NCBI GenBank assembly: GCA_963782915.1
Contig: CAWALK010000018.1
Location: forward strand, 1,994-65,993
DNA from: an uncultured archaeon
Lineage (GTDB): Archaea > Thermoproteota > Bathyarchaeia > Bathyarchaeales > Bathycorpusculaceae
Reading direction: 5' to 3'
Length of the DNA stretch: 64,000 bases
Notes under the pieces: generated by a model
Seen by the model: only the letters and a program-made list of their open reading frames with translations
The model's database searches: none
What the model was told of the DNA's origin: nothing
Program-made: the position numbers and the translations under genes
Shown here: positions 1 to 64,000 of the stretch, piece after piece
How the letters are laid out: each line of letters opens with the position of its first letter
Position numbering within the stretch: the stretch's first letter is position 1

Positions 1-500
1 TGATTGCTGCGGGTACTTCAACTGGTGTTTCAATTACTGGGGCTGCTTCAACGGGCTCAACCTCGACTATCGGAGCTGCTTCAACTGCAGCTTCAACTAT
101 TGGAGCTTCAACTACTGGAGCTGCTTCAACTGCTGGAGTACTTCAAAAATTGGTGTGCTTTCGATTACTGGAGCGGTTTCAACTGGGGCTTCGATGGTGG
201 CTTGCTCAACTTGAGCTTCCACTGGCCTCTAAAGGGACCGCTTCTGCTGGGGCTGCTTCTTCAACTGGAGCAGTTTCTACTGGAGCACATTCGACTGGAG
301 CTGCTTCGGCTACTGGAGCTTCAACTGGGGCAGTTTCGATTGGCGCTGCTTCAATTGGGCAGGTTTCTATGATTGGATTGTTTCAACTGGTGTAGCTTCT
401 ACTGGGGCCTCTAAAGGGACCGTTTCTACTGCCGCTGGCTGGGCAATTGGAGCTTCAATTATTGGAGCAACTGGTTCTGGAGCTGCTGGAGCTTGAATTG
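1..500 (-). repeat. Low-complexity coding repeats (PVEAAPVETAP-like)
   Basis: Recurrent cttcaactgg/gagctgct units that encode PVE/EAAP on the minus strand. Confidence 0.85.
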
Positions 501-897
501 GTTGGGCTTGGGAAAAACTTGGTCTATTGCTTGTTTTATTACGTCTAATTCGTTTCTTGTTGTTTGCAAGAGTGGTTGCGAGGAGGTTTATTTCTCGTCC
601 GTAACTGTCCTCATCTATTTCTCCAACAACATGTTGAATTTCGTAGTTAGCGAGAAGCATTTCTAATGTTTTGAGTTGACCTTCTAGTTCTTGGGTTTTT
701 GCTTGCATTTTTTCTGCGAGTTCTTTTCGTTGTTTTTCGATTTCAGTTATTGCTGAGTTGATGTCGCCTGTGAAAGAGTCGCGTGTAGCTTGCGAGATTT
801 TGCCTGTTACAAAAAGGTTGTCTAAGGCTTGCTTCTTTTTCTTAGCTATTTCGTATTCTTCATTTAATCGTTTAAATGTATATTTCCATGAAATCAC
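1..897 (-). CDS. CdvA-like coiled-coil protein with long Pro/Val/Glu/Ala-rich tail (frameshifted, runs off window)
   Basis: GTG start at 897; ISWKYTFKRLNEEYEIAKKKKQALDNLF...LLANYEIQHVVGEIDE resembles TACK CdvA-like coiled coils; PVEA-type repeats continue to position 1 across frames. Confidence 0.65.
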
Positions 898-1310
898 GTT
901 TAGGGCACCATAGCATCCTAGGGTAAAATAAGAGTTAACGTTTGTTAACATGCACATATATCGCTAACTATTAAAAAAGGGTTGGTATGCAGAAAAATGG
1001 AAATTTTAAAGTAAAAAAGGTTGTCTTTGTATGGGTTTATGTATATAAATAGTGAAATTTTTCTTGAAATTAAGATGGGATAAGATGACATTTCCATGTA
1101 AACTATCGTGTATGCTAGAAGCATATTATGTAGCTATATATGAAATCTTAGTGGAGGTTTTAGGAGGTTTTTTTTCGTTGGAAGCAGCTTGCAGGTTTTG
1201 GGAGGTTTGTTTTGTTTATACTTTTCCATGTTTGTTATAACTTATTATTCTAAATCCGAATAAGTCTTATATATCTAAACAAGAATAAACAAATCGAGTC
1301 GTGCAAAAAC

Positions 1311-1682
1311 ATGGTAGCATTAACAATAACAGTAAACGGAGAAAAATCCGAAGCAAGAATAATCAAAAAAATGCATGAACGCGTAATCAAAAGCTTCATG
1401 GACACAATAATAATGGCTGAACTACAAAACGGACCTATAAGCGGATACGACGTAATATCATTCATACACAACAAATTCGGCTTCCTCGCCAGCTCAGGCA
1501 CAGTCTACTCACTACTCTATTCACTTGAGCGCAACGAATTAGTCGAAGGAATCTGGATTGAACGAAAAAGAGTCTACAAACTCACCGAAAAAGGCGCAAA
1601 AACCATCGCAACCATCCTCAAATCCCATGAAAAAATCAAAGGGTTCATGTCAACAATCCTCAAAGCCCAAACACCCCATTAA
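1311..1682 (+). CDS. PadR-family winged-helix regulator
   Basis: ISGYDVISFIHNKFGFLASSGTVYSLLYSLERNELV...RVYKLTEKG. Confidence 0.85.
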   Translation: MVALTITVNGEKSEARIIKKMHERVIKSFMDTIIMAELQNGPISGYDVISFIHNKFGFLASSGTVYSLLYSLERNELVEGIWIERKRVYKLTEKGAKTIATILKSHEKIKGFMSTILKAQTPH

Positions 1683-1762
1683 CAGTTTCTTTTTATCACT
1701 AATTCAATAGAAATACTAAAAAACCCCTTCGTGTTTTCCTATCAGCCGCAACGAATCTTTGC

Positions 1763-1840
1763 GGGTCCGTAGCTCAGTCAGGCTAGAGCATCGGACTTTT
1801 AATCCGGGGGTCGCGGGTTCAATTCCCGTCGGACCCGCCA
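1763..1840 (+). tRNA. tRNA-Lys (UUU), CCA encoded; provirus integration target
   Basis: Acceptor GGGTCCG/CGGACCC, anticodon loop CTTTTAA, T-arm GGGTTCAATTCCC, G73-CCA. Confidence 0.97.
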
Positions 1841-2377
1841 GAATTTCGTTCATTTATACCGTTATTTTTCCCTTTCTTTTTTTCTCAAGTAGAATTCTAA
1901 GGTCCGAAAAACCGTAATTTGTCATTTCAGCAGATGATCCGCCGGAGAAAACTCTATAACAGATGAGTTTTACTTCAAGGGCATTTACCCGGTGGAGGTC
2001 CTTCTGGCGTGCAAGATGGGCTGGTTGAGGTTCGGGCAAAAACTACTTTTCTCCATACCAGCGCATATTCAGATGGGAAACGTCAGGTTCGAATCGGTGT
2101 GACACAGAAGCGTTGGGTCAGGAAGGGCGAAATTTTGAAAGTTCCGTTTCGGCACGTTTGGTCGCATCGGCGCCGAATGGCAAAAGGACACTTTTGTAAA
2201 TTAAACAGTAGTCATCAACTTCCAAGCGCCACCTAATTTCCTTCCAATGCTTGAGGGGGAGCAGTAGACTTTGGCGCCAAGGAAATGCAAGGGCACACCG
2301 CTTAAGAATGTTTAGTGGCAAAGAGGCCATTCCAAGTCTTAAAAAGTATAAATGACCCATGCGAATAAATATCAACT

Positions 2378-3213
2378 ATGTCTGTAAAGGCTACCCCTTC
2401 ATCGAAACAGAAAAATGAGAAAAAGATTGCATTTGTAATCTCTCCCATCGGCAAGCCAAACTCGGAAGAACGCACACGTTCAGGCCAAATTCTAAATCAT
2501 ATAATAAAACCAGTCGTTGCCGAACTTAATTTCGAAGCCAAACGAGCAGATGATATAACGTCGCCTGAGAATCTACTACTCAAATTGTCGATCACATCAT
2601 AAATGACCCATTTGTTATTGCTGACCTTACGGACCATAATCCAAACGTTATGTATGAATTGGCTCTTAGACATGCCATACGAAAGCCAGTTGTTCAGATC
2701 ATATGTGAACCCCAAAATCTCCCTTTTGATATTGCAGCAAACCGAACAATAAAACTCAACTATAGAGACTTAGATAGTGTTGCTTGTGCAAAAGAAAGTC
2801 TTAGAAAATTTATTGTCGAAGTAATCGAAGACCCTACACTTGTTGATTCGCCAATTTCTCAAGGCGCTTCTCTTGATCTCTTAAACAAAAGGGCGAGGAT
2901 CCAGTAGCAACAACCGTACTAAGGATTTCGCAAGGAATAAGCGAAGTTATTACAAGGCTCTCTTTAATTGAGGCTAAAATTGCAGTCCAAAGTAATCAAA
3001 TTTCCAAGATTGGGAAAACTCTGGATGGAGTTACGAGAACCAGAGTATGAGCCAGACTATGAACCGCCCGACGAAGAACCACCAGATGAAGAACCTCCTG
3101 AAGAAGATTGTGAGCCGCCTGAGGAGGAAGCACCTGAGTCTGACCCTTCAGAAAATGAGCCTCCAGAGGAGGAACCGTCTGACTGTAGAACCGCCCGACG
3201 AAGAACCTCCTGA
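2378..3213 (+). CDS. Nucleoside 2-deoxyribosyltransferase-like domain protein with coiled coil and acidic Pro/Glu tail (frameshifted)
   Basis: AFVISPIG...RADDI...IADLTDHNPNVMYELALRH...KP...LPFDI...RTI; ORFs 2378-2602, 2650-2907 and 2968-3213 join by single indels; inclusion of the acidic tail is less certain. Confidence 0.65.
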
Positions 3214-3331
3214 AGGCGCTCCCTAACGGCCCACCTTCAATAATATTCTTCTTAAAGCTCTACAATCTCATCCTGTTTGGTTGGATAAAATTTTAATCCC
3301 AAGTTCCCGTAGCTCTTGGGCATGCTTGACT

Positions 3332-3349
3332 TACATGTTAACGGTTATA
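3332..3349 (+). promoter_or_regulatory. Putative viral late promoter, copy 1 (TACATGTTAA-cgg-TTATA)
   Basis: Same motif at 10858, 11934 and 20589; lies 53 nt before the packaging operon. Confidence 0.6.
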
Positions 3350-3384
3350 TTGACAACGCCTAAGAAGGGACTGTTGATGAAACA

Positions 3385-3661
3385 ATGCTCAAACCGAACT
3401 ATGAGGAACTCGCCTGCAAAATTCATCTTAGCATACGAGGTCATAGGGATAAGAAAGGCAAGTTCGATTGGTCTGGCGCTGTTTTGGATGCAGGCATAAT
3501 CAGCGGTATCACATTTTTCACGGGGCTTGGTACTTTAGCGTCTAGCTGCTGCCATTTCTCCTACGAGCTTTTGTGTGCTTCTCAGTGCGGTTGGGGCTGA
3601 GTTTCTTGGGATCTTAGCGACTAAAAGAGGGCTTGTACAAAAAACCGTTGGGAGCTGTTAA
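3385..3661 (+). CDS. Small membrane protein, holin-like candidate (frameshifted)
   Basis: FDWSGAVLDAGIISGITFFTGLGTL...EFLGILATKRGL; about two hydrophobic helices with a basic C-terminus. Confidence 0.4.
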
Positions 3662-3664
3662 GAA

Positions 3665-4231
3665 TTGGAAGCTAAGACGACTTTGCGTGTACCTGACTTC
3701 ATGAAGCCTATTCTTGAAGACATTAGGCTTTTGCGCTCAGATGGAAACAACCCAAACAGGATGACGAACAAGCAAAAAGAGGAACTGTGGAAAAGCCTAG
3801 AGGAGTTTGGCTGGACTGACCCCATCCTCACAAACCAAGATGGCGTTTTTACTGATGGGGAGCAACGGGTTAGCGTCTGCATTGCCCATGGAGAGTTTTA
3901 TGCGCCAGTATATCGCATGAATGACCTTTCCGAGGTACAGCGGCGCCGACTCAGATTGATCGCCAACGAATTGAAGGGCAAGCACAACAAAGAACTGGAA
4001 GAAGAGGAGTGGCAGCGCATTATCGAGTTAGGACAACGCGAAGAGCTAGAGTCTTTTCTTGATTCGATTGGGGAAAAGCTGCCTGAAACATTAAGGGATG
4101 AACACGAGAAGGTTTCCATTATCCCTGAAACTTACGAGTTAATTGTGGAGTGCAAAGATGAAGCCGACCAGAAAGCCAAGTTAGAGGAGTTGCAGGCCAA
4201 GAGTTGGAAGGTTCGGGTTCTAAATCTTTAG
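3665..4231 (+). CDS. ParB/Srx N-terminal domain protein
   Basis: NPNRM...LWKSLEEFGWTDPILTNQDGVFTDGEQR...RLRLIANELKG. Confidence 0.8.
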   Translation: MEAKTTLRVPDFMKPILEDIRLLRSDGNNPNRMTNKQKEELWKSLEEFGWTDPILTNQDGVFTDGEQRVSVCIAHGEFYAPVYRMNDLSEVQRRRLRLIANELKGKHNKELEEEEWQRIIELGQREELESFLDSIGEKLPETLRDEHEKVSIIPETYELIVECKDEADQKAKLEELQAKSWKVRVLNL

Positions 4232-4243
4232 GAGGCTTCGAGG

Positions 4244-4994
4244 TTGGATTTTGATTTTACTCACCGGTGGCAGGCTGGCAATTCTTTCCGTGAAGAAGCC
4301 GTTAAAGGCACCTATGACCTCAAGGATGTCAAGTTGGAGAAGCGTATCTGCGGAAGCCTTCCAATTGAGGGTTTGAATTGGCAGATCGGCGTTATAGTCG
4401 GGTCCAGCGGCAGCGGAAAAACCAGCATAGCCCGCCATCAGTGGCCTGAGGCTTACTTTGCTGATTTAGCGGGAGCGCTATAAGCAACCTTGTTTTCTCA
4501 ACGATTTCCCACCTGAGCTAAGCATCAAAGACATCGAAACTGCCCTATGTAGCAGCGGATTTAGCGAGCCGCCTTCTTGGCTGAAAAGCTATGCCGTGCT
4601 AAGCCAAGGGCAAAAGATGCGTGTGGATGTTGCCCATGCGCTTTGTCTTCCCCAAAACTTGGTTGTCTTCGATGAGTTCACAAGCACCGTGGATCGCACT
4701 GTCGCCCAAATCGGCAGCTATGCGATTAGCCGCGCCGTCCGAAAGCATCCGGGTAAACAGTTTATCGCCGTAACCTGCCATTTTGACGTGCTAGATTGGC
4801 TTGAGCCTGACTGGGTTTATGATGTGGACGCTAACGTTTTTTGGGATTACACGGGCACATTGCAGGAGCACAAGACGGCTTTTGGAACCCAAGTTAGGAG
4901 TGTAAAAAAAAACGACGTCACCCGCCAATCAACTTATCAGTGCATAGGTGCAACCTTGCCATGTGGCAGGTGTTTAGGGAACATCACTATCTAA
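4244..4994 (+). CDS. Soluble ABC-type ATPase (COG2401-like), probably fused or coupled to the downstream GNAT (frameshifted)
   Basis: Walker A GSSGSGKT, signature LSQGQ, Walker B VVFDEFTS, H-loop VTCH. Confidence 0.85.
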
Positions 4995-5395
4995 ACACTA
5001 AGGCTCTTGGGGCTGGCGTGCGATGTTATGTCGCCAAATATGGGGATAAACCCATTGCGTTTATTGCAGTTGCGAATGTGCACATGAAGGTGCAGTATTA
5101 TCGGGTCAGTCGGCTTGTTGTCCTGCCAGATTATCAAGGTATTGGCGTGGGTAGGCGGCTGCTGGATTTTATGGCGGACCTCTACACACGGCAGACTAAA
5201 CGTCCTTTCTATATTGTAACAAGCAATCCTCAGCTTGCACGTGGCTTGGCGAATTGGAAGGTTAAGCGGTTTGGGCATGGCAGTTCGGGAAGAAGTAACA
5301 CAAGAATAAATCGGGGGCTGGTTAAAGCGAACAGTAGAGGGCGCTTGACATTCACATTAAAGTATGTTCCAAAGATGGGAGCGCCTAAACAATGA
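4940..5395 (+). CDS. GNAT-fold acetyltransferase
   Basis: EHHYL...RVSRLVVLPDYQGIGVG acetyl-CoA binding motif A. Confidence 0.85.
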   Translation: MHRCNLAMWQVFREHHYLNTKALGAGVRCYVAKYGDKPIAFIAVANVHMKVQYYRVSRLVVLPDYQGIGVGRRLLDFMADLYTRQTKRPFYIVTSNPQLARGLANWKVKRFGHGSSGRSNTRINRGLVKANSRGRLTFTLKYVPKMGAPKQ

Positions 5396-5450
5396 CTTCT
5401 TTTTTTCGCTTTTCTTGGACAATTATTGGTCCAAAATATGGGGGTACCCT

Positions 5451-5969
5451 ATGGAACCTGAGTTGTTTAAGCGTCGCCAACGAATGCTTCGGCTTATTGG
5501 CCGTCGGGAACTCGCTAAGCGCTATTGTGCAGACTTTAAGTGCGGAGTTTCAATGTTCAGCGAATGGGTAATTTACAAAGATCATAAACGGATGAAAACC
5601 TGGGTCGCATGCTTTCGAGCAAGATGAAGCAGTTGACTTCTATTCTGCGGGCGCGGTTGGACTTCTTGAATCGTGAAGCCATGGGTCTTGCTAACTGAAG
5701 GCGGCGACAAGAAGCCGCTAAGCGTCAAGGACAAGTTTGTGAAGATTGGTGCTCTAAATACTGCTCTGAAAATTACGGTTGAGCAAATTAAGGTTGGGCA
5801 GGAACTTGGGTTGATTGAGAGAAAACCCGAAGTTATTCAATCAGCGGTTAGTTTGGCTATGCCTTTTGAGGCGTCGCCTGAGATTAAGGCTGCCTACGCC
5901 AAATTTGCTGAAGCTCAAAGGGCTGACAAGGATGCCACTACAAAAGCTGAATCTGACGCCGGGCACTGA
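5451..5969 (+). CDS. Putative terminase small subunit (HTH; frameshifted)
   Basis: HTH-like N-terminus (SEWVIYKDHKRM) and helical C-terminus; overlaps the start of the large terminase. Confidence 0.55.
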
Positions 5970-7202
5970 TTTTCTGCGGTATGCTCCGCATCCTGCCCAG
6001 CTTCCTTTTCACGCTGGCAAAGGCATCTATAGTCAACGGGCTTGTCTCTGCGGAACTGGGTCGGGAAAGACAAAATGCGGGTTAGCTGAGGATATTCGTT
6101 GGGCGCTGGATTATCCTGGGAGCGTCGGCTTCATTTTTGAGCCATCTTACCCAATGATGAAGCGTATTCTATTCCCAACTTTGGAGAGCAAAGATTTCTT
6201 TGGTTGCCGTTATCCGTTTACGCAGAATCCCTATGTGGCGGACTTTAACCGTGGGGATATGCGGCTGGATTGGTTTAACGGTTCGCAGTGGTGGTTTGTC
6301 TCGCTGGATGATCCAGAAAAGGCCGAAGGTCCTAACGTCGATTATGCGCATATTGATGAGGCTCGGCTTGTTCGCCACTTCGATACTGCGTGGCTTACTG
6401 TTGTGCGTAGGCTTCGCAAAAGTGGCCGCTGCATGGTTCCAATTAACCCAGGCATTTGGCTTACAACAACGACCGATTCTCCTGGCAGCCCTTTGTATAA
6501 TATCACGGAGAACCCTGAGACGAATTCGCCTAATATGCGGATTTACCGTTGGAGCATCTTTGAGAACCCAACCTTGCCCAAAGAATTCTTGGCGGAAATT
6601 GTGCGAACCCACACCGGCGGCTTAGCTGACCGCTTTATCTACGGCAAATTTGCCACTGTCGCCGCGGGTAGCTTGCCCTTTGACTCTTCAAAGCATATTC
6701 GGGAGTTGACTGATAAGGCGTTGATTGATAGGGTTAGCTTTGGCGTTGACTTCGGTTGGAGTGCACCCTCGCGCTATTGTGGTGAACGCTTTTGACCCTG
6801 ACGGCAGAGCCTACGCAGTGGATGAGTTCTATAAACGGGAAACGACAGATGAAGAGTTAGCCGAGGCAGCCAAAGACTTGCAAGAGGAATGGGGTGAGGG
6901 AACGTTTTGGTGTGATGCCCGCTTTCCCCAGTCAATTTTGAAGCTTTGCCGTGCAGGTTTAGACGCTAAGCCCTATACTTTCAAACGTGAAGATGGGTTG
7001 CGGGAGCTTGGAAGCCGCCTAACTCCTGCGAGTGATGGGAAGCCCCGCCAGTTTGTAAGCAAACGTTGCGTTAACCTGATTAGTGAATTGTTGGAGTATC
7101 GGGAAGACGTCAAAGAAAACGACCATGCGACTGGATGCTTTGCGGTATAGTTTGCCACTTCAGTTAGAAGAGAAGCCGTTTTTGTATGTTGTTCGGCGCT
7201 AA
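5932..7202 (+). CDS. terL: Terminase large subunit (frameshifted)
   Basis: PHPAQ Q-motif, Walker A GTGSGKT, Walker B YAHIDEAR, nuclease GVDFGWS and ENDHATDALRY. Confidence 0.93.
7041..7202 (+). repeat. Terminase 3' end, copy A (repeated at 10935-11093)
   Basis: attagtgaattgttggagtatcg...gttcggcgc is present twice. Confidence 0.95.
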
Positions 7203-7217
7203 GGGACTGTCGCAAAC

Positions 7218-10200
7218 TCACTTGTAGGTCCATTTACCGATTATTTTTTGGGGAGGCAAACGCACTGTGAACGTTGTGCCATTTCCTTCTATGCTTTCAA
7301 AAGTTACTGTTCCGTTTAATGCTTCAGTCATGCGCTTAACCACTGCTAACCCTAAGCCTTGACCTTTAGATTTTGTCGTGAACAATGGAGTGAAAAGCTT
7401 CGGCTTAACTTTATCAGGGATGCCTATACCGGTATCTTGAACAGTGATGACTGTGTCTTCTGCATCCAGATGCGCCCTCATGGTTAGTTGGCCTCCATTT
7501 GGCATCGCTTGAACGGCGTTAGAAACCAGATTCCCAAGAATGCGCTTTAATATAATGCTGTCAACCACAATTGTTTTAACAGGTCGTCTCGATATTGCAC
7601 GAAGCCTTGATGTTTTTAGGCATGTCTTTTCCTTGGAGCAAATTCTGTACAAAGGCTTCCAAGTCAATTTTTTGAGTTGCAGGATTAATCGTCTTAGCGT
7701 AATCTTGAAGGTCAGCTACAATCTTGTTAATGTAATCAACGTTCTTTTCTATCTCTTGCAGGCTTTCTAATACACTCTTTTTTTCTTCACTATCGGGTGT
7801 TGAATCCAATTCTGTTTTAGCCAAGTAAATGTCGCTAGTGATAGCCTGTAGTGGATTGCGAATATCATGCCCAACCATTCCAGCCGTCTCACCTATGGCA
7901 GCCATTCGCTGAGCCCTCTCAAGTTTTTTCCTATCATCAATATCAACAAAGGACAAAACGGCGCCATCTATCCTGTCGTCTTGCGTTATGTAGGGTCGAA
8001 TTTGCATTTCAAAATAATGACCTTTCTCATCTTTTACTTCTCTGGTGAAATAGCTTAGTTTAGAAAATACTTCTGAAATTATTTCGCTCAAGTCGTCAAC
8101 TATAATGTTCAGTTTGATGGTCGTTATTGGTAATCCAACTGTTGCAGGTGACAGATTCAGAGTTTTCTGTGCTGAAGGCGAAAATAGCCTAATCTTTAGA
8201 CTCTTATCGATTATGACAATAGCTGGACCCACGTTCCTATTTATGTTGGTTAAGTCATCGTTCAGCTGAGAAAGCGTTTGGTTTCGGTTCTTCACCTCAT
8301 CATTCAACGTTTTCAATTCTTCATTGCTAGACTGAAGCTCTTCTTTAGCTGTTTCCAACTCTTCGTTTGTGCTCTGCAACTCCTCATTACTCGACTGCGC
8401 CTCCTCCATAGTGGTTCTAAGCTCTTCGTTGGTTGCTTCCTGAGTTTCAATAATCCTCTGCACAGTTTGTTTAGTTGACTCCAATTCTTCCCTGAGCTCT
8501 CTATTTTGGCGGTCCTTAAGGTTTTCTCGACCTTCAGGAGAAATATTTAATTCCATCGTTTGGCGTAAAAGCTTCGCAGCTGAACTTACATCTTCGAATA
8601 ATAGAAGGAAAAACGGTGCCTCATACCGTTCAACATGTATGGGAACAACTTGTATGTTAACTGTTCTCTGTTCTCCAGCATATTCAAACCGCACGGCATT
8701 CTCTTTGACAACTTTTTTCTCTTTTTTTGCCCTATAAATTATCGTTTCGACTTCAGACCTTAACTCTTTGCGAATAATTTTAGCAAGGTTCAAACTTGCT
8801 AATCCAGATTCGGGCAATACATATGATGCTATATTTCCTCGAAAAATTAGAACATCCAAATCAACATTAACTAGCAAGGCGGCAGGAACATACTCGGTGA
8901 CTAACAAACGGTCAACCTCGTCTTTCAACTCTGCAAGGACATCTTTTCTGTCGGCTGCTTTACCTTCTTTAGGTTTAAAATATGGCGTTGATGCTTCCAG
9001 ACCAAAAGTGATACGGGGCGGTGCGATCTTCTTCGTGTAGATTGCAGCCCTTTTTGCTTACAGATTCAAATAATTGAGTGAATTTTCCAATACTTTCAGA
9101 TTGCCCTAAGACCAAAAAGCCACCTATTTTTAAGGCGTAATGAAGAGTCGGCACTACTTTTTCGTGTAGTTGTTCGTCAAAGTAAATGAGCATGTTGCGG
9201 CAGCTGATAAGATCCATGTTAGAGAATGGTGGGTCTGCAGTTATGTCTTGCTTTAGCGAAAACACACATATCTCGAATATTTTTACAGATCTGATAATGT
9301 CCGTTGAAGCTTGTGAAGAAATGTTTTAGTCGTTTTTCGGGTAAGTCGGTTTCTATAGTTTTTAGGTATATTCCTCGTCTTGCTTTTTCAACGTTTCTTT
9401 CGTTCACGTCCGTGCCGAAAATTTGAACCTGAATATTTGTTATGGATTTTTCTTCGAGGAACTCTTGTAGTGCAATTGCGAAGGAGTAAGCTTCTTCACC
9501 TGTTGAGCACCCTGGAATCCAGACACGAATGGTTTCATTGGGCGGGCGGTTTTTCACTAATTCTGGAAACACCGTTTCTTTCAAAGCTGTGAATGTTTCA
9601 GGTTCTCTAAAAAAACTTGTCACTCCGATTAGCATATCGTTGTATAGTGCTTCCAGCTCGTTTGGATGCTTCAGCAGGTACTCTGCGTAATCAGCCATTT
9701 TTTTAATGTTGTTGATAACCATTCGACGTGCGATCCGCCGATTTACGACGGTTTCTTTGTAGTGTGAGAAATCCACCTTGAAACTACTTTTTAGCATAGT
9801 GAATATTGCTTTTAAGGGTGTTCCCAATTCTAGCTTTGCATCATTTGGTTCAGTATCTTCTCTTGACGCGATTTCGCTTCGTGCTAGTTGAGGGTTATAG
9901 CGATTTTTTGTAGTTGTAAGGCCATCTGGTCTGGAGATAGAACAAAATCTGCAGCTTCGGCTGTAATGGCACTTTGGGGCATGTCACCATACTGGGCAGA
10001 ATTTGGAGTTTGTGCGAAAGTGATGCCTCCTTGAGCTTTGATGGCTTTTAGACCTTCAGTTCCATCAGAGCCTGTTCCCGAAAGCACGATACCTATACTA
10101 TGATTTTTCGAGTCCTGGGCCAGGGAAGCAAAGAAAGCGTCAATTGGTTTAACCGAAGACGTACCCTTTGGGTGAAGGGTGAGTAACTTGTTTTCCATGG

Positions 10201-10552
10201 TCAAGATAGTTCCGGACGGAATCACGTAAATATGGTTTGGTTCAACTGGTATCTTATCTTTCACTGTTTGGACGTGCATTTTGGTTAATCTTGAAAGAAT
10301 GTCGGATAGCATGCTTTCTTGGCCAGCCGCAAGATGCTGGATAACAACAAAAGACAAGCCGGTATCTGTTGGTAAATATTCTAGCAGACTTTTGAATGCA
10401 TCTAAGCCGCCGGCTGAGGCACCAATTCCAACTATGGGAATACCTTGTTTGTCTTGGTCAGAAGATTTCTTATTAGAACGCTTGGCTGCTTTTTTTTGGT
10501 TTTCGGGAATTTCGTTCCCCCCCCCCACAAAAGAATTGAAAGATGCCATCAA
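7218..10552 (-). CDS. CheB-CheR-PAS-histidine kinase fusion, copy 1 (frameshifted)
   Basis: CheB GASAGG/QH/SGTGSDG; CheR WIPGCSTGEEAYS, DLISCRNMLIYFD; EELQSTNEEL coiled coil; PAS; H-box GHDIRNPL; HATPase NLVSNAVQA, DTGIG, TTKSKGQGLGL. Confidence 0.9.
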
Positions 10553-10856
10553 GATACTCCAGATGAACAGTGGATATAGTGATGTACTGGCTACTGCATA
10601 AAAGGTTTATGCGTACGGTAAAGTAGTTATTTTTTCTCTGTTTCGCCCCAAATATCTATCGCAAAGCTGGTTAGTGCCCAATGCCATCCTCGCTTCTCCG
10701 CTATCTGTTCTTCGAATTGCTTTTCTAAGCGTTTGTTCATTCTAAGGATTCTACGGCTTATCTGGGGCGAGTGACTTTAAAACGCTCAAGCTCAGCCCAT
10801 ATATCTTTTGGGCAACAGACCTGGAGAGGCTGCCACATAGGGGATTCGCACATAGG

Positions 10857-10940
10857 CTATATGTTAATTCTTATAAACTGACTTGATGATAGGGCTATTT
10901 TGTGTAGGCAGCTCTGGGGAAAGCGGTAAGCTTTAACCTC
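10857..10940 (+). repeat. Truncated copy of the head-operon promoter/leader (full copy 11933-12018 and beyond)
   Basis: ctatatgttaattcttataa...gatagggctattttgtgtaggcagctctggggaaagcggtaagct is present twice. Confidence 0.95.
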
Positions 10941-11093
10941 GTTAGTTCTAGTAAACGCTATGTTAATGTAATTAGTGAATTGTTGGAGTATCGAGAAGAT
11001 GTTAAGGAAAACGACCATGCGACCGATGCTTTGCGGTATAGTTTACCGCTTCAGTTAGAAGAGAAGCCGTTTTTGTATGTAGTTCGGCGCTGA
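10935..11093 (+). pseudogene. Orphan terminase C-terminal fragment, copy A'
   Basis: Encodes ISELLEYREDVKENDHATDALRYSLPLQLEEKPFLYVVRR*; no start codon or upstream ORF. Confidence 0.9.
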
Positions 11094-11340
11094 GGCATAA
11101 GTTGCCCTAGTGATTTTGCTTATTGCCTGTTTTACCTTTTAGAGCCTTATAAAGAGCTTCGAGCTTTCTTCAAATCCTTTTGCCTCGGCACCTTACGCCG
11201 ATTCGGCAAAGAATGATTGGTTGAAATACCACTTGTATATAATTTAGCCACTAAACCCAAACTTTTTATGGTGCTAGAAACAATAGCAAAATGTCATATC
11301 TTTAAATAATATAATCCAGTTGAATTTCTGAGGTTTTTCT

Positions 11341-11607
11341 GTGCATAGAAATGAAGCTGTTGACTTGCTAAAAGAAATACTTGAAAACTGCATAAACATT
11401 ACACAATACGGCATCGCCATTATGCCACCTAACTCCAATGACGTAATGTCAAAAAATTTTCAAATACACGTATTTGGAAATGTTAACAAGCTTGATACCT
11501 CATGTTTAGAGTCCATTATGAAAAAGAGTTGCTTGCAACTAAAATTAATACAGGAAAAGAACCTACTTGTGATATATCGACCAATGAAACCTGAAAGCGA
11601 CTGTTAA
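11341..11607 (+). CDS. Small hypothetical protein, paralog of 11618-11845
   Basis: MHRNEAVDLLKEIL...LLVIYRP. Confidence 0.7.
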   Translation: MHRNEAVDLLKEILENCINITQYGIAIMPPNSNDVMSKNFQIHVFGNVNKLDTSCLESIMKKSCLQLKLIQEKNLLVIYRPMKPESDC

Positions 11608-11617
11608 CTTCTTATCC

Positions 11618-11845
11618 TTAGACTAAAGCCTTCCTGTGAAAAATAACGATAGAGTCGCCTTCTTCCTTAACGTCCAAGTTACGCTTTTTGGCTACAGCCT
11701 TAATGAGTTGAGTATCTTTGGTTTTGATTCTAAGGATGGATAGTTTGGTTTCATCCTGTCGCTCAATAGAAACAGAATCCGGCGAAAGGTTAATGTCTTC
11801 ACCCAAAAGTGCCTTTAGGTAATCTATCGCGTCGTTTCGGTTCAT
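11618..11845 (-). CDS. Small hypothetical protein, paralog of 11341-11607
   Basis: MNRNDAIDYLKALL...SIVIFHR. Confidence 0.7.
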   Translation of the reverse strand: MNRNDAIDYLKALLGEDINLSPDSVSIERQDETKLSILRIKTKDTQLIKAVAKKRNLDVKEEGDSIVIFHRKALV

Positions 11846-11933
11846 TAATACCTAATTTAAGTATGCTTGTCTGTTCATTTAAGACTTGTTATGAGCACCA
11901 ATTTGAAAATTTTTGTTTTAGCCCAGCGTTGAC

Positions 11934-11951
11934 TATATGTTAATTCTTATA
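11934..11951 (+). promoter_or_regulatory. Putative viral late promoter of the head operon (TATATGTTAA-ttc-TTATA)
   Basis: Motif shared with 3332, 10858 and 20589. Confidence 0.65.
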
Positions 11952-11986
11952 AGGCTGATTGTGAGTGATAGGGCTATTTTGTGTAG

Positions 11987-12072
11987 GCAGCTCTGGGGAA
12001 AGCGGTAAGCTTGACCTCTCCCCGGGGCTGCGGGCTTGCCTTTTCCCCATGGGTTGACCGAAATTTCGGGTC
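11987..12072 (+). other. Structured 5' leader of the head operon
   Basis: 13-bp stem GCAGCUCUGGGGA/UCCCCGGGGCUGC (2 G-U pairs) enclosing an AAGC-GGUAA-GCUU hairpin; second hairpin at 12056-12072. Confidence 0.5.
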
Positions 12073-12081
12073 TGTTGCTGA

Positions 12082-12945
12082 TTGAGTGAAGGTTTGGGCT
12101 GTGGGAAATGCAAGCGAGTTCATGAGCAGATAGCTCAGATTCTGCCTTTTCGGGTGCTGGAAGCCGCTGAGGGTAAGCCATTGCGGATTGCAGGCGTTGC
12201 TATGACTGCGGGCATGTCCCGTAACCACAACGTTTACACTTCTGAAGAGTTGGAGGCTTTTGCTCCTAAACTTGTCGGGGCACCCATCTATCTTGAGCAT
12301 GTCACCGTTGAATCAGCCATTGGAAAAGTTACTAACTGCGTTTTTGATGCCCAATCCAAGAGCTTGCGGTATGAAGCGGAGATTTACGACCCAACTATGG
12401 CTGAGAAGATCCGTCAGGGTTTGATTCAGCATGTGAGTGTTGGGGCAGACTACGATGCACTTGATACAGCCAACGTGCCGCATGGGTTGCATAACGCGGA
12501 GATGTCGCTTGTTGCAGTGCCCGGTATTCCCGAAACCAACATCCAAGTTTTAGAGGCTTTACGACAGAAGGGGGTTGGGGGTTTGGAAGAAAAAGACATT
12601 GAAAGTGTCGCTGAGAAAGTCGCTGCTAAGATCGGCGAGAAAAATTCCCTTGAAATTGAGGGTCTGAAAACAAAGCTTTCGGAAGCGGAAGGTAAGTTGG
12701 CGGCTTCTGAGGGTAAACTTGCCGAAGCCAACAGGACAGTTGAGCAGCTAAAGCAGCTTGTACCCGGTGTGGACTTGCTGAAGAATCCGCCTAAACTGAT
12801 GCCTGTCTCTGAAGCTGTCAAGATGGTTAAGGAAGCACTGCCTGCGCCAATGATTCAGCGTTCATGGGGACTTGGCCCTCAACGCATGTGTCAGGACCTG
12901 CAGCGTGTCGTCCAGAAACTTGAGACTAGGGCTGGTGGCAAGTAA
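12082..12945 (+). CDS. Prohead maturation protease with scaffold-like coiled-coil C-terminus
   Basis: GVAM...SRNHNVY...PIYLEH...HVSVG...EMSLVAVPGIP; coiled coil follows. Confidence 0.85.
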   Translation: MSEGLGCGKCKRVHEQIAQILPFRVLEAAEGKPLRIAGVAMTAGMSRNHNVYTSEELEAFAPKLVGAPIYLEHVTVESAIGKVTNCVFDAQSKSLRYEAEIYDPTMAEKIRQGLIQHVSVGADYDALDTANVPHGLHNAEMSLVAVPGIPETNIQVLEALRQKGVGGLEEKDIESVAEKVAAKIGEKNSLEIEGLKTKLSEAEGKLAASEGKLAEANRTVEQLKQLVPGVDLLKNPPKLMPVSEAVKMVKEALPAPMIQRSWGLGPQRMCQDLQRVVQKLETRAGGK

Positions 12946-13158
12946 ATGGCTGAGAAATCTGCCGAGGGAAAACTCCACGAAGTCGATGACACAGAAGCTG
13001 ACGCCGTTATCGAGTTTGCAAGCAGGGCAATTCCTCATAACGAGATGCTTGGCCGTGTTGTCCGCAATATGTACAAGCGGATTCAGCAGTTAGAAGCCCA
13101 AGTTAAGGACCTGCAAGCGAAGCCCAAAAAGGCTGCCGCTAAAGTTGGAGGTCCATAA
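12946..13158 (+). CDS. Small head-module hypothetical protein
   Basis: Abuts the protease stop codon; coiled-coil C-terminus. Confidence 0.55.
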   Translation: MAEKSAEGKLHEVDDTEADAVIEFASRAIPHNEMLGRVVRNMYKRIQQLEAQVKDLQAKPKKAAAKVGGP

Positions 13159-13236
13159 GTTTTGCTCACTTTTGTGGGGCTAGTAGCGCCAGGACGAACT
13201 GGTGTGAACGCAGAAACAATAGGGAGATTGATTTAG

Positions 13237-13662
13237 ATGACTGATTTAACTGGAAAATCTTGGATGGCTATAGGCGAAACTGACGATCCAAACGCTGTTA
13301 TAGAATCTTTTGAAGCGGCTGCAGGCATCACCAAAGGCTCACCGGTTTACTTGAGTGCAGACGATAAGGTTTCCGCCAGCCCAGGCGGAGACAACGCAAT
13401 AGGAATTGCAGTGAAAACCGTTTTGACTGGTCAACAGTGCCCAGTGCTAACCCGTGGGAGAGTCAAAGTGACGGCTGGCGGCGCTATAGCAAGAGGTACA
13501 GCGGTTTGCAGTGCTGCTGCTGGCAAAGTGATTCAACTTGTCGATCAAGCTGTTGACGAGGGCGGCGCTGCGAAATACACAATTTTCTTCAACCGCAAAC
13601 TTGGCTATGCACTAGAGACTGCTGCGCAAGATACCGACCTGCTGTTTATTGAGGTGGGATAA
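13237..13662 (+). CDS. Capsid cement/decoration protein (DUF2190-like)
   Basis: AAAGITKGSPV...AIGIA...VLTRGRVKVTAGGAIARG; directly upstream of the capsid gene. Confidence 0.75.
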   Translation: MTDLTGKSWMAIGETDDPNAVIESFEAAAGITKGSPVYLSADDKVSASPGGDNAIGIAVKTVLTGQQCPVLTRGRVKVTAGGAIARGTAVCSAAAGKVIQLVDQAVDEGGAAKYTIFFNRKLGYALETAAQDTDLLFIEVG

Positions 13663-14615
13663 TGAAGCCCAAACTCTACGAGTCATTGATGCAGAAAGAC
13701 GCTGGATTCAAAGAAGTCATGGAAAAACTCAAGCTGAAAACTGACCATCCATTCCTAAAGCGCTATGCGCTTATGGGTGTGAAGGAAGGCTTTTTCAGCG
13801 ACATGTCAGGCGCTCTTGGCAGAATGCATGATACGATGGTTGATGCTGCATGGCCTGAATTGATTGGCCGTAGCATAATCAACGTAATGCCAACCAACGA
13901 AGCCATGGAACGCTTCCCAATCGATGCAGGCGCAATTGCTTACGAATACGCTGAAGGCACTATTACCCGGCTCTCAGGCAAAAAAGCCTCAACTGTTGAC
14001 ATCAACGCAAACATTCTGGCAGACTCTTCAGATGAGTGGACAAGGGAATACCTTGAAGACGCATCTTGGAACGTCATGGACCGTGCAACACAGAACATCG
14101 GCAACGCTTTAGGAGTTAAAGAAACCGAGAAGATTCTGGCACTATACACTGCTGTTTTAGCTGCTGACTTAGCTACTGGCGCAGACCTTGCAGGCGGCGG
14201 TACTGTGATGAGTTGGACAAAACTGCTTAGCTTGTGGCATGCTGTTAAGTCTGAGAAGCGAAGAGCAACTGTTATCGCCCTAAACGATATGCAGGTTGCA
14301 CAACTCCTCAACGATAGCACTTTCACAAACGCACAGTCTTTACCCTCAGCACAAACCGACCTCGAAGCCGGCGTTGTCAGTGGCGCTTTGGGCATGAAGA
14401 TTGTTTCAAGCCCACTTGTCACCAACGGTGTTGCATTCGCCATCGATACACGTGTTGCCTCCGCGATGCTTCTGCGCCGAGACGTAACTGTCGAGGACTG
14501 GGAAGATGTCAAGAACGGCAAATACGGTGTCAGAGCCACAACTCGCTTCGGCTTAGGCGTCCTAGATTCCAAAGGCATTGCAAGAATGACAAACATCAAG
14601 ACGACAATCACTTAA
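13662..14615 (+). CDS. HK97-fold major capsid protein
   Basis: Size, position and C-terminal LLRRDVTVEDWEDVKNGKYGVRATTRFGLGVL pattern. Confidence 0.88.
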   Translation: MKPKLYESLMQKDAGFKEVMEKLKLKTDHPFLKRYALMGVKEGFFSDMSGALGRMHDTMVDAAWPELIGRSIINVMPTNEAMERFPIDAGAIAYEYAEGTITRLSGKKASTVDINANILADSSDEWTREYLEDASWNVMDRATQNIGNALGVKETEKILALYTAVLAADLATGADLAGGGTVMSWTKLLSLWHAVKSEKRRATVIALNDMQVAQLLNDSTFTNAQSLPSAQTDLEAGVVSGALGMKIVSSPLVTNGVAFAIDTRVASAMLLRRDVTVEDWEDVKNGKYGVRATTRFGLGVLDSKGIARMTNIKTTIT

Positions 14616-14631
14616 GCGGTGCATTCGCCCG

Positions 14632-14649
14632 TTTTTCTTCCCCTTTTTT
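14632..14649 (+). terminator. Possible oligo-T terminator after the capsid gene
   Basis: tttttcttcccctttttt pyrimidine tract shortly after the stop codon. Confidence 0.35.
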
Positions 14650-14680
14650 GGGTTATCAAATCATATCGGGGTCTAAGCAT

Positions 14681-16018
14681 ATGAGTAGCGTTTACAGAAA
14701 AATCCGTGAGGTCCTCTCCTATGCGCCTGTTTCAGGCGTGGCAAAGCCAAATGGCAGAGTGTTCTTTGATACTTCCTGCATTCCCCTAATTGATGTTATG
14801 AAGCTCTATGAGCGTGACCCAACCTGCAAGGCAAGCGTGGATCTGTTGGCTGCCTCCACAGTTGGCATGGGCTTCTACACTACCGTGGACGAAAACTATG
14901 ATAAGGCTAAAGAAGCCAAAGCCGCCGTGGATAATTTCTGCGAAGACATCAACTTGGACGGCTTGCTAAACGATATGGCTAAGCCGCTGATTGGCTGCGG
15001 AAACGATTTTTGGCTTAAATTAACTCCTGACAAACTAACCGAAACCTTGCGCATGCCCATAGATGCAGTGCAACGCATCGGGCTCAGTAGTGTTCCCAAT
15101 CTATAGCTTACCCTACAAAGTCACAGGTTATCAACTCAAGAACATTCCTATCGCGGGCAAAGCTCGAGAAATGAGCTTAAACCTGAAGCGGTCATTCACT
15201 GGCGCCTTAACGGCGATATTCCCTCTGGCTACGGCGTTGGCTTGCTGCAGGTGCTTTTGCACACGTTAACCGTTGATTCGGATAAGCGTCCGGCTGTTGC
15301 TTGGATGAAAGCCAAAATCGAGCGCATAATGCCCAAGATTTTTGAGAAGTATGCGGGACCTGACGTTTTGGCGATGTTGGAGGGCGTCGATGAGGCAACG
15401 GTGAAGTCGTTTGAGCAGGCCATCAAGAATCGGGATGAAGAGGGCGCTTGGCTATTCTACAACAAAAAAATCGATTTAAAGCCTGTCACGATTGACCCCC
15501 GAGCACAGGGCTTTGTTTACTACATCGACCACATCATTAATCAGTTCTATTTGGGCTTGGAAACGCCTCTGCCACGGCTTTTTAGCACTCCAGGCTTTAC
15601 CGAAGCATCGGCAAGGGCAGCGTTGGACTTGCAGGATATGCTCATAAAACCCGTCCAACGCTACATCAAACGTCAAGTAGAACGGGAACTTTTCTCGCCT
15701 ATTGTTGCTCAAGCTGGACTTGATTCGATTAAGGCTAAGGTGCGGTTGAATTATGGCAGCCCCGAAACTCCAGAACTTAACTCTGCTGACCTCATCAAAG
15801 CCGCTGAAACTGGGTTGATTCGAGCAGAGGAGTTCCGTAAGAACGCTATCAAGTTTGGCTGGGAACTCTGGGAACAGAAGCCTACCGCGGCGACAGGGCA
15901 ACAGCAGACGGTTAGTCTTGAGGGTTTGCATGGAAGAAAAGGCGCAGGCAAGTATCTTGTGGTGGATTTAGGGAAGAATGAGGAGTCTGCTAAAGTTGAG
16001 TCTACTGGGAATAGTTAA
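14681..16018 (+). CDS. Portal protein (frameshifted)
   Basis: LYERDPTCKASVDLLA...GMG; HWRL...GYGVG; LGLETP...EASARA...IKPVQRYIKRQVE. Confidence 0.8.
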
Positions 16019-16307
16019 GGCTGTAGCTGCTGTACAGTTGGTTGGTGAAGCAAAAAGCCGTATTCCGGTTGGGTTGCAAGGTTTAACTTTCTATAGCCAA
16101 AGGGATGAATGGGTTTTTTTGTCGAGTGGTCACCCCAATATGTGCGCTGATTGCGCAGACTGTGATGGTAATGTTTTTTTGGGAACGGAATTGCGTAGTG
16201 CTTTTCCATATCACACAATTTTGGACGAGAATATTATTGCTGCTTCTGTTCATCCTAATTGCTCGTGTTTGCTATTGAGGGCTTTTTCTGCGGGACGTTA
16301 CATGTAG
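15978..16307 (+). CDS. Small MuF/SPP1 gp7-like minor head protein
   Basis: HPNMCADC...HPNCSC motifs; follows the portal gene. Confidence 0.55.
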   Translation: MRSLLKLSLLGIVKAVAAVQLVGEAKSRIPVGLQGLTFYSQRDEWVFLSSGHPNMCADCADCDGNVFLGTELRSAFPYHTILDENIIAASVHPNCSCLLLRAFSAGRYM

Positions 16308-16454
16308 TTACCCTTCAGCAATTCCCCTGCTGAGAGTTGTTCTTGCTGCGGAGCTGTTCTTAAGAAGGATGCGACAGTTTGTGAGAAATGTTAACAACAG
16401 CTAGATTCAGCTAATGATTGGTTTGGAGGACAATAAGACGTATCTTTTTTTGGC

Positions 16455-16500
16455 GAGTTTGGGCTGGGAATTGTGGGACGACAAAGCACACTCAAAATAA
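16455..16500 (+). pseudogene. Orphan portal C-terminal remnant
   Basis: gagtttgg(g)ctgggaattgtgggac...taa reads EFGWELWDDKAHSK* after removing one G; compare portal KFGWELWEQK at 15851-15880. Confidence 0.6.
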
Positions 16501-16517
16501 ACTCATTGTAGTGCCAT

Positions 16518-19500
16518 TTACCGTTTAGCTCTTGGGGGGAAACGTAAAATGAATTTTGTGCCTTTGCCTATTTCGCTCTCGAAAGTTATTTTGCCGCCTA
16601 ATGCCTCAGTCATGCGCTTGACCACTGCTAAGCCAAAGCCTTGACCCTTCGATTTAGTAGTGAAAAGCGGAGTGAATAGTTTTGGCCTAATTTCTTGTGG
16701 GATACCAACACCTGTATCCTGAACAGTTATGACAATATCGCCAGCATCCTTGACCGCATGAATATCAAGTTTTCCACCCTGCGGCATAGCCTGAACTGCA
16801 TTACTTACCAGATTACTTAAAATTCGCTTCAACATAGCTGGGTCAGCAATCGCCTTTTTCGCTTCTTTCTCGACTATGCATGAAGCGTCAATGTTTTTTG
16901 GAATACCATTATTAAGCAGCACTTCTTGGCAGAGCGCTTCAACATCTGTTTCCTGAACGGTTGGCTTGAGTGGCTTTACAAAGTCTTGTAGGTCTTGAAC
17001 AATCTTGTTAATGTACTCAACATTCTTCTCAATGCCTGCTAAACTTTCTTTCATGCCCTCTTTTGCTTCGCCTTCAGGCATCGAAGCTAAGTCAGTCTTA
17101 GCCAAATATACATCACTGGCAATTGCTTGCAAGGGATTACGAATATCATGCCCAACCATACCTGCAGTCGCGCCAATAGCTGCTAAACGCTCGGAGTCTT
17201 TGAGTTGACTTGGTTCGTTCTTCAACAAGCTTCTCCAAGTTCTTAGCATATTTATCAAGTGCCTCTTCAGCTTTTTTGCGTTTGGTAATATCTGTGAAGG
17301 ATAAGAATGCCCCGTCAATTTTCTTGTCTTCAGTTAGGTACGGTCGAATCCGCATTTCATAGAAATGGCCATCCAAACCCTCAACTTCTTGACTAACAGG
17401 AGTTAACTTATCGATTACCTCCGTTATCATCTTATCCAAGTCTTGAATATGAACTCCTGGAGTTATGTTGGCGATGGAGCCCCCAACATCGGATGGCGAA
17501 ATTCTCAAAAGTTCTTGGGCTGCAGCAGTGAAACGCCTTATCCTCAGGCCACTATCAACGATAACCACTGCGATGTCAATGTTGGTTTGCAGATTTGCTA
17601 AGTCATCATTTAGGCGACCAAGAGTCTGATTGCGGTTCTTAAGCTCCTCATTTAAAGTCTGCAGCTCCTCGTTGCTTGACTGCAACTCCTCTTTAGCTGT
17701 TTCGAGCTCTTCATTTGTGCTCTGCAACTCTTCATTGCTCGACTGAACCTCTTCCATAGACGACCGCAACTCCTCATTGGTTGCTTCCTGCCCCTCAACA
17801 AGCGTCTGCAAAGACTGCTTAGTTGCCTCCAAATCCTCCCTAAGCTCACGAATCTGACGATCCTTAAGACTCTCTACCTCGCACAGGCGAAACTGGAGCT
17901 TCAACTTCGTTGTCTTGAATGCAGATCATTTGAACGGTGTTTCGGTAAACAATACAAGGTAGAAAGGTTCGTCGTATTTCGGTGTTTCTAATGGTCTTAT
18001 CTCTATGCTAACTGTTTTTGGTTGCCCTTTTTGTTTAAGCGCACCGTTTCTTTGAAGGCTTTCTTTTCTTTCTTTGCTCTATAAATGGCAGTCTGAATTT
18101 GTGACCTCAATTCTTTTCGAATAATCTTTGTTACGTTAAAACTCGCCGCTCCTGATTCAGGTATAAGATAAGGAGCAACATCTCCACGAAAAACCAGTAT
18201 ATCCAAGTTATTGTTTACCAACAAAGTCGCTGGACCATACTCTGAGGTTATAAGATGGTCAACTTTATCCCCTAAAACAGTCAGCAGATCTGCTTTTTCA
18301 ATGCGGTTTAACTGATCTTCTTCGTAGCAGTGGAATAAAGGCTTCATTAAACAACATGTTGTGGCTGGGCTTGCTTCTTTCTGTAAATTAAGCCTTTTGT
18401 AGTAATTGGTTCAAACAAGTATTGGAATTTGCCAACACTTTCAGATTCTCCCAAAACTAGAAAACCATTGGGTTTTAATCCGTAATGGAAAATTGGCAAT
18501 ACTCTTTCGTGAAGATACGAGGTCAAAATAGATGAGAACATTTCGGCACATGATGAGATCTAAGTTAGAGAAAGGCGGATCGCTTGTTATGTCCTGCTTT
18601 GCAAATATGCACATGTCCCGGATGAGTTTTGTGATTTGGTAATTTCCGTTTTGCCTATTGAAAAAACGTTTTAGTCTATTTTCGGAAACGTATGTCTTCG
18701 ATAGTTTTTGGATATATTCCTTGACGAGCTTTCTCAATATTCTTTTCATTCGCATCCGTACCAAAAATTTGAACCCGTATCTCAGGCATGACTTTTTCTT
18801 CTAGGAATTCTTGAATTGCAATGGCTAAAGAATAGACTTCTTCGCCTGTTGAGCACCCCGGAACCCAAACACGGATGGATTCATCGGGTGACCTGTTTTT
18901 GATAAGTTCAGGAAAAACTTTTTCCTTCAAAGCCTCAAAAGTTTTTGGTTCTCTAAAGAAACTTGTCACGCCTATTAGCAGATCATCAAACAAGGCCTGA
19001 GGCTCATTTGGGTGGGTCCTGCAGATACTCGATGTATCCTTTCATGTTTTTGGTCTTATTTATGACCATGCGACGTGTAATGCGTCGGTTTATGGTTGTT
19101 TCTTTGTAGTGCGTAAAATCTACCCCGAAAGAAGTTTTTAGCATCATTATAATTTTTTTCAAGTCAGATTCTACTTTTTCTGGTTTGGTGTTTTTGTTTC
19201 AGAAGGAATGAGTTGAGGGTGATGGGCGATTCTCACTAGTTCTTTTGCTATCTGTTCTGGGGAAAGGATAAAATCGGGGTTTTCGGCATGCTATGGCGTT
19301 TTGGGCATGTCGGGGTATTGCGCTGTCTCTGGGTCTTGTGCGAAGGTTATTCCGCCTTCAGCTTTAATTGCTTTTAATCCTTCGGTTCCGTCATTGCCAG
19401 TTCCTGACATGACGATTCCAATTGCTTGGGTTTTTAGTTCCGAAGCTATGGAAATCATAAAGTCGTTGATGGGTTTAAGAGCTAAACCTTTGGGAACAAG

Positions 19501-19833
19501 CTTTAGGCAACCGTTCTTCAGCGTCATTGTTGTTCCTGGAGTGATGACGTAAACGTGGTTTTTTTCAACTTTCATGCCATCTGTTACTTGGAGAACCTTC
19601 ATTTTGGTTGACCGTGAAAGGATTTCGGGCAGCATGCTTTCTTGTCCAGTAGCTAGATGCTGGATAACAACAAATGACATACCCGTATCAACGGGCAAGT
19701 TCTCTAGCAGTTTCCTGATGGGGTCTAATCCGCCTGCAGAAGCGCCAATCCCAACAATCGGAAACTCATACGCTTTACCTTTGCCTTCAAGGGAAGCAGA
19801 TTCATCGAAAGTAGTTTTTATTTTGCTTGCCAT
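16518..19833 (-). CDS. CheB-CheR-PAS-histidine kinase fusion, copy 2 (frameshifted)
   Basis: Same domain order and motifs as copy 1 (GASAGG, GCSTGEE, EELQSTNEEL, GHDIRNPL) but clearly divergent in sequence. Confidence 0.9.
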
Positions 19834-19971
19834 AAGTTACCCATCTAGCTATTATGCTCTAATAATCTCGGTTCTAATTAATATTTAAACTTCCCTGAAT
19901 AGAACCTAAATTGAGCAGATAATTTAATGGAAAAATAAGCAGAAAAGATATCGGAGCTTGCACCTATTGGG

Positions 19972-20314
19972 TTAAGTTTTTTTATTTAATTCTTTTTTTG
20001 ATTCATCTATTTCCTTTTGGTGCTCCTTTGTAAATACATCAAGAAGGCGAATGGCGACTGGCGCAGCATCCTTTTCACTGTAGATACCCTTCTTTGTGTT
20101 TTCATGGAGCGTCTTGATAATTGAACTTTCAATTGAGTAATGATCTTTTCCAAACGTACTTTTTAAGGCTTGGTGAAAGGCATAAAGGTTGTTTGGAATA
20201 TCTTGGGGCTGAATTTGCATCTTTTCTTAGCTCACTGTAAAAGCGTTCTTTCTCAGCCAAAGACGATAATACCCTATCGATCACTTCAACCATTATCGCA
20301 TCAGAATTCGCCAT
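19972..20314 (-). CDS. DUF3227/NitrOD5-like archaeal signalling output-domain protein (frameshifted)
   Basis: EVIDRVLSSL...FY..L....IQPQDIP...F..ALKSTFG.....IE..IIKTL pattern. Confidence 0.5.
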
Positions 20315-20588
20315 AGAAATTGCCAACTTAAAATATGGCCATTTAACATACAAAAATGTTTGCGCGAACAGAAAACAGTTAGCGCCCAATGCCAGCACGC
20401 TTCTATGCCATATGCGCGCCAGTCTCTTTTTCCAAGCGCTTATTCATCGAAAGAAGTCCTTGGGGCTAAAGTCTAAAAAGGGGAAAATAGTATAAAAGAC
20501 GTCGCCTAGCTGCGGTTCCCTATTAGACTTGAACTATCGGCCTATTAATACAAGAAAGAAGAGTTTAGTTGTTCTTCGATTTTTTGCT

Positions 20589-20606
20589 TATATGTTAAGT
20601 CTTTTA
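20589..20606 (+). promoter_or_regulatory. Putative viral late promoter of the neck/tail operon (TATATGTTAA-gtc-TTTTA)
   Basis: Shared motif, 63 nt before the connector gene. Confidence 0.6.
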
Positions 20607-20651
20607 TGCGGTTCATTCCGTAACTTCAAATTCATTGAGGTTTAGTTTGCT

Positions 20652-21005
20652 TTGGCTGCGGTTACGGTTGAGGACGTTTGGGATACTCTGAATGTTGGCG
20701 ATTCGGATATTTCTGAGGCTAAAGTTCTCAAGATGATTAAGCGTGCCGAAGTGACTTTAGAGCTTGAACTCAACGTAGAAATTGACTATGCAAACTGTTC
20801 GGATGCCAAAAAGGAAGCTATAACGGTTTTGGCTGCTATGTATGCGCTGTGCTTCTTGACTGGCGGGTCAACTGTTGGGTTGAACTTTAGCGTGGGTGAC
20901 CTCAATGCTAGTCAGTCTTCGAAGTTGCCAAGCTTCGATGTGCTGCAAGGCGAGTTTTCCCGTCTGCTAGACAAGCTAAAAACGCCCTACATTGGGAGGG
21001 CTTAG
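20652..21005 (+). CDS. Head-tail connector (gp6/gp15-like)
   Basis: VTVEDV...SEAKVLKMIKRAE...helical core and GLNFSVGDL hairpin; first gene of the neck operon. Confidence 0.7.
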   Translation: MAAVTVEDVWDTLNVGDSDISEAKVLKMIKRAEVTLELELNVEIDYANCSDAKKEAITVLAAMYALCFLTGGSTVGLNFSVGDLNASQSSKLPSFDVLQGEFSRLLDKLKTPYIGRA

Positions 21006-21008
21006 CCC

Positions 21009-22634
21009 ATGGGCACGGTTCCAGATGCCTACTTTCAGTTTGTGATGCACTATGCGCCCTACTACTACGTTGTTCCCACTAACTTGGCTGCGGATGCGGC
21101 TGCTGGGCAGAAAAACGTAACTGTTGCGGACGGTTCGAAGTTTCAAGCTGATTTTCCCGTTGAAATCAAGGATTCCGCCCATAGCGAATGGAGCGAAGTT
21201 GAAAGCGTTCTTGGCAACGTTGTAACCCTCAAGAACAATCTAGCCAACAGCTACTTTATTGCAAAGGCTGGGTTGATGGAGGGTCCTGACCCTGCGTTTG
21301 GTCGTGGCACTTTTGCCGCTGCTTTCGCCATCGAGTTTCTCTGTGAAGCCTACTCGGCCCCTCAATTCTCAAGCCAACAAAGCAGACATACTCGCCAAAA
21401 TTGTGGAGTTAGCCGATTGGCTGCTGACACAGCAATGCATCGACCCTGCGAGGACTGCGTATGGCGGCTTCAAAAGCGGGGAGTCATCGACTGACTATTG
21501 GAGTATTGATGCTGGCAGGGCTATTCCTGCATTGCTGAAGGCTTACGCCGTGACGTCAACGGCTGCCTACTTGGACGCGGCTAAGTTGGCGGGCTACCCT
21601 TTCCTGTACAACATGCAGCGTCTACCCGTGGTTTTGGGTTTGCATGACCGCTACTATGGCGGCTTTGCTTCCTACGTTACCATCGGTGACGGCTGGGAGG
21701 CGTCGATGTATGTCGAGAACCTCTATTGCCTCATAGGCTTAAAGATGCTCGCCGACACCTACGATACCGCCAACGCTCCAACCTACAACAGCGGTGATGA
21801 GTGATGCGGTTGCTTTCCTTCGGGACGGTTTGGAGGGGCTTTGGCTCTATTTCTATCCGTTGCCCTCTGGGGATGGCGCTTGGCACCGGGTCGGCTTGAA
21901 TAACACCGAGGTTTATGATGACCCGATAAGCTTCGCCCTGCTTGGCTTGTACACTTATGAGGGTTGGACGGCTAGTTGCCAACGTGTCTATAACGCCGTG
22001 CAGAGCATCAAGGCAAGCGGCCAGTATCCCGCCTATGTTCCTGATGTCTGCTGGCCTGGCTACATAGACGTGGTTTCAAGGTTTCCCGCCTGCAGCTACT
22101 ATGACGGCGTCACGATTGGGATTCTTTGGAAAATCCGCAAAGACCGCGACCCTCCAGGCTACAAGTTAGCCCACGACATCGCTGAGAAGTACGCTGATGA
22201 ATTCATGGATTGGGGACCAATCTTCACCGACTATAGCCCAATTACGCCTGCCAAAGCTATGGCGAACGTAAGCTGGATCGCCCGAATGTTTCTCAACTAC
22301 ACGGAACCATCAACGCAATTCACTAAAGATACTCAAAAGCAAGGGTGAAGCGGTTCTGCTTTATCCAGTGCGGCAAGCTGTGGAAACCGTTGATTACGGC
22401 GACCCTCTTGAATTGCTCGCCGTGGTTTCTCAGCTTAAAGCTGAACAGGTTCTCATAGAGCCCGGGTACTACACAAATGACTATTTGGCGTTCTACACGT
22501 TTCTGCCCGTGCGCAGTCACGACAAGATAAGGCGTCAAGGCGAGGACTACGAGGTGCAGACTGTGTCGCCTTTTGCTTTTGCTAATCAGCGGCTCTACTT
22601 CAAGAGCACGGCAAGGAGGCTGCTTACCAGTTGA
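21009..22634 (+). CDS. (alpha/alpha)-toroid glycosidase-like domain probably fused to a C-terminal head-closure domain (frameshifted)
   Basis: LADWLLTQQ...YGGF...IDAGRAIPALLKAY helical repeats; removing one A near 22330 joins QFTKILKSKGEAVLL...DKIRRQGEDYEVQTV. Confidence 0.55.
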
Positions 22635-23631
22635 GTGAGTTAGAAGACCCCGTAGCTACCTTGCTAAGGCTGATTAATTCGCGAATTCGAGTTACCAAAG
22701 ATAATGGCGAGGCTGCTAAGTTGTTGGCTTCTGAGGCAGCGTTTGACCGCGAACTTTTGCTCAAAGAATATGATGCCCAAATCACCCTCCAAGTAGACCC
22801 TGTGTTGGGCGTTCAAGACCAAAAACTCAACCTGTCTGGCAGCAAAAGACGTCAGCTGCATTTCTTCAAGTGCACGGTCCACTCTATCGATAAGACTGCT
22901 CCCGGTTCTGACGCGGGCAGAGTCATGCGAAACAAGGTTACTGAGCAGATTAAAGCGATTATCCGTGAGAACCGAACCTTGCCCTATGAGACGGCTTATA
23001 ATTTTGCTGGGCTCGGCTATCCATCGGGCGACCCACATAAGGCGTATGCTGCAGGTGCCGCCTCAGAGTTGGCGCCGTCTAGTGGCTTCTTGGGCTGAGC
23101 TTTCTGCCGTGGATTATCAGGGCATTTGGTACAGTGACGATGTCCATTACTCCAAGAGCGTAGCCGTCAACAATCAGTATGGCTTGATGCTGTTTAGGTT
23201 CAAGGTTGGGCCAAGAGAGCAATGCATCAAGTCTTTGGTGCTGAGCTTCGAAGGCTACGGTACCGCTCCCGGTGGCAACGGTGTAACTGTCAAAGTTTGG
23301 AATCATATGGCGGGTGCTTGGCAGTATCCACAGTATGGAACCGCAGGCACAGACGAAACCCTGACAATCCCGATTTCGGCGAACTGGACGGATTACGTGG
23401 ACTCTGATGGCTACGTTTGGATGATTGCCAGAACCACAAACCCAAGCAACGGCGTAACACCCGCCGTGCTCTACTGCGACTATGTGCAGTTGACGGTTCA
23501 GGTTCGTGGAATCACTAACTGCGATGTCGTAAGCTACAAGCCCATCAGACATCGTTGAGGTTAAGCCGTTTCTCTTCAAGACGGAACTTGTTTTGAAGGG
23601 TTGGGCTTTCGAGGAAATAACTTTAGGCTAA
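22631..23631 (+). CDS. Tail terminator-like protein with inserted beta-sandwich domain (frameshifted)
   Basis: N-terminal EDPVATLLRLI...RVMRNKVTEQIKAIIREN and C-terminal KPFLFKTELVLKGW flank a beta-rich insert. Confidence 0.5.
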
Positions 23632-23647
23632 CGGAGTATGGAAAAGA

Positions 23648-24518
23648 ATGGTTGAAACCTATAGCACCGACCAAGAACGCATCTACTACATAGCGGAAGC
23701 AACCAAAGGCACAACCCCAACAGTAACGCCGGCAATGCTTGGAGTACCCCATGAATCAATCAACCCAGGCTTTAACCCAAGCAATCTGCTACTGCGAAGC
23801 GGCGGAAACTATGACCTCTTTGCCATCAAAAAAGGCACTCGCGTGCCCTCCCTCAAAGTCGCCTACATCGTGCCCTCGGCGGCGCCAATCGACCTGTTGC
23901 AATACGCCAAAATAGACCTCGATAAGACCCTGAGCGTTCAAGTATTATACTATAAGGGCGCTTGGGCATCAGCAACAGACATCATTTCACTGCTATACAA
24001 CTACATGCGGATTGGCAAGGCAAGCGTTAGCTGCGAAATTGACGATGTAGTCAAAGCCAGCTCTCGAAATGGTAGGGCAGAACATCACCACTGGCACGGC
24101 TAAGCTGACTGATGCAACCTACACGGACTATGCGGGTGCAGTTGCATTCAACGAAACAGACGTTACCATTGGGGGAGTTGCAAACGACCGAGTTGTAAGC
24201 TGGAAATTCGACGTAAACAACAACCCCAAGCAAGTGCCCGTTATCCGCAGCACCAACGGCTACTTAGCAAAGTACATTCCTTTTGGCAATCGGCAACTAA
24301 GCGGTGAAGTCCGTTTTGAGTTTGAGAGCAAAGCAGAGATGGACAATGCCCTCGCCGACACAGAGTTTAACATCCGATTTGGGCTTGGCGGCACCGCATA
24401 TGCTCAGATGGATGCAGCCAAATGGGGCAACATAACAAGCGAGAAGTGGCTTGATGACCTAATCGCGGTTAGGGCGCAGTTTGATGCGAAGGGTCCGCTT
24501 AGCATAGCGGCAAGTTGA
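23648..24518 (+). CDS. Tail tube protein (frameshifted)
   Basis: YIAEATKGTTP...; SWKFDVNNN...GNRQLSGEVRFEFE lambda gpV-like pattern. Confidence 0.75.
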
Positions 24519-24527
24519 GGTGAGAAA

Positions 24528-24704
24528 ATGGAAGAAGTGAAAGTGGAAGACTGGCTTAAAATATGGGAGAAAATAGGCGTTCGTCTCCTTCAGCTTCCGA
24601 AGTGGATGCAACAAATCGTACTTGAAGACATCAACACAGCCATCAATAACAGACTTGCAGTAATGGAGGTAATCTACAACGTACACAGAAAAAATAAGGA
24701 TTAA
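24528..24704 (+). CDS. Small hypothetical protein (58 aa)
   Basis: MEEVKVEDWLKIWEKIGVRLLQLPKWMQQIVLEDINTAINNRL; preceded by GAGGTGA ribosome-binding site. Confidence 0.55.
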   Translation: MEEVKVEDWLKIWEKIGVRLLQLPKWMQQIVLEDINTAINNRLAVMEVIYNVHRKNKD

Positions 24705-25204
24705 CGAGCGTTTCGGCGAGCAATTTGTAGGCGACTATGAATTCCGCCAAATCACTCAGGGAGAATACGAGCGGGTACTCGTTAGCTACATGGATGCAGC
24801 GGGCAAAGTTCCCAAAACAGGACATCCTCAAAGTTAACCGGGAATGCCTCTGGATGTCACTTGTCAGCCAACCCGCCTCAAAACCTCTCTTTAAAGACCT
24901 CATAGTTCAAGGGCGTCTCCCCTATGGTCTTAGCCTAAAGTTGCAGGAAGTCTACGACAACGTCAACGGCATCGAGATGGATGAGCAGCGTTTTTTATCC
25001 TCGCCATCAGACGAAAACAACCCAACCCCAGACTCACAAAATTCGTCATGTGTGAGCGATTCGGATGGACAGAAGCCAGAGTACAACGCCACAAGCAGAC
25101 AAACCATAGCTGAGTTTTCACTAATCCTTCGCACTTTAGAAGAGATGGCAGAGGACGAAGCCAAAAAAGCAGAACAGGAAAAAAGAAAATGTCCGTCGAG
25201 GTAA
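24660..25204 (+). CDS. Tail assembly chaperone G/GT with -1 slippery site
   Basis: Lies between tube and tape measure; T TTT TTA at 24991-24997 in phase; -1 frame gives MCERFGWTEA; start coordinate approximate. Confidence 0.6.
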
Positions 25205-25558
25205 CATTTGACGTTCAAGGCGTGGACGAATTCGTTGCGGCAATGCAACGCCTAGATAGCGGCTATGCAGGAGAGAGTCCGCGCTTGGCTCTACGATTGG
25301 GCACAGCGAGTAGTTGATGAAGCCAAACGTAACGCTCCTGTACGCACGGGCTATCTTCAAAGCAAAATCTACGCCATGGCTCAAGAATGGGTCGTGGAAA
25401 TTGGGGCAGGGGCAGCCTACAGCTACTTTGTTGAGTTCGGGACCCGCTACATGTCAGCCCACCCGTTCCTTTACCCTGCAGTGCAAGCGTTTCTCCCAGA
25501 GCTAGAAACTAACATTATCGGTGCTATTGAGCAGGCAAAAGCGGAGGCTGGATTGTGA
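25189..25558 (+). CDS. HK97 gp10-like tail-completion protein (frameshifted)
   Basis: AKRNAPVRTGYLQSKI...YFVEFGTRYMSAHPFLYPA. Confidence 0.85.
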
Positions 25559-26097
25559 GTTTTAGAGAAATTACAATGTCTATTCGGGCAATCAACCGAG
25601 CAAGCAGCGAGTTTAATCGTATTCAAACAGACGCCGAGCTTATGACGGCACGCATCAAGAGCTTTGGAGCTGCTCTGGCTGGCATAGGCGCAGCAGGCAC
25701 AGCCATCGGATACATGGCTAACCAATTTGGGATCTTAAACGATGAGCAAACCAAAGTTGTCACGGGCACCATGATGCTTGTTTCAGTCATGGGCATGTTT
25801 CTGCGTACAAGCACCGGGTTGGCCGTAGCTCAAAAAGTCTATGCCGCCGCATGTGCGTTTGCAACGGCAGTTCAAAACGCCCTAAACATCAGCTACGCAA
25901 CCTTCTTGGCATTAACAGGCGTGGGTATCGCTGTGATTGCCGCTGCCGCAGTGGCTATGTATGCCTTCGCCAACAGCATGAATACAGCAACGGCAAGCGT
26001 GCAGAACTTCAATGCATCGGCAGCCGAAACGCCGACCAGAGTTAAGGGCATTACTCGTGCAGGGGACGCAGAACTTGCAAGGCGAGGGATTGAGTAA
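25555..26097 (+). CDS. Very short tape-measure-like protein (180 aa)
   Basis: ITMSIRAINRASSEF N-terminus typical of tape measures; Ala/Gly-rich hydrophobic helices; followed by the hub gene. Confidence 0.6.
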   Translation: MSFREITMSIRAINRASSEFNRIQTDAELMTARIKSFGAALAGIGAAGTAIGYMANQFGILNDEQTKVVTGTMMLVSVMGMFLRTSTGLAVAQKVYAAACAFATAVQNALNISYATFLALTGVGIAVIAAAAVAMYAFANSMNTATASVQNFNASAAETPTRVKGITRAGDAELARRGIE

Positions 26098-28497
26098 ATG
26101 TCCACCGCTGCCCCAAGTATCGCCCTAGTTTTTGGCGCTGTAGCCCCTCCGCAAGCTGATGTCGTTGAGCTTCTGGTGCATTTGGGCTGTAGCAAAGAAG
26201 TCAGCAGCTACGACATTACCCTGCATAACCATAACGGCAAGTACAGCCCAAACGGAGCAACACCCATAACCGTGGGCATGGACGGCTCAATTAGCTTAGG
26301 GCGAACACCAAACTGTCCTCTGCTTATGACGCTTGCGGGTTGAAAAAGTCCATTACCAAAGCTCGCCTACTGAAAGCTACTTGACTGTTTCTGGGCGTTG
26401 CTGGGGCGAGCGGCTGTTCCGCCGAGTAGTCACGGCAACCTATTCGGGCATGAAGGGCGAGGAAATTGTTAAGGACCTGATGGATTACTATGCGGGTCTC
26501 AGCCATGTACGTGGAAGCACAGAGCTTGTTGAAACCACAGACACAACCTATACGGAATTGGAATACGAGGACTCGCCCGTCTGGGACATCCTCAAGTACG
26601 TTGCCGAATCCGCCGATAAATCAGGCGTCATAGGCTTTGATTTTCGGGTTTCCCCTGACGGCAAATTCGAGTTTTTCCCCAAGCTCTCCAAAACAAACTC
26701 AACCGTAATCACCGAGAACATCGACACCACAGCAGAGTATGAAAAAGAAATCACCAGGATAAGAAACAAAGTTACTGTTTACGGCTTAGCGGACAAGAGC
26801 AGGCCAGCGGATAAGGTTTCTTGGACTCGCCAGCCTCACGCCTACGGATGGCACTTGGACGGCAAGCGCTGGATCCGTAAGCGTTGACGCTACAGGAGCA
26901 CCGGACGGCGGCGCATGCATCAAACTCTATGCGCCCAGCAACTATTTTGGCAGCGCAAACTTCACCCTAAACGCTGGGTCATCTCCTCAACTGTGAGCAG
27001 TATCCCATCTTGGCGTTGATGCTGAAGGCAGAGGCGGCTTTCGGCGGAACTGGCAACTCTAACGCTCTATGATAACACTTACAAGGTGGCAGCCAAAGAA
27101 GTCTCGATTTCTCCAGACGCAGCTTGGCATGGCATTGAAACGGGTGTAGGCTCAGCCTACGCTAACCAATGGAACTCTGTTCAGATCAGGGTTTGACTGG
27201 ACGCAAATCCTCTGTGTTCGCATTACTCTTTGGTATCCTGGAACGGTTGGGACGGGTAGCTTCTGGATTCATCAACTCTACATCGGGGGACGCCGATACT
27301 CTGGACTCTCTCAGGATACGGCAAGCCAAGCAGCTTATGGCCTGCGGGAATATGTTGAGGTTGATGAGGAACTTTGGAGCGATGGCGAATGTAACCGCCG
27401 CTCAGCTGCACTTTTGGCGTATCTCAAAGACCCAGCCGAACACCTGCACATAGTTAGCACCGTTTTGGATTATGGGACGTCGCCGATTAAGGCAGGCGAT
27501 AAAGTGCACGTGGAGCTTCCAACTGAGGGCGTCAACAGTGACTTTAGGGTTGAAAGCATCGAGTATCGTGTGCCAAAAGAGGACCCCACAAAGCTCGAAT
27601 TAACATTGGAGCTGGGCAAGGAACCTCCGCAACTAGCCGATTATCTCTATGGTTTGCGTACCCACACGCCTAACGTTGAGAAACTTAGCAGAACAAAGCT
27701 TGGCAAACGAGGCGTTCCTGTGGCTTCTGGCGGCGGAGGCGGGGGTAGCAGTGGCAGCTACTTTAACAGTAACGCGGAAATCGACAAAGCATCTCCCTGC
27801 CTAAACCTGATGACGTCTCGAACGCTGAAAGCAGCGTTTGGGCATGACGGCGCCAACACTTTTCTAGTCTCTTACGCAGGGGACTTAATCGCCTATTCAG
27901 CAAACCATCTTATCCGCCCAATTACAGACGGAAGCGATGACTTGGGCAACGGATCTTTCCGTTTTGGCTCAGCTTACCTCAAAAATAACCTCTATGTTGG
28001 CAGGCTGGGAAGTTGTCGCCAACACGGGCAGAATCAACATGTGGTCAATGCCTCGTGATACCTCGGGTTTGGTTCTGGAAGCTCAAGGCGTAAGTAACTA
28101 TCCGACGTATGTTGACCCCAACGGCAGATACGCCCCCGCATCTCATAATCACGCTAACATGTACCCTGCGGGAGGCAACAACACCGGGGCATGCGGGGAC
28201 ACATCGACTTATTGGCATGTGGTTGCAGGCGATAGCGTTTGGTACAATGCGCTCGGACACATGGACATGATAGATGACATAGCCGCAATCAAAAAAATCA
28301 AGTGTAGCGAGAAGACCGATAAACACGGCGTGCCGTTAATTGACATTAATTCTTTGCCTGAAGAAGTGCGCAGTGAGGAAGGCATGCTTCACGCGGGTCA
28401 TCTAATGGGTTTAGCGTTCGGTGCTATAAAGCAATTGACTGCCAAAGTTGAGGCATTGGAAAAAGAGTTAGCGAAAACGCAAGGCACTAATTCGTAA
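26098..28497 (+). CDS. Baseplate hub fused to tail spike with C-terminal intramolecular-chaperone-like domain (several frameshifts)
   Basis: gpD/gp27-like GRCWGERL...WDILKYVAE...FDFRV...IRNKVTVYG; Gly linker; C-terminal SLPEEV...GAIKQLTAKVEALE coiled coil; single-gene reading is inferred. Confidence 0.6.
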
Positions 28498-28526
28498 TTT
28501 AAAAACTGATATTTTATTCCCTCATT

Positions 28527-28838
28527 CTACTCCGGTTCGATAGTTGCAGAGATATCAAAGTGTATCCGCTCTAAGTCGCGCTCTGTGAGTAAGTCCACTT
28601 GGGTACGTTCAGTGATTGCTTGTTCTGCCATATCCATGAGGAGGCATTCGCAGATTACGCAACGGTAGATGCCTTTTAACGGATCTCGAAATAACTCGGT
28701 TTTTGCTGGAACCATAACGGCATCGTCCTTATCCGTGGCTAATAGGGGTATTGAAGGGCTTAGTTTTTCTATGAGGGTTTTTACTTCTTGTTCGGTTCTA
28801 TGGCATATCCAGCATCGTTTTTCTTTATTCATCGGCAA
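28527..28838 (-). CDS. Zinc-finger hypothetical protein (cargo)
   Basis: CWIC...CVIC Cys pairs. Confidence 0.6.
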   Translation of the reverse strand: MPMNKEKRCWICHRTEQEVKTLIEKLSPSIPLLATDKDDAVMVPAKTELFRDPLKGIYRCVICECLLMDMAEQAITERTQVDLLTERDLERIHFDISATIEPE

Positions 28839-28900
28839 TTCACTAAACCCATTATTTTTGATTTTCTTTATTTCTTTTTCGGAACTAAGGGTGCTATAGT

Positions 28901-29039
28901 TTGCCTGAGGAGATGCTTTCTAAATCTGGGCTTGGTTCATGGTGGGCATGTTTTGGGTTTAGCTCTTAGCGCAATTACGCAACTGAACGCAAAAGTCGAG
29001 GCATTAGAAAAACAACAAGAGAAAATGCGCTCATCCTGA
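28901..29039 (+). pseudogene. Orphan remnant of the tail-spike C-terminus
   Basis: LPEEMLSKSG/LVHGGHVLGLALSAITQLNAKVEALEKQ* versus native LPEEVRSEEGMLHAGHLMGLAFGAIKQLTAKVEALEKE (28354-28497). Confidence 0.8.
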
Positions 29040-29209
29040 AATCAGTTGCCGACATAACCCATATGGAAAGACATCCGACTACCTGATATATGTACAAACT
29101 GCCGACCGCTTAAAAATGAGGTTTATTTTTGAAAGCGGAGTGCAAAGAAATAACACAAAATTTTTCGCTTACAAAAACACCGTTTATGGTTTTTGACATT
29201 AGTAGTTTC

Positions 29210-30091
29210 TTATTTTAACCTCTTAGCTGCATCAGAAATATCTAGCCCTATTCTCTCTATTTCTAGCTTTAGCATATCATATAGATCTGAATTTTCTCTG
29301 TAGTCTGGATGGTAGGGACCAAGAGTAGTTCTTTCACCCCTAGCAATTGCCCAAGCACGCCTATTATCGACCACAAGAGCCGCGCCTTTTCGTTTATGTT
29401 TTAATATACCAATTGTTTTTCCGCCATTTGACTGAACCGTTGAAAAGCATGGAATATCAGTTGGTCCGTCACCGACATAGATCATATTTGAAAAAGCGAT
29501 TCGCCTATCTTCTCGTGGAATAACATCATTTACACGATAAGGGTTCCGTCTAAGCTCAAGACCGCTAATGCCCTTGTTAATTGCATATAGAAATTTTGTT
29601 TTTTCAGTAAAAGTTACGATGCTTTTGGGCATGATTTGTCCTTCTTTTTCCTCAAAAGTGCAACCAAATATGTCTTTTATTGACGTTGCTATTGAGGTGC
29701 CTCGGATTATTTCTTCAAAACCCCCCGAGATGATATAGAATTCTATTCGAACGAATGCTTCTTTGAATTCCTTCCTTGAATTAACGAACTTTTCAAGTCT
29801 TTGGACCATGTCCTCAACGCCTGGGAATAGTTGGACCTTTGATCCTAGCTCTCTGAGATCTTCATTTTTTATGGTGAGTTGCTTTTGTTTCAATTTTGCT
29901 GAAATACGGTCAATATAAGCGAGCGGTGGGTCCCAGCCTTGTTTGACTAGGCTTCCTACCTCTTCGTTCCAAAAGGATTCTATTGATGTTTCATTCATTC
30001 CAAGAATCTCACTCAAAAACAAATTTGTAGTGTCGTCGCCTAAGGTATCGTCAAAATCACAAATTACCGCTATAGTGCTTGAAATGGGCAT
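29210..30091 (-). CDS. HAD-superfamily hydrolase
   Basis: Motif I CDFDDT, motif II ISGG, conserved Lys, motif IV GDGPTD. Confidence 0.85.
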   Translation of the reverse strand: MPISSTIAVICDFDDTLGDDTTNLFLSEILGMNETSIESFWNEEVGSLVKQGWDPPLAYIDRISAKLKQKQLTIKNEDLRELGSKVQLFPGVEDMVQRLEKFVNSRKEFKEAFVRIEFYIISGGFEEIIRGTSIATSIKDIFGCTFEEKEGQIMPKSIVTFTEKTKFLYAINKGISGLELRRNPYRVNDVIPREDRRIAFSNMIYVGDGPTDIPCFSTVQSNGGKTIGILKHKRKGAALVVDNRRAWAIARGERTTLGPYHPDYRENSDLYDMLKLEIERIGLDISDAAKRLK

Positions 30092-30308
30092 GAATGGTCA
30101 CTTGCTGTTCCTTTAGACGTAAGTAACTAATAGTTTTTGCTAGAATCTTTAGATTTTAACTGAGTTTCGAGCCCAGGAATGATAAATTAAACTTTTGTGA
30201 GGGGTAGACTTATTGCTAAAACCGCCATCAGCAAAGGGCATCATCGCTAAGTATTTCACTTGTTACCCATAATCTTATAATTAAAGAGACGCTAATACGT
30301 TAAAAATA

Positions 30309-30983
30309 ATGGAGACCAGGGCGATTTTGCAAGAGGCAACAAAAAGGAAAATGCTTAACCGAGGCGTACTAATTGCTGTTGAAGGTATAGATGGCGCTGG
30401 TAAAACTACTCAAACGCTTTTGTTGGCAGAAAGGCTTAAGAAAGTAGGTTATTCAACGATAAATTTACATGAGCCTACGGAAGGAAAATGGGGACAAAGG
30501 ATTAGGGAAATAGCTAAGAGTGGTAGACAAAATATCTCGCCTGAAGAAGAGCTAAATCTGTTTTATCAAGATCGCCTGGAAGATGTCACAAGTAACATTA
30601 ACCCAAGTCTGCAAGAGAAAAAAATTGTCTTAATGGATCGTTATTACTTTTCAAGCATAGCGTATCAAGGCGCTAGAGGGCTTGACATAAATGCAATTGA
30701 AAAGATGAATGAAGAATTTGCACCTAAGCCGGATATTTTGTTTATTCTAGATTTGAAACCGTCGGTTGCTATACAAAGAATAAAACGAAATCGCGATGAT
30801 GGACCTAATGAGTTTGAAAAAAATAAACACCTTGAAAAGGCAAGAGAAATTTTCCTCGATCGGTTTTCAAATAGAGAGTATACTAAAATAATCGAGGCCA
30901 ATGGACGTCGCTCTCCTGAGGAAATTTCTAATAGCATATGGTTGATAGTGGAGCCTGTTATCCGTGGCATCGAACAAAAATAA
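30309..30983 (+). CDS. tmk: Thymidylate (dTMP) kinase
   Basis: EGIDGAGKTTQ P-loop, EP, DRYYFSSIAYQG, PKPD. Confidence 0.9.
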   Translation: METRAILQEATKRKMLNRGVLIAVEGIDGAGKTTQTLLLAERLKKVGYSTINLHEPTEGKWGQRIREIAKSGRQNISPEEELNLFYQDRLEDVTSNINPSLQEKKIVLMDRYYFSSIAYQGARGLDINAIEKMNEEFAPKPDILFILDLKPSVAIQRIKRNRDDGPNEFEKNKHLEKAREIFLDRFSNREYTKIIEANGRRSPEEISNSIWLIVEPVIRGIEQK

Positions 30984-31197
30984 AGAAGACCTTGAAAGTC
31001 TCGAGAAACAGCTTCAAGCGCTTTGTAAAGCCAAAGTCAAAGACGAGAAGGCTATCCGAGAGATTGAGCGAAAAATGACCGTTCTTTTATGTCCTAAAGG
31101 AAAAAACGAGTGTGAACCTGTTTACTGTGTTTTTAACACTTGTAATGCCTGTGAATTTTTAGAAAAGTGGCGGTCTCTAAATCGAGGTCTAAACTAG
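30964..31197 (+). CDS. Small Cys-containing hypothetical protein
   Basis: ORF overlapping the end of tmk. Confidence 0.4.
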   Translation: MASNKNKEDLESLEKQLQALCKAKVKDEKAIREIERKMTVLLCPKGKNECEPVYCVFNTCNACEFLEKWRSLNRGLN

Positions 31198-31462
31198 ACC
31201 TCTTAAGTTCTGCCATTAATTCTTCCAGAGAAACCATAAACGTCGGTCGATTCACACTCTCGAGTTGTTTGTAGATTTTTGATTGGATACCTAACTTAGC
31301 CTCAGTTCTATCAACGGTGTAGTCGAACATCAATCTCTCTTGTTAATTCCTCTGCAAATTCCACATCTTACAAACCCCATAGGGGTGTTCCGTTTTGTCT
31401 GAAAAGAGCGGAGTCAACCTTTTTCCGTCGTGATGGATGATTTACGTCTGAGCGTTCAAACT

Positions 31463-32892
31463 TCAATGGCATACCAGCATTATTTCATTGAAGAATTTCC
31501 GCTTGATACTCGAGAAAACACCCTTACCCTTGATTTCTTGCCGTAAGCTTTCTGAAATATGGTCCTCACAAAGCAAGTCTCCTTCTTGGTAGAAGTGTTT
31601 TTCGCACAGGGGTATACCGCATTTTTCGCAAACAGCAACTGTGTCTCTTCTTAGAAGAGTACACTTTCTACACTTCGACAAATCATCTTCAATAATTCTA
31701 CCTGAAGACGCTAACAACCTTCTTGAGAAGCTATAATCGCCAGATTCATACTCAAGGTTCCATTTGGGCACATAAACCATTTTCACTCCTCGTATGCTAA
31801 TTTCGTTGAGACGAGGCACAAACGAGAAGTAGCGTGTTTCAAGTTCTCCTCGCTTCTTAACTTGATAGGATACTTGTTGCTTGTTTTTCTCAACTAAATG
31901 ATATTTGACTATCTTTGTTGCTTCTTCTTCTGTGACTTCGGGTTCAGCGGGAGAAACGTTATAGTCTGAGTTTAATAGGACAGGTTTAGAAGCAGGAATA
32001 ATCGTCTCCAAGTCTTCGGAGATCAACTTGTCTTCTTTCGACCTAACTCTCTCATCTTTACTCTTGAGTAGACCCAAGACATTGTCTACGATGTTTTTCT
32101 CTAAGTTGATTATATCTCCATCGAGAGCATCCACATAATAGGTACCGCTATCAGAGAATGAATGCGACCTTCCAGTTGGGTCATTTCGCTTAGCTTGAAG
32201 CCGATATTTCACTATGATGTATGGGTGATAGAGCAATACTGACGAGAAGAGCCTAACTGCCTCATTATTCTTAAGATTAAGCGATGATGCAGTAGAAAAG
32301 TCGATGGTAACAGGTAAAATCGGTTCGTTGATTAGACTTGGATTTCTGGTTCTGCCTATGCTATAAGCATAAAATCGCTCTTTATGTTCGTCACCATCCC
32401 AAAGCTCGATTCCCACCGAATCAGCAAGTTTTTCAGCGTCTTCTGAAAAGACTGTATTTGTTACAAACAAGCCTGATAATATGCCCGTGTCAGACATCTT
32501 ATCTTTGAATATCCTCATGTCTGAAACAGGTACGCTTCTCGATGGGTCGTAATTCTTGCATTCAACAATTCTGCGTCGGCTACCTCTGGTGAGTAAGAGA
32601 TCAATTTCAGCGGTAGCTCCACTTTTGGTAGGTAGGCGCTTTCTCTTTTCTACAGAGTAACCCATTTTCTCAAGGATAGATGCGGTAGTATCCTCTAACC
32701 TTACTCCAAGGTCATATGTGTTAAGCTTAAGTGGTCCGAGCTCTTCTTCTCGAGTTCATTGGTGTTGAGGACTTTTTCTTTGGCTTGAGTTGCTTGCAGC
32801 GGCTGTTCTACATTTATTTTCTGTCCACATTCTGAGCAGAACTTTGGAATCGGTTTTTTTAGTTCAGTTCCACAGTTAGGACAATACTTCAA
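31463..32892 (-). CDS. Mrr-like PD-(D/E)xK restriction endonuclease with N-terminal zinc ribbon and C-terminal zinc finger (frameshifted)
   Basis: CPNCG...CSECG; EIDLLL...IVECKNY...GLFVTNTVFSEDA...IELWDG; C-terminal CxxC...CxxC...CxxH. Confidence 0.8.
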
Positions 32893-33046
32893 AGAGCGTC
32901 ACCTTTACCAATGCTGGCTTGCTTGCTATATCCAAGAATTTTGTTTAAAAAATTATGGGTTGAAACGTCAGTGTTCTTATTAGTGTCATTATGAGCTCGG
33001 TCTCAATGGACATGGGAAAAATTCTAAAGCTGTTTAGCCGTTATAA

Positions 33047-33340
33047 ATGGTTATGGCTGGGATAATCGGTGGTTTGATAGCAAGTATCGGCGGTTTTGTA
33101 GCAAAACTGTACCCTGCATGGTTATTGGCTGATTTTATTATGGTCGGTTTAAGTTTGCTTTATGTTGCACTTACTGGAGGGTTTGCCGGTCTCTTAAGTG
33201 AGGTGGCGATCAATGCAGCCGTTGGAGCGATCCCCTTTCCCTTTAACTTGTTAGCGAGTTTCTACATTGCACCGGTTTACATAATACTCCAAATTATCGT
33301 TTTTGCAATTATGTATGTGTTTTTTTCCACAAGAAGCTAA
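33047..33340 (+). CDS. Small membrane protein
   Basis: Three hydrophobic segments. Confidence 0.55.
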   Translation: MVMAGIIGGLIASIGGFVAKLYPAWLLADFIMVGLSLLYVALTGGFAGLLSEVAINAAVGAIPFPFNLLASFYIAPVYIILQIIVFAIMYVFFSTRS

Positions 33341-33421
33341 ACCCAGCGCGCGTTTGACTGTTACTTCAGAGGGCGTAATTGACTGACCACTGTGGAAGGG
33401 AAGGTGCAGTTAACCCCCATT

Positions 33422-33697
33422 TCACCATTCTTTTTTTGAAATCCTCTCGTCATGAAAAATCGCCCAAATATAATCAGATCCTTTTACAAGTTTCGAGATA
33501 ACGCTTGGACTTTTAATCGGAACATACTCATAGGCTTTGGTAAAATCCGCTTTCAAAATTTTAATTTTAGTTCCAATTGGAAATAAATCGGTGCCATTTA
33601 TTTCATAGGTGAAAGGTAAATTAGAGGTTGTTTTGAATTCCTCGTTTTCACATGCTGCTATTCTTTTCCATATTTCTGCAAACGATGGCTTTAGCAT
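33422..33697 (-). CDS. Hypothetical protein
   Basis: Intact 91-aa ORF ending YIWAIFHDERI. Confidence 0.55.
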   Translation of the reverse strand: MLKPSFAEIWKRIAACENEEFKTTSNLPFTYEINGTDLFPIGTKIKILKADFTKAYEYVPIKSPSVISKLVKGSDYIWAIFHDERISKKEW

Positions 33698-33981
33698 ATT
33701 CTCACCTGGATTATGTGCGCTCTAATCAATTCTCGTGAATTTATCCCTTTGTTGTTCAGCTAAAGTATTTGGTCTAACCTGCATTCGTTTGGTTTCTTAT
33801 CAATTCTAATCCGGTGAAATCTTATCGCTCTTTTTACCTATTTTTCAGGCGTTTTTCACTTTCACCGACCCCTCCCCTGCTACAAAGTGTCGTTTTGTCA
33901 ATAGCTTAAAAGGAATAGTAGACGCAACTCTGGTTGCCAAGCAAGGAAGGAAAAAAATGGGAGAAAACGGGGTAAACAAGC

Positions 33982-34257
33982 ATGGTGTCGCTGATCCTTA
34001 GAAGAACCGTAAGGCGTCAGCTAAAAATAAAAGGGGAAGAAACCGGCAAACCCTGCAGCCAACTTGAAGACATCGAGTTTGTCTTCCCAAAGGAATACAA
34101 CAAGATGCTCAAGCCCGTCTTTTGTAGAAACTATGACTACGAAGCACGAGAAGAAAACGGCAGTTTAACTTTTATACTAACACCGACAAAATGCACTGAA
34201 GACAAACCGCTAATCCCAGACGAGACGGTGAAAAGCCCGAACCTGGAGGAGCCTTAA
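33982..34257 (+). CDS. Hypothetical protein, possibly AbrB-like
   Basis: FVFPKEYNKMLKPVF...LTFILTP resembles the next ORF. Confidence 0.4.
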   Translation: MVSLILRRTVRRQLKIKGEETGKPCSQLEDIEFVFPKEYNKMLKPVFCRNYDYEAREENGSLTFILTPTKCTEDKPLIPDETVKSPNLEEP

Positions 34258-34623
34258 TTGAATGGTAATAAAAATTCGATTGCGAAAGGTCAAAAGAAAG
34301 TACAAAAAGAAGGTCCATTCATACCCCCAATGCTGGATGGAATTCCCCAAAAAATCTATAAAAAATTGGAGCCCCATATCGCCAAAAACTTCGATGATGT
34401 AAACGTCATTTTTGAAGAGACTCCAAATCAAGAAACAGTAAAAATAGTCTTGATCAAGAAAAAAGACGCCTATAATAGACAAGGCAAAGCTCGTTTGAGG
34501 TCAAATTCGCCCCCCGCAATAAGAATTTCAGAGGCTAAATGCCCTACTACATGTAGAAAAGCCCTCGGTAAAACGTTTCTTCATGTAGAAATTAGCCGGA
34601 AAAAACCTCACACGAGTACATAG
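34258..34623 (+). CDS. Hypothetical protein, possibly AbrB-like
   Basis: GIPQKIYKKLEPHI...VKIVLIK. Confidence 0.4.
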   Translation: MNGNKNSIAKGQKKVQKEGPFIPPMLDGIPQKIYKKLEPHIAKNFDDVNVIFEETPNQETVKIVLIKKKDAYNRQGKARLRSNSPPAIRISEAKCPTTCRKALGKTFLHVEISRKKPHTST

Positions 34624-34722
34624 CGAGCGCTCAAACACACCGTGATTTTAACAAAAAAATGCTATTTTTGGCAACATACTTTGTTTTTTGGAATTTTGTC
34701 CATGCTTTTCTACATGCAGAAA
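34544..34722. promoter_or_regulatory. Three copies of palindrome TTTCTACATGTAGAAA (operator or origin candidate)
   Basis: 34544-34559 (14/16), 34576-34591 (15/16), 34707-34722 (15/16). Confidence 0.55.
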
Positions 34723-34764
34723 AATTTTGCCTCGGACAAAAGCGCCTGAAACTCAAAGGTTAAT

Positions 34765-35229
34765 GTGATAAGCTACTTCGCCGCAGACCTGAAGTTTGGT
34801 TCCTTCCATGCAGGCTTAAAAATTTCCATGAGGGCAAACAAGAGTAAAGGTACACCGCTTCAGGTGTTTAGTGGCAAAGAAGAGGCGCTAAACCGTCTCA
34901 TACTCCTGATTCTGCGCTGCTCTAAGCAACCTTTAATCACATATGACGTAGCCTTACAAGTTAAGCGAGTCAAAGGATTCAGGCATACCGATAAGGAAAC
35001 AGTTTACAGGAGAATGAAGAAGTTACATCAGCAACGTTTTATAGATATAGTGGGAAGTAGACCGACAAAGCCAGGATGGCCATCTGACCTCTACGCTCTG
35101 AACCTTAGAGGAATAGCCGCCTTGAAACTTGATGAAAACAGCATTAACGATTTTCTGTTAACCGCTAATTACGAGCAACTACGAAAGCTTATCGATATAA
35201 TTAATTGCGCCAGAACAGATTCCTTGTAA
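34765..35229 (+). CDS. Winged-helix transcription regulator
   Basis: LITYDVALQV...KETVYRRMKKLHQQRFI...YALNLRG. Confidence 0.7.
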   Translation: MISYFAADLKFGSFHAGLKISMRANKSKGTPLQVFSGKEEALNRLILLILRCSKQPLITYDVALQVKRVKGFRHTDKETVYRRMKKLHQQRFIDIVGSRPTKPGWPSDLYALNLRGIAALKLDENSINDFLLTANYEQLRKLIDIINCARTDSL

Positions 35230-35232
35230 GTA

Positions 35233-35481
35233 TTAATCTGCCACTCGGCGGAATAGTAGCACGATACCCACTACATCACCAATAATCATAGCGACTCCTA
35301 GTAATTGCAGTGCAAAAATACCATTATTTAGAGCTACTGAACCCTGCCCCGTAGCCACTGGTGCCATTCCTTGTAAAATAAACACGCCTAATTCAGCTGG
35401 ACCGGGAATAGCCAGCCAAAGTCCAATAATAAAGACGATAACTGCAAAGACTGCGGCAAGTAGCCCTCCGAAATCTGCCAA
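35233..35481 (-). CDS. Small membrane protein
   Basis: Two hydrophobic helices. Confidence 0.5.
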   Translation of the reverse strand: MADFGGLLAAVFAVIVFIIGLWLAIPGPAELGVFILQGMAPVATGQGSVALNNGIFALQLLGVAMIIGDVVGIVLLFRRVAD

Positions 35482-35601
35482 ACCTTTTTTCCTCTCTTAA
35501 AATCTTTCTTGGTAGCTAATTGCTTTTATCATTTTCCTATTGTCAGGCCTCGGATTAGCCGATATGTCTTTTTTAGAGATATTGGCTTTGCTACCCCTCA
35601 C

Positions 35602-35618
35602 AAAGCCATCATGGCTTT
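35602..35618. promoter_or_regulatory. Inverted repeat AAAGCCAT-C-ATGGCTTT upstream of the early/replication operon
   Basis: Perfect 8-bp arms, 15 nt before a TTTTTATG TATA-like box. Confidence 0.45.
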
Positions 35619-35673
35619 CCAGCGATAGATAGTTTTTATGCCTAGTCCGTAAGAAGTTCGAGGTGACAAACAC

Positions 35674-35916
35674 TTGGTTAATTTAATTGATGACTGGGAG
35701 GTCCTCGAAGAATACGCTGGCGAAAAACTGGGCTTCTACCAGCTTCTCGCCATCGACGGGTCCTTTGAGGTCCGTGTCATGACCGGAAGAATAGGTTTTA
35801 AAAGAGAGTTTAAAGACGGCAACGACAAACTGCTAAACCAAATCCTTGACTACTGCAAGAAACGCCGCTTCATACTGATCAGCGACCACCTCAGAGACGA
35901 GGACTTTTTCAAATAA
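35674..35916 (+). CDS. Hypothetical viral early protein
   Basis: Intact ORF with GAGGTGA ribosome-binding site. Confidence 0.65.
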   Translation: MVNLIDDWEVLEEYAGEKLGFYQLLAIDGSFEVRVMTGRIGFKREFKDGNDKLLNQILDYCKKRRFILISDHLRDEDFFK

Positions 35917-35942
35917 GCGAGGCAGCGAACCGGGGAATAAGC

Positions 35943-36315
35943 ATGGATAAGCAAGTTGAATTTCTTGTAAAATTCAGAGACGCCAGCCTAATGCTTGCCG
36001 AAGCAGCAAACGAATACATAGACGAACTAGCTCCAGCAGGAATGCAAGCGAGAAGAAAACAAACAAACCCTCATAGTCCAAGAATCAAACTTTACCATCC
36101 TAAAATTTGAGGCTCAGCAAAGCGCCAAACTAGGCGAATACGAAGTCGCATACAAACAAAGTAATCCAGCTGACAAGTGGAGTAGCGTCTATAATATCCT
36201 AAAAGGCGGCAACGCAACCATCAAAGACCGTTACCATTGCGAAGGATACCAATACAGCTACTGGCTCTATGGCGAAGACAAAATCTACCGCCAAAAACTC
36301 AAACCCAAAGCCTAA
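35943..36315 (+). CDS. Hypothetical viral early protein (frameshifted, absent from ORF track)
   Basis: MDKQVEFLVKFRDASLMLAEAANEYI.../...LGEYEVAYK...YSYWLYGEDKIYRQKLKPKA*. Confidence 0.55.
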
Positions 36316-36332
36316 GGAGCACCGGAGCAAAC

Positions 36333-36470
36333 ATGGTTGATTCTGAAGAAGGCGAAGAATATCCCGAAGGTTACAAAGAAGCTTTAGCCCAATGCACCGT
36401 TCTTGCTGCCAACCTACTAAAGATGATGACCGACAATTCTGATACCAGCCGAACGGAAACTTCATCCTAA
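36333..36470 (+). CDS. Small hypothetical protein
   Basis: MVDSEEGEEYPEGYKEALAQC... Confidence 0.35.
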   Translation: MVDSEEGEEYPEGYKEALAQCTVLAANLLKMMTDNSDTSRTETSS

Positions 36471-36482
36471 GGAGATATAGCG

Positions 36483-38270
36483 ATGGGTCAGAGGGGAAAG
36501 GGTAAGAAGTGCGCGGATTGTGCTAACTGGAAACTAAAAGATAGCCCATGCACCTATTACGACGAAATAGTCAAAGGCATAATAAACAAGACAGATCCCG
36601 CATGCGAGGACTTCTACCCCAAGGGAAAAGAAAAAACCAAAGTTCATAAAACAAGCGGCTACGCTGAGCAGGGATTCTACGAGGCAATCTATGCCAACGG
36701 AAAACCAGCATTTCTAAGCGTCAAAGATGGCAACTTCCGGGTACATGAAGAAGTTACCGTCGAAGACGAAGTCTTCTTGCCCAAAGAGTACCCAGACGAG
36801 TTCCCCTATGAACCCTACAGCTACTATGAAGGCAACCTGCCTACCAATGAGGAACTATACTGGAAAGTTAGAGAAGAGTTTGGTCTCTTCTTAGATTTAG
36901 AGTCAACATGGAAAGATTACCTAGCCGCCTGTGTTCTGCTAAGCTACCAACAGGAGAAAACGCGAACAGTCCCCTACGTCTACTTTGTTGGGGATAATGA
37001 GAGTGGCAAAACTGTCGCCTTAAGCCTGTTTAACTGGCTATGCTACCGTCCCATGCTAGGCGTCACCATCCCCTCAGCCGACGTCTACGGCTACTTGGAC
37101 GATTCTGATACACCTGGAACAATCCTTGAAGACGAAGCACAAGGACTATACAAGGACTTGGATAAAGCCAAAATCTACAAGGCAGGCTACAAAAAAGGCG
37201 CCGTCGTCCCAAGAACAATGCTCACACAAAACAAGCGCTTCATCAAATACTTCCGAGTTTTCTGCTTCAAAGCCTGTGCAGCCGAAGAAATGCCCCACGT
37301 CAAAGGCCTACTGGAACGCTTCATATTCATACCCATGACCGAAGGCTACCCAACAAAAGACTGGGCGGACCTAAACAAAGATGACGAGCAGCGGCTCAGA
37401 GAACTCAGAAATATCCTGCTAAAATGGCGCTTATCAACCGTAGAAGCAGAGCTCCCAGAAATCGAACTACCAGTAAAAGGGCGCCTCAAAGAACTATGGA
37501 AACCCATCATCCAAGTTACTGCAGGCTTAACCATCGAAAAAAACCTCAGAACACAACTAGAGCAACTGCAAAAAGACCGGCTAAGCGAAAAAACCAACAC
37601 CTTAGAAGGCCATCTGGTTAAGGTAGTCTGCGAACTGTACAACCCAGAAACCCCTCTAGCCTCCTCGGAAATCTGGGATGGATTGGTTAAGGATTTAGAG
37701 GGCAAACTAGACGACAAGAAACCAAACAAGATGGACACCCCCGAGTTTGGAGAAGTTACCAAGCAAAAGATAGGCTACAGGCTTCGGGAAGTGTTAAACG
37801 GCAAAAAAACCAAAGTGCGACTGCAGGATGGCCCAGCATGGGTTTACAGCTTTGACAAAGAAAAACTCAAGCGCATCGCAAAGAAATATGGCTGCCAACT
37901 TGTTCCAAAGTTCCAAACGTTCCAAAGCCCCACCGAGACCACCACCCCAAAGCCAGAAGCCAAAGTCGAAGAAAAAAGCGTTATTACCGAAAACAAGCCC
38001 GTTTCAGAGCCGCAAAAAATCGAACAAACAGCGGTGGCCCCTGCTAAAGTTGTGCAACTTGGGAACACTGGAACATACACCTTAGACGAGTTGGTTTTGA
38101 AAACTAAGAGCGTAAGCCGCCTAACCATGGACTTTGGGATAGAGACATGCGTATGCTGCGGTGCCAAAGGACGACCAGACTGGCAAGTCACCGAATTTAA
38201 CGATTCATGGGGCTTCCTGTGCGGTCCCTGCGGAGTAAAACTTTCCGAGAGGTTGAGCAACAATGGGTAA
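36483..38270 (+). CDS. Viral replication P-loop ATPase/helicase with terminal zinc fingers and winged helix
   Basis: Walker A GDNESGKT, Walker B ILEDE, Arg finger LLERF; CADC...C...C at N-terminus, CVCC...CGPC at C-terminus. Confidence 0.75.
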   Translation: MGQRGKGKKCADCANWKLKDSPCTYYDEIVKGIINKTDPACEDFYPKGKEKTKVHKTSGYAEQGFYEAIYANGKPAFLSVKDGNFRVHEEVTVEDEVFLPKEYPDEFPYEPYSYYEGNLPTNEELYWKVREEFGLFLDLESTWKDYLAACVLLSYQQEKTRTVPYVYFVGDNESGKTVALSLFNWLCYRPMLGVTIPSADVYGYLDDSDTPGTILEDEAQGLYKDLDKAKIYKAGYKKGAVVPRTMLTQNKRFIKYFRVFCFKACAAEEMPHVKGLLERFIFIPMTEGYPTKDWADLNKDDEQRLRELRNILLKWRLSTVEAELPEIELPVKGRLKELWKPIIQVTAGLTIEKNLRTQLEQLQKDRLSEKTNTLEGHLVKVVCELYNPETPLASSEIWDGLVKDLEGKLDDKKPNKMDTPEFGEVTKQKIGYRLREVLNGKKTKVRLQDGPAWVYSFDKEKLKRIAKKYGCQLVPKFQTFQSPTETTTPKPEAKVEEKSVITENKPVSEPQKIEQTAVAPAKVVQLGNTGTYTLDELVLKTKSVSRLTMDFGIETCVCCGAKGRPDWQVTEFNDSWGFLCGPCGVKLSERLSNNG

Positions 38271-38652
38271 AGGCACCGACTTGCAAGAGCTGGTATTTGT
38301 CCAGTATGCTGACCATGTTCTCTACAACCGAGCTTCAGCTCTGGCTATGCAGCCGCAGATTCGAGAGGCAATTGGCTGGCTCATCTACGAATGTGACAAT
38401 TACATCACACTTTGCTGGGACCGAGACGCTGGACCGCCTACACTGCACGGTGGCGACCCCAAAGCCTCTGGCTTGGTCTTGTTAAAATCAGACATAATTG
38501 CGCTGGAACGACTAAAAGTCAAAGCTCAGATTTCACATGGAACCGTTGAAAGGGTCTTAAATTCTCCACAGCCCATAGTTAAGGATGAGTTCGCGTTCCG
38601 ACCATCGGAGCGAAAAACTCAAAGAGCAAAAAGCTCCAAAGGAGAAAACTAG
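38263..38652 (+). CDS. Hypothetical protein
   Basis: Overlaps the stop of the replication gene. Confidence 0.55.
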   Translation: MGKGTDLQELVFVQYADHVLYNRASALAMQPQIREAIGWLIYECDNYITLCWDRDAGPPTLHGGDPKASGLVLLKSDIIALERLKVKAQISHGTVERVLNSPQPIVKDEFAFRPSERKTQRAKSSKGEN

Positions 38653-38654
38653 AT

Positions 38655-38918
38655 ATGATACAGCGCACAGCTCCTTTAGCCTCCGCTATAACCCGCAACC
38701 GCAATCTCTCCGTTGAAGAACTAAAAAGCCTCAACCTACCGCTAATATTCCAAGGCGACACTGTCACCATCGAGAGAAGCATAGACGGCTGGAAACTCAG
38801 ACAACCCATCACCATAGAACTCAGCAAAATCTTAGCCGCCAAAGAAAAAGGACTAGTCGACTACATCATACGCTCCTGCCTAAACGACCGCCCAAGCACT
38901 AATCCCCTACATCTTTGA
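38655..38918 (+). CDS. Hypothetical protein upstream of integrase
   Basis: ORF in operon; boundaries uncertain. Confidence 0.35.
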   Translation: MIQRTAPLASAITRNRNLSVEELKSLNLPLIFQGDTVTIERSIDGWKLRQPITIELSKILAAKEKGLVDYIIRSCLNDRPSTNPLHL

Positions 38919-38928
38919 ATACCAAAGC

Positions 38929-40092
38929 ATGCTAAAAATGGCCCGACACTTTCTACGACACTGCTCAGCATCACACGACAGCTGCCTACTCTACACAAGT
39001 AAAGTCAGAAAATACGCAGAATGGCTTGGCCACAACCCCGACCTAATCATCCAAGACGTCAAACCCGTCGGCGCAATCCCCGACCCCATAAAAGTACAAA
39101 ACCACTGCGGATTCCTAAACGACTACCTAGCACACCTTCAAGACTCACGACCTTAAACCAGGCGCAGTCAGCGACTACATCAAAGCAGTAAAAACCTTCT
39201 ACCGCACCAACGGCGTAAAAAAAATTGAACTCGACGAACCCCTAAGCCGCAAAGTAACATACAAAGACCGAGCACCAAAACCCGAAGAAATCGCCCTAAT
39301 GCTAGACAAAGCCGCTACACGAGAAGCATTCATCGTAGCAGCCATCGCTTCAGGCGGATTCCGAGAAGGAACCTTTGCAAAACTCAAATACCGACACGTA
39401 AAAGAAGACCTCGAAGCCGGAAGAGTACCCAATCCACATCCATGTTGAAGCCGAAATAACCAAAGGCAAATACCACGACTACGATACCTTCATAAACGCA
39501 GAAGCATGCCGCCTCCTAAAACTCTACATCCAAGACAGACAACAGGGCGGCAGATCAATGCCACCAGAAACCCTCACAGACGAATCCCCACTAATCAGAA
39601 ACAGCCACAACACAGACAGAATCTTAGGCGTAACCGAAAAAACCATCAGAAAAATCGTCCACAACTTAGCAGTTAAGCGCAAAAATCGCAAAGAAACTAC
39701 CAAACAGCTGGATGTACAGCGTCAGAACACATAGCCTAAGAAAATTCTTCAGAAGCCAACTCAGCACAGCAAAAATCGACACAGAAATCGTCGAATACAT
39801 GATGGGCCACACAATCAACACCTATGAAGACGTCCAAAGCTTAGGCATAGAAACCCTAAGAAACCTCTACGCATCAGCCGGGCTTGCGATCAGACCAAAG
39901 ACACAGGTAAACCGCATTGACCAACTCAAAGAAATCATACGAGCATGGGGAGAAAACCCTGAAGAAATCCTGTCAAAAGATGCAGTCTTTAGAGGCAACA
40001 TCACAGAAACCCAAGAACAACACCAGAACCATCAGCTATCACTTCTTGCAGAGCAACTCAAGCAGATTATACGGAAGGAGGTAACAAAATGA
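38929..40092 (+). CDS. Tyrosine recombinase/integrase (frameshifted)
   Basis: Catalytic R (SGGFREG), K (TKGK), HSLRKFF, MMGH, Y (TYEDV). Confidence 0.9.
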
Positions 40093-40122
40093 CCCAAACA
40101 TCTAGTACTTTTTCGCGCATAT

Positions 40123-40146
40123 GGGTTTGGAACCCACCGGGCCCGC
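40123..40146 (+). repeat. Degenerate tRNA 3'-end copy (attR candidate)
   Basis: gggtttggaacccaccgggcccgc versus tRNA-Lys 1815-1838 gggttcaattcccgtcggacccgc (16/24), 30 nt after the integrase stop. Confidence 0.5.
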
Positions 40147-40240
40147 TTATCCAAATTCCATACTCAAACATCTTTATTTATCTGAAAAACAGGACAGATA
40201 TAGTTAAGACCTGTTAGGGTTTTAGGTTTAAGGTGGTTTT

Positions 40241-40615
40241 TTGGATGAAAGTCTGCAATTAGCGCTAATACGCACGTTACTTGCAACTGAGAGAAACTAT
40301 TTAGCACTGGAGAGAACGCAACTATCTCAGTTACGCACTAGCCAATCTCTTGCTGTAATTGCACCTTCAGCCGCAGCAACATTAGCCTACATATTTTCCC
40401 GCATTCCCGAGCCATTTAATTTCGAGTTAATAGCTTATGTCTTGCTAATAATTTTGACTAGTTATGGTTTGTATACGAGTTTATCAGGTTACAAAAAATT
40501 GAAAAAAACGCGAGATATTCGTCGGTTAATTAGGAAACGTGAATTGGAGTTAGTTGAACAGGGAGAATTTGCCAAGTCATACCTCAGAGATATCCTTCTG
40601 CTTGACAAGCCATAA
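40241..40615 (+). CDS. DUF202-like membrane protein
   Basis: RTLLATERNYLALERTQLS followed by two TM helices. Confidence 0.7.
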   Translation: MDESLQLALIRTLLATERNYLALERTQLSQLRTSQSLAVIAPSAAATLAYIFSRIPEPFNFELIAYVLLIILTSYGLYTSLSGYKKLKKTRDIRRLIRKRELELVEQGEFAKSYLRDILLLDKP

Positions 40616-40650
40616 ACACAAGGGCACTTGAACAGATACCTATCGCCAAG

Positions 40651-41091
40651 TTAAGTGTGCTCCAACACCTTATGCGGTTTATCTGCTTCCGATTTTTCCC
40701 GCTCTTCAGTCTTCATTTCCATATTTAAGAAGTAACTCAGAAATGTTCGAATCAAAGCTATAGCTGCCAGTTGACCGATTTGTTCCCAGCTGGGAGCAAT
40801 TGCGGTTCCGATGATATCTGCTGCTAATTGAAGCTCCAGGGCGATTACGAGAAAGCGCCCAAGGGATATGCGTAGTTTGAGGTATTCCTTTTTTTGTTTA
40901 AAAATTATGGTTCGCAGGAAAAAGTAGAAGGCAACCACCAAGCCAGTTCCGATTATGACTACGCTTGATATTTCTGTGATTAGTTTTAATGTTGAAGCTA
41001 CGTTTGAAAAAACATCTTGTAGACTCAAAAATAATTCCTGCTTTATTTGAATTTTCGAGTTTGGGTTTGGGTTTTCAACCGCCGCATTCAT
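40651..41091 (-). CDS. DUF1622-like membrane protein
   Basis: LGRFLVIALELQLAADIIGT...LAAIALIRTFLSYFL. Confidence 0.85.
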   Translation of the reverse strand: MNAAVENPNPNSKIQIKQELFLSLQDVFSNVASTLKLITEISSVVIIGTGLVVAFYFFLRTIIFKQKKEYLKLRISLGRFLVIALELQLAADIIGTAIAPSWEQIGQLAAIALIRTFLSYFLNMEMKTEEREKSEADKPHKVLEHT

Positions 41092-41347
41092 TTTTGGGTA
41101 AGCAAAAATCGGTTCAATTAAGTGATTAATTGGAGCTCAATTAAAGCTATGTGGCTGCGATTTGATAACAACATAACATTCAGGCAATTGCTTCTGGCAA
41201 ACAGGGTATTTGAAAACTGAAGTCCACAGTTTAGCCTTCTTTTACCGACCGCATAATGTTATCATAACAAACCTTAATTCTCGCTCGCTTATGCAATTAT
41301 TAAAACAGCAAAAATAAAAAAATTAATGGAAGAGGGAGAAAAAAAAT

Positions 41348-42304
41348 ATGTCAGAAATATTGCAAGTCTTAGCAATAATCGTACCAATAGTAATAGTCGC
41401 ATATGCATTGCTTTCGTCATTGCGTATCGTTAGGCCAACGGAGAGAGGCTTAGTTGAACGATTCGGAAAATACCACCGATTTGTTGCGGGAGGCATAACG
41501 TTGCTTGTCCCATTCGTTGACCGAATCATCAAAGTCAACATCACCGAACGCATGACTCCCGTACAGCGCCAAGACGTAATCACCAGAGACAAAGTCTTCA
41601 TGGCAGTAGATGCAGTGGTCTTCTACAAAGTCAGAACTGACGAATTAGCAGTGAAGGCATCACAGTACTACGTGAACAACTACGAATCACAAATCGACAC
41701 ACTCGCACGCACTGTGCTCCGTGACATCATCGGCGGCATGGACATGACCGTAGCAAACACATCAAGACCCATAATCAACGCTAAACTCAAAGAAGCACTA
41801 GACGAGCAAACACGCGATTGGGGAATAGAAATCGTCCGAGCAGAAATCAAAGACCTCGAACCCCCAAGAGGCCTAATGAGCAGCATGGAATCAGTGCTAA
41901 AAGCAGACAACGAACGCCAAGCAGCAGAAAAAACCGCCATCGCCCAAGCCACCTTAGCAAGCGGCGCAAAAAACGCAGCTATTCAAGTAGCTGAAGGACA
42001 AAAACAAGCAGCCATCCTCCAAGCTGAAGGCCAAAAAACCGCAACCATCGAAATAGCCGAAGGAGACGCACTAGCAACAAGACTACGCAACGAAGCTTTA
42101 ACAACTTACTTCAAGGATTCAGCTATAACATTCAAGCAACTCGACACAATAACAGCGTCACTGCAGAATAACACAAAAATCATCGTTCCCGAAGGTAAAG
42201 CGCTGTCGCTAATACTAAACGAGCAGGAAAATCTCACCAAAGCCTCATCTATAATCCCGCTGCCAACAACACAGACAAAGCCAGTCACAAAGTCAACTAC
42301 GTAA
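41348..42304 (+). CDS. SPFH/band 7 (stomatin-like) protein
   Basis: GLVERFGKY...QDVITRD...WGIEIVRAEIKDLEPP...AERQAAE. Confidence 0.92.
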   Translation: MSEILQVLAIIVPIVIVAYALLSSLRIVRPTERGLVERFGKYHRFVAGGITLLVPFVDRIIKVNITERMTPVQRQDVITRDKVFMAVDAVVFYKVRTDELAVKASQYYVNNYESQIDTLARTVLRDIIGGMDMTVANTSRPIINAKLKEALDEQTRDWGIEIVRAEIKDLEPPRGLMSSMESVLKADNERQAAEKTAIAQATLASGAKNAAIQVAEGQKQAAILQAEGQKTATIEIAEGDALATRLRNEALTTYFKDSAITFKQLDTITASLQNNTKIIVPEGKALSLILNEQENLTKASSIIPLPTTQTKPVTKSTT

Positions 42305-42317
42305 ATCTAAGCTGCGT

Positions 42318-42737
42318 TCACGCCTTTTTTGCGGTGTGAACGTAGTCTTCTATCATTTTTTCATGCTCAAACGCCAAAGGCTTTGGTAACGAGTTTAAAC
42401 CAAAGAGCTTTATTTCTTGTATTTCGCTGTCCTGTTTTTTGAGTTCGCCGCCGACGGGTTTTACTACAAAGCAGGTGGGGTAATATTCGTAGTCTACGTC
42501 GTCTTTGATACCCTTCTCTACATATTCACCGACTACATAGAGAATCTTGACTTCAAGCCCAGTTTCCTCTTTTACTTCACGGACGACTGTTTGATCTAAG
42601 GTTTCACCAGGATCCATCCTGCCACCTGGCAACGCCCAATAACCCACAAAGGGTCGGGTGTTGCGTTTGATAAGCAATATTTTGTCGTCGGGGTAGGGGA
42701 TTATAGCGGTTGACGTTTTGCCAGTGTATCGTTTCAT
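42318..42737 (-). CDS. NUDIX hydrolase
   Basis: Nudix box GGRMDPGETLDQTVVREVKEETG. Confidence 0.93.
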   Translation of the reverse strand: MKRYTGKTSTAIIPYPDDKILLIKRNTRPFVGYWALPGGRMDPGETLDQTVVREVKEETGLEVKILYVVGEYVEKGIKDDVDYEYYPTCFVVKPVGGELKKQDSEIQEIKLFGLNSLPKPLAFEHEKMIEDYVHTAKKA

Positions 42738-42746
42738 GGTTTAGCC

Positions 42747-43554
42747 TCAGGTTGTAATTTTCAGTCGCCAATTAATTATGAGGGAAATTGCGAAGATGAT
42801 GATGCCTGCGAAGACAACTATTGGTCCTGGAAACGGCACTGACTTGGATTCGCTGAAAAACAGGCTCCATGCAAGAACCCCCGAGAATCCAGCTACTGCA
42901 CCAAAGACTGCGCTTAGCATCGAGTAGCGTTTCATGTGTCCGCTTAAGCTTTTGGCGGCGATGGCGGGTACGATTACGAGGAATCCAACCAGTAAAGTCC
43001 CGACGACTTGGATGCCGATGGCAACTACCACGGATACTAAGAAGAGGTAGAGCAAATTGGTTCTTGCGACATTAATGCCTTTTGAAACGGCTAAGTCCTC
43101 GGATATCATGGCTAAAACCAGCTTGTTATAGATGACTTTTGTGAGTACAATCGCCGCTACACAAACCACCGCGGCTATTCCAGTGCTATAATAGGGTCAC
43201 TTGTGAAATGTCCCCAAAAAGCGCTGCCTCAAGTTGATCCAAACGGTCCCCATAGAGAAGGATACCTATCGCCAATGCCAAAGTGAACATTGCACCAACT
43301 AGTGCTTCAAAAGAAATTTTGGTTGTACGCTGAATCTGCCAAATTATCACGGCTGTGACAAATAAGAAAGCAAATGCACCTATGTAGGGATTGAAGCTGA
43401 AAGTAATTCCTAAAGCCAATCCAGGTAGGGCAACATGGGATAGCGCGTCGCCGACAAGCGCCATCTTCTCCAGCACCATTAATGAACCAAGGTATCCTGC
43501 GGCGACTCCCACAAAAATGGACAGGATTAAACTGTAGAAGGTGGTGTCAAGCAT
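42747..43554 (-). CDS. Metal (Zn/Mn) ABC transporter permease (frameshifted)
   Basis: ALVGDALSHVALPG; VGTLLVGFLVIVPA. Confidence 0.88.
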
Positions 43555-43558
43555 AAAG

Positions 43559-44254
43559 TCAGGCTTCTCCTCTTATGGTTTCGACACAGACTGGTTCACC
43601 GTAAATCTGGCGCTGGACATTTGGTTTAGCTAACTCTGCTGAGGGACCGCAGAAGGTGACGCATTTGTTTATTGCCAACAAGTCATCGGCGTATTCTTGC
43701 ACGATGTGGATGTTGTGGGTTATTAGGAGAATTGTGATTTTGTGTATTGTTTTGATTTCGTTTAGCAATAGGTAGATGGGTTCTTCGCTGTCCATGTCAA
43801 CGCCCGTTGTGGGTTCGTCTAAGAGCAGCACGTTGGGGTTGTCGTTTAGTGCCCAAGCAATCAAAACCCGCCGCAGCTGCCCGCCTGAGAGGACGCCGAG
43901 ACGCTTGTTGAGAATGCTCTTATCAGTTAACCTGACCCTGTCCAATGCGCTTTCTACGTCTATGCCATCGCCCATCGAAAGGAACTCACGCACAGTCATG
44001 GGAACATCCGAAACAGTCACGTACTGGGGAACATAACCGATCTTCACTTTCTCCGTCCACTCAACAGAACCAGTATGGGGCACAAGCTTGAGTAGAGTGC
44101 GGAGAAGCACGGTTTTTCCTGCGCCGTTAGGTCCCAGTATGGCTAATGTGGTGCCTTTGCGCACGTTGAAACTAACGTGCTCAAGTAGGGTTTGGTTTTG
44201 CATTTTTACCCCAAGATTCGAAACCTTCAATATGTAACCATTACCTTCAGCCAT
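43559..44254 (-). CDS. Metal (Zn/Mn) ABC transporter ATPase
   Basis: GPNGAGKT, GYVPQ, LSGGQ, LLLDEPT, ITHN. Confidence 0.92.
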   Translation of the reverse strand: MAEGNGYILKVSNLGVKMQNQTLLEHVSFNVRKGTTLAILGPNGAGKTVLLRTLLKLVPHTGSVEWTEKVKIGYVPQYVTVSDVPMTVREFLSMGDGIDVESALDRVRLTDKSILNKRLGVLSGGQLRRVLIAWALNDNPNVLLLDEPTTGVDMDSEEPIYLLLNEIKTIHKITILLITHNIHIVQEYADDLLAINKCVTFCGPSAELAKPNVQRQIYGEPVCVETIRGEA

Positions 44255-44347
44255 GACCTACCACATTTTGTGTCTGCCATAAACGGCGCATCTAACGCAT
44301 CTAGTAAAGGCATGTGGAGTAGAAAATAAGTTTTTTGAAGCAATTAA

Positions 44348-45989
44348 CTACTTAGCAGGCAATCGTCTGCTTAATTCTGATGCTTCGCGTTCTGTGAGCC
44401 AATCTGACTGCCGTAGGGTCACCAAGCCTCGCTGTGCGTTGAGGCAATACGCGCTGTTTTTTAGCAGGTTGCTTTTTTCTCCGAGGCTCCAGAGTTGCCC
44501 TTCGAAGGCGCTGTTCTGGCGTGTGAGATCTTCGGTTTTGGCTATGAGGGTTGCGAAGGTTTTGAATCTGGGTGTTAGGAGATTTTTGGTTTTGGATACG
44601 CCCAATGCGCCTTTGAGTTTGGCTGAAAAATCAAAAGTGCTGATGAGGGAGGGTGGAACACATATGATATCGTCTATTCATGCCTGCTTCATAGCAGACC
44701 ACATAGAAGGGCACATAGACCAAAGCAGGGCTTTTTAGTTGCTGCTCACTTACCCCTAAGCCATCAAAAACTGCGCTAACCGCTTCCCGCAGCCGCAAGC
44801 TTCTATCGATTCCTTCGACAATGGGTTTCTCGCATGCAACCAATCTGTTGCTTTCCAGCTTATACGCAAGCGTTTTTTCTTCCCGTGCGGCTTCAAGTTC
44901 AACTATGGGCTGACGGGCTAATTTCAATTCAGCATCCAACTCGAAAGTAAGCTTCGATAAATCAGCCGCTTTTTGTTTGCTGACTCGGTTAATGTTGTTT
45001 TCTGTATTTTTTAGTTCCTTCTTTAGCCCCGCGAGCTCTTTTTCTGCAAGCTTAATCTTATCTTTCCAACGCTTCGCATAGACTTCATGCCCCCGTTTAC
45101 CCGCCGCCTTCGCGCTACGCTCATACTCTTTGATGTCAGATTCGGTTGCTGCGATAAATTTTTCTGTTTTAGCTTTGAGTTTTTGGAGGCTTTCAAGCTC
45201 TTCGTCAAAACTCACGGTTAAATCCTTGATTTTTCGGCTGTATTCCCTGTTAAGTTTGGCGATTTGGGGGTTGATGAATTCTTGTTGGGCTTTGATTTTT
45301 GCGTCTGCCTCTTCTTTGGCGGCGACGGCTTCATAATCAATCTCTGTGACATATTGGTTGGTTGTTTTTTTCATTAATCTGAGGCATTCGGAGAGTTTGG
45401 CTGCATCTTCAGCTTGGTAAGCTACGAGTTTATCGAGTTCAGAGAGGTTTGCAGAGATAGCTTGTGCCTCAAGAATAGGCAACAGCAGAGCTGAAGGGGT
45501 AGTTAATTCTGTGGCTTCTTTGCGGTAAAGACTGAATTCAGCCCTAAAATCGATGTTCACAATTAAACCGCGGAAAGTGAACTGTTTGGTTTTAGAAGGC
45601 TGCAAAAAATAGCCGCTATGGTCACAAAGGAACGCAAGGTAGGATTCCCTGGGGTTCTGATAGGTTTGCAGGCTATTCATGAAAGCGGATGCGGAGGGTG
45701 CCTCGTCATAAGAGAGGCTGTGGCTGTAACCGTCTAAGCCATCAAAAATCAACGCAGCATTATTTTTGGGAAAAAGCCAAAGGGGGTACCCGATTTTGGC
45801 GATGAATCTGAGTGTCTCTTGGGGTTGCCGATTGATTAAGCCGCCGCCTCTGCTTCGGTTCTGCTCTGCAACCGCAAAAACCGCTGCTGCCTCAACCTCG
45901 GATTCCCTGCTTTTTTGGCTAGAGAACGGTAGAAGGAGGCGTTTGGTTGCAGTGGTTAACATTGAACTCAGTGAAGGTATAAAGGGCAT
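44348..45989 (-). CDS. Coiled-coil hypothetical protein (frameshifted)
   Basis: Long ORF 44631-45989 with coiled-coil core, continuing in frame 44348-44605. Confidence 0.6.
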
Positions 45990-46198
45990 GCTTTTTTAAA
46001 ATTATCCCAAATCAGCGCACTAAAGCCCCCAACAAGACTGATGCAGATGTGCACCCCAAACAAACGATTCTCAATAACCATTGCAAATATACAGTGCCAA
46101 CTCAATGAGTGCAGGCTGGTTTAACGGATTAACCTGCATATGTTTATCCTATAAATAGGGGAGGGGGTCTCTTGGAGAGCAACAAATTGAGGCTCGAC

Positions 46199-46663
46199 TT
46201 ACTTCTTTAGTTCTTTTTTCATTGCTTCTGCGAGTAGCTTCCACATGTCAGAATCGCCCCTGCAAAGCTCTTCCGATAGCTCTTTGAGGTCTTTTTGCGT
46301 AAAGTTCTCATTATACTCGATGTGGAGGGCATTAAAATCCAGACGAGAAGCGCCTTTGCCTTCAGCGGTGATTTGGTAGATGAACTGCGAGTACTTGATT
46401 GGACCAGACACATGCGTTGAAACCCACATTAACCGATCTGGGTAGAGATGCACAAGCTTTTCTTTTTCAATGGTGCCGTTGTTCGTTGGAAAGATTTCTT
46501 TAAGCATTACTGTACCCTCGGTTAGTCTTGTAACTGTGCGTTTTGCGTCTTTGTGACCCGTGAGGGTGTGGTCGTCTGGCTGATAATCGGTGCACCACTC
46601 ATAAGCCTCCTGGGCGGAAACACGGAACTATTGACTGAAACTATAACGAACTGTATATGGCAT
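46199..46663 (-). CDS. SRPBCC-like protein with in-frame TAG at codon 12
   Basis: ATG at 46663 is in frame with ORF 46199-46507; TAG at 46630-46628; AQEAYEWCTDY. Confidence 0.5.
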
Positions 46664-46700
46664 AGGGCTTTCTTTCCTTAGCCTCAAGGAACAGAACCTT

Positions 46701-48070
46701 CTATATTACAATTCCGCAACTGGACGGTTTGGCAGAGAAGAAATCGCTTATCCGCCTCTGAAACAGCGCCTTCTGCAACAGTTGACTCTGGCTAATCCAA
46801 CGCGGCAACGCAATCTCAAATTTGCCGCTGATAAACTGCAGCGACTGCGCTAAGGTGTTGAATTTGTAGGGTTTCTGGCGCATGGCATTGCGCACGTTTT
46901 CTCTGTACTTGCCATACACCGATGGGCATGATGTAGCCTGGGCGGGCTTCGCGCAGCACTATTGCGGTTGCTTGACGCCGCTCCTTTAGGAGCAACTCGC
47001 AGACGGCTAAGCGTGCGCTGTAGTAGCAGCCGCCGATAGCCGCATAGGTTGTGCGCCCGTTGTTGCCTTCCCAATCGCTAGTAGATGGCGACGCTTGAAC
47101 CGTTAGGATTCCAAACCGTGCCCGGATACCACGCCTCCATGGATTCGTAGCTCCATTGCCCAGGAATCAGCAGGATTTCGAAGACGTTGTCGAGGTAGAC
47201 GGATTCGTAGACTCGGTACTCGTTGATTTCGGGAAAGGTTTTGACTTGGGAGACGAGGCTCTTGGAGATAGTGTCATCGACAGCTGTGATGCTCCATCTT
47301 GTCGGAACCAGGCGACGACGTTTTTCAACTCCAAACGCGCCGACGCTAAAAGCCTTCTGAATCTTAGTAACCGTAACACCCGATTTATAGAGGTCCACTA
47401 CTGCATTTGTCGCTCGCAGGTCGGTGTCGTAGTAGGCTTTTTCGATTTTTTGGTCATAGCGTGCATTGCCTACATGGAGGTCGCGGATGGGCGCTGAGGG
47501 ACCAAACGGCTGCACATCGTCGCTAAGAGTTATGGAGCCGCGGGGTTTTTTGGTTAAGTTAAGCTCGGTATCTACGCTGCTGTCGGCAAGTGCTAATTCG
47601 CGGGTTTGGTCGAGGATTTTGCCTGCTTCATTGATTTTTGTTACGTTAACCATGTGTTTGCCGCGTATGAGCAGGCTGCGAAAACCGACGATTTCATCCA
47701 TGGATTTGCCGAACCATTGCTCGGGCAAGTCAAAGATGCTTGTATCCTCATGGACAGGCGGAACTAAGGGTCCGATGTAGACGTTGGGGTAGCCGATTCT
47801 GCCTATGAAAACACTGGGTGGAGAGACGCCGTTGATGTTTTCGCTGTCCATTAGGGGGACGCTTTTGAGGAAATAGTTGACTTTAACCATGATTGGGCAG
47901 CGGGTTTTGCCGCATAGCATGCGGGAGCCTTTGCAGAGTACGCAGAGGCTGTTGCTGTTGCGTGTGACGACTTGCTGCTCGATTGCGTTGCTGTTGACTT
48001 TTTTGATGATGTCCATTAACCAGTTATCAGGGTTTGTCGTGTTGACAGCGGGTTTTTGGGTTAAAGCCAT
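46701..48070 (-). CDS. nreA: NreA DNA repair protein (frameshifted)
   Basis: CVLCKG...LCGKTRCP, RRRLVPTRWSITAVDD, C-terminal PIP-like QRRISDFF. Confidence 0.85.
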
Positions 48071-48246
48071 ATTCCAAAGTAGTTGGGTGCGCTGGGTGTA
48101 TATCTTTTCTGCACATGTTTAGCTAAAAACGCTTGTGCTCGGGGTTGTCTGCGGGTGATATTTCGGTTTTCGATGCATATCAAACCGCGAAGTCTATCTT
48201 ATATTAACTGTCACGACACAAAGGGGAGAAGTTCAGGAGAAAGAAC

Positions 48247-49269
48247 ATGAAGAAGGCTTCAATCTACCCCCTATCGCTGCTGCTTGCAGTAACAATAGCA
48301 ATTTCAGCGTTCGCAACGGTTGGTGCAACATCAACCGTTTCAGTCTACATAATGGACCCCAATAACCCAGCTAACGGAGGCAAAGGGCTCCAATCCAGCG
48401 GTTACTGGGTCGGGCAAATCCCCATCCAAATAACAGGGGGCTCCACAGTTTTCCAAACACTCAGTTACTGCATGAACTTTGACTTATCGATTAACATCGG
48501 CGGAACCTACTCTGCCAATTTAGCAGCCGCCACTGACAGTGCCGAATGGCGGGCAGTCAGCTACTTGCTAACATGGAACAATCCAACCACAAACAATGAA
48601 GCGGCAGCATCCCAAGTTGCAGTCTGGAGATTACTCAATCAAACCAGAGGAACCAACTATTTCCGCGAAAGCTGGCTTAGCACAGACATCGATAATGCAG
48701 GCAGCGCCTTAGCCACAGCTGCATTGGGCAAAGACGTCGTGCGGCAGGGCGACATATTCAGTTGGGTCTCACCCATCACAGCCAACATGTCAACCACACA
48801 GGCTATTCCAGGACAAACCGTAACCTTCATTTCACAACTAACAGACTCCGTGGGTGCGCCAAGAGCAAACGTCAAAGTACTATTCAATGCCACACTCAAC
48901 ACTGGCAGCCAATCAACACTGCTAAATTCAACTTATGTGTCAGCCGCCTCAACATACACTGATAATCAGGGACACGCTCAAGTCAGCGTAAGAGTACCAT
49001 CAGACACAGCGCTTGGCGCAACAATCGCAGTTGAAGGCGCAACACAGAGCATCTGGCCACAAAGATACATAGACGTAACCAACCCCTCAACACAGGACCT
49101 AATCGGAGTCGGCGACACCTTCCAGTTGACACTATCAACCAACGTTTGCCTATTGGGATTCATCACGGTGCTTCCTGAATCACCCATCGGACCCATTGCT
49201 GCCATCGGAGCATTCGGCGCCGGCTTTGTCGTCTGGACAAAAATGAAAAAGAAAGCCGTTAAAGAATAA
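48247..49269 (+). CDS. Surface protein with thioester (TED/TQXA)-type motifs, Ig-like insert and PEF-CTERM-like anchor
   Basis: Signal peptide; YCMN (C75); SQVAVW (Q123/W127); beta-sandwich; TQDLI (Q283); VLPESP-TM-KKKK. Confidence 0.65.
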   Translation: MKKASIYPLSLLLAVTIAISAFATVGATSTVSVYIMDPNNPANGGKGLQSSGYWVGQIPIQITGGSTVFQTLSYCMNFDLSINIGGTYSANLAAATDSAEWRAVSYLLTWNNPTTNNEAAASQVAVWRLLNQTRGTNYFRESWLSTDIDNAGSALATAALGKDVVRQGDIFSWVSPITANMSTTQAIPGQTVTFISQLTDSVGAPRANVKVLFNATLNTGSQSTLLNSTYVSAASTYTDNQGHAQVSVRVPSDTALGATIAVEGATQSIWPQRYIDVTNPSTQDLIGVGDTFQLTLSTNVCLLGFITVLPESPIGPIAAIGAFGAGFVVWTKMKKKAVKE

Positions 49270-49279
49270 GCGGCGGATT

Positions 49280-49858
49280 CTATTTTTCGTAGAACCGCTT
49301 AGTAATTTTCTTAATCAACGAATTGAGTTTCTTGGGCAACTTGGGTTTTATTTCATCTACCTTACGCAAAACAGTCGGCAAGGGTATGCGGGTTACGTTA
49401 GCATCGATGACTTTTAATTCGCCGTTTATCCATCGCAGATTATCGGCTTTAACATCGAATATGCCGTATTTGTAGATGGCTTGGCGAACGCAAGTCAGTT
49501 GTTCTTTGGTTACGGTTGCTTTGACGCCGTATTCTTGTAGGAGGCAGTATTTTGTGTGCCAAAAGATTCTGGCAAAAAATCTGTGCCGCACATGCTCAGG
49601 CACCCGCTTGTAAGCTCTATGGTCGAGTTCGATGCTTTTTTTTGGCCCCACTTTGAGCACAACCTTATGGTCTATTGTGCGGTTGCCGAAAACGACTTTA
49701 TGCCAGCCGCTGCTTTCAAAATAAAAATCGGGGTAATTCTTTGAAATAAGCTTTTCTAACTCCTCGGAGGATAGAAAAACGCACCACCGCGGGCATGTGT
49801 CGGCGTCTATTAAACGGTCAATATGCTTGGCTTCGTGATGGAGTTCTCTGTACTTCAA
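49280..49858 (-). CDS. Minimal protein-kinase-like fold protein
   Basis: SSGWHKVVF loop, VVLKV, DVKADN catalytic-like loop, KVID. Confidence 0.55.
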   Translation of the reverse strand: MKYRELHHEAKHIDRLIDADTCPRWCVFLSSEELEKLISKNYPDFYFESSGWHKVVFGNRTIDHKVVLKVGPKKSIELDHRAYKRVPEHVRHRFFARIFWHTKYCLLQEYGVKATVTKEQLTCVRQAIYKYGIFDVKADNLRWINGELKVIDANVTRIPLPTVLRKVDEIKPKLPKKLNSLIKKITKRFYEK

Positions 49859-49940
49859 GGCTGATTGCTCAAAAACATCGTCTAATTAAACAAAGAACAA
49901 GCGAAATAAATAAAGTAAGATTGATTTGAGTGAAGAGAAT

Positions 49941-50018
49941 TGGCGCCCAGGCCGGGATTCGGACCCGGGTCCTGCGGGCGACAGCCGCATATACTGGACC
50001 TAACTATACTACCTGGGC
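49941..50018 (-). tRNA. tRNA-Asp (GUC), CCA encoded
   Basis: Acceptor GCCCAGG/CCTGGGC, anticodon loop CTGTCGC, T-arm CCGGGTCCGAATCCCGG. Confidence 0.96.
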
Positions 50019-50135
50019 AAACTGATGCGCCGCAACAATACACGATAATTTGGTTAATTAAGCTTTCCCGAGAATTAAGCCCTCAATATTGCAGTAAACC
50101 AATGGTAACTGCCACTTATCGACCGCTCTGGTGAC

Positions 50136-51378
50136 TTAGACGAGGACGCTTGCGCCTGGAAACTTGTTAATCGCCACCACACCAATCAGATTGACGATTA
50201 CGCCTATGATGATGAGCACTTTGTGGTACCATTTCAGGTTCCCGCCCATACCCCGCACGGTCAAGAGGAACAGAAACGGGTAGAAATCCACGGCATATCG
50301 GTAGCCAAAACCCCAGCCTGTAGCGGCGTTAGTAAATATGACTGCGGCTATGCAAAAGACGGCTAGCCAACTCCACCATGTAACGGAATCTCTGATTTTG
50401 GATTTCAACGCAAAGATAAAGGCTGGTGTGGTGAACCAGATTGCCATGCCACTCATGGGAAACTGAACGAAAGGCGCATTAGCAGTCAGCATTGGTAGCC
50501 CCAGCAAAAACGGCTTCAAGTTGTCGGTGATGTAAAGCAGACTGAAGTGGCCGTGGCTAAACCATGGTTCATCCAAAACGCCGGGTATCATCCAGTAACC
50601 GACGGGAAAGATAGTGCCGTATCGGACAAAGTTGTAGATGAATTCCAACCCTACAAAGACAGCCATACCAGCTGCCAATTTCAAGAGGTAAGGCAGGGCA
50701 GACTTGAATTTATTTTTCCACTCGGCATTCTGTTGCTGCGAAATCGCCAATCCCACAAAAAAGAAGATGCCCAAAGCGGTTGGGAGTCGGCACCAGAAAG
50801 CCGCACCGACAAGCAAGCCTATGAGAAGGGGACGGTTTTTGTTAAAGCACTCATAAATTGCCAATAGCATGAAGAATGTGGCGATGACTTGCGCGATTAA
50901 CCAGACGGAGCCGATGCTTGCTAAGTACCAGAAAATGGTGCCGAAGCCGAAATAGGACAGCAAACCAGATGTAAGTTGATTTTTTGGCAGCGTTGGCTTG
51001 CTTGGTTTTAGCCAATACACTTCTTGCCACAAGATAAGCCAATGGTACTGTGGCGGCGGCGAAGAATATCCCAAACAGGGTCTGGTTGAGTTCTAAGCCG
51101 AAGATTGCTACAAACGGCACCATCAACACCGCCGGCAAGGGTGGATAAACAACGTAGTAGCCTATTCCGGCAGGGTTAGGTATGAGTTCATTTAGCCAAC
51201 TGGGATTATCCAGCAAATAGAGACGCCCGTGCAGAAAAGCATCCGCCAGTCGCACATAATAATTGTAGTATGTAGCGTGTCCCTCGCCTGTTAGCCAAAA
51301 AACGATGAAAGCAACTACGAAGAGCACGATAAGTATTAGGAGGGTTTTGGTGAGGCGAGAGTGCAGTTTGCTTAGCAT
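50136..51378 (-). CDS. Multi-TM GT-C-like glycosyltransferase/membrane protein (frameshifted)
   Basis: YVVYPPLPAVL, many TM helices, GFGYRYAVDFYPFL. Confidence 0.55.
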
Positions 51379-51512
51379 GTGCTTTCAGGTTGCTATTTGG
51401 TGCTGGTTGATTTAAAACTATTCCGAAATCGAAAAACCAATTTGCCAAAGAATACGGTTGGGTTGTGCTTGCTGGGCAAATATTAAAATAATTTAGCCCT
51501 CAAACAGTAATT

Positions 51513-51929
51513 ATGGCAACTTCTAAACAAGCAGGGCTTGGTTGGACTTTTAGACTTCTTATGCTTTTTGTCGCAGTCAACATCATCGGAGACGTAGGCA
51601 ACGTCATATTCTGGTGGGTTAACCCCGACTCGCGCGCTCTCTCGCTCAATACAGGCATCATCGGTGCAGCAGCCGGTGCGGATGCAGCTCTCATCGCGGG
51701 CACAGTTATATTGTTGATAGTTGCGGCAGTCTACGCAGTTGGATTGTATGGGTTAAACAAGAAGCTTCAGTGGGCTCCACTGTTAATCATCGCCATATCC
51801 ATCGCTAACCGTGCACTCGCATTAGTGCTCTACTTGATCAGTCCAGCGTTTGCGTTCTGGGCAGTCTGGACAATCATACTGGTAGCGCTTTCGTATCTGG
51901 TTTGGCGAAAAATGAAAACCAAAGCCTAA
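51513..51929 (+). CDS. Membrane protein (4 TM)
   Basis: Hydrophobic helices, basic C-terminus. Confidence 0.6.
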   Translation: MATSKQAGLGWTFRLLMLFVAVNIIGDVGNVIFWWVNPDSRALSLNTGIIGAAAGADAALIAGTVILLIVAAVYAVGLYGLNKKLQWAPLLIIAISIANRALALVLYLISPAFAFWAVWTIILVALSYLVWRKMKTKA

Positions 51930-51934
51930 CTGCA

Positions 51935-52426
51935 CTAAGCAGTGGTTTTGGGCGGCGCTTGATGCTTCTTACCTGACATGTAAGAGATATCTATTCTGCC
52001 AATCGTTGTTTTCTCTACTTTTTCAGGCTTAATTTTAGATAGCCTTGACTCGGGATTTATGGCAACTTGGCGAACAAGCATCTGCAATCCATGCCACTTC
52101 TCTTTCGGGTCAGTAACTAAGGTCATGGTGCCGCTGAAGTGAACAGACGTATAAGCGTAGTCGCATTCGTCGGTTACACCGAAATCCTGCACTGCTTGCC
52201 CCCAAACATGGTTGTTGGCTTGGGCGTAGACGAGTTTTTTGCCTTCAGGTGCACAGTGGAAATAGAGGCAGTTACGTTCTGGGTCATAACCGTGGCTTAA
52301 AGCGACGAGGTAGGGTTCGTTTTCTCTGCAAAGCGCAACGGTGACGTATTTTGTGGCTTTTAGAACTTGACGCATTTCGGCGGGGTCGGTGATTTCTCGT
52401 TCTTTTCGTCTAACATGAAATGACAT
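51935..52426 (-). CDS. Pyridoxamine 5'-phosphate oxidase-like flavin-binding protein
   Basis: VRRKEREI...EPYLVALSHGY...LYFHCAPEGKK...YTSVHFSG...ISYMSGK. Confidence 0.88.
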   Translation of the reverse strand: MSFHVRRKEREITDPAEMRQVLKATKYVTVALCRENEPYLVALSHGYDPERNCLYFHCAPEGKKLVYAQANNHVWGQAVQDFGVTDECDYAYTSVHFSGTMTLVTDPKEKWHGLQMLVRQVAINPESRLSKIKPEKVEKTTIGRIDISYMSGKKHQAPPKTTA

Positions 52427-53135
52427 ATTTGAGATTAGAGGGTGCTGAGGATTTATTGTTTGCTGATTGGGGTTTTTGAGGAAACGTTAAATCAACCGCT
52501 CGATAAAGCTAGAATTGGTGTATCGTATGGATGGTAAAATTAAGTTTTTAACTATTTTATTGGCTGCTTTATCTAGTTAGTGCCGCCACAAGTTATGCTA
52601 CAACTTCACTTTATTTGACAAGTATCTACCGGGACAATCGTCTGGAACTGGCAACCAAGTTGATGTAAACAATTTACCCCCGAGATGGTGCAGCAGATAT
52701 CCGATGAAATCGTGATGGAATTAACTAAAGCACAACATTTCACTACCCTTTGAAGTGGATTACTAATGGCGGCAGCGACTCTTTGTAAAAGTGCATAGTC
52801 AATAACATTCGAGAACCTGACGATAACATTTATCAGTACACGAGTATAAGCTGATGGAGTCAGTACATATTGAAAGTATTGACTATGGCGCATTCATTCC
52901 TGCTTGGGGCGAGGCGTAGTCATTAACTTATGGTGAAGTCACCTGAATTCATACTATCGAGTTCCATACAGCGTGCTTGAACAGTGCACAGAAACAACAG
53001 TGAACAGTAATGGCTGCAGATAGTCTTTGAGGGTAATCCTCAACTTGAGGTTCTTGGAGTATTCGGTTACGTCTAGTAATGCTTAATGCCCATTTTTTGG
53101 TGCTTCTGGATCTTCGAAAAGCCTTAAGTTTGTTT

Positions 53136-53615
53136 TTAAGTAAATCCAACTATATCAGGTGTAAAAATCGAAAGCGAAGCCAACAGATAATTTAATGGAT
53201 AAACCCCAGGGTACTCAAACAGGTTGCCGCCATACGAACCGATGATGTTTGCCATGTAGCCGAATAGCTGGAAAAGCGACCAAGCCGTCACCCAAACCAT
53301 CGCCCCAGCTAAACGGTAACCATACTTGCGCCGCCTGCTAATTGTCTGCCCAGAATTACGAGCTGTAAAAAAGATTTCACCCGCCACTGCACCAGCCGCA
53401 CCCGGAAAGAAAGCATTAACCAAAATTTTCTCCACCAAGTTGCCCGGCACAAAATGGTCAATCCATGGTGTCTCCAAAAGACCCAAAAGGGGCAAAACCA
53501 CGTTGCCAGTCACAAGCCTGATCATCACAGGTATGGCATAGATGATTAAGCCGCAGATTTGCCAAACCCAGAACCGCCGTGAACGCAGAGTGCTTGCTAT
53601 GGCATGCTTTAACAT
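53136..53615 (-). CDS. Membrane protein
   Basis: Several hydrophobic helices. Confidence 0.55.
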   Translation of the reverse strand: MLKHAIASTLRSRRFWVWQICGLIIYAIPVMIRLVTGNVVLPLLGLLETPWIDHFVPGNLVEKILVNAFFPGAAGAVAGEIFFTARNSGQTISRRRKYGYRLAGAMVWVTAWSLFQLFGYMANIIGSYGGNLFEYPGVYPLNYLLASLSIFTPDIVGFT

Positions 53616-53816
53616 AGAACATTAACAAAGTGGTCAGGTTTTTAAAAGGCTTACCAAATGCAGGTACAATCAAATTATGGATGCTAATAGAGGATCTATG
53701 CAGAAACTATAGGGGATAGGGGGTAACTGGAGAACAACAAAAACCTTCTCTATTTATGCCTTTAAATAAGGGAGGGGGTAGGTGCTCCGAGGTAGGTAGA
53801 GGGTTTCAACGTAGGT

Positions 53817-56253
53817 TTATTGGCGTTTTAGCATGTTCTCAAGGATGGGCTTGAGTTTGGCATTTTCGGTTTGTATCTTTTCTTTGCCCAGTGCTTTGCG
53901 TTGGCTGTCGATTTCTTTGATGACTTCCGCGTAATGGATGCCTTCGGCGGCTGAAATGTATTCGACTCTGAAGCGTTCGGGGCTCATGCCCAGTTTGGTT
54001 AGCATGCCTTTGAGGGCGTCGGTGCGGTTTTTCATTTTGTAGTTGCCGTTGATGTAGTGGCAGTCATATGGCATGTGGCATGCCCCGACCAGTACTGCTC
54101 CTGCGCCTAAACGGAGGGCTTCGAGGATGAATTCGCGGTTGACTCTTCCGCTGCACATGACTCGGATGGCGCGTACGCTTGCGGGGTAATCGCATCGGCT
54201 TGATGCCTGCTAAGTCTGCTCCGGCGTAGCTGCACCAGTTGCAGAGGAACGCGAGGATTTTGTCTTCTGGATTAGTTTCTAAGGCTGCTCGGATTTGAGC
54301 CATAACTTGGGCGTCAGTGAAATGCATCTGGGTAATCGCATGGGATGGGCATTCGGCGACGCATGTTCCGCAGCCATGGCAACTGGCAGTGATTATGTTG
54401 GCGGGTTGCCCTTTTTCTTGGCGAATAGCGCCATATGGGCATTTATCCACGCAGACACCGCATTTTTTGCATTTGGATTCATCAACGATGCTGATGATGG
54501 GTTCAATCTTCCATTTCGGCTTACTAATCACCGTTGCCGCACGCGATGCAGCGCCGCTTCCCTGCGAAACACTATAGGGAATGTCTTTGAGTCCTGCACA
54601 GGCTCCTGCGTAGAAGATGCCGTCTGTTGGTGCGTCGAGGGGTTTTAGTTTGGGGTGTGCTTCCATGAAGAATCCGTCGGCGTCGCGGCTGAGGTTGAGT
54701 ATTCGGGCGATGTCTTCTGAGCCCTTCTTTGGGATAGAGGCGGTGGCGAGCACGACCATGTCTGCTTCGACTTCGATGGGTTGCCCAAGAAGAGAATCCT
54801 CACTATGCACAACCAAGTTGTGTGTGGCTGGGGTCTTCGTCGATTCGACTAACCCTACCGCGGATAAAATTCACGCCTCGTTCCCGTGCGCGGTCATAGA
54901 ATTCTTCGTATCCTTTGCCGGGGCTGCGGATGTCAATGTAGAAAACGTAGACTTCCACGTCTTGCTTGTACTTCTCTTTAAGTTGCACGACATGTTTGAG
55001 GGTGTACATGCAGCCGAAGTTGCAGCAGTATGGGTAATGTTGTTTGTCTCGGCTGCCGACGCATTGGATGAATGCGATGCGGTGGGGTTTGGCTCCGTCG
55101 CTTTGGCGGATGACTTTGCCGCCTGTTGGTCCAGCTGCGAGTATTAGGCGTTCGAATTCCATGCTTGTGATGACGTTGGGGTATTTGCCGTAACCAAGCA
55201 GTGGCATGTCGTATGGTTCGTAAACGTCAAAACCCGTGGATACGATTATTGCGCCGACGTCGATGTCAACTTCTTCGGGTTTCTGGTCAAAATCAATCGC
55301 GTCACGTTCACCGCAGACATCAGTGCACTTGAAGCATTCAATGCAGTAATCCTTGTTAATGGAGTAAACCAGCGGGACCGCCTGGTCGAATGGAACCGAG
55401 ATGGCTTTCCTTGTGCCAAGGTTCATGTCCCATTCGTTAGGGTACTCAATGGGGCAAGCATCCTTGCATTCACCGCAACCCGTACATTTCTCAGCAACCA
55501 CATAGCGGGGGTTCTTGCGGATTTTCACTTTAAAGTTGCCAACATAACCGTCGCATCGGACGAGTTCGCTGTTGGCAAAGATTGTGATGTTTGGGTGACG
55601 TGCGCAATCCACCATCTTTGGACCTTCGATGCAGATGCTGCAGTCCAGGGTGGGGAAGGTTTTGTCGAGTGCCGCCATGTGACCGCCGATGCTCTCGCCC
55701 TTTTCGAGCATGTAGACTTTGAAGCCTTGATCGGCTAAATCAAGCGCTGCATTCATGCCTGCGATTCCGCCGCCGACTATGAGTGCCTTGTTGGTTACTG
55801 GGACTTCGATGGTTTGCAGCGGCTGCATTAATCGTACTTTGGCAACAGCCATTTTAACCGTGTCTTTGGCGCGTTCCGTGGCTGCGGCTGGGTCGCTTTG
55901 GTGGCACCAAGAAGAGAATTCGCGGATGTTTGCCATTTCGTAGAGGAAACTGTTGAGGCCTGCTTCGGCGACTGTTCTCGGAAAGTGGGTTCATGCATGC
56001 GTGGGCAGCAGGCGGCGATGACTACGCGGTTAAGCTTCTGCTGTTTGATGGCTTTGCGGATTTCGTCCTGTCCAGGGTCAGCGCAGGTGTAGCGGTTTTC
56101 TTTCACATAGACAACGTCAGGTATGGTTTTGGCGTATTCAGCGACTGCATGGACGTCTACTGTGCCTGCGATGTTGAGTCCGCAGTGGCAAACAAAAACG
56201 CCTACTCGGAGCTCTTCAGGTTTCTGTGCTGGTGGGTTAGTTGGATTGTTCAT
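53817..56253 (-). CDS. hdrA: Heterodisulfide reductase subunit A fused to MvhD (frameshifted)
   Basis: GVFVCHCG, GGGIAG, KTFPTLDCSIC, IQCVGSRD, CCNFGCMY, ferredoxin motifs, then FLCNWCSYAGAD/MCSGRV/CHY of MvhD. Confidence 0.93.
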
Positions 56254-57190
56254 TTCTTTTTCATCTCCTCAACGATGAAGCGTTTATCGACTAAGTGGCG
56301 TCTGATGTCTGTTGCCTGCGCCGTAAATTCTTTGGTGGCGCTCTCGGGGCTTGTGATGCGTTCAAGCGTTTTGTTCCATGTTCCCGAATGCACTGGCGTA
56401 TGGAGGACTTTTGCTGCGGTGAACTGCTAAGGCATCAGGGGCTGGGCAAACGTTTTTGCATGCACCACAATACGTGCAGGTTAAATCGTTAACGATGACT
56501 TTCTTGTCTTCGCCAACCGATAAGGTGCCAGCTATTGGGCATACGTCAACGCAGTTGTGGCAGCCGTCTGGGCATTTCTTTTGGTCGATGCTGATTTTGC
56601 CTTCAAACGCCTTCTTAACCACAATTGCGCCTGGACCGCACTTGAATTCGCATGCTCGACAGGTTGGGCAATACTGTTTTTTGATGTCTAACGGTGATTT
56701 GGACTCGTTTTTTGCCAGTCGGCGACAGTTTGGAAACATCCTCGACTGGTTTGCCGTCGAAACCAACTTTTGAAATTTGGATTAGTTTGAGTGGACATGC
56801 GGATTCGCATTCGATGCATTCTTTGTCGCATTTGCGGGTGTCCACGGCTATGTCGCTGATAAGTTGTGGATAGCTCTCTTTGGCTACGATGGGTAGGTCA
56901 TGGGTGCCGTTTTGGGTAACTTTAACTGCGCCATAGGGGCAGGTGACGTCGCAGATACCACAGAAATTGCATTTCGCCAAGTCAATGTCGATTTTGGCTT
57001 TTTTAGCCGCTTCACCCTCTGCTTTGGGTTGTTTGTGGGTGGTTATGGCAGCTTTGGGGCAGGCAAGTGCACAGATTTCGCAGCCGACACAACGGTTCTT
57101 GTCCAGGGTTAACTTGTAATTTTTAACCTGCAAAACCCAATCTAACACTAAAGCGTCTGCCGAATCCTGTTTTGTTGTTTTAAACGGCAT
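56250..57190 (-). CDS. Polyferredoxin (FwdF-like; frameshifted)
   Basis: Multiple CxxCxxCxxxCP motifs. Confidence 0.88.
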
Positions 57191-57750
57191 TAATTGTCAC
57201 CCATGGAGCACCAAGCGTTCTCGTTTGGATTTCTCCACTGTTAAGAGGAAGTTGTTATTGAGATTGCGATGTTTGTGTAATAAATATTGCTTGGTAAAAA
57301 AATGATTTTCGCCAGTGGACCCCTTTTTAATTAGTTGATAATGGCAATATGCGTCTTACACACTTCTTCAGTAGGCTTAGCTGTGGCGTCTGTTTTTGGT
57401 CAGCGTTTGGTTTGGGTTGCAGATTGGTTGTAGAGTTTCCCCAAGCAGAACTGAAAGCATTGTTGGAGCTTACTACTTAAGCTACGAATGCAGAGACTAG
57501 CCTGATGCGCCTCACTCAACGTTATTTACACCAGAGATAACCATATGGCAGAGCGTTCTGCTGCTCTGCCAAGTACCCCCTCCCCTATAAATAGAATAAC
57601 ACTTGCAGCCTAACCCTATCGAAGTATCATGCATCCATTGAATATGCACATAGATGCATATCAACACTTGTCAGGCATGGCTTGTTCGAGATGCACGTTT
57701 GCAGCAGACCAGTCTGCAACATTAACTATTTTTTTTGAGTGCTTAACTGG

Positions 57751-58467
57751 TCAGGGCAAATCAAACAATCGTCCTAAAGAAACCGCTGATTTGGCTTTCA
57801 TTAACCGCAGGGCAGCCCACAGCGTCGCCGAATTACTACTAACCACGGGCTTACCCAACTGCCGCTCAAGAGCAGATAAAACCTCAAAAGTACGGAAGTT
57901 AGTGCAACTGATGAATATAGCATCTGCATCGTTCGAGTCAACGGTTTTAGCTAAGGCTTGAGCATCGTCGGGGGTTAAATTGCCAATCTTGAGGTTTTCT
58001 TTAATGTTCAATGACTGCGAATTAAGGACTTGAAATCCGTTTCTTTCAAGAAAACTAACTTCTCTATCGGTTACTTCTTGGAGGTAGGGCGTCGCCAAAC
58101 ATATCTTCCGCACCTTCAACGCCTTCAAAGCATCAACTACCGCCCCCGAAGTCGTCAACGCAGGGCAACCCGCGGCTTCACTAATCCGTTTAGCAAGAAG
58201 CGCATCATAACCCAAGCCTTTGATGAGGCTGCCTGATGTGCAAGCAAACGCAACCACATCTACCTCGGCATCCTTCAAGAGCCGTGCGGCACCATCCAGC
58301 TCCGCCTCCATCCCCTCCAACCCCTCAACAGTTACATCGTTTAGGTGAACTCGGGCATAATGCACAGAAACATCAGTGCCTTGCAGGGCGCTTGAAAATT
58401 CAGTTTCAACAGTCGTGTTCGATGAGGGTATGATTATGCCGAGCCTTTGCATGCACAAAGATACCAA
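57751..58467 (-). CDS. Maleate cis-trans isomerase / Asp-Glu racemase family protein
   Basis: IIPSSNTTVETEF, FACTSGS, ISCTNF, PVVSSN. Confidence 0.9.
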   Translation of the reverse strand: MVSLCMQRLGIIIPSSNTTVETEFSSALQGTDVSVHYARVHLNDVTVEGLEGMEAELDGAARLLKDAEVDVVAFACTSGSLIKGLGYDALLAKRISEAAGCPALTTSGAVVDALKALKVRKICLATPYLQEVTDREVSFLERNGFQVLNSQSLNIKENLKIGNLTPDDAQALAKTVDSNDADAIFISCTNFRTFEVLSALERQLGKPVVSSNSATLWAALRLMKAKSAVSLGRLFDLP

Positions 58468-58494
58468 AAGCAGGTATTTGTAACTTTACAAAAC

Positions 58495-59178
58495 CTAAGC
58501 AGATGCTGCTGACTTGTTCTTGGCAGGGCTAAACCGTTGTTTATACATGTATACAAGCGTCTTTAGCACTGCAATACTGAAGAGCACAAGGTAAAAAATA
58601 TGCGCAAGAGCTAAAGTTGGTTCAGTTAAAAGCAATGAATCGCTGAAGGGGTAACCGATTGTGCTGGGCAACAGCACTGTGGCGATGGGAATGATTAGCA
58701 CCAAATTGGTTTTATCAGCCTTAAAGAAGACTTTCCAGTCACCCGATTTATAGAGAATCAGCGAGGCAACAACAAACAACGTGACTTCAAGGACCATATT
58801 TACTGGGCTGAAAATGTCGATGTAATACGAGCCTAACTCGTGAAGCCCAAACTGAGCATTAGATAGCGGCCAGAGCAGTTGTAGTTTTCCGCCGATGAGG
58901 AAGTCACCGATTAATGAATGAGAAATCAAAGCCAAAAAATATGGAATTGCGGTTTTTCGGTAATGGATGAATATGGGAATGAAAACCAGCGCCGCCACAA
59001 CTATGGAGTGCGTTGGGCCCCTGTGTATTTCAGCGCCAGTCAGAAAATCATAGATTATATCGATGTCTGGGAGTATGGAGAGAACCAGCAGTATGGGTAT
59101 GTTTAGTTTTGTATGCAGCGCCTTCGAGGAGCCTTTTCCCAGAAGGTACGCGATAGCCATATGGCCCACAGCAAACAA
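58495..59178 (-). CDS. Membrane-bound metal-dependent hydrolase (YdjM-like)
   Basis: GH, LPDID, HRGPTHS, SHSLIGD. Confidence 0.85.
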   Translation of the reverse strand: MFAVGHMAIAYLLGKGSSKALHTKLNIPILLVLSILPDIDIIYDFLTGAEIHRGPTHSIVVAALVFIPIFIHYRKTAIPYFLALISHSLIGDFLIGGKLQLLWPLSNAQFGLHELGSYYIDIFSPVNMVLEVTLFVVASLILYKSGDWKVFFKADKTNLVLIIPIATVLLPSTIGYPFSDSLLLTEPTLALAHIFYLVLFSIAVLKTLVYMYKQRFSPAKNKSAASA

Positions 59179-59381
59179 TTGGTTCGTCTCCGCAAATCCA
59201 GAAAATTCAGTTTGCTTGGCTTTTAAGGGTTAGGGTTAAATTTAGGTGAACGTTAGCCGCAACCAAATTTTGGTTGACAGAATAACTAACGGACACAAAA
59301 TACGCTATAGATAACTAATGAACAGAATTACTATGCAGCCGAGTAGACAACAGATTCATTCGTTAATGAAAATGCAGACTT

Positions 59382-59597
59382 TTAGCCCATGCCCATCGCA
59401 CGCATAAGGACCGTAACAAGAAAACCAACACCACAACCAATCGCAATAAACCGCAACAAACGCTTATCCAAAACAATCCTCGAAGCATAAGCAGGCGAAG
59501 CATACAACAACTCAGAAGTGACAAGCAAAATAATAGCTATCACCGCAAGCAACAAACTAATATCAGGGATTCCAAGAGGAAAAACCATACTTCCCAC
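59382..59597 (-). CDS. Small membrane protein
   Basis: Two TM helices; in operon with neighbours. Confidence 0.6.
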   Translation of the reverse strand: MGSMVFPLGIPDISLLLAVIAIILLVTSELLYASPAYASRIVLDKRLLRFIAIGCGVGFLVTVLMRAMGMG

Positions 59598-60385
59598 TAC
59601 ACAAAACTCAACACAACATTAACACTATTACCGGGCAATTGCACCAGTTCTTTTATAACCACAGTTTTACCGGAAGCTTTAGCGAATGCACAAGCAACCG
59701 CACTGACAACGGGGCACCCCAGCATATCAACGCTTTTTGGTTTACTTTCCGGATTATACAAGCTGTCATAGATTATGCCTGTGGCTTTAAAGTTGGCACC
59801 GTTTGGCAGCAAAGACATATCGGCGTTTCTTGCCAAATTAAGATTCTCCGTCAAGCACCTTGGCAGTAATTCGCAGAGTTCAGTAAGATTGATTTTGCTT
59901 AAATCAAGCCTCAACTGCTTCTCTACTTGAGCCATAATGCCTGAGCCGGGAGAAGTGATAAAGAACCCGCGGGTTTGGGCGGAAATAAATTTGCCAGTTG
60001 CCAATTCATCAATCGAGGGTTTCCCATTGAAGCTTTCAGAAACGAAGACAACGGGTTCCCTTAGGTTCTTGAGGTATTCCGGTAAAAACACATCTTTTGG
60101 GTAAGCTGGAATATAGAAGCCTTGCCCATTATATTTTAAATCGTTAATCATTCGATCGACAGTTGTATAGGTGGAGCGTGCACTGCTGTCAAGGAGGCTG
60201 GTTTCAACGTATTTTCCGCTTCTGGTCAACGCTAATACTGCGCCCCAAAAAGTTAATCCTAAACCGATAAACGCTGCAATCTGCATCCCCAATAACATGG
60301 AGAAAACTAGTAAAACTACTCCAGCAGCTAAAAAAGCACCAGCAAACTGTAGAGCGACATTGCTTTTCTTACGCACAGACGACAA
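59597..60385 (-). CDS. Membrane-anchored hypothetical protein
   Basis: Two N-terminal TM helices plus soluble domain. Confidence 0.6.
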   Translation of the reverse strand: MSSVRKKSNVALQFAGAFLAAGVVLLVFSMLLGMQIAAFIGLGLTFWGAVLALTRSGKYVETSLLDSSARSTYTTVDRMINDLKYNGQGFYIPAYPKDVFLPEYLKNLREPVVFVSESFNGKPSIDELATGKFISAQTRGFFITSPGSGIMAQVEKQLRLDLSKINLTELCELLPRCLTENLNLARNADMSLLPNGANFKATGIIYDSLYNPESKPKSVDMLGCPVVSAVACAFAKASGKTVVIKELVQLPGNSVNVVLSFV

Positions 60386-60480
60386 TACAAAAAAATCTCC
60401 TATAATGAACTATTAAGGAAGCTCCTTAATGCTTCTATACTAAATACTAAAAAGAGATGTATAAGGTTTCCTCATAGTGC

Positions 60481-62152
60481 TTATTCGCCATTCTGGGTGA
60501 CTTTTGCTTTGCCCCGACACATTTTGCGCATGTACAGCAAAGCAACACCCAAAACCTTCGAAACCACCCCCAAACCTGAAAACATCGTTCGGAAATTCTC
60601 TATATCCATATGGTTTACGGCGCCAAGAAAAGGAGCCATAGCCAAATAAACAAGCACAAACACCACAAACCCAGCCGCCAAAACTACTACATAGGGCAAA
60701 CTCAAAAAGCTAACTAACAAATAAGCGGCTCCGGAAGCAAGCAGTGAAGCAAGTAAAATTTTACCTGAGTTGCCGAAATCAGCTTTGACATGATAGTTTC
60801 TCCAGCACCAAACAATGCCCCAAATTGTTCCCGGTAAGCTTGCGATGAGTGCACCGAGTATGCCACCGACTACCGCAAATGAATCACCGCCAATTTGCTC
60901 AAAATAGGCAACCATGAAGAAGGCAAGCGGTATTCCGGCAAATAACGAAAGAAGACTCTGATACATGATCTGACGGGTTTTTCCTATACCTGCCTGGAAG
61001 GTTCCAAGACTAATGTTGCCAACCAAAACTAGCAGGTTGACGGCGACGGAGAGCGTTAAAAATATTGGTGCAAACGGAAACTTGGGAACAGGATCCACTA
61101 CGAAAAGAGATTTCATGATGCCTTCTGCAGGGAATAATGTATTGACCAATGGAGTTGCCAAGGTAATAATCATAAATGTAGCCGGAACAAGCAGCAACGA
61201 TGTGTACTTTACGGAGGAGGCAAAAACAGTCTTAACCAGTTCAGGCTCTTTTTCAGGGTTCATTTTGGCAAAAACCGGAAACAATGCAGTCGTCACCGGA
61301 ACCGAAACGAACGTTAAAAGGACTGCAAAGTTGATGGCTGAAAAATAGTTACCCATCATCCAGGTGCCAGCATAAATCGACATCGTAAAAGCGAAAGCCT
61401 GAGGCATAACACCAATCACGATGGTTGAAAACGTCAGGGGCAAACCGAACTTTAGCATAGGCTTCAGCGTTGCTTTGATGTCACATTTGCCAGTCTTACA
61501 TTTACGAAGCGGCTTGAACAGCGCATAATAAACTATGACACCACCTATGAGTGCACCCGCAACAACAGAAACCACAGTTGCAGTAATCGCACCTAAAACA
61601 CCAAAACCCAAAATAACCAAAAGCGGACCAAGAGCAGTTTTAACAATAGCTTGTAACACTGTGGTGAAGCTGTTGAGTTTCATACGTTCAAAGCCCACAA
61701 AGATGCCTTGTCCTGCAGAAGCGAGAGCACCGGCGAAGATGGACAGCGACATTATGGATATGTAAACATGTAAGTTGGGAAGCATTTTCTGGACTAATAA
61801 TTAGCGCCAGCGGCGAAGCGATGGCAAAACAAACCAGAGCTAGTATGGCTCCGCTGATGAGTTCAAAAATCACTCCTGAGTAGATAGCATCATGTATCTG
61901 TGCTTCTTTACCTTCCCCTCGCAGGTTAGCTATAGTTTTAGTTAAGGCAGAATTGACGCCCCAATCCCTGAAATAGTTGATTATGGTTGCAGGAATCAAA
62001 GCCATGCCAAAGAGGCCAACTTCATCAACTGTTAATAAGCCCTGGAGAACCAAAGTGCCAAGAGCCATAATAACGGTTGATCCAACTACGCCTAGAAGTA
62101 GATGGAAACTTCCAGTAGCGGATGATTTACCCATCTCCAAAGCTTTACTCAT
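60481..62152 (-). CDS. Oligosaccharide flippase (Wzx/MOP family; frameshifted)
   Basis: About 14 TM helices; FRDWGVNSALTK; TALFPVFAK. Confidence 0.85.
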
Positions 62153-62175
62153 TTAGCCACCAGTAAATGCTTGGT

Positions 62176-63169
62176 TTATAGAACCATACTGTTTTTATAA
62201 GCTTTGGAAATCGCCTCCAAATCACGCAGCCCATCCAACCCAGTTGGTGAAGGAGCAACATCGTTTAGTAAGCAATTTGTAAAGTACTGTAACTCGTCAA
62301 AGTGCGGTTGAGTAAAAGAAGTCATCCCTTTTCTGAGCATCTGATAGAGGTTCTTCATCGTCGGCGGGGGCATATGCTGAACCGAGGCACTACGCACAGT
62401 TCCCAACAGATCCAACTTGAGAAGATACTCCTGAGAATACCAACCCACATTTATAGCTGCTAAGGTGCCTGAACTGAAGCGGGCAAGGCACATGGCTGAA
62501 TCCTCAAAATCCATGTTGCAGCGGTGACCAAACTGCCCCTTAATATCAGTGATCTTCGCCGAAGAGCATGCGCATGAGATTGATGATGTGGCAGCCTAAA
62601 TCGACGAAGACTCCGCCGCCGGTTAATTGCGTGTTAAACCACCAGTCAGGAACAGGAGCAGGCGAGTGCCCATCGGCACGGTGAACAAAGGGACCTGCGC
62701 AGATGTAGGTTGCATGAGCATTTTCTACGTCGCCCAGTAATCCATCGGCCATGTCCTGTTTGAGCTTGAGGAAATGTGGGTTGAACCGCATCGGATACCC
62801 CATCATCAACTTAACCGAGTTCCGCTCTGCGGAGGAGATTACTTCTTTTGCGTCTTCAACGGTGACGGCGATGGGTTTCTCCAAAAAAATGTGCTTCCCA
62901 GCTTCAGCGGCGTCCCTTGCGCATTTGAGGTGCAGATGAGTCGGCAACGCAACCAACACTGCATCCACTTCCGGATTCTTGAGCAGTTCCATGTAGTCAG
63001 TGTAAGTGTTCTTTACTCCAGCCTCTTTGGCATGTTCCAACGCTGGCTTCGCAGTATCCGCAACAGCCACCACTTGCGCGTCTGAGAGCATAAGCGCATG
63101 TTTAAGGTGCAACTGGCCGATGCCGCCTATACCGATTAAACCTAACTTTACAGTTTTCATTGCAGACAC
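62176..63169 (-). CDS. Gfo/Idh/MocA oxidoreductase (frameshifted)
   Basis: GIGGIG, HIFLEKP, GGGVFVDLGCH. Confidence 0.9.
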
Positions 63170-63171
63170 CT

Positions 63172-64000
63172 CTATTCCAGCCCCAACCGCTTACCCAACC
63201 CAACAACACGTAAAATCCGCTTCAACTGAGCCTTAACCTTCATTTTAGAGGTAACCTTCGGATACAGCGCTCGGAAATCTTCAAGCCGCTCGCCCCGGGC
63301 AACATAAGCTCTGCTGCCGACGCCTTCCCGCTCAGCCACCCCAAAATACGGAATTTTATCGGGGTTTAACCAAGCAATTTTGGCTGCGGCAACATCGATA
63401 GCGACGGGGTCAACACTTGCCATCACCAAACCCAGCTTCCGCGGCTGAACACCTGCGGCGATGTTGCTGTCGATTAAGCAGAGGTCAAAAGGCATAACTT
63501 TGTTCAATGCAACGATAACGTTGCCTAGGTCAGGGTGGTACTTGAATTTCTTCTGGTATGGGTTGCAGCCGAAGATGTTTTTGAGTGCACAGGTGAGTTT
63601 GATGGGGTCTACGGTGTATTTTATGTGCGCTATGTTAATTCTGTAGGTCTGCGTCTGATGATGATTTTGGGAACAAGGAAGTTGTAGGTGCCGCCGTTGC
63701 AGGAGACTTCTGTGTTGCTGCTTTGGTCCTCCGAGAGGTTAACGAGGCGCACATTTTTTTCTTGGGCGAGTTTTTCGTAGCCAAGCATGCGGAATGAGTA
63801 TTTGCAGCGCATGGCCGAAGCGTCGGATTCAACGATGGCTATGTCTATGTCGGGGCTGGTTTGTTGGCGAATTAAATCGATTAATTCCCCGACAAACTGG
63901 GGCGTGGTAGTTTGGCCTGTGGTGCAATCCCAGTAATAGCACAGATTGGGTTTAATGACTACTTTTTTGATGTTTGGGTTAAATTTGTAATCGATTAAAT
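63172..64000 (-). CDS. DUF362 family protein (partial, frameshifted)
   Basis: VIKPN, IVESD, TCALKNIFGC, DPVAIDVAAA. Confidence 0.8.

Follow-up and report, generated by a model that had tools for sequence, protein, structure and literature searches.

Tailed phages are mosaics shaped by illegitimate recombination (Hendrix and colleagues), and extra genes, called morons, lie between the core genes of their late operons. These genes are often antisense, deviate in base composition and are missing from close relatives, and their junctions fall at gene boundaries. In phages 21 and e14 at the 3' end of icd, and in many islands at tRNA genes, a 3' end borne by the element restores the gene; such elements rely on a tyrosine integrase and a defined core. 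C-terminal displacement with arrays of orphan ends has been described for Rhs, CDI, and T6SS effector-immunity loci (Poole 2011, PMC3150448; Kirchberger 2017, PMC5361080; also Jackson 2009, as cited in PMC5361080). A comparison of these loci with integrons was made earlier and rejected for lack of an integrase (PMC3150448, PMC5361080). In T4-type phages, PeSL promoter/terminator cassettes and mini-circles have been reported (PMC2839356, PMC4122927).

Here we analyze a 64,000-nt stretch of DNA (the window) that comes from a Bathyarchaeia archaeon and contains a tailed virus integrated into its genome. Second copies of core-gene 3' ends ("orphan" ends) occur downstream of the terminase, the probable portal, and the tail-spike genes, with cargo in between (Table 1). 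These orphan ends are best read as scars of cargo swapping and stacking at fixed gaps between related viruses.

Table 1. Features of the three gaps and their surroundings (window coordinates).
Feature	Coordinates	Strand	Remarks
Large terminase gene, TerL	5815..7202	+	PHROG phrog_2, E 2.3e-22; Pfam Terminase_6N
Attached ("native") TerL 3' end, repeated part	7058..7204	+	Carries DHATDALRY nuclease motif
Cargo A, CheB-CheR-PAS-HisKA-HATPase fusion gene	7218..10552	-	Pfam domains; antisense to virion genes
R(a), promoter-like segment copy	10857..10933	+	Near-identical to 11933-12012; directly joined to TerL orphan
Orphan TerL 3' end	10935..11093	+	Frame intact, ...KRYVNVISELLEYREDVKENDHATDALRYSLPLQLEEKPFLYVVRR-stop; solid homology from 10950
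Cargo B, two small ORFs	11341..11845	+, -	11341-11607 (+), 11618-11845 (-)
R(b), promoter-like segment	11933..12012	+	Normal place before protease
Protease gene	12082-12945		PHROG 7015
Probable portal gene	14648..16018	+	GWELW motif 15857-15871 near C-terminus, then 45-aa tail
Cys-rich 109-aa ORF	15978..16307	+	Putatively newer cargo between attached and orphan portal ends
Orphan portal end (predicted)	16452..16500	+	(E)F-GWELWDDKAHSK-stop; motif argument and DNA match
Cargo C, second CheB-CheR-PAS-kinase	16518..19833	-	68-75% identical to cargo A
Tail-spike gene, C-terminal part	27937..28497	+	Attached repeated end 28354-28497
Zn-ribbon-like 103-aa cargo ORF	28527..28838	-	CxxC ... CxxC; antisense
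Orphan tail-spike end	28901..29039	+	...GLVHGGHVLGLALSAITQLNAKVEALEKQQEKMRSS-stop; own TGA at 29037-29039
Fragment like 3' end of C11 provirus ABC-ATPase/GNAT-type gene	29049..29117	+	

Results

The terminase 3' end is duplicated around unrelated cargo

TerL is one 444-aa ORF in the sister proviruses L001, L002, and L056 and is split over three frames in the present assembly. Errors in the assembly are the most likely source of the 1-nt insertions at 6769 and 7132, which occur only in the window; none of the ten other copies of the TerL end has the additional G at 7132. Genes throughout the window, including cargo A, are broken by such insertions, and because host genes are broken likewise (genes of 820 and 315 aa are cut into 4 and 2 pieces), we regard the frameshifts as assembly noise.

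The end of TerL appears a second time behind cargo A. Positions 7058-7204 and 10950-11095 match over 147 nt with 88.4% identity and one 1-nt indel (E = 1.7e-50 within the slot), a score reached by 0 of 200 shuffles. The original prediction had the repeat start at 7041 and 10935; the repeat is real, but its solid homology begins about 15 nt inside these starts. The orphan copy terminates with TGA (11091-11093) and the native end with TAA, and no start codon in the orphan yields an ORF of at least 50 aa. The two ends show 14 differences in 46 codons, distributed 1/1/12 over the codon positions. Because the differences fall almost entirely at third positions, the orphan is a true second allele, in agreement with the prediction that orphans are alleles from sister viruses.

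In a tree of 144 nt, a comparison of native and orphan ends suggested at the outset, the window's native and orphan ends are mutually nearest (support 0.91), and the orphan is no closer to the ends of sister proviruses than the attached copy is. The orphan branch carries most of the change, yet this change is synonymous; the TerL orphan therefore still served another virus as a functional gene end until recently. In the final 200 nt of TerL, identity to L001 drops from 96% to 89% toward the gene end, and identity to L066 climbs from 86% to 94%, which places a breakpoint shortly before the duplicated segment. The orphans of the window and of a related remnant on contig C20 begin at the same codon and have K-R-Y-V-N in common, as compared to K-R-C-V-N in 11 of 11 attached copies, which may reflect a common junction or a site where breakage is favored.

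Cargo A, whose 3' end abuts the native TerL stop, has a GC content of 0.40-0.44 as compared to 0.49-0.53 for the core genes and is missing from the terminase slot of L001, L002, and L056. The ORFs of cargo B matched no Pfam family; paralogs of the first adjoin kinase genes elsewhere in the genome. The junction between R(a) and the TerL orphan is novel: the usual place of segment R is directly before the protease gene, as also in L001, L002, L029, and L056. The sequences joined there have at most about 5 nt in common, which fits an illegitimate join, since minimal common sequence is expected of such an event. Over 47 + 20 nt, R(a) does not differ from R(b), and the TATA-like first 20 nt of R(a) reappear at 20588-20607. 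In a related element on C19, kinase, R, and the region upstream of the protease are contiguous, corresponding to a single-cassette state.

Portal and tail-spike ends

Direct family searches with the portal gene gave no match. Distant relatives match Phage_portal and Portal_Mu weakly, and one of them has a Mu-F fusion; support for the portal label is weak, and we call the gene a probable portal gene. It is a single ORF of 443 aa in L001 and 415 aa in L002, and the homology of the window gene to L002, L029, and C11 ends at 15873-15895. The Cys-rich ORF is also found in L001 and partly in L056. The repeated portal end is only about 45 nt long, and its DNA match (23 nt, 87%, E = 0.034, reached by 3 of 200 shuffles) is marginal if taken alone. 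A six-frame search of 57 related loci and C11 (about 1.1 Mb) located GW[ED][LIVM]W only at portal C-termini, always with a short tail and stop, and at one extra place, the orphan. Since the motif is otherwise confined to portal C-termini, we accept about 16452-16500 as a putative short remnant of a portal end despite the marginal DNA match. In L001, a degenerate copy occupies this position, with flanks 97-100% identical. The 3' end of cargo C abuts the orphan portal stop, as that of cargo A does the native TerL stop, and cargo C is common to L001 at 93% identity, where a response-regulator gene lies beside it.

The tail-spike 3' end is duplicated over 100 nt (28381-28480 versus 28929-29028) at 71% identity (E = 1.2e-10, with 0 of 200 shuffles reaching the score), and the corresponding peptides match at E of about 3e-9 against the whole genome. 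The window's spike is 90-95% identical to L058 and L059 up to about 28243-28250 and about 65% identical thereafter. This breakpoint, just upstream of the repeat, supports the view that the attached end is foreign to its own gene body. When compared with the attached end of L059, the orphan is 78.5% identical and the window's attached end 68%; the L059 end, like the orphan, terminates in ...EKMRSS-stop. The native spike end is followed by the Zn-ribbon ORF, which, together with the orphan end, is common at 86% to L062, a second provirus of another MAG, and the spike end of L062 differs from that of the window. The fragment behind the orphan is 82-90% identical to C11:146488-146537 and 148759-148827.

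The original prediction of duplicated 3' ends at three core genes thus holds for the terminase and the tail spike, and for the portal in the form of a short copy, marginal as DNA and accepted by its motif. Each orphan does keep a stop codon of its own, and different cargo does follow native and orphan copies (a CheB-CheR-PAS-kinase versus two small ORFs at the terminase; the Cys-rich ORF versus the second CheB-CheR-PAS-kinase at the portal). The foreign attached spike end is a further point in favor of the original interpretation, which is supported in part.

Cargo turnover and recurrence in relatives

Among about 40 relatives, the portal gap spans 14 nt to 5.3 kb: 14-40 nt (n = 5), about 210-430 nt (n = 14), or 0.6-5.3 kb with unrelated cargo (n = 22), such as GmrSD, a STAND NTPase, Kelch, deacetylase-like, and CheBR-kinase genes. 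The gap from TerL to the protease is empty in L056, L066, and L068 and measures 1.2 kb in L001, 2.2 kb in L002, and 4.9 kb in the window. As proposed at the outset, the gaps behave as exchangeable slots, and all three are best explained as accessory-gene hot spots in related Bathyarchaeia tailed viruses. No recombinase, integrase, or transposase domain was found in any cargo segment, consistent with the predicted independence from an integrase.

Orphan 3' ends had also been anticipated in related proviruses. Judged from their sequences, orphan ends do recur independently, in C20, L097, L006, the spike module of the other MAG, and the portal arrangement of L001. The C20 remnant has three TerL ends with different cargo behind each and no R at its junctions. 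In JGI contig L097, two TerL ends enclose 3.6 kb of PIN/MazE cargo; they differ 13/9/30 by codon position and, like the window's pair, show coding constraint. On C11, the 3' end of another gene is duplicated around an ATPase gene (394 nt, 92.6%). Orphan ends are nevertheless the exception: TerL orphans occur at 3 of about 22 loci, and portal orphans in one lineage among the 22 loci with at least 0.6 kb of cargo. The repeats are missing from most cargo-bearing relatives, and the majority of cargo swaps leave no orphan. L006 shows the mirror image, an orphan promoter with a protease 5' end, and duplicated R-type segments flank cargo in L016, L041, L010, and L006. Because orphan 5' ends and duplicated promoter segments also exist, the process is not specific to 3' ends, contrary to the original prediction.

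Origin of the orphan ends

Our current hypothesis is that exchange would usually be a clean replacement by homologous recombination in the conserved sequences framing a gap, namely the final codons of the preceding core gene at its left edge and the promoter-like segment at its right. Occasionally, two sister genomes with different cargo would recombine out of register. The first crossover would fall within the conserved gene end or a short way 5' of it, and the second event would be an illegitimate join with little or no homology. The recombinant would then contain a complete core gene with its last codons from parent 1, the cargo of parent 1, and the displaced gene end of parent 2 with its own cargo, such that cargo is added and not replaced. 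We consider it somewhat probable that this combination of one crossover and one join explains the orphan ends, and it agrees with the predicted joint movement of the displaced end and the old cargo. At least three further related elements in the host genome (on C11, C20, and C19) may have provided recombination partners at hand. The order of events and the type of crossover are what we infer; the data would equally fit a single illegitimate crossover between unequal sites, or a circle that was excised and then inserted again. Since a single unequal crossover yields the same map, the homology arm proposed originally is not established as the mechanism. The common boundary of the TerL orphans counts against a random illegitimate join, which does not predict one.

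Cassettes could instead travel as circles, whereby recombination between duplicated gene ends or promoter segments frees a circle with cargo and one repeat, and one homologous crossover then brings the circle into a sister genome. Such traffic would amount to an integrase-free, integron-like system. The map TerL3'-cargoA-R | TerL3'-cargoB-R is the exact product of a Campbell-type insertion of [TerL3'-cargo-R], and the identity of R(a) with R(b), the R-type duplications in relatives, and the experimentally documented PeSL mini-circles (PMC2839356) point the same way. In addition, the two TerL orphans of this genome are alike in left boundary and Y codon and otherwise not, which fits a circle-inherited junction with a recipient-derived remainder. 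However, R is missing at the C20 junctions, most cargo-bearing relatives have no repeats at all, and the initial duplication would still require an illegitimate event, so we regard circles as doubtful. A site-specific mobile element that targets the 3' end of a core gene and brings a replacement would also give the order gene, new end, element, old end, and could account for two TerL orphans beginning at one codon. Recombinase-free cargo that is unrelated between cases, unequal TerL orphan lengths (192, about 147, about 147, and 52 nt), and mirror-image 5' orphans make such an element highly improbable.

Two further explanations concern the window itself. An assembler may have stitched together in tandem two co-occurring strains with different cargo at one slot: the genome is indel-noisy, several related proviruses and strains co-occur in the MAGs of the same project, and the TerL junction is found in the present assembly only. 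Such a join would need reads that cross from R to the TerL 3' end, which are sequences without similarity, and copies that are 71-88% identical are far too diverged to confuse an assembler. With like architecture in the independent assemblies L097 (JGI), L006 (MEGAHIT-style contig name), L001, and L062 (another MAG), an artifact is quite unlikely. Local tandem duplication followed by divergence of the spare copy, already disfavored, would fit the pairing of native and orphan TerL ends in the tree. An untranslated spare should change evenly by codon position, but 12 of 14 differences are at third positions, mostly on the orphan branch; moreover, the cargo behind the two copies is unrelated, and the attached spike end of another virus is a better match to the spike orphan than the neighboring copy is. 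We find this explanation scarcely credible and retain out-of-register recombination between sister viruses as the preferred reading.

Discussion

To our knowledge, orphan core-gene ends have not been described as a systematic, visible scar, nor have three been described in one genome. The cargo in the window lies between core genes and is comparable to phage morons. As with elements that target icd or tRNA genes, the old end remains at the far side of the insert, whereas the cargo segments here carry no recombinase. PeSL cassettes resemble the arrangement of R around cargo B in that repeated promoter-bearing segments surround accessory ORFs in plastic regions; they too are integrase-free, and their authors also drew the comparison with integrons. 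In contrast, the PeSL repeats are short regulatory sequences and not gene ends, circles have been demonstrated there whereas here they are hypothetical, and this provirus has R at no more than two or three sites. New cargo beside a fixed point with older cargo further downstream recalls integrons. The window differs in that its cargo encodes no integrase of the IntI type, attI and attC sites were not identified, junctions vary, and insertions are rare. Nothing indicates ordered, site-specific, repeated insertion, and the integron-like accretion of the original prediction therefore serves as an analogy only.

The Rhs, CDI, and T6SS loci are alike in more respects. There, a conserved gene gains a new 3' part plus a new downstream gene, while the former 3' fragment, along with its partner gene, moves downstream and is retained. 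Arrays of several displaced ends are possible, as with the three on C20. Homology-facilitated illegitimate recombination is the proposed mechanism, and clean homologous replacement is commoner than the formation of orphans. In those loci, however, the displaced part is a variable toxin tip with its immunity gene, kept by immunity selection, whereas here an essential packaging or virion gene has its conserved end displaced, the genes kept are unrelated accessory genes in an archaeal virus genome, and mirror-image 5' orphans also occur. Other forms of such recombinational exchange have been described in bacteria and phages; here its probable scars lie behind three core genes of one archaeal provirus.

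Provirus layout and reading-frame quality

The window corresponds to positions 1994-65993 of contig C18 in a 3.28-Mb, 25-contig archaeal genome and carries a tailed provirus between ∼3.3 kb and ∼29 kb. The virion genes have a GC content of 0.49-0.53, compared with 0.38-0.44 in the three gaps, or slots, that hold accessory genes (cargo) after the large terminase gene (TerL), the probable portal gene, and the tail spike gene. An att-type repeat of the neighboring tRNA-Lys was sought at the right end of the provirus and none was found, and the tRNA was the sole RNA family detected by an Rfam scan of positions 1-34000.

Features of the provirus and of the cargo in its three slots (window positions)
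Feature	Position	Strand	Assignment or remark
tRNA-Lys	1763-1840		
TerL, large terminase	5815-7202		PHROG phrog_2 and Terminase_6N
CheB-CheR-PAS-HisKA-HATPase gene behind the attached TerL end	7218-10552	antisense	Pfam
R(a), promoter-like segment	10857-10933		
Two small ORFs behind the TerL orphan (cargo B)			
R(b), promoter-like segment	11933-12012		
Head protease	12082-12945		
Cement protein	13237-13659		
HK97-type capsid protein	13662-14612		
Probable portal	14648-16018		400-440-aa gene
Cys-rich ORF between the two portal ends			
Kinase paralog behind the orphan portal end	16518-19833		68-75% identical to the kinase at 7218-10552
Connector and tail genes, up to the tail spike	spike end at 28497		
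Zn-ribbon-like ORF between the two spike ends			

LAGLIDADG insertions and Mu-F domains are both common in portal genes. Among the distant relatives of the probable portal, P0128 and P0086, one contains a LAGLIDADG domain insertion and the other a C-terminal Mu-F domain. PDB, Pfam, and PHROG sequence and profile searches with the protein itself came back empty, and its AlphaFold model (pLDDT 38) was too poor to lend structural support.

TerL, the portal gene, a 540-aa neck gene, and both kinase genes are each split into several frames in the window, and each is a single ORF in L001 and L002, two of the related loci from other assemblies (L-numbers). Nearly all differences between the window and its sisters are 1-nt insertions found in the window alone and outside homopolymers. 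Such spurious insertions, mostly outside homopolymers, occur about once per 0.5-1 kb, for example in TerL, in the portal gene, at 21009-22634, and in the host stretch 53900-57300, where proteins of 820 aa and 315 aa that are whole in three relatives appear as four and two pieces. An extra G at 7132, which breaks the attached TerL end, is missing in 10/10 other copies. The frameshifts are thus best read as assembly noise that splits host and viral genes alike. A decaying provirus is rejected on the same grounds, and pseudogene calls from this particular assembly are unsafe.

Three core genes have a second copy of their own 3′ end

Behind TerL, the portal gene, and the spike gene, the window contains a 5′-truncated, same-orientation copy of the 3′ end of that gene, displaced behind cargo. 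All three orphans retain a stop codon of their own, with other genes behind them. The TerL ends (7058-7204 and 10950-11095) are 88% identical over 147 nt, with an E value of 1.7e-50 within the slot that was reached by 0/200 shuffles. The spike ends (28381-28480 and 28929-29028) are 71% identical over 100 nt (E 1.2e-10; peptides, E about 3e-9). The DNA match at the portal is just 23 nt (E 0.034, reached by 3/200 shuffles), and the orphan was recognized through its peptide, GWELWDDKAHSK-stop. In six frames of 57 related loci and a sister provirus, the motif GW[ED][LIVM]W is confined to portal C-termini, where a short tail and a stop codon always come after it, and to one extra site, the portal orphan. 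On this motif, we accept the copy as a remnant of roughly 45 nt.

The 45-nt portal orphan (16452-16500) and L001:12785-12830 differ at ∼13 positions, while identity over the 450 nt before them is 97-100%. The differences are local, and gene conversion from the attached portal end may be their source. A further fragment lies directly behind the orphan spike end, where a 69-nt piece (29049-29117) resembles the 3′ end of a GNAT-type gene on contig C11 of the same genome. The window homolog of that gene is located at the other provirus end (about 4600-5400), and the piece may be the trace of an old junction, from circular permutation or from tandem proviruses.

The orphans are probable alleles from related viruses

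Over 46 codons, 14 differences separate the attached TerL end from the orphan (1/1/12 by first, second, and third codon position), and the peptides differ at only two residues. Such a codon bias is not expected of a spare copy that drifts where it lies, and the TerL orphan appears to have belonged, until recently, to a functional terminase of another virus; on the same bias, duplication in situ is rejected. In a tree of eleven TerL ends, the orphan branch bears most of the change. Compared with the attached spike end of the sister provirus L059, the spike orphan is 78.5% identical and shares its EKMRSS-stop terminus, whereas the attached end of the window reaches only 68%.

The pattern is repeated elsewhere. 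On contig C20 of the same genome (259047-264087), a provirus remnant lies beside an IS4-like transposase gene and host L15 ribosomal-protein and SecY genes. It contains three TerL ends in a row (∼311, 156, and 52 nt; one truncated TerL 3′ part and two orphans), with three cargo genes behind them, one nitroreductase-like and two encoding paralogous secreted proteins; a protease-leader stub is also present. In L097, a JGI contig, the TerL end is followed by 3.6 kb of PIN and MazE-type pairs and then by a 192-nt orphan end at 76.6% identity; the codon-position pattern of this pair is 13/9/30. L062, the second provirus of another MAG, contains the module of zinc-finger ORF plus orphan spike end at 86% identity behind a different spike end, the module having been inherited as a unit. 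The same portal slot recurs in L001, where the orphan is degenerate. A second collinear provirus in the genome studied here (C11:134250-149000; 55-75% protein identity) has no cargo behind its portal gene, and on the same contig two copies of the GNAT-type gene's 3′ end (394 nt, 92.6% identity) bracket an antisense 439-aa ATPase gene. No orphan was found in about twenty other TerL loci or in any other cargo-bearing portal slot, and orphan scars are the exception. TerL 5′ fragments in L105 and L106 were inspected and set aside as unrelated remnants.

Cargo turns over at fixed places

A search with the capsid protein returned 28 loci from Bathyarchaeia MAGs and another 29 from IMG/VR. The distance from the portal gene to the next gene is 14-40 nt in five of them (L005, L008, L020, L030, and L041), about 210-430 nt in fourteen, and 0.6-5.3 kb in twenty-two. 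Cargo in the large gaps is unrelated and includes GmrSD, a STAND NTPase, Kelch repeats, deacetylase-like and HFX_2341-like proteins, and CheBR-kinases in either orientation. Window homology to L002, L029, and C11 ends at 15873-15895, directly after GWELW. Behind TerL, the stop codon lies 5 nt from R, the promoter-like segment that precedes the protease gene, in L056 (rated a complete virus genome, 38.5 kb) and just 160-190 nt from the protease gene in L066 and L068; the TerL-to-protease gap is 1.2 kb in L001, 2.2 kb in L002 (with a different kinase), and 4.9 kb in the window. The original prediction is confirmed in that core-gene 3′ ends recur with different cargo. Its further proposal, that the gaps are exchangeable slots, would have been refuted by a lack of turnover among relatives; since slot-specific turnover was found, the slot idea stands.

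Both kinase genes of the window have their 3′ end within about 15 nt of the gene-end stop codon. Across the window and other loci, the cargo kept with displaced ends comprises kinases, small ORFs, toxin-antitoxin pairs, and the nitroreductase-like ORF, whose likeness was judged by eye. Pfam scans of the cargo ORFs, and of the genes flanking the TerL slot in L001, detected no recombinase, integrase, or transposase domain, and on these scans the idea that the cargo is a mobile element encoding a recombinase is rejected. An exact look-up of one cargo-B protein in other assemblies returned no record.

CheB-CheR-PAS-histidine kinase genes are recurrent in this viral clade, in either slot and either orientation (L001:12908-17079, adjoined by a response-regulator gene; L002:6395-8116 and 12982-16059; L028:1-1245), and host paralogs lie at C19:126360-129044. 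Defense-type genes in the slots of relatives include GmrSD, a STAND NTPase, and several PIN/MazE pairs (L029:6983-8674, L049:10416-12830, and L097:1353-4372). The portal and TerL slots look like defense hot spots of archaeal viruses.

Origin of the TerL slot

The TerL slot consists, in order, of the TerL end, a kinase gene, R(a), the TerL orphan, cargo B, R(b), and the protease gene. R contains a TATA-like motif and precedes the protease gene in all relatives. The two copies of R share identical stretches of 47 + 20 nt, and the sequences joined at the R(a)/orphan junction share at most about 5 nt. This map is that of two allelic segments, each a TerL 3′ end with cargo and R, in tandem. On contig C19, kinase, its upstream sequence, R, and protease leader are contiguous and there is no orphan; this is the single-cassette state. 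R-type duplicates surround the orphan and cargo B in the window and the cargo in L016, L041, and L010, and are absent from the portal and spike slots and from C20. In L006, a mirror image, metabolic cargo separates the real protease gene from an orphan R with the first 50 protease codons, which is located 4.4 kb further upstream. A TATA-like 20-mer (CTATATGTTAATTCTTATAA and a variant) occurs at 10857-10876, 11933-11952, and 20588-20607. Its position before the protease gene and before the first gene past the portal slot indicates that these slots share a promoter-like right frame.

Three routes yield the map of the TerL slot. A homologous crossover in the gene end could be coupled to an illegitimate join (homology-facilitated illegitimate recombination), which is in effect what was predicted when the gene end was proposed to serve incoming modules as a homology arm. 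Alternatively, a single unequal illegitimate crossover could take place between misaligned sister genomes, or an excised circle could re-insert. The first predicts a core-gene breakpoint just upstream of the repeat, and the identities favor it: in the spike gene, identity to the sisters drops at about 28243 from 90-95% to 65%, and over the last 200 nt of TerL identity to L001 drops from 96% to 89% as that to L066 climbs from 86% to 94%. Yet these genes are mosaic generally. The prediction is upheld in part: slots and displacement hold, the orphans are probably alleles, and the homology arm is a candidate mechanism, all three routes giving the same map.

Taken together, out-of-register recombination between sister viruses, by either of the first two routes, is the probable origin, although it leaves two observations unexplained. 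Both TerL orphans of this genome, in the window and on C20, begin at the same codon and read K-R-Y-V-N, their bodies are not close, and all attached copies read K-R-C-V-N, with no KRYVN variant among 11. Traffic of circles would fit them through an inherited junction, and we regard it as an unlikely but real contender. A bolder version, which we put forward as a doubtful conjecture, is that orphan ends and duplicated promoter segments would be the working parts of a self-perpetuating cassette exchange, acting as landing pads and excision points. Co-resident proviruses would then swap defense and sensory genes as small circles without a dedicated recombinase, and the shared K-R-Y codon boundary of the TerL orphans would reflect descent from such a circle. 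An assembly artefact is quite improbable, given that the tandem join would need reads running from R into TerL, which are dissimilar, that copies 71-88% identical are too diverged for confusion, and that independent assemblies from other groups and other methods show the same architecture. We give still less credence to site-specific insertion, and hardly any to local duplication.

Out-of-register recombination would leave a readable record of accessory-gene gain at fixed places in the tailed viruses that infect an abundant but uncultured class of archaea. The genes gained include defense genes (GmrSD, STAND NTPases, and toxin-antitoxin pairs) and whole sensory kinases. Orphan core-gene ends could serve as a simple computational marker of recent viral cargo gain, and the three slots are natural search sites for new archaeal defense and counter-defense genes.

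Comparison with known systems

The cargo fits the moron concept, as it separates core genes that adjoin each other in close relatives (TerL to R in L056, and the five short portal gaps) and is lower in GC than the core. The likeness to integrons that was also predicted goes no further than analogy: no IntI-type recombinase was found by Pfam in the cargo ORFs or the genes flanking the TerL slot in L001, and junction sequences differ between cases. The promoter-like repeats R(a) and R(b), flanking orphan and cargo B, recall the PeSL repeats of T4-type phages, with their cassettes and mini-circles (PMC2839356), and recombination of temperate phages with resident prophages is documented (PMC3945230).

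The nearest parallel is the C-terminal displacement known from Rhs, CDI, and T6SS loci, in which an incoming 3′ part brings its own partner gene, the previous pair is shifted downstream, and arrays build up (PMC5361080, PMC3150448). The route proposed there is homology-facilitated illegitimate recombination, clean homologous replacement is commoner, and a parallel with integrons was drawn and then dropped for want of an integrase (PMC5361080, PMC3150448). In both settings a gene is followed by 5′-truncated, same-orientation copies of its 3′ end with different cargo behind every copy. The displaced piece in the bacterial loci is a polymorphic toxin tip with its cognate immunity gene, whereas here it is the conserved end of TerL, portal, or spike. 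Term searches of Bathyarchaeia virus papers (PMC10848311, PMC11697101) returned no mention of the orphan-end pattern. The contrast with the known systems lies in the displacement of essential packaging and virion gene ends, in three genes of one virus and in an archaeal host; the displacement logic itself, already known from bacterial toxin loci, would extend to essential virus genes.

Follow-up and report, generated by a model that had tools for sequence, protein, structure and literature searches.

The window, i.e. the whole analyzed stretch of 64,000 nucleotides, contains a tailed (Caudoviricetes-type) provirus in a Bathyarchaeia chromosome. Terminase, HK97-type capsid and cement genes are found by Pfam within an archaeal chromosome, an archaeal 16S gene is present in the same genome, and all close relatives of the element are Bathyarchaeia MAGs or viral contigs. 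The gene of the large terminase subunit, TerL (422 codons; 5932-7202, forward strand), was recognized by its Pfam domain Terminase_6N and by tblastn of the joined frames; in the assembly it is broken by single-base insertions at 6770 and 7133, and its relatives give an uninterrupted match over all 422 codons with 93-98% identity. The head operon begins with a scaffold/protease-like gene, a cement protein and the HK97-type major capsid protein (12082-14615, forward strand; Pfam) and directly follows an element that we call B.

Element B (11933-12081, forward strand) consists of a complete promoter motif (CTATATGTTAATTCTTATAA) and a conserved leader, about 100 nt in length, for which a long hairpin is predicted, though without compensatory changes. 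Element B is conserved in 17 loci immediately 5' of the head operon and is probably a promoter plus leader; the whole genome holds four copies, with one complete copy per provirus. Between TerL and B lie two blocks of cargo genes that are unrelated to each other. Cargo 1 (7218-10552, reverse strand) encodes a CheB-CheR-PAS-HisKA-HATPase fusion (Pfam), divided here into four ORFs through small insertions. Cargo 2 comprises c2a (88 aa; 11341-11607, forward strand), a member of a small-protein family with no Pfam match whose genes lie just 3' of histidine-kinase genes across the host genome, and its convergent paralogue c2b (75 aa; 11618-11845, reverse strand); the convergent pair is kept in the JGI contig L051, where the c2b homologue has 64% amino-acid identity.

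Both blocks are embedded in two interleaved pairs of direct repeats, in the order A..B'|A'..B. Repeat A (7058-7204, forward strand) is the natural 3' end of TerL (SKRCVNLISELL...VVRR*), and A' (10941-11094, forward strand) is an orphan copy of a terminase 3' end with an intact frame from 10950 to 11094. The interleaved order and the repeats of the initial annotation were borne out, with A at 7058-7204 and A' at 10950-11095, and weaker homology between the two copies extends back to 7041. With one base taken out, A and A' are identical at 128 of 144 positions (89%). The earlier claim that the copies differ only synonymously between ISELL and the stop also holds: eight substitutions and a TAA/TGA exchange change no amino acid, an outcome seen in 17 of 200,000 neutral simulations. 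That alignment had left out two non-synonymous codons (C to Y and L to V), which lie just 5' of ISELL beside the junction. For the full 48-codon repeat, 13 synonymous (Sd) and two non-synonymous differences (Nd) give a dS of 0.65, a dN of 0.018 and a dN/dS of 0.028; two or fewer amino-acid changes arose in 7 of 200,000 neutral simulations (p ~4e-5).

Because the two copies diverged under purifying selection, A' derives from the end of a different terminase gene that was functional, as had been proposed, and is not a drifting duplicate of A. Its best full-length match, the terminase of another provirus (L010), agrees at 132 of 144 positions (91.7%) and is slightly ahead of A (128 of 144), so that the outcome named in the initial annotation as contradicting its proposal did not occur. 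The Tyr and Val residues of A' are absent from every full-length TerL compared. Upstream of the intact frame, 10941-10949 is decayed: relative to the TerL frame, a 2-nt deletion and a TAG lie between 10935 and 10949, crowded beside the joint. A local tandem duplication of the interval from the TerL end to B in a single genome, with subsequent drift and replacement of the inner cargo, would yield the same interleaved order, but a dS of 0.65 at a dN/dS of 0.03 is impossible from drift of a non-coding copy; moreover, the cargo blocks are unrelated and the flanks trace to different relatives. We regard such an origin as extremely improbable.

The second repeat pair meets the first in a hybrid joint. 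Element B' (10857-10940, forward strand) repeats the head-operon promoter motif and the 5' half of the leader, i.e. the 5' arm of its hairpin, and is truncated in the predicted apical loop. Between B' (10857-10933) and B (11933-12012), one block of 20 nt and another of 47 nt agree at every position (100%), while the intervening 10-13 nt differ; compared with the B of L010, B' is identical at 77 of 77 positions. The segment 5' of B' (10645-10856, forward strand) covers the 5' region of the CheB gene, which is encoded on the opposite strand, and travels with cargo 1; its identity is 99.5% with L010 and 86% with C19, which belongs to the same genome. The B alleles of L011, L012, L022 and L027 read AAGCTT(T)AACCTCTCCCC, and B' therefore extends through AACCTC to 10940. 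This hexamer (10935-10940, forward strand), in which the leader overlaps the K-P-R codons of TerL, forms the novel joint. That B' meets A' there was correctly seen in the initial annotation, but the six shared nucleotides given there are unproven: TerL alleles read AAACCCCGT or AAGCCTCGC at K-P-R, so that the shared stretch comprises four to six nucleotides, depending on the donor allele. A 24-mer spanning the B'|A' joint is absent from all public collections searched. B' and B border A' and cargo 2 on both sides.

The physical continuity of this region is known from the contig alone, and its consensus carries signs of mixed haplotypes. In the provirus coding sequence, about 20 insertions of 1-3 nt specific to the window stand against a single deletion, and in the TerL-side alignment 11 of 12 inserted bases lie within 2 nt of sites that are polymorphic among relatives; some insertions resemble both alleles written in series. 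The extra G at 7133, which the initial annotation had set apart from the substitutions between A and A', is present in the sequence but absent from all of the 20 or more relatives; as one of about 20 insertions of this kind in the window, most of them adjacent to polymorphic positions, it is probably a consensus error and carries no biological weight. With this poor provirus consensus, normal ORF lengths in the remainder of the genome and a joint found in no other record searched, one might suspect that two provirus variants were strung together, or that the contig incorporates a chimeric read. Yet assemblers join at homology, and the joint shares only 4-6 nt; since neither parent has its sequence, it must occur in one molecule or read at the least. 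That a random chimera should fall co-linearly into one and the same 5-kb slot of both sister viruses is very improbable, and analogous joints occur in independently assembled genomes (C20/L031, L013, L022). We accordingly give an artefact very little credence.

The arrangement expected of the left-hand parent exists in L010, another Bathyarchaeia chromosome. There, an intact TerL ending in A is followed by the CheB-CheR-PAS-kinase gene as a single intact ORF of 1101 aa, by a full B and directly by the head gene. From 7205 to 10933 the window is 96-100% identical to this locus (100 mismatches in 3727 nt and five frame-breaking indels), and the final kilobase before the joint reaches 99-100%. 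To the right of the joint, the affinities change: from 12.6 to 19.8 kb, the window is 92-98% like L011/L012 and 70-88% like L010. Together, the left parent in L010 and the right arm of L011/L012 type identify the element as a recombinant, with A' as the displaced terminase end of the second parent. A right-hand parent with a full TerL ending in A' and followed by cargo 2 was found in none of the collections searched.

The best explanation, to which we assign about an even chance, is a scar left when two sister viruses recombined illegitimately through one out-of-register exchange. The first parent would have been L010-like (TerL-A-[CheB-CheR-PAS-kinase]-B-head), and the second, unsampled one would have carried TerL-A'-[two small kinase-associated genes]-B-head and had a right arm resembling that of L011/L012. 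A single illegitimate exchange, either a crossover or a replicative template switch, may have joined the two genomes at a match of 4-6 nt between the leader-hairpin loop of the first and the terminase K-P-R codons of the second. The product would possess both cargo blocks in tandem, with the truncated promoter B' now facing the orphan end A' and cargo 2, and it would be viable because one complete terminase and one complete promoter/leader were kept. The window does contain one TerL that is complete except for the two insertions, likely consensus errors, and one complete B in front of the head operon. The event appears to have been a single intermolecular one instead of a circle, and a recent one. 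Counting against this model, the Tyr and Val codons, the stop and the 2-nt deletion of A' have to be explained by additional mutation close to the joint or by an uncommon donor allele, and the right parent is missing from the searched collections, where the best full-length match of A' reaches only the 91.7% of L010.

In the initial annotation, the layout had been attributed to a circle with subsequent Campbell-type integration. Expressed in terms of the relatives, an L010-like genome would first have given rise to a circle [TerL end - CheBR kinase - B'], closed intramolecularly by an illegitimate joint at AACCTC, and homologous recombination would then have inserted it into the terminase end of a resident sister provirus bearing cargo 2. 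The layout and the participation of two sister genomes out of register fit this proposal; the specific route is not established by them, and we consider it possible but doubtful. Interleaved direct repeats with the closure joint between them are exactly the layout that it predicts, and promoter-stem-loop mini-circles are documented in T4-type phages (PMC2839356). Furthermore, identity to L010 reaches up to 100% in the cargo, against 93-96% in the TerL body. At 7060, 7069 and 7075, A has the L011 state and A' the L010 state, while A is L010-like from 7084 rightwards, as expected of a reciprocal crossover near 7080; this pattern counts against a single exchange, although informative sites are too few overall to tell the two routes apart. 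The circle requires two events, however, where one unequal crossover or template switch yields the identical product. To the left of the supposed crossover, A' differs from L010 at 4 of 26 positions, and the sites 7154 and 7157 as well as four private changes of A' break the reciprocal pattern. Since L010, L011 and L012 states are finely interspersed throughout the TerL region, the three reciprocal sites are weak evidence.

The interval in which the proposed single exchange took place is a cargo slot of this virus family. In the viral contigs L038, L039, L040, L042, L046 and L048 the slot is empty and the TerL stop adjoins B; in other viruses it holds 1-5 kb of host-like genes. At the position of the TerL stop in the empty-slot viruses, the window has a 9-nt vestige, A'' (CAGCGTTGA; 11924-11932, forward strand), of a still older TerL end that abuts the promoter. 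Orphan ends are frequent, with about ten independent cases in 28 genome loci; they begin between TerL residues 268 and 386, or as late as the last three codons, and measure 9 to 465 nt. A second B'|TerL joint occurs in C20 of the same genome, where B stops after AATTCT and continues directly into the final ~45 nt of TerL. L013 has a TerL tail of 48 nt within its slot, L022 a vestige of ~45 nt abutting B, and vestiges longer than A'' are also present in L011, L012, L021 and C20.

Such recurrence could point to a cassette system, recombinase-independent or site-specific, in which the terminase 3' end and the promoter-hairpin leader serve as paired linkers for regular capture in the manner of integrons or PeSL (promoter-early stem-loop) cassettes. 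In addition to the frequency of orphan ends, arrays of the form TerL end-cargo-TerL end-cargo-B'/TerL end-cargo-B exist outside proviruses (C20, in part common to L031 with 91.7%), B' and the B of L034 break off in one and the same hairpin loop, and TerL-end vestiges adjoin B in 7 of 13 cargo-bearing slots. The breakpoints tell another story. On the TerL side they are spread over 465 nt, independent orphan ends share no fixed core at their left edges, and B is cut at two different places, the loop (window, L034) and the promoter (C20). No integrase or recombinase domain was detected by Pfam in 7205-11932, where only CheB, CheR, PAS, HisKA and HATPase were found and the small ORFs gave no match, and no recombinase gene lies in or beside the slot. 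By these differing breakpoints and the lack of an integrase inside, the process is not site-specific recombination. With the single complete B in each provirus and four copies in the genome, and with orphans outside proviruses that bear stops and indels as decaying remnants would, a regular capture system seems quite unlikely. A wider hypothesis, which we likewise hold to be unlikely, treats the terminase end and the leader as matched linkers for recombinase-free stacking in archaeal tailed viruses: each capture would add a fresh TerL end and turn the previous one into a layer that can be dated (A, A', A''), breakage or template switching would favour the hairpin loop, and the host would keep the signalling-gene arrays as islands after decay of the virus (C20/L031, L027, L034, C19).

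Among known systems, the scar recalls the model of moron accretion and illegitimate recombination by which Hendrix, Juhala and colleagues reportedly explained the mosaicism of tailed phages (summarized in PMC2839356). In both, host-like genes that are not essential have been inserted between core genes, the joint has few shared bases and spares all essential genes and signals, and breakpoints vary between events. Unlike there, the window retains both parental gene ends, so that its event is directly readable; one parent arrangement was recovered at 96-100% identity, the host is a Bathyarchaeia archaeon and the cargo consists of chemotaxis-type signalling genes. Integrative elements that carry a replacement 3' end for a tRNA or protein-gene att site leave the target gene intact because the incoming DNA supplies the new end. 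They likewise displace the old end downstream as an orphan direct repeat, but in the window an integrase is absent both from the insert and from its flanks, a fixed core is lacking as well, and the orphans range from 9 to 465 nt. Tandem-duplication joints arise by unequal crossing-over or microhomology-mediated template switching (MMBIR/FoSTeS type). They also link the end of one unit to the start of another through few shared bases, with extra changes beside the joint; the units of the window, however, come from two diverged genomes and carry different genes. As in integron cassette arrays, promoter-served cargo units are stacked serially at one site, but without integrase, attC-like site or fixed recombination point. 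PeSL cassettes and mini-circles are known in T4-type phages, in which a conserved promoter with a G-rich stem-loop element borders cargo as well (PMC2839356, PMC4122927), and the B'/B repeats would permit a cargo-bearing circle here. PeSLs are present in many copies per genome and recombine mutually by homology (PMC2839356, PMC4122927), whereas B occurs once per provirus, the joint links B to terminase and not B to B, and the archaeal promoter is of a different type.

The scar is thus well preserved but mechanistically ordinary and reveals no new mechanism. In tailed viruses, the duplicated ends at a mosaic joint have usually disappeared by the time it is seen, which leaves the event itself to guesswork. 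This locus, from a little-studied group of archaeal viruses, still has both parental ends and the hybrid joint, and one parent and the empty site are known as well. Two specific deletion products as well as circles are predicted: homologous recombination between A and A' (3.9 kb) or between B' and B (1.1 kb) would delete one or the other cargo and restore a parent-like layout. As a concrete and testable case, the locus illustrates the stacking of host-type signalling genes in a virus, namely a CheB-CheR kinase and its small partner genes.

The window (C18:1994-65993) belongs to a genome of 3.28 Mb in 25 contigs, in which an archaeal 16S rRNA gene is present; all close relatives of the region are found in Bathyarchaeia MAGs or uncultivated viral contigs. 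According to Pfam, the late region of a tailed provirus extends over ~3.3-29 kb and includes the terminase large subunit gene (Terminase_6N; 5932-7202, two frames joined), a scaffold-like gene, a cement protein and an HK97-type capsid. Apart from a flanking tRNA, an Rfam search of the region yields no match. The provirus adjoins tRNA-Lys both here and in L010, a related locus in a closed Bathyarchaeia chromosome (OY970286.1). Compared with L010, the host flanks (window 600-2100) are only 79-86% identical, but the viral parts 95-100%; hence, the virus has recently spread between host species.

Alignment confirms the interleaved layout A...B'/A'...B described in the initial annotation, where A is the natural 3' end of the terminase gene, A' an orphan terminase end, B the presumed promoter and leader of the head operon, and B' a truncated B. 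The direct repeats A (7058-7204) and A' (10950-11095) agree at 128 of 144 positions, the longest uninterrupted match being 32 nt. Between B' (10857-10933) and B (11933-12012), two blocks of 20 and 47 nt are 100% identical, a match equalled in no shuffle. From ISELL to the stop, the two terminase ends differ by eight substitutions plus TAA/TGA, all of them synonymous, as had been noticed at the outset. Over all 48 codons, 13 synonymous and two non-synonymous steps are counted (dS 0.65, dN 0.018, dN/dS 0.028). When the observed numbers of transitions and transversions are placed randomly in a neutral simulation of 200,000 trials, ISELL-VRR stays unchanged in 17 trials, and two or fewer amino-acid changes over the whole repeat occur in seven. 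The low dN/dS supports the proposal that A' comes from the functional terminase of a sister virus. Both amino-acid changes from A to A' (C to Y, L to V), neither of which occurs in any full-length terminase, lie within the eight codons nearest the joint of B' and A'. The changes in A' cluster beside this joint (10935-10978): measured against the terminase frame, 10935-10949 lacks 2 nt and contains a TAG. The remaining 117 nt differ only synonymously. The Tyr codon of A' also occurs in the unrelated orphan ends C20_e2 and L031b, and a common variant of the hypervariable LQLEE codons is found in A, A', L010 and the orphan L030. The idea that A' is expressed as a decoy peptide is contradicted by its first possible start codon, which does not come before codon 11; for orphan ends in general, it is ruled out by the stops and frameshifts in those outside proviruses.

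We mapped fragments of the window onto 41 related loci. The B promoter directly follows the terminase stop in six viral contigs (L038, L039, L040, L042, L046, L048), so that the slot between the two is empty; in other proviruses it is filled by 1-5 kb of unrelated cargo. The slot of L012 holds a PAS histidine kinase and a small gene of the c2a family, genes for secreted proteins or otherwise unrelated products fill further slots, and the cargo of the orphan unit L034 is an ABC-transporter ATPase. In L010, an intact terminase gene with A is followed by an intact CheB-CheR-PAS-kinase of 1101 aa, the upstream sequence seen in the window, B in full and the head gene. Its identity to window 7205-10933 is 96-100% (99-100% in the last kilobase), and its B matches B' at 77 of 77 positions. 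In contrast, window 12.6-19.8 kb is 92-98% like the proviruses L011 and L012 and only 70-88% like L010. Inside this arm lies a second CheB-CheR kinase (16.5-19.8 kb). Compared with the sister structural module that the genome carries on C11 (134281-148827), this kinase is an insertion (15873-20700); L011 has it as well (88-96%). Because the closest relative switches from L010 to L011/L012 across the repeats, we regard the window provirus, judged by its sequence, as a recombinant of two viruses. Its left part resembles an L010-type virus up to mid-leader, and its right part starts within the terminase gene of another virus.

Among full-length terminase ends, that of L010 is nearest to A' (132/144). 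This match is slightly closer than that of A (128/144), but the true donor did not emerge: a degenerate search for the A'-type peptide KRYVN(L/V)I in metagenome and viral contigs retrieves no terminase, and in a comparison of the A'-type C-terminus with 5.8 billion proteins, every full-length terminase reads SKRCVNLI. The second cargo (11341-11845), consisting of the convergent small genes c2a (+ strand) and c2b (- strand), has no close relative among 300 genomes of the family. Genomic and viral contigs yield no relatives of c2b; its sole homologue (64% amino-acid identity) is on a 1.5-kb contig that keeps the convergent pair and contains neither a terminase end nor B. Members of the c2a family are proteins of 75-90 aa with no Pfam match, encoded directly 3' of histidine-kinase genes at host loci of this genome (C8:9038-9280, C19:108350-108595, C25:1982-2215) and in virus slots (L012:11310-11546); a further locus of the c2a/c2b family is C9:4308-4550. 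We consider these proteins candidate kinase partners.

The layout would arise directly if the leader of one genome were joined out of register, in one exchange, to the terminase gene of the other. The initial annotation proposed a circle, closed by an intramolecular joint and then integrated by homologous exchange within A; this route is possible and gives the same sequence in two steps. In its favor, A has the L011-type base at 7060, 7069 and 7075, where A' has the L010-type base, and A is L010-like from 7084 rightwards. Against it, 4 of 26 positions left of the supposed exchange point still differ between A' and L010, positions 7154 and 7157 break the exchange pattern, and L010, L011 and L012 states alternate on a fine scale over the whole terminase. 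The circle is not needed, and on parsimony we give the single exchange about twice its weight; the sequence does not tell the two routes apart.

The joint is marked by GGTAAGCTTTAACCTCGTTAGTTC. In an alignment of 17 B alleles, those of L011, L012, L022 and L027 read AAGCTT(T)AACCTCTCCCC; thus, B' is leader sequence through 10940. The K-P-R codons of the terminase read AAACCCCGT in L010 and AAGCCTCGC in L012, and A' has (T)AACCTCGT. The overlap previously given as AACCTC therefore exists, but its length is 4-6 nt, since the reading at the joint varies by parental allele. The leader is predicted to fold as a long hairpin, GGGGAAAGCGGTAAGCTT ... GGGCTTGCC(TT)TTCCCC, and B' breaks in its apical loop. 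Although the hairpin is conserved, no pair shows a compensatory change, so that it stays a prediction. A stand-alone unit at L034:12461-12536 consists of a terminase end, ABC-transporter cargo and a B that breaks off at GGTAAGC, within the same hairpin loop; next come a ParB-like gene and a large ORF from a different packaging module.

The exact 24-nt joint has no match in genome, viral and metagenome collections. It is read from an assembled contig, and signs of merged variants call for caution. The extra G in A (7133) occurs in no relative and is one of several insertions relative to L010/L011/L012 (3547, 4470, 5427-8, 5494, 5553-4, 5607, 5632, 5690, 6770). L010 reveals others at 7581, 9045, 9255 and 10517 besides one deletion (9894), and L011 eight more in head genes. 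Against these three relatives, coding insertions of 1-3 nt outnumber deletions by ~20:1 in window 3300-16300. In the terminase-side alignment, 11 of 12 inserted bases are at most 2 nt from a site polymorphic among relatives, and several resemble both alleles in series, e.g. ATTTAG+C+GGGAGC; elsewhere in the genome, ORF lengths are normal (983 ORFs of at least 300 aa in 3.28 Mb). We take the insertions to be consensus errors from merged reads of at least two provirus variants, the alternative being real decay of the provirus. In either case, the extra G says nothing about recombination. At the nuclease-motif spot where the extra G lies, a terminase of this family (P0026, 717 aa, JGI/Logan) carries an intein (PF14890) at DHA|(C...HN)C|DALRYS. 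That the whole structure is an assembly artefact seems quite improbable to us: assemblers join at homology, whereas this joint shares only 4-6 nt and its sequence is in neither parent; a randomly formed chimeric read has a very small chance of falling co-linearly into the same slot in both sister viruses; and similar joints exist in independently assembled genomes.

Orphan terminase ends recur elsewhere. Contig C20 of the same genome has an array of them (259047-262648) with no provirus around, within ~10.5 kb (254305-264886) that separate the genes for ribosomal proteins L30 and L15 and include a transposase-like ORF. The array comprises three terminase 3' ends, three cargo genes (two encoding paralogous secreted proteins) and the B promoter/leader: a 317-nt end with cargo, a ~150-nt end with cargo, and a B cut after AATTCT, fused to the last ~45 nt of the terminase gene and followed by cargo and a complete B. 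By its sequence, the third unit represents a second, independent B'/terminase joint, whose breakpoints differ from those in the window. The first and second units are also present, in other surroundings, in another genome (L031, 91.7% identity). A 48-nt terminase tail lies within the slot of L013 (closed genome), a 45-nt vestige adjoins B in L022, and vestiges of 12-23 nt are kept at L011, L012, L021 and both C20 promoters. In the window, the 9-nt vestige A'' (11924-11932, CAGCGTTGA) adjoins B, adding a third terminase-end layer to A and A'. Another core-gene end is duplicated past a cargo gene in the same pattern (28381-28488 and 28929-29036; 36 aa, 56% identity). The orphan ends always reach the natural stop, while their left edge ranges between terminase residue 268 and the last few codons, and Pfam detects no integrase or other recombinase domain in 7205-11932; together, this argues against a site-specific mechanism. 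The ends fit illegitimate exchanges filtered by viability, which would let through only products that keep one complete copy each of the terminase and the promoter/leader.

[quoted passage not shown] Unlike PeSLs, B has a single copy in each provirus and only four in the whole genome, a copy number that also rules out its promoter 20-mer as a widespread cassette joint. The structure is a clear and well-documented case of a known kind of event, cargo accretion by illegitimate recombination, in an archaeal virus. B' still has the promoter motif, along with the initial ~60 nt of leader, and is oriented towards A' and c2a. Deletion by recombination within either repeat pair, A/A' or B'/B, is plausible and would bring back a parent-like layout. 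Because the c2a family sits next to histidine kinases, we infer that the recombinant unites a kinase with two candidate partner genes.

Follow-up and report, generated by a model that had tools for sequence, protein, structure and literature searches.

Prophages are known to carry morons, or lysogenic-conversion genes, and phage-borne signalling is also known, for example the VqmA receptor of vibriophage VP882 and the arbitrium system. Outside prokaryotes, the brown-alga virus EsV-1 encodes hybrid histidine kinases. An exact-phrase literature search for a phage-, prophage- or virus-encoded histidine kinase returned no match. For Bathyarchaeia, an abundant, uncultured class of soil and sediment whose tailed viruses are known almost solely as sequence, virus families have reportedly been described in published work. 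Head-tailed proviruses of Bathyarchaeia, namely BATPV1, BATPV2 and others, are known (PMC11705971), and histidine kinase, CheB, CheR and two-component genes go unmentioned in two archaeal provirus surveys (PMC11705971, PMC13573593). The closest described proteins are the CheB/CheR fusions (K13924), which run CheB_methylest-CheR_N-CheR-PAS_10, often followed by HisKA-HATPase_c, a domain order shared by the gene described here; a literature search on this family returned annotation lists only, with no functional study found.

The gene, which we call HK1, lies in a 64,000-nt stretch of a soil Bathyarchaeia genome (the window, as a whole), inside a tailed provirus of about 38 kb. Collinear TerL, prohead protease, scaffold, HK97-fold capsid and tail genes, all with PHROG family matches, identify an integrated head-tailed virus, in agreement with the first-pass annotation of the sequence, which had called the region a provirus. 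Two further proviruses, X and Y, in the closed genome of another species (G014, OY970286.1) are referred to as G014-X and G014-Y. The features of the window are as follows.

1763-1840, plus strand: tRNA-Lys(UUU) at the left provirus edge, candidate integration site (ARAGORN)
3665-5395, plus strand: ParB-like gene and ATPase/GNAT gene (phrog_11143), upstream packaging operon (PHROGs)
5815-7204, plus strand: large terminase subunit TerL, in three frames with two frame changes (phrog_2, 2.3e-22)
7218-10552, minus strand: HK1, CheB-CheR-coiled coil-PAS_10-HisKA-HATPase_c sensor kinase (Pfam, PDB alignment, indel map against the intact G014 ortholog)
7218-7667, minus strand: HK1 piece with HATPase_c (Pfam)
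7576-8928, minus strand: HK1 piece with EE-heptad coiled coil, PAS_10 and HisKA (Pfam)
8975-9827, minus strand: HK1 piece with CheR_N/CheR (Pfam)
9884-10552, minus strand: HK1 piece with CheB (Pfam)
10517-10526, minus strand: poly-G tract, HK1 codons 8-11 (sequence reading)
10572-10612, minus strand: candidate HK1 promoter, read from the sequence and putative in function
10857-11095, plus strand: junction B'-A' (repeats D1, D2, D4 and D6, reading of the junction, synteny with G014-X and G014-Y)
11341-11607, plus strand (88 aa), and 11618-11845, minus strand (75 aa): second small cargo, two convergent paralogous ORFs
11933-12012, plus strand: head-operon promoter region B, from which B' was copied (repeat analysis)
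12082-16018, plus strand: head module (PHROGs)
12082-12945, plus strand: prohead protease (PHROGs)
13237-13662, plus strand: scaffold (PHROGs)
13662-14615, plus strand: HK97-type major capsid protein (PHROGs)
14648-16018, plus strand: 443-aa portal-sized gene, broken here (intact 443-aa ORF in G014-Y)
16518-19833, minus strand: HK2, second CheB-CheR-PAS kinase, frameshifted here (similarity to HK1, Pfam)
20652-28497, plus strand: neck and tail module (PHROGs minor tail, tail protein)
38655-40086, plus strand: tyrosine-recombinase-like integrase, in several frames here (tblastn with the 480-aa G014-Y ORF)

On the left, positions 529-2190 of the flank show synteny, at 76-84%, with the sequence to the left of provirus X in G014, and the tRNA-Lys region is not repeated elsewhere in the window, where no direct repeat was found. 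The integrase, a piece of which (39712-40092) has a weak PHROG integrase match, probably marks the right end. The gene order of the ParB-like and ATPase/GNAT genes is the same in the IMG/VR contig L100, an intact TerL ortholog of 444 aa is present in both G014-X and G014-Y, and 29 IMG/VR contigs share the arrangement of head and tail genes. Neither Pfam nor PHROG gives a match for the 443-aa gene downstream of the capsid gene, so "portal" is a name given on size and position only. The neck and tail module is 92% identical to that of G014-Y, with most genes longer than 250 aa frameshifted here. At the junction, a copy of the head-operon promoter (B', 10857-10941) abuts the 3' remnant of a second TerL (A', 10942-11095) in a non-homologous join, which marks the point where an X-like left half meets a Y-like right half. 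Both ORFs of the small cargo begin M(H/N)RN(E/D)A(V/I)D.LK, and the plus-strand one has no Pfam match.

The description of HK1 as a CheB-CheR-PAS kinase of about 1100 aa that keeps its catalytic motifs, antisense to terminase and head genes on either side, is borne out by Pfam, by the alignments and by the PHROG matches of the plus-strand neighbours. When Pfam was run on the five minus-strand ORF pieces, CheB_methylest (PF01339) was matched at 2.9e-55, with CheR_N (PF03705, 2.6e-13) and the two halves of CheR (PF01739, 2.5e-30 and 1.4e-16) directly downstream, and PDB alignment gave structure matches of the latter to 5ftw, 1af7 and 1bc5. An acidic NEEL-heptad coiled coil is followed by PAS_10 (4.8e-20); HATPase_c was matched at 8.8e-29, HisKA scored 26.0 bits, slightly below the 26.9 cut-off, and residues 868-1092 align to the ZraS kinase core 9jfj. 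The Ser, His and Asp motifs of CheB (GASTGG, QHM and GNDG) match the equivalent motifs of the Salmonella CheB chain 1chd. In an alignment of 12 sequences of archaeal and bacterial relatives, CheB S39, H66 and D156 are invariant, as are CheR WxxGCSTGEExYS, D375 and CRNxLIY and the EE heptads of the coiled coil (columns E694-E737 of alignment A1). The translation also shows an H box (GHDIRNPL), an N box (NLVSNAVQA), G1 (DTGIGI), an F box and G2 (GQGLGL). No receiver domain (PF00072) was matched in HK1 by Pfam, and no NCBIfam model for the CheB-CheR fusion attains its cut-off.

HK1 is broken here into five pieces by four frame changes (near 9897, 9255, 9045 and 7581), so that the 1111-aa protein is obtained only by stitching the pieces. 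Its ortholog in G014, 97.4% identical at the nucleotide level over the gene, is a single intact frame of 1107 aa (about 2500270-2503590 of OY970286.1), within which the stretch at 2502154-2503566 of G014 contig C1 has 98% aa identity to the CheB-CheR part of HK1. Frame changes occur at a similar rate in genes of the host (10 in about 15 kb of the window between 44 and 64 kb, or 0.67 per kb) and in the provirus (17 in 20.9 kb, or 0.81 per kb); the gene for one 810-aa host protein (53820-56241), HdrA-like as read from sequence, has three, and the protein shares 87-90% identity with its ortholog in G014. Because host core genes are similarly broken and the G014 ortholog is intact, the breaks in HK1 most likely stem from consensus errors in a long-read assembly of low accuracy, and the true gene is therefore probably intact. 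Homopolymer error as the cause of every indel was only a partial fit: against the G014 ortholog there are two extra G within a G run and one A missing within a short A run, and three single-base insertions lie outside homopolymers. As far as this could be tested, the indels that might have spoken for an inactivated gene resemble errors found genome-wide.

As the first-pass annotation had observed, no chemotaxis or receiver gene accompanies HK1 in the window. In a whole-genome family search, the window's contig (C18) was free of matches to MCPsignal, CheW and Response_reg, and elsewhere in the genome the search gave five MCPsignal, five CheW-domain and 17 receiver matches; CheA, CheW, MCP and receiver-bearing CheB genes of the host lie on contig C2, with a separate CheR-like gene on C1. 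A single-domain receiver gene (PF00072, 58.5 bits) adjoins HK2 in G014-Y and the HK1-type kinase of locus L025. No receiver gene stands beside HK1 or HK2 in the window, the receiver of G014-Y having no counterpart here. We considered whether the kinase core of L025 had been swapped to the HK2 type along with its receiver, and the C-terminal identities rejected this: over its last 235 aa, L025 has 70% identity with HK1 against 66% with HK2, and its helix following the phospho-His matches HK1 exactly. The idea that a viral receiver plugs into the archaellum switch was weakened by the lack of any CheF or archaellin family match in this 93.5%-complete genome.

Upstream of HK1, the candidate promoter includes a TATA-like ACTATATCC, whose centre lies about 27 nt upstream of the ATG, and a palindrome, GCATAAACCTTTTATGC, at 10596-10612. 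The core of this palindrome, CATAACCTTTTATG, recurs in two chromosomal relatives, L015 and L018, and in part in L019. HK1 has kept this upstream motif in common with relatives on the chromosome, a sign of regulation of a host type. The poly-G tract has ten G here and in L025, leaving the ATG in frame, and eight in G014, where the ATG is out of frame.

HK2 is about 52% identical to HK1 and 93% identical at the nucleotide level to the copy in G014-Y. It has four frame changes here, with CheB_methylest matched at 6.3e-48 in the piece at 19291-19833, and the G014-Y copy is also split, into two ORFs. Besides these two genes, the only full-length copy in the genome is a 58% identical paralog on contig C19. 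When compared with host homologs, as had been suggested, the provirus copies formed two clades nested among chromosomal Bathyarchaeia paralogs, and a single clade uniting all provirus copies was rejected (AU p = 3e-42). Loci L021, L022, L023 and L026 are syntenic on both sides. The GC content of HK1 (41.4%) and HK2 (42.2%) lies beside that of the chromosomal paralog (41.8%), the late genes standing at 48.7-50.9%. By tree and composition, the kinase genes derive from the host and were captured at least twice.

HK1 passes between host species along with the virus. It occupies the same TerL-to-head slot in G014-X, the order TerL-HK1-promoter B being reproduced in that independent closed chromosome, and provirus DNA, kinase included, is 92-97% identical to the G014 proviruses, whereas host DNA is 65-77% identical between the two species. 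These data support the earlier view that the kinase is virus-borne, and the gene is found in other proviruses as well: G014-X and L025 carry the HK1 type, and G014-Y and G001 that of HK2. Every provirus case comes from MAGs of one sequencing project. As far as could be tested, these further cases speak against a transposed host copy that no other virus carries. The kinase is absent from all 29 related IMG/VR contigs. Scans of IMG/VR with one protein and with the 12-sequence alignment, which relied on a few peptide patterns and were not exhaustive, found no kinase relative; in a scan of JGI metagenomes the closest relatives reached 72-75% identity, and neither a viral marker nor a receiver gene was found near them. 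The slot between TerL and the head operon holds an unrelated 297-aa ORF in G014-Y and measures about 0.7 kb in L100, that between the head and neck modules ranges from 0 to 5.3 kb in IMG/VR relatives, and slot content differs between X and Y. HK1 is sporadic, host-derived cargo and not a conserved viral function.

Both kinases evolve under purifying selection, with a dN/dS of 0.19 for HK1 (54 synonymous and 37 non-synonymous changes) and of 0.21-0.23 for HK2. Values for the provirus copies (0.19-0.33) are higher than those for chromosomal copies (0.12-0.15). Together HK1 and HK2 take up 6.6 kb, or about 17%, of a capsid-limited provirus of about 38 kb.

We consider it rather probable that HK1 is a host-derived moron of temperate head-tailed viruses of soil Bathyarchaeia, a sensor kinase that would give lysogenic conversion. 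The protein would be a soluble cytoplasmic sensor kinase that detects a cue inside the cell through its PAS_10 domain. The CheB and CheR domains, which have no receiver, would reversibly methylate glutamates and so set kinase gain; the likeliest sites are six invariant S/T-x-x-E-E-x-x-S/T heptads in the coiled coil of HK1 itself, with the five MCPs of the host as the alternative. The predicted phosphorylation target is a single-domain receiver, which is virus-encoded in G014-Y and L025 and would necessarily be host-encoded here. Expressed from a lysogen, HK1 would give the cell a sensor paralog missing from its chromosome. Self-methylation, promoter activity and expression in lysogeny are all inferred steps. 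HK1 might also, as the first-pass annotation had suggested, rewire host signalling or the lysis-lysogeny decision.

A reading in which the kinase cassettes are neutral passengers, acquired by illegitimate recombination in insert-tolerant slots, transient and of no benefit to virus or host, would fit the variability of both slots among relatives, the majority of relatives without a kinase, the relaxed constraint compared with chromosomal copies, the missing receiver here and the split HK2 of G014-Y. However, a dN/dS near 0.2 lies well below neutrality, the HK2 type has been retained in three proviruses diverged to 75% aa identity, the same rare architecture has been captured twice independently, and the two genes occupy 6.6 kb of a genome limited by its capsid, so that we regard mere passage as unlikely, if still worth weighing. 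Quite improbable, in our view, is a sensor serving the virus itself, the second option of the first-pass annotation, in which the kinase and, where there is one, the neighbouring single-domain receiver would inform the provirus of the physiological state of the host and tune the balance between maintenance and induction. The pairing of kinase and receiver within the provirus in G014-Y and L025 would suit it, as would the antisense position of the kinase to the late operons with upstream elements of its own, yet no link to a repressor or antirepressor was seen, the receiver lacks an output domain and is absent here, and the upstream motif shared with chromosomal relatives suggests host-type regulation. 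We give similarly little credence to the more elaborate proposal of a virus-owned two-component circuit, in which a self-methylating, adapting CheB-CheR-PAS kinase and a CheY-like receiver would let the provirus read the physiology of its host and set induction, or reprogram the archaellum-less chemosensory network of the host, with the poly-G tract as a phase switch for the gene.

Two other explanations would take HK1 out of function or out of the virus altogether. If the frameshifts were real, HK1 would be a decaying pseudogene in a defective remnant of a provirus, a reading prompted by the four frame changes in each kinase and two in TerL, by a broken integrase and mostly broken tail genes, and by the hybrid structure with its TerL remnant. 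We hold this to be very unlikely, given the similar break rate in host core genes, the intact G014 orthologs and substitutions that are mainly synonymous. Least credible of all, to the point of being nearly negligible, is a host kinase misplaced into viral sequence by assembly or binning: the many consensus errors of the assembly and the non-homologous B'-A' join might raise the suspicion, but the recurrence of the TerL-HK1-promoter B order in G014 and the presence of host flanks from both sides in one 267 kb contig speak against it.

Two captures, spread between species, purifying selection and the share of the genome given over to the kinases together argue that sensing capacity is a commodity traded between these archaea and their viruses. 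The viral copies are compact cassettes, two of them with a neighbouring candidate receiver partner, and offer a handle on the function of CheB/CheR-fusion kinases. With bacterial members of that family, which are 41-43% identical, HK1 shares, without variation, its catalytic residues and its coiled coil of EE heptads, and like the family it has a CheB without a receiver and lies outside che operons; it differs by its location inside tailed proviruses. The catalytic domains are homologous to those of Salmonella and E. coli CheB and CheR (1chd, 1a2o, 1af7, 1bc5), with the Ser-His-Asp triad and SAM-binding motifs. In contrast to that canonical adaptation pair, which stands alongside CheA, CheW and MCP and bears a receiver on CheB, HK1 fuses both enzymes with a PAS kinase, has a receiver-less CheB and belongs to no che cluster. 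The virus resembles BATPV1, BATPV2 and others in being tailed, integrated in the same host class and equipped with accessory genes (PMC11705971). EsV-1 likewise has two-component sensor kinases in a viral genome, but it is a eukaryotic giant virus with another kinase architecture and is not known to have CheB or CheR domains in it. Like prophage morons, HK1 is an accessory gene that occupies, in reverse orientation, a slot of varying content between conserved late modules, of deviating base composition and sporadic among related viruses, the difference being the cargo: a two-component sensor kinase of 1100 aa, in two copies, in an archaeal virus. Since the protein family and the logic of morons were both already known, HK1 extends these systems and does not introduce a new principle.

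The first-pass annotation had described a gene of about 1100 aa, encoding a CheB-CheR-PAS histidine kinase, antisense between the terminase and head genes of a provirus. In the assembly, this region (window 7218-10552) is occupied by five overlapping or abutting ORFs on the minus strand, which three-frame translation resolves into a single gene with four frame changes, here called HK1, whose product is 1111 aa long once stitched. The domains and motifs are as had been described, but HK1 is not a single open frame in this assembly. Across the pieces, the Pfam matches run in the order CheB_methylest, CheR_N and CheR (in two parts), PAS_10 and HisKA, and HATPase_c. In an alignment with Salmonella CheB (1chd), the CheB Ser/His/Asp residues fall on the corresponding motifs. 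The kinase part contains the H, N, G1, F, and G2 boxes. A 12-member alignment of Bathyarchaeia and bacterial sequences (41-43% identity) shows no variation in the CheB triad, in the CheR SAM-site motifs, or in six consecutive S/T-x-x-E-E-x-x-S/T heptads, so the motif retention claimed from reading alone was upheld. The coiled coil with these six heptads fits the chemoreceptor methylation-site consensus. The setting was also borne out: HK1 is antisense to both of its neighbours, the large terminase subunit gene (TerL) on one side and the prohead protease, scaffold, and HK97-type capsid protein genes on the other.

One reading of the frame changes is that HK1 is a true pseudogene. The source organism is a Bathyarchaeia MAG; its near relatives, which carry 'MFD' isolate names, are MAGs assembled from long reads. 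In G014 (OY970286.1), the closed genome of a congeneric species, the HK1 ortholog (97.4% nt identity) is one 1107-aa open frame. Relative to it, the window copy has single-base indels near 9897, 9255, 9045, and 7581, as well as a compensating pair near 7652/7642, an in-frame 3-nt insertion, and two additional G in a G run. As a host-gene control, G014 orthologs of 14 genes in window 44-64 kb were used as probes, and six of these genes were split over two to four frames (some 10 frame changes over roughly 15 kb). For instance, an 810-aa host protein at 53820-56241 (-), which from its sequence we take to be HdrA-like and which is 87-90% identical to its G014 ortholog, has three frame changes. 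Provirus genes have 17 frame changes in 20.9 kb. Given these similar rates (0.67 per kb host versus 0.81 per kb provirus), we infer that the breaks in HK1 stem from the assembly rather than from the gene. Frame errors in this assembly run at roughly 0.7-0.8 per kb of coding sequence, with host core genes hit throughout 44000-64000, so no gene of this genome can safely be called a pseudogene.

The poly-G tract at HK1 codons 8-11 (window 10517-10526 (-)) is G10 in the window and in L025, a locus from another genome, with the conserved ATG in frame; it is G8 in closed G014 (locus L014), with the ATG out of frame. The tract lies near position 10000 in L014 and L025. This length difference is due either to homopolymer error in the long reads or to a phase-variable switch.

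The tailed provirus spans about 38 kb. From left to right, a packaging-operon front (ParB/ATPase-GNAT) is followed by TerL, HK1, protease, scaffold, capsid, a 443-aa portal-sized gene, a second antisense kinase gene (HK2), neck and tail genes, and accessory and replication genes. Located features are as follows:

1763-1840: tRNA-Lys, left edge of the provirus
16518-19833 (-): HK2, about 52% identical to HK1
29210-30091: HAD-like hydrolase, accessory block
31463-32665: Mrr-type restriction endonuclease domain protein, accessory block
36483-38270: 595-aa DUF3631-like protein, next after the accessory block
38655-40086: integrase-like gene, probable right end of the provirus

The same head and tail gene order is found in 29 IMG/VR contigs (capsid identity 62-95%), and the provirus therefore belongs to a real virus family. 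The accessory block that follows the tail genes (28500-36400) has a low GC content of 40.6% and includes an ORF at 30309-30983 that, on reading its sequence, we presume to be thymidylate-kinase-like.

Comparison with two G014 proviruses revealed a hybrid, X-like in its left half and Y-like in its right. G014-X, which adjoins the same tRNA-Lys flank, matches window 3330-10933 at 96%, HK1 included, and then runs straight into the head promoter and protease. G014-Y matches window 11925-28471 at 92-94%, HK2 included, and has an unrelated 297-aa ORF in the slot that HK1 occupies in G014-X. Window 10857-11095 was compared against 7058-7204 and 11933-12012: at the join, which shows hardly any homology or none, a copy of the head-operon promoter region (10857-10941) abuts what remains of the 3' part of a second TerL (10942-11095). 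The more likely origin is an illegitimate recombination event that placed two cargo slots one behind the other; an assembly join is less likely. The second slot holds two small convergent ORFs, 11341-11607 (+), for which no Pfam match was found, and 11618-11845 (-), with similar N-termini (MHRNEAVDLLK and MNRNDAIDYLK). At the position of HK2, G014-X carries different cargo on the plus strand (L014 reverse complement 18104-22560), including a 511-aa protein and an ATPase, presumably ParA/MinD-like from its KGGVGKTT motif.

Viral genes were sought within 10 kb of homologs at about 20 Bathyarchaeia loci (61-96% identity). Several were present only at G014-X and L025; at L019 the only viral sign was a short protease-like fragment, and L021, L022, L023, and L026 are vertical chromosomal orthologs with shared flanks on both sides. 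In a maximum-likelihood tree against host chromosomal homologs, the archaeal copies form one clade, and the provirus copies nest among chromosomal ones as two separate, fully supported clades: HK1 (window, G014-X, L025) and HK2 (window, G014-Y, and contig C4 of G001, another genome of the genus, where capsid-gene remnants occur some 5 kb away from the copy). A single clade of all provirus copies was rejected (AU p = 3e-42), with the constraint group chosen after the tree was seen. GC content is 41.4% for HK1, 42.2% for HK2, and 41.8% for a chromosomal paralog on contig C19, against 48.7-50.9% for the flanking late genes. The motif CATAACCTTTTATG upstream of HK1 also precedes CheB-CheR kinase genes on the chromosomes of other species (L015, L018, and in part L019). 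The nested clades, host-like GC, and common motif together indicate that such kinase genes were captured from the host two or more times.

CATAACCTTTTATG is the core of a palindrome, GCATAAACCTTTTATGC, some 45-60 nt ahead of the HK1 start (window 10596-10612 (-)), which may be a regulator binding site captured along with the gene. In the G001 copy (L070:8267-11527), PAS_10 is followed by a GAF domain and the sequence stops within the H box; this copy is either a truncated gene or a variant without the kinase. The chromosomal CheB-CheR kinase at L019:5632-9520, in another Bathyarchaeia MAG, lies beside ORFs that we take, from sequence motifs, to be KaiC- and KaiB-like, and a further kinase-like ORF.

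Provirus DNA is 92-97% identical between the window genome and G014, whereas host DNA is 65-77% identical (left flank 76-84%); the element, kinase included, therefore reached both species recently relative to their divergence. The L025 provirus carries the HK1 cassette (92-93% nt) at its edge in opposite orientation, and its structural genes are only 66-69% identical; the cassette thus moves between virus types as well. Capsid genes occur frequently across 24 genomes of the genus, as do CheB-CheR kinases, and the two are adjacent only in the window genome, G014 (twice), and G001. The idea of a virus-borne kinase holds in that it recurs in G014 (twice), L025, and G001, but it does not extend to the IMG/VR relatives, in which no kinase was found and the slot between portal-sized gene and neck operon varies in length (0 to 5.3 kb). 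The kinase is sporadic cargo in variable slots and does not represent a core viral function.

As had been noted for the window, no MCPsignal, CheW, or receiver match was found, here on the whole contig. Directly downstream of the kinase in G014-Y and L025 is a single-domain receiver of 125-130 aa (PF00072, 58.5 bits):

G014:C1 about 1698704-1699081 (= 30919-31296 of the reverse complement of L011-L013): receiver gene, G014-Y
L025:13415-13807: receiver gene, L025

The window lacks the 530 bp bearing the G014-Y receiver, the gap falling between 16506 and 16533. The host genome totals five MCPs and 17 receivers, with a che cluster on C2 (MCP, CheB with receiver, CheW, CheA) and a separate CheR-like gene on C1; its chemosensory genes (MCP, CheW, CheA, CheB, CheR) lie on contigs C2, C15, C17, and C1. 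No CheF or archaellin family match was found in the host genome, which appears to have a chemosensory system without a detectable archaellum, making a link of the kinase to swimming unlikely.

The HK1 product would be a soluble sensor kinase whose CheR and receiver-less CheB methylate and demethylate glutamates in its own coiled coil, thereby tuning the PAS_10-controlled kinase, which would in turn phosphorylate a stand-alone receiver; host MCPs are alternative CheB/CheR targets. Expression in the lysogen would amount to lysogenic conversion, which fits the antisense placement and host-type upstream elements. The only other full-length copy in the window genome, the C19 paralog, is 58% identical, so the provirus would bring a sensor type that the chromosome is without. 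Besides a true pseudogene, the rivals are an artefact, an induction sensor, and a neutral passenger. After projection onto the intact frame, dN/dS was 0.19 for HK1 between the window and G014-X (54 synonymous, 37 non-synonymous) and 0.21-0.23 for HK2 between the window and G014-Y, with 0.12-0.15 for chromosomal pairs. Besides moving with the virus, the kinase is under selection.

Histidine kinases, CheB, CheR, and two-component genes go unmentioned in two surveys of archaeal proviruses (PMC11705971, PMC13573593), and in the literature searched the family appears in annotation tables only. Compared with the CheB/CheR-fusion kinases (KEGG K13924), HK1 is an ordinary member of a widespread family, and its genomic arrangement follows the pattern of prophage morons. 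With both of these already known, the novelty lies in their coming together: a lineage of archaeal tailed viruses with two such kinases, plus a receiver in its relatives.

Follow-up and report, generated by a model that had tools for sequence, protein, structure and literature searches.

In a provirus whose host is a soil Bathyarchaeia genome, the window (the whole stretch of 64,000 nucleotides that we analyzed) has a variable slot between the portal and MuF-like genes on one side and a head-completion gene on the other. The slot is occupied by two genes that run antisense to the late genes, a sensor kinase, which we call copy 2, and a small partner gene. A further kinase of the same architecture, copy 1, lies elsewhere in the window. 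The features, in plain coordinates of the window, are as follows:

7218..10552, minus strand: copy 1 kinase, same architecture as copy 2, different clade (ortholog P0243)
14648..16018, plus strand: portal gene, left flank of the slot
15978..16307, plus strand: 109-aa MuF-C-terminal-like gene, left flank of the slot
16506..16517, minus strand: downstream 12 nt, cassette boundary, common to all cassette copies
16518..19833, minus strand: copy 2 sensor kinase, CheB-CheR-coiled coil-PAS_10-HisKA-HATPase_c (Pfam, intact relatives, five-way DNA alignment)
16533..17162, minus strand: HisKA and HATPase_c of copy 2 (PF00512, 27.7 bits; PF02518, 103 bits)
17284..17601, minus strand: PAS_10 domain of copy 2 (PF13596, 81.6 bits)
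17602..17850, minus strand: coiled-coil linker of copy 2, EEL(Q/R)S(S/T)NEEL heptads (translation)
18347..19162, minus strand: CheR_N and CheR SAM-dependent methyltransferase of copy 2 (PF03705, PF01739)
19300..19755, minus strand: CheB methylesterase domain of copy 2 (PF01339, CheB_methylest, 163 bits)
19972..20314, minus strand: small 113-aa all-helical partner gene, distantly NitrOD5-like (intact homolog P0121, family alignment A1, AF2)
20315..20394, minus strand: upstream ~80 nt of the cassette, presumed promoter (blastn limits, end alignment)
20652..21005, plus strand: 117-aa head-completion/connector-like gene, conserved in relatives, right flank of the slot

The kinase, its small partner and the ends of the cassette

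Discounting 15 one-base indels that are unique to this assembly, the product of copy 2 is ~1102 aa and aligns over its full length, at 81-84% amino acid identity, with intact relatives that are 1102-1104 aa long. Six Pfam domains, all with scores at or above the cut-offs, follow one another along the minus strand from 19833 to 16518. CheR_N (PF03705) scores 52 bits and CheR (PF01739) is found as three pieces of 88, 57, and 21 bits, in a region that is broken into four frame fragments in the assembly. The catalytic motifs GASAGG, VIQH, GTGNDG, GCSTGEE, GHDIRNPL, NAVQAM, DTGVGI, and GQGFGLA can all be read in the translations and are invariant columns of family alignment A3, which means that the Ser, His, and Asp of CheB (the first three motifs), the GCSTGEE SAM site of CheR, the H-box histidine of HisKA (in GMVGHDIRNPL), and the N, G1, and G2 boxes are kept. 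The coiled coil is also invariant in the family alignment. By domain order and motifs copy 2 is a CheB/CheR fusion sensor kinase, with predicted kinase, methyltransferase, and methylesterase activities. It has the same six domains in the same order as the CheB/CheR fusion proteins of KEGG K13924 (81-84% amino acid identity to annotated members), but unlike them it is virus-encoded, runs antisense to late genes, has a small gene as its partner, and is broken up in the assembly. In the literature that we searched, apparently no member of this kinase family has been studied experimentally.

The small gene spans exactly 20314 (ATG) to 19972, just upstream of copy 2. Its intact homolog P0121 is 97.6% identical at the nucleotide level, and the AF2 model of the protein is all-helical (pLDDT 95.8). 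The initial annotation saw in it a NitrOD5/DUF3227-like gene resembling an archaeal two-component output domain. NitrOD5 (PF11537) has been described as a lineage-specific archaeal "output domain" (Galperin et al. 2018, PMC5847659). A direct match was not found, either at E<=10 for P0121 and the frame-joined window protein or in a Pfam scan of 21 members of the small-gene family. However, the profile of family alignment A1 collects 99 remote homologs, and 11 of the 88 that were scanned have NitrOD5 matches of 14-20 bits (E 1.7e-4 to 0.04), below the PF11537 gathering score of 27 bits, so that the tie to NitrOD5 appears to be transitive and sub-threshold only. Members of both families are ~100 aa long and all-helical, usually stand alone, occur in multiple copies in archaea, and have links to two-component systems; the motif IPxxxxxFxxALxxxFGxxxxxIExxI is common to both. 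Unlike NitrOD5, the small-gene family is widespread in Bathyarchaeia and not Thaumarchaeota (we found it in 65 of 401 genomes), no REC fusion was seen in it, and its members lie upstream of histidine kinases or are fused to their N-termini.

It is this last feature that goes against an output domain. The small gene adjoins a kinase in L004, L006, L007, L039, and L043, the domain is fused N-terminally to HisKA-HATPase in all six of six proteins of ~350 aa, and a host operon at C12 consists of a small-gene homolog, a PAS kinase, and a REC gene. These loci show that the small gene followed by a kinase is an operon conserved in cells, at times with a CheY-like response regulator after the kinase, and judging from such neighborhoods and fusions the small domain acts as a partner of kinases or as their N-terminal domain, not as the output domain of a response regulator. 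By fold, the model is closest to PH0832 of Pyrococcus horikoshii (PDB 2p9x; Foldseek probability 0.98, TM 0.54/0.62), an uncharacterized small helical protein with an E-value of 0.22, 14% identity, and no match at the sequence level. Searching PDB by sequence with the small family found no match, and a BFVD fold search with the small protein returned nothing meaningful. Invariant histidines had suggested to us that the small protein might take part in HPt-like phosphotransfer, an idea that we rejected because H47 is not conserved in the wider family.

Together with ~80 nt of upstream sequence, the partner gene and the kinase make up a cassette whose limits are identical when it is compared with viral locus L004 and with cellular locus L039. 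The upstream ~80 nt is common to both of these loci, and an A/T-rich TTAAAT(G/A)G box (TTAAATGG) ~40 nt before the small-gene ATG is a presumed promoter element. The downstream 12 nt occurs twice in L041, around a REC gene. At the cassette ends we found no terminal repeats or shared motif, and TTAGCCCYAAGG was not enriched; a promoter and terminator scan of the cassette with bacterial-type models was uninformative.

Frame breaks in the assembled sequence

As assembled, copy 2 is cut by its 15 one-base indels into at least 8 frame fragments or ORFs, on which the initial annotation was silent. A single surplus base near 20221-20226 puts the small gene in two frames, copy 1 needs ~4-5 frame changes, the terminase has 2 frame-breaking indels, and the portal gene has a compensated pair of insertions with a 42-nt out-of-frame stretch between them. 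Taken at face value, these breaks would make copy 2 and the whole provirus a decaying relic, with real frameshifts and with the kinase and its partner as functionless pseudogenes, and the indel density of the provirus (~2.5-4 per kb) is indeed more than 10 times the genome background of 0.16 frameshifts per kb, which we obtained for 25 kb of housekeeping genes elsewhere in the genome using tblastn with housekeeping proteins from related loci. Such an excess would also fit very recent inactivation. However, 15 real indels imply a long neutral phase, and therefore many nonsynonymous changes would be expected, while the substitutions on the own branch of copy 2 are strongly constrained (31 synonymous to 15 nonsynonymous) and pairwise omega against its ortholog in the sister provirus L041 is 0.17. 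The branch of copy 1 (18:9) has the same pattern as the branch of intact L010 (22:13). The indels are also nearly all 1 nt and insertion-biased, unlike natural decay (17 insertions and 2 deletions in the window compared to L010, mostly 1 nt), and there are no large deletions or rearrangements compared to L041 or L010. The frameshifts of the housekeeping genes are +1-biased as well (22:10), the same bias as in the provirus, and a P-type ATPase gene is one housekeeping gene with the same signature.

In the five-way DNA alignment all 15 indels of copy 2 are absent from four intact or near-intact relatives. The related records are "MFD" long-read MAGs. Because the breaks are unique to the assembly, the substitutions are mostly synonymous, and housekeeping genes have the same +1-biased frameshifts, it is strongly indicated that the one-base indels of copy 2 are consensus errors of a long-read MAG and that the real gene is intact, as judged from sequence comparison. 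We consider a decaying relic unlikely. As the frameshifts in the window are probably for the most part assembly noise, other findings in this genome that depend on "frameshifted" or "split" genes should be re-read accordingly.

Pyrrolysine or selenocysteine read-through of the in-frame TAG (19291) and TGA (17926) was rejected, since each is confined to a short stretch between indels that is out of frame, the TAG being flanked by two that compensate each other. A cellular segment of the window that we considered for the indel count is a multi-copy element whose best match has 83% identity.

Relatives of the cassette and the origin of the two kinases

In L041, an independently assembled closed chromosome, the ortholog of copy 2 (92.8% nucleotide identity) is in the same slot and orientation at the same junctions. 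The two proviruses are 90-94% identical in nucleotides on both sides of the slot. Between the orthologs dN/dS is 0.169 at a dS of 0.194, and by this measure copy 2 is shown to have evolved under purifying selection while virus-borne, although vertical inheritance between it and L041 could be blurred by recombination because the cassette is mosaic. The cargo of the L041 slot is a kinase and a REC gene, and the cassette in the window is without the REC gene that L041 and L039 carry. A virus that is otherwise dissimilar at the nucleotide level, L004, has the same cassette at 87.6% nucleotide identity in another slot and orientation, and a third virus, L043, has another pair of small gene and kinase, in another orientation, between bona fide virus genes. 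In L010 the slot of copy 2 instead holds genes for a 511-aa protein, an AAA_31 protein, and a 155-aa protein. The cassette thus has conserved virus genes on both sides, and the same position carries different content in close relatives (L010, L041, and L043). Close relatives repeatedly hold kinases in the same two slots, one of them with a response regulator. The claim of selection on the virus, made in the initial annotation from the two kinases of the window, gains support from the constrained ortholog in L041 and from this repeated occupation of two slots.

Different parts of the cassette have different closest relatives. Similarity to L004 is 96-98% for the small gene and for the 3' 1.3 kb of the cassette, and the central 1.8 kb resembles L005 at ~89% and L041 at 93%. 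L004 itself matches cellular L039 at 96-99% identity over its 5' 1.4 kb. This patchwork of nucleotide identities shows that the cassette swaps segments with cellular and other viral alleles. That it nests among cellular homologs, and that L004 is near-identical to a cellular locus over 1.4 kb, show that it derives from the host gene pool.

A rival reading takes the cassette not as viral cargo but as an island of host genes, or a chimera of the assembly, that sits in provirus-like DNA by chance. The kinase family is hugely expanded in Bathyarchaeia (>8000 candidates), this genome has ~55 kinase loci, copy 2 is a mosaic of alleles, and the indels cluster in multi-copy genes, as expected from mixed paralog reads. 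Against this, the closed chromosome L041 has the same gene at the same junctions with both virus flanks 93-94% identical, L004 and L043 are viruses that hold related cassettes between bona fide virus genes, and the host genome is without a close cellular copy that could be mis-joined, making an island or chimera very improbable. Separately, ~20 distant portal-related loci, which have a PAS-GAF kinase of 1055 aa at constant spacing, were not counted as viral cargo, because their neighbors are MFS, ChrB, and GNAT genes and the kinase is thus a host locus beside the element.

The initial annotation was right that copy 2 has the architecture and orientation of copy 1 (same Pfam order, minus strand) with many amino acid differences, and that no recent or in-place duplication links them. 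The two are 58.7% identical in amino acids and ~68% in nucleotides. The tree check with homologs was run on 96 proteins and puts them in the two deepest halves with a support of 99, each copy nested among homologs in cellular contexts, and the nearest non-viral neighbors (P0103, P0005/6/7, and P0290) are set among housekeeping genes. Because of these opposite positions and cellular surroundings, the two copies are shown to be independent captures. A duplication within this virus, in place or segmental and later diverged, has next to nothing left to recommend it beyond the common architecture, the same strand, and the 6-kb spacing around the head module, since dozens of cellular homologs stand between the copies, each copy has much closer relatives (96% and 84% for copy 1, including its 96% amino acid ortholog P0243 in the same slot of provirus L010, and 93% nucleotide and 84% amino acid for copy 2), sister proviruses hold only one kinase or the other, and the partner gene occurs with copy 2 only and has no counterpart at copy 1. 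The copies had also been described as imperfect direct repeats flanking the head module; the geometry holds, as both are on the minus strand on either side of 12082-16307, but at 68% nucleotide identity, with 20 nt as the longest exact stretch in common, a functional meaning is unsupported.

On balance, we believe that 16506-20394 of the window is probably a compact, host-derived cargo cassette, comparable to a phage "moron", in a tailed Bathyarchaeia provirus; this confidence applies jointly to the whole explanation, with its shown, strongly indicated, and inferred parts. Like morons in the Hendrix/Juhala model, the cassette is a discrete, host-derived unit with its own upstream region, located between conserved head genes in the opposite orientation and absent or replaced in sister viruses. 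It differs from them in being a 3.9-kb two-gene signaling operon and in that related viruses gain cargo of this kind again and again, in two slots.

Possible function and significance

In the lysogen, the cassette would be transcribed from its own presumed promoter, and the small protein, acting in trans, may bind the kinase core and gate it. The PAS domain would sense an intracellular cue, and the kinase could then phosphorylate one of the 17 stand-alone REC proteins of the host. The best REC match to the L039 regulator in this host is 44%. The CheB and CheR domains, which come without a REC domain, might methylate and demethylate the EELxSxNEEL coiled coil of the kinase itself or the 5 MCPs of the host. 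As a net outcome, the virus would add to or override a host sensory channel.

A broader and more speculative reading, which we put forward tentatively and think has perhaps a modest chance of being right, is that a clade of tailed viruses of Bathyarchaeia habitually captures sensor-kinase operons, under selection, as sensors of its own, with the small protein as a trans-acting input or gating subunit of the kinase. The captured operons would consist of the small NitrOD5-like protein, the CheB-CheR-PAS kinase, and sometimes a response regulator, and they would be used to sense the environment or the state of the host, timing induction or re-wiring host taxis. The small protein would then be a histidine-kinase subunit that has so far gone unrecognized; in other proteins the same domain is joined directly to a kinase core.

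Virus-borne two-component sensors are rare. They go unmentioned in the literature that we searched on Bathyarchaeia and archaeal viruses, and IMG/VR, searched with the small gene and with the kinase, gave only one weak match, a marginal fragment. Here, one provirus has two such kinases from different clades, and the purifying selection between viral orthologs argues that this cargo is used. For the small NitrOD5-like family, the conserved adjacency and the fusion to kinase cores provide a first functional lead. If the cargo is indeed used, it would offer a handle on how the viruses of an uncultured, abundant class of archaea sense or steer their hosts.

Two kinases of separate origin

The kinase at 16518-19833 (copy 2) has the CheB-CheR-PAS-kinase architecture that the initial annotation had assigned to it, with a series of six Pfam domains on the minus strand, all within 19833-16518:

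Pfam domains of copy 2, in order, all on the minus strand
First, CheB_methylest, 163 bits
Second, CheR_N, 52 bits
Third, CheR, in three fragments, 88, 57 and 21 bits
Fourth, PAS_10, 82 bits
Fifth, HisKA, 27.7 bits
Last, HATPase_c, 103 bits

The kinase at 7218-10552 (copy 1) has the same domain order and strand. The two are as divergent as had been noted, with 58.7% amino acid identity between the frame-joined translations, ~68% identity at the DNA level and a longest exact match of 20 nt.

Homologs of the joined translations number in the thousands. The best matches of copy 2 are the proteins P0001 (84%), P0005 (81%) and P0006 (83%), and those of copy 1 are P0243 (96%) and P0103 (84%). In a 96-row tree, the two copies fall in opposite deepest halves (support 99). 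Of their neighbours, P0243 belongs to L010, a related provirus, and fills the terminase-to-protease slot there, as copy 1 does here; P0103 lies with P-type ATPase, PMSR and similar genes; P0005, P0006 and P0007 are found with glycosyltransferases, HMG-CoA reductase and CCA-adding enzyme; and P0290 has a NiFe hydrogenase beside it, on a contig of 3.3 Mb. Because each viral copy nests among cellular genes, the tree indicates separate captures and excludes duplication, as the initial annotation had anticipated, with the host gene pool as the apparent source of both.

In a portal-based scan, 132 related loci came up, 80 of which were retrieved. One of these, L041, is a second provirus, located on a closed chromosome of 2.68 Mb. 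It is 90-94% identical to the window in nucleotides on either side of the copy 2 slot, and its own kinase occupies that slot in the orientation seen in the window (92.8% nt). Given this shared placement and similarity, the copy 2 kinase appears to predate the split of the two viruses and to have been conserved since (omega 0.17), in agreement with the proposed selection on the virus. L041 lacks the small gene found upstream of copy 2, and has a 117-aa REC gene after its kinase. The REC gene is in a 530-nt segment flanked by a ~30-nt direct repeat (kinase 3' end plus 12 nt; L041:11817-11846 and 12375-12404). In the window the repeat occurs once and the REC gene is missing, which looks like deletion or insertion through recombination between short repeats. 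In the L041 kinase, PAS_10 and HisKA are also separated by an in-frame insert of 372 nt (~13168-13504), which is lacking in the window, in the otherwise dissimilar virus L004 and in the cellular loci L005 and L039.

Frame breaks in the assembled sequence

The source genome assembly is 3.28 Mb in 25 contigs, and its relatives are Bathyarchaeia MAGs. As assembled, copy 2 is in at least eight frame fragments. Alignment with four relatives (the viral L041 ortholog, viral L004, and cellular L005 and L039) gave 15 one-base indels, 11 insertions and 4 deletions, all unique to the window. An apparent in-frame TAG at 19291 falls within the stretch between two of these indels, the deletion around 19300 and the insertion around 19289. 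Compared with its 97.6%-identical homolog, the small gene contains a single additional base around 20221-20226.

Fifteen real frameshifts would mean long neutral drift, and copy 2 does not appear to have drifted neutrally, since its private substitutions are 31 synonymous to 15 nonsynonymous and its pairwise dN/dS is 0.169, 0.158 and 0.144 against L041, L004 and L005, respectively. Copy 1 has 18:9 synonymous to nonsynonymous substitutions on its own branch, and the intact L010 branch has 22:13. Over the 7.6 kb aligned with L010 (95.6% nt), 17 insertions and 2 deletions are found in the window. Most are single bases, many lie outside homopolymers, and both the terminase and the kinase are affected; the portal gene has a +1/+2 indel pair. 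Host housekeeping genes contain 4 frameshifts in 23 genes (25 kb, 0.16 per kb), two of them in a P-type ATPase, and 32 frame junctions outside the provirus have the same +1 bias (22:10) as those inside. Records related to the source genome are 'MFD' long-read MAGs. Based on the substitution constraint, the copy 1 pattern, the type of indel, the similarly biased housekeeping frameshifts and the long-read relatives, the frame-breaking indels are very probably consensus errors.

One-base, insertion-biased indels are numerous in window 3330-26000 and genome-wide, at ~2.5-4 per kb in the provirus versus 0.16 per kb in housekeeping genes. This roughly ten-fold excess, also seen in multi-copy genes (e.g. 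4 indels in window 38900-39700; others at C19:107411-108018 and C18:265597-265887 in the host assembly), could possibly reflect modification of the viral DNA or a mixture of reads from different variants. A run of 10 C at 10517-10526 (8 C in L010), in the Gly-rich N-terminus at the 5' end of copy 1, is likely a site of length error or slippage. Three overlapping ORFs at 21009-22348, corresponding to one intact 540-aa ORF in L041 (16862-18484) and in L043 (15525-17147), a close relative of the provirus, are likely split by assembly noise. 'Split' or 'frameshifted' genes of this genome should be interpreted with assembly indels in mind.

A putative partner protein

The small gene runs from an ATG at 20314 to 19972 on the minus strand, exactly where the initial annotation had placed it. 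Its description there as NitrOD5/DUF3227-like stands in part. A Pfam scan of the protein and its intact homolog matched no family; a profile search with the close family (21 members, with invariant His and Glu residues) found 99 remote relatives, and 11 of the 88 scanned had sub-threshold PF11537 (NitrOD5) matches, along with HisKA in 15 and HATPase_c in 10. 'NitrOD5-like' is thus a fair resemblance, short of demonstrated family membership. The predicted structure has five helices (pLDDT 95.8), with PH0832 (2p9x) as the best PDB fold match (prob 0.98, E 0.22).

NitrOD5 is stand-alone or fused to REC (Galperin et al. 2018, PMC5847659), whereas the small domain is upstream of or fused to HisKA-HATPase_c. 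The gene is directly upstream of a kinase in five related loci (L004, L006, L007, L039 and L043), and ~350-aa relatives have the order small domain, HisKA, HATPase_c in 6/6 cases. Both arrangements suggest that the small protein is a partner of the kinase. Distant homologs occur in 65/401 Bathyarchaeia genomes. The host itself has an operon (contig C12:264837-269141, minus strand) of a 147-aa homolog (hhalign 92%), a 1167-aa multi-PAS histidine kinase and a 150-aa REC protein, making the pairing a host theme.

Cassette exchange and proposed function

The copy 2 slot is filled by unrelated cargo in L010, and in L043 by a different small-gene/kinase pair (63% and 58% aa) whose orientation is the reverse of that in the window. 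This pair (L043:11365-15047) is of a third type, after the portal and co-oriented with late genes; L043 also has a 573-aa PAS kinase in its terminase-to-protease slot (5383-7104). A copy-1-type kinase (91%) occurs in the related locus L092.

L004 and the window are dissimilar in nucleotide sequence, yet L004 carries a copy-2-type cassette (87.6% nt), co-oriented between GNAT and terminase genes. Compared with L004 and cellular L039, cassette homology extends from ~80 nt before the small gene to 12 nt past the kinase stop. Identity to L004 is 96-98% in the small gene and the 3' 1.3 kb, the intervening 1.8 kb resembles L005 and L041 more closely, and the 5' 1.4 kb of L004 is 96-99% identical to cellular L039. 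By these comparisons the cassette is a mosaic, which, with the L004-L039 identity, shows that alleles move between cells and viruses. On its 3.31-Mb contig, L039 (9521-14483) encodes a small partner (116 aa), a CheB-CheR-PAS kinase (1102 aa), a 67-aa Cys-rich protein and a CheY-like REC protein (123 aa), a probable source-type operon.

About 20 loci with distant portal relatives (L064-L119) all adjoin the same host locus, ~4 kb upstream of the portal, with a PAS-GAF-GAF kinase (1055-1308 aa) and REC followed by GNAT, ChrB and MFS genes; no L010-type terminase was detectable at these loci. They may represent one old head-gene element, inherited vertically at a constant position in the chromosome. 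A second related capsid gene on another host contig (C11:135467-136415; 62-65% aa), also in two frames, indicates that the host genome has at least two related proviruses.

A literature search found no experimental work on the CheB-CheR-PAS_10-HisKA-HATPase_c kinase family, the literature examined on Bathyarchaeia and archaeal viruses did not mention kinases, and an IMG/VR search gave one marginal match. Since the cassette runs antisense to the late genes, with an upstream region of its own, it would likely be expressed in the lysogen. With 5 MCPs and 17 REC loci, the host genome offers candidate targets, REC loci for the kinase and MCPs for methylation.

Follow-up and report, generated by a model that had tools for sequence, protein, structure and literature searches.

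Adhesin domains that carry an internal thioester are presented as a feature of Gram-positive bacteria (PMC6194298; PMC13685950, 2026), and the locus considered here raises the question of whether an uncultured archaeon of the Bathyarchaeia encodes such a domain as well. The window, that is, the whole stretch of 64,000 nucleotides that was analysed, contains an open reading frame in which an earlier note had recognised an archaeal surface protein with the signature of a Class II thioester domain (TED), perhaps able to bond covalently to its targets and without any characterised archaeal counterpart known to its author. Full-text literature searching likewise found no characterised archaeal TED, which is consistent with that last remark.

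The reading that we prefer, and to which we give a probability of about 65%, is that of a secreted, stalkless, Class II-like TED held by an archaeosortase-type anchor, in which an autocatalytic thioester between C75 and Q283 would bond to an amine of the target. That the protein is a stalkless, archaeosortase-type variant of the Class II TED is well supported, and the novelty of the finding is tempered by the fact that Pfam already detects some members of the family.

The gene, its product and its genomic setting

The open reading frame is intact, encodes 340 aa and carries, at the residues expected, every element that the earlier note had listed: a signal peptide, YCMN with C75, a helical SQVAVW with Q123 and W127, a beta-sandwich insert, TQDLI with Q283 and a VLPESP tail followed by a hydrophobic helix and basic residues (Table 1). 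The N-terminus resembles a Sec signal, being composed of MKK, 20 hydrophobic residues and VGA/TS (the slash marks the putative cleavage site), with a Kyte-Doolittle peak at residues 4-31 and, in the full-length AlphaFold2 (AF2) model, a helix at 3-22 of low pLDDT. The SQVAVW motif lies inside a predicted helix, and the Thr of the TQXXphiW consensus is a Ser in this protein. The insert, announced as roughly 100 aa, measures about 90 aa and is located between the helical part and Q283, as judged from DSSP and from Ig-like Pfam matches, Big_1 being found over it in 34 of 41 relatives, together with MG4. Cysteine occurs only twice in the protein, as C75 and as C301 (the latter in a VCLL context), and both residues lie in the ectodomain of 278 aa (aa 28-305). 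Among the 2005 open reading frames of at least 200 aa in the genome, this is the only one to combine, in this order, a YC motif, a Q/W motif and a distal Gln, a rarity that, with the conservation of these residues in homologues, speaks against a chance pattern.

A TATA-like box and a GGAG located 8-11 nt upstream of the ATG, both read from the sequence, are a possible archaeal promoter and ribosome-binding site. The gene is carried on a 267-kb contig, adjoining an archaeal Nre gene in divergent orientation, and this synteny with Nre is kept in four related genomes; together, the contig and the kept synteny indicate that the gene is archaeal and vertically maintained within the lineage. Comparison of the same four genomes revealed no conserved functional neighbour adjacent to the gene, Nre alone being syntenic. 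A downstream ORF of 192 aa recurs in one relative. The Nre gene of the window is itself broken across three frames.

Table 1. Features of the TED-like gene and its product (nucleotide positions in the window; residue numbers in the protein)
Feature	Position	Strand	Detail or basis
TATA-like box TCTTATATTAA	48197..48207	+	40-50 nt upstream of ATG; read from sequence
Complete TED-like surface-protein gene	48247..49269	+	ATG start, 340 aa plus stop
Sec-type signal peptide, aa 1-27	48247..48327	+	MKK, hydrophobic core, VGA/TS; sequence and hydropathy; putative cleavage site
TED head lobe, aa 28-180	48328..48786	+	DSSP of models; Pfam PF08341 over aa 74-134
Y74-C75-M76-N77, [YFL]C-phi-zeta motif	48466..48477	+	Invariant in 41/41 and 32/32 sequences
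Codon of C75, predicted thioester cysteine	48469-48471	+	Closes strand 67-75
S122-Q123-V-A-V-W127, TQXXphiW-type motif	48610..48627	+	Helix alpha2 (helix 116-129)
G161-K-D163-V-V-R166-Q-G-D169, family-specific motif after helix alpha3	48727..48753	+	D163, R166 and D169 invariant in close family
Ig-like beta-sandwich insert, aa 183-270, Class II-defining	48793..49056	+	DSSP strands; Big_1, MG4; Ig matches by Foldseek
Hairpin, aa 271-290 (strands 273-277 and 285-287), with T282-Q283-D284-L285-I286	49057..49116	+	DSSP, conservation
Codon of Q283, predicted thioester glutamine	49093-49095	+	Invariant in close family
Last long beta-strand, aa 291-304, probably rejoining the sandwich	49117..49158	+	DSSP strand 292-302
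Tripartite sorting/anchor signal, aa 305-340	49159..49266	+	V308-LPESP313, G/A-rich helix 314-331, basic K332-MKKKAVKE

Predicted fold and relationship to Class II thioester domains

In the description of Miller et al. [quoted passage not shown] AlphaFold2, run with the family alignment, returned a pLDDT of 84.6 for the full protein and a pLDDT of 94.5 with a pTM of 0.88 for the ectodomain. According to DSSP, the head lobe of these models is formed by a beta-barrel (strands 30-35, 47-50, 53-56, 58-64, 67-75 and 87-94) and a three-helix bundle (99-110, 116-129/131-134 and 146-159), and the chain continues beyond the last barrel strand and the three helices into the sandwich strands (170-268), the hairpin (273-287) and a final strand (292-302). 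The models lack an alpha0 helix, as does the published Class II topology, their order of secondary structure elements is the one published for Class II TEDs, and Q283 stands at the place of the bond-forming Gln.

Both AF2 models were used as Foldseek queries against 350,542 PDB chains. The five best matches comprise all three solved Class II TEDs (6FWY, 6FWV and 6FX6; E 1e-8 to 4e-5, probability 1.00, about 290-314 aligned columns), and matches confined to Ig-like domains, of about 140-150 columns and E>1e-4, rank after them. TM-scores to the solved TEDs are just 0.31-0.40, with an rmsd of 11-13 Å, values that do not show a rigid-body match of the two lobes, and a differing lobe orientation in the models may account for them. 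The assignment to Class II that the earlier note had proposed is upheld, as the Cys motif, the Q/W motif, the post-insert Gln and a sandwich without alpha0 are all present, and it is further backed by these top Foldseek matches and by Pfam TED matches throughout the family.

The same holds for the choice of Q283, and not Q123, as the bond-forming Gln, which is supported by the Class II topology and by conservation. This choice is the correct one because the Gln and Trp of TQXXphiW are not required for bond formation (PMC6194298); Q123 is thus ruled out for this role, and several homologues have Ala or Arg in its place. C75 and Q283 are separated by 208 residues; the corresponding spacing is 188 in TIEpLS20 and, for the three Class II TEDs of solved structure, 195, 171 and 204 (PMC6194298).

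At the sequence level, the Pfam TED family PF08341 matches aa 74-134 of this protein at 16.7 bits (E 0.01), below its gathering threshold of 22 bits, and it matches 39 of 41 relatives (best E 1.2e-7), distant family members scoring 25.7-31.7 bits, over the cut-off. An NCBIfam scan of the protein gave no family match, TQXA and CTERM models included; a phmmer search of PDB chains returned no TED and only spurious feruloyl-esterase matches, and nothing was matched when PDB chains were searched with the family profile. We also compared the family with TIEpLS20, a characterised Class II TED adhesin encoded by the B. subtilis plasmid pLS20. Aligned by hhalign to the single TIEpLS20 sequence, only the YC motif was paired. 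Against a profile of 21 sequences built from TIEpLS20, the alignment was collinear and not significant (E 0.002-0.03, probability 2-5%); this weak alignment places C75 on the pLS20 Cys (Cys68 in the numbering of the paper), Q283 on the pLS20 TIE Gln (Gln256) and D163 on an Asp that does not vary in the pLS20 TIE family. Such an alignment is consistent with the TED reading and is no proof of it. PF08341 was absent from all 14 named control genomes, which therefore provide no bacterial yardstick.

Family conservation and the probable role of the Cys-Gln pair

A word-indexed search retrieved 106 homologues, mostly of 330-345 aa, and those with a name are almost all hypothetical proteins of "Candidatus Bathyarchaeota archaeon", from metagenomes. 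One protein of another assembly (P0002) is 98% identical, and about 100 homologues are 45-70% identical. The family is small, since phmmer, run exhaustively over 1.84 billion representatives, matched only 68 clusters, and across the class it occurs in 8 of 301 genomes, all belonging to three genera of one family-level taxon.

In an alignment of 41 homologues, C75, W127 and Q283 never vary; conservation of Q123 is at least 90%, with Ala or Arg in a few homologues, and the Thr position of TQXXphiW is occupied by S, A, N, D or T. In a wider set of 32 sequences, reaching down to 23-25% identity, C75 and W127 are still invariant, and all full-length members, multi-domain relatives included, have a Gln at the site of Q283. 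The context of this Gln in distant members is x-Q-[DNERK]-[LIF]-[ILV], the residue that precedes it being T here and V, I, A, M or Y in other members.

Conservation extends over the whole ectodomain and is unusually high, with a mean column identity of 0.60-0.73 per region. It would suit a function in which the thioester staples the envelope: rather than an outward adhesin, the protein would be lipid- or TM-anchored, at only about 5 nm from the membrane, and would bond a conserved lysine belonging to the S-layer or another envelope protein of the same cell, tying the surface layer to the membrane. The anchor follows directly on the TED with no stalk between them, unlike in bacterial TIE proteins, which project their TEDs on long stalks (PMC6194298), and a gene that is single-copy and syntenic across genera is more easily reconciled with a conserved partner in the cell itself than with a variable external ligand. 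Against this, the related genomes compared contain no conserved neighbour gene suitable as the partner, and a core envelope function would be expected in more than 8 of the 301 genomes of the class. We regard such a staple as unlikely. In the preferred reading, the lack of a stalk beyond the Ig-like sandwich and the unusually conserved surface indicate that the partner is likely to be membrane-near or conserved.

The co-conservation of a Cys and a distal Gln is the pattern reported for functional TEDs (PMC6194298), and it bears on the idea that the protein is a relic with the TED fold and no thioester, that is, a module for non-covalent binding or a structural module in which Cys and Gln serve folding, hydrogen bonding or other chemistry. 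The sub-threshold PF08341 score of the protein itself (16.7 against 22 bits) and the low TM-scores (0.31-0.40) would fit such a relic. They are countered by the retention of both residues in all full-length homologues, even at 23-25% identity, with nearly everything else varying, and by C301, which sits in strand 291-304 and is absent from several homologues, so that a C75-C301 disulfide is ruled out as the role of the cysteine. We regard a relic as improbable.

Another kind of Cys-dependent protein, either a thioester protein of the complement/alpha2-macroglobulin type or a papain- or transglutaminase-like enzyme with an Ig domain, is highly improbable: the marginal MG4/MG2 Pfam matches (E 0.07 here, best 2e-4 in relatives) and the Foldseek matches to C3/C4/C5 and transglutaminase 2 (E about 1e-3) that point towards it either span the Ig-like sandwich alone or, for transglutaminase 2, have a probability of just 0.25-0.30, the C-x-E-Q motif is lacking (the only cysteines lie in YCMN and VCLL), which rules out the former type, and no His is invariant among the 41 sequences to complete a catalytic dyad, which rules out a Cys-His enzyme.

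Proposed anchoring, paralogue and comparison with known systems

The tail of the protein contains the three parts announced by the earlier note, VLPESP, a hydrophobic segment and a basic cluster, and its P310 and E311 are at least 90% conserved in the 41-sequence alignment. An HMM of this tail finds five other, unrelated proteins of the genome at E<1e-5, which end in [VT]-[LP]-PE-[YNS]-[PAW]-x-G, and about 40-50 ORFs of the genome carry ends of the TVPE[FLY] type. A search of the genome for an archaeosortase found a single gene of that family, encoding 352 aa on contig C22 (G000:C22), with 53.7 bits for TIGR04178 (cut-off 23) and 42.5-48.3 bits for PF09721 (cut-off 25.7). Its nearest specific models are those of thaumarchaeosortase and ArtC, and as it scores far below the cut-off of every specific subfamily it represents an unclassified subtype. 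None of the curated CTERM models (TIGR03024 and the Pfam CTERM families) matches the tail at E<=1, and other tails of the genome reach 13-15 bits on the CTERM model, under its cut-off of 23 bits. The archaeosortase gene and the many similar tails speak for the proposal that the tail is an archaeosortase signal, and the lack of a match to any curated CTERM model speaks against it. For this last reason the tail, judged by its sequence, is said to resemble a PEF-CTERM and is called PEF-CTERM-like, not PEF-CTERM.

From these elements we infer bond formation, the anchoring chemistry, a target and the role of adhesin, homology and architecture being given by sequence and models. The protein would be exported by the Sec pathway and lose its signal peptide of about 27 aa. 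Folding would carry the Q283 hairpin back into the head lobe, beside C75, whose thiol would attack the side-chain amide of Q283; ammonia would be lost and an internal Cys-Gln thioester would result, against which Q123 and W127 of helix alpha2 would pack, all of this by analogy with homologous bacterial TEDs. The VLPESP-helix-basic tail would hold the protein in the membrane and is probably cleaved and re-anchored by the sole archaeosortase. On contact with an amine of the target, an intermolecular isopeptide bond would form, and the cell would be tethered covalently, possibly reversibly; candidate partners are the envelope of the cell itself, a partner cell, and particles or polymers present in abundance. 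A thioester exposed in anoxic habitats rich in ammonium and sulfide might be short-lived, which counts against this explanation. The sequence and the predicted fold suggest, short of proof, that covalent attachment chemistry exists in Archaea.

The genome contains one paralogue, found on contig C20 when it was searched for further copies. Its TED keeps YC, QxxLW and YQDLL motifs and is flanked by Big_3_5 Ig-like domains, and its N-terminus (NKQG/QFVVVAALII) resembles a class III signal. On the same strand, the paralogue comes after genes for a T2SSE ATPase and a T2SSF platform protein and after those for four small proteins whose N-termini resemble those of pilins. Judged against homologues of 693 and 1039 aa, it is broken across three frames in the assembly, and since the Nre gene of the window is split in the same manner, assembly indel errors are likely. 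That the genome uses Cys-Gln thioester warheads in two ways, one stalkless and archaeosortase-anchored and the other as a covalent adhesin of a type IV pilus-like operon, has in our view an even chance of being right. Further afield, a distant relative from a Nitrososphaerales MAG (P0162) has a TED followed by SdrD_B/SpaA stalk domains, and further ORFs resembling TEDs are detected by PF08341 in other parts of the phylum. A wider archaeal repertoire, not yet annotated, is suggested by the pilus-linked paralogue and by the Nitrososphaerales relatives.

If the two-way use of thioester warheads by this genome is real, thioester adhesin chemistry would for the first time be known beyond Gram-positive bacteria, coupled to anchoring and filament systems specific to Archaea. 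With a compact archaeal TED that models with high confidence, this covalent chemistry would reach a second domain of life, and within it uncultured archaea of sediments, the surface biology of which is essentially uncharted; tools for protein ligation through thioesters might also be built on the domain as a new scaffold.

The closest known systems are the Class II TEDs of Gram-positive TIE proteins, namely BaTIE (6FWV), EfmTIE86-TED (6FWY), SaTIE-TED (6FX6) and TIEpLS20 of pLS20. The archaeal protein has in common with them the [YFL]C-phi-zeta Cys motif on a beta-strand, the Q/W motif on helix alpha2, the absence of alpha0, an Ig-like sandwich after alpha3, a conserved Gln on the post-insert hairpin, a Cys-Gln spacing of about 170-210 and an N-terminal location just after the secretion signal. 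It differs from them by its archaeal host, by an identity of 10-13% and by TM-scores of 0.31-0.40. Pfam and the sequence show that it lacks the CnaB, isopeptide or ester stalk domains and an LPXTG signal, and it has, unlike TIE proteins, a PEF-CTERM-like tail directly after the TED. The archaeal family also possesses a strongly conserved GKDVVRxGD motif, unlike bacterial TIE TEDs, and its within-family conservation is much higher than that reported for bacterial TEDs.

With the PEF-CTERM/archaeosortase C and thaumarchaeosortase systems, the protein shares a P-E-x, a hydrophobic helix and a basic cluster at the extreme C-terminus, and the genome shares with PEF-CTERM systems the combination of one archaeosortase-family gene and dozens of proteins with PE[FLY]-type tails; the motif of the tail here is VLPE[SVA]P-x-G, and not PEF. 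The paralogue can be compared with Cpa (Spy0125), the pilus-tip adhesin of S. pyogenes, as both TEDs are encoded within a pilus gene cluster. By contrast with Cpa, the cluster of the paralogue is type IV pilus-like (T2SSE ATPase, T2SSF platform and class III signal peptides) and not sortase-assembled, and its TED, which is Class II-like, has Big_3_5 Ig domains on its flanks.

The paralogue and its pilus-like operon

The second copy of the TED (thioester domain) gene in this genome lies on contig C20, where it is the last gene of an operon that resembles those for type IV pili (locus L021, C20:103000-121000). Besides a T2SSE ATPase and a T2SSF platform protein, this operon encodes four small proteins with pilin-like N-termini, and the N-terminus of the paralogue itself looks like a class III signal (KQG|QFVVV). 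The paralogue may be a covalent adhesin carried on the pilus.

Unsplit homologues of the paralogue have 693 and 1039 aa. The archaeal DNA-repair-associated gene Nre is intact in a related genome (about 450 aa). Both genes are split over frames here, probably through indel errors in this assembly; possibly they are pseudogenes.

Coordinates of the features discussed (L021, L023 and L025 in their own numbering)
Feature	Location	Strand	Remarks
Operon and paralogue	L021 7440-17143	minus	
T2SSE ATPase	L021 15383-17143	minus	operon member
T2SSF platform protein	L021 14281-15183	minus	operon member
Paralogue	L021 9809-10558, 8161-9825, 7440-7769	minus	three frames in this assembly
Nre gene	window 46429-48070	minus	three frames, compared with intact orthologue
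G-K-D-V-V-R-x-G-D motif	window 48727-48753		aa 161-169 of TED gene product, after helix alpha3
192-aa ORF	window 49280-49858	minus	convergent with TED gene
312- and 175-aa ORFs	window 50136-51378	minus	overlapping, polytopic membrane segments
PF08341-positive ORF	L025 (G384:C114) 913-3243		about 860 aa; GGWCADTD…VQRAIW, SdrD-like repeats
PF08341-positive ORF	L023 (G102:C101) 817-1992		391 aa; AYCVNMD…QCVIWRI

ORFs downstream of the TED gene

The 192-aa ORF has no match in Pfam; one related genome has a counterpart with 42% identity, likewise beside its TED gene. The 312- and 175-aa ORFs, also with no Pfam match, look like a single membrane protein split by a frameshift, possibly glycosyltransferase-like.

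A conserved motif and other TED proteins

The G-K-D-V-V-R-x-G-D motif is almost invariant across the family, with D163, R166 and D169 invariant, and matches none of the described TED motifs. It may line the predicted thioester pocket; in a weak alignment with the pLS20 TIE family, D163 falls on an Asp that is invariant there.

The ORFs of L025 and L023 come from the same phylum as the TED gene family, yet are unrelated to it, which suggests either that these archaea have several TED lineages of independent origin or that the contigs are contaminants.

A distant homologue, P0162 (NCBI MGQ9718574.1, 706 aa), was found on a 186-kb contig of a Nitrososphaerales MAG. Its head shares YC, QxAIW, GKDVVR and YQDLI with the TED gene family and is followed C-terminally by stalk domains of SdrD_B and SpaA type, an architecture that resembles that of TIE proteins, in a different archaeal class from the TED gene.
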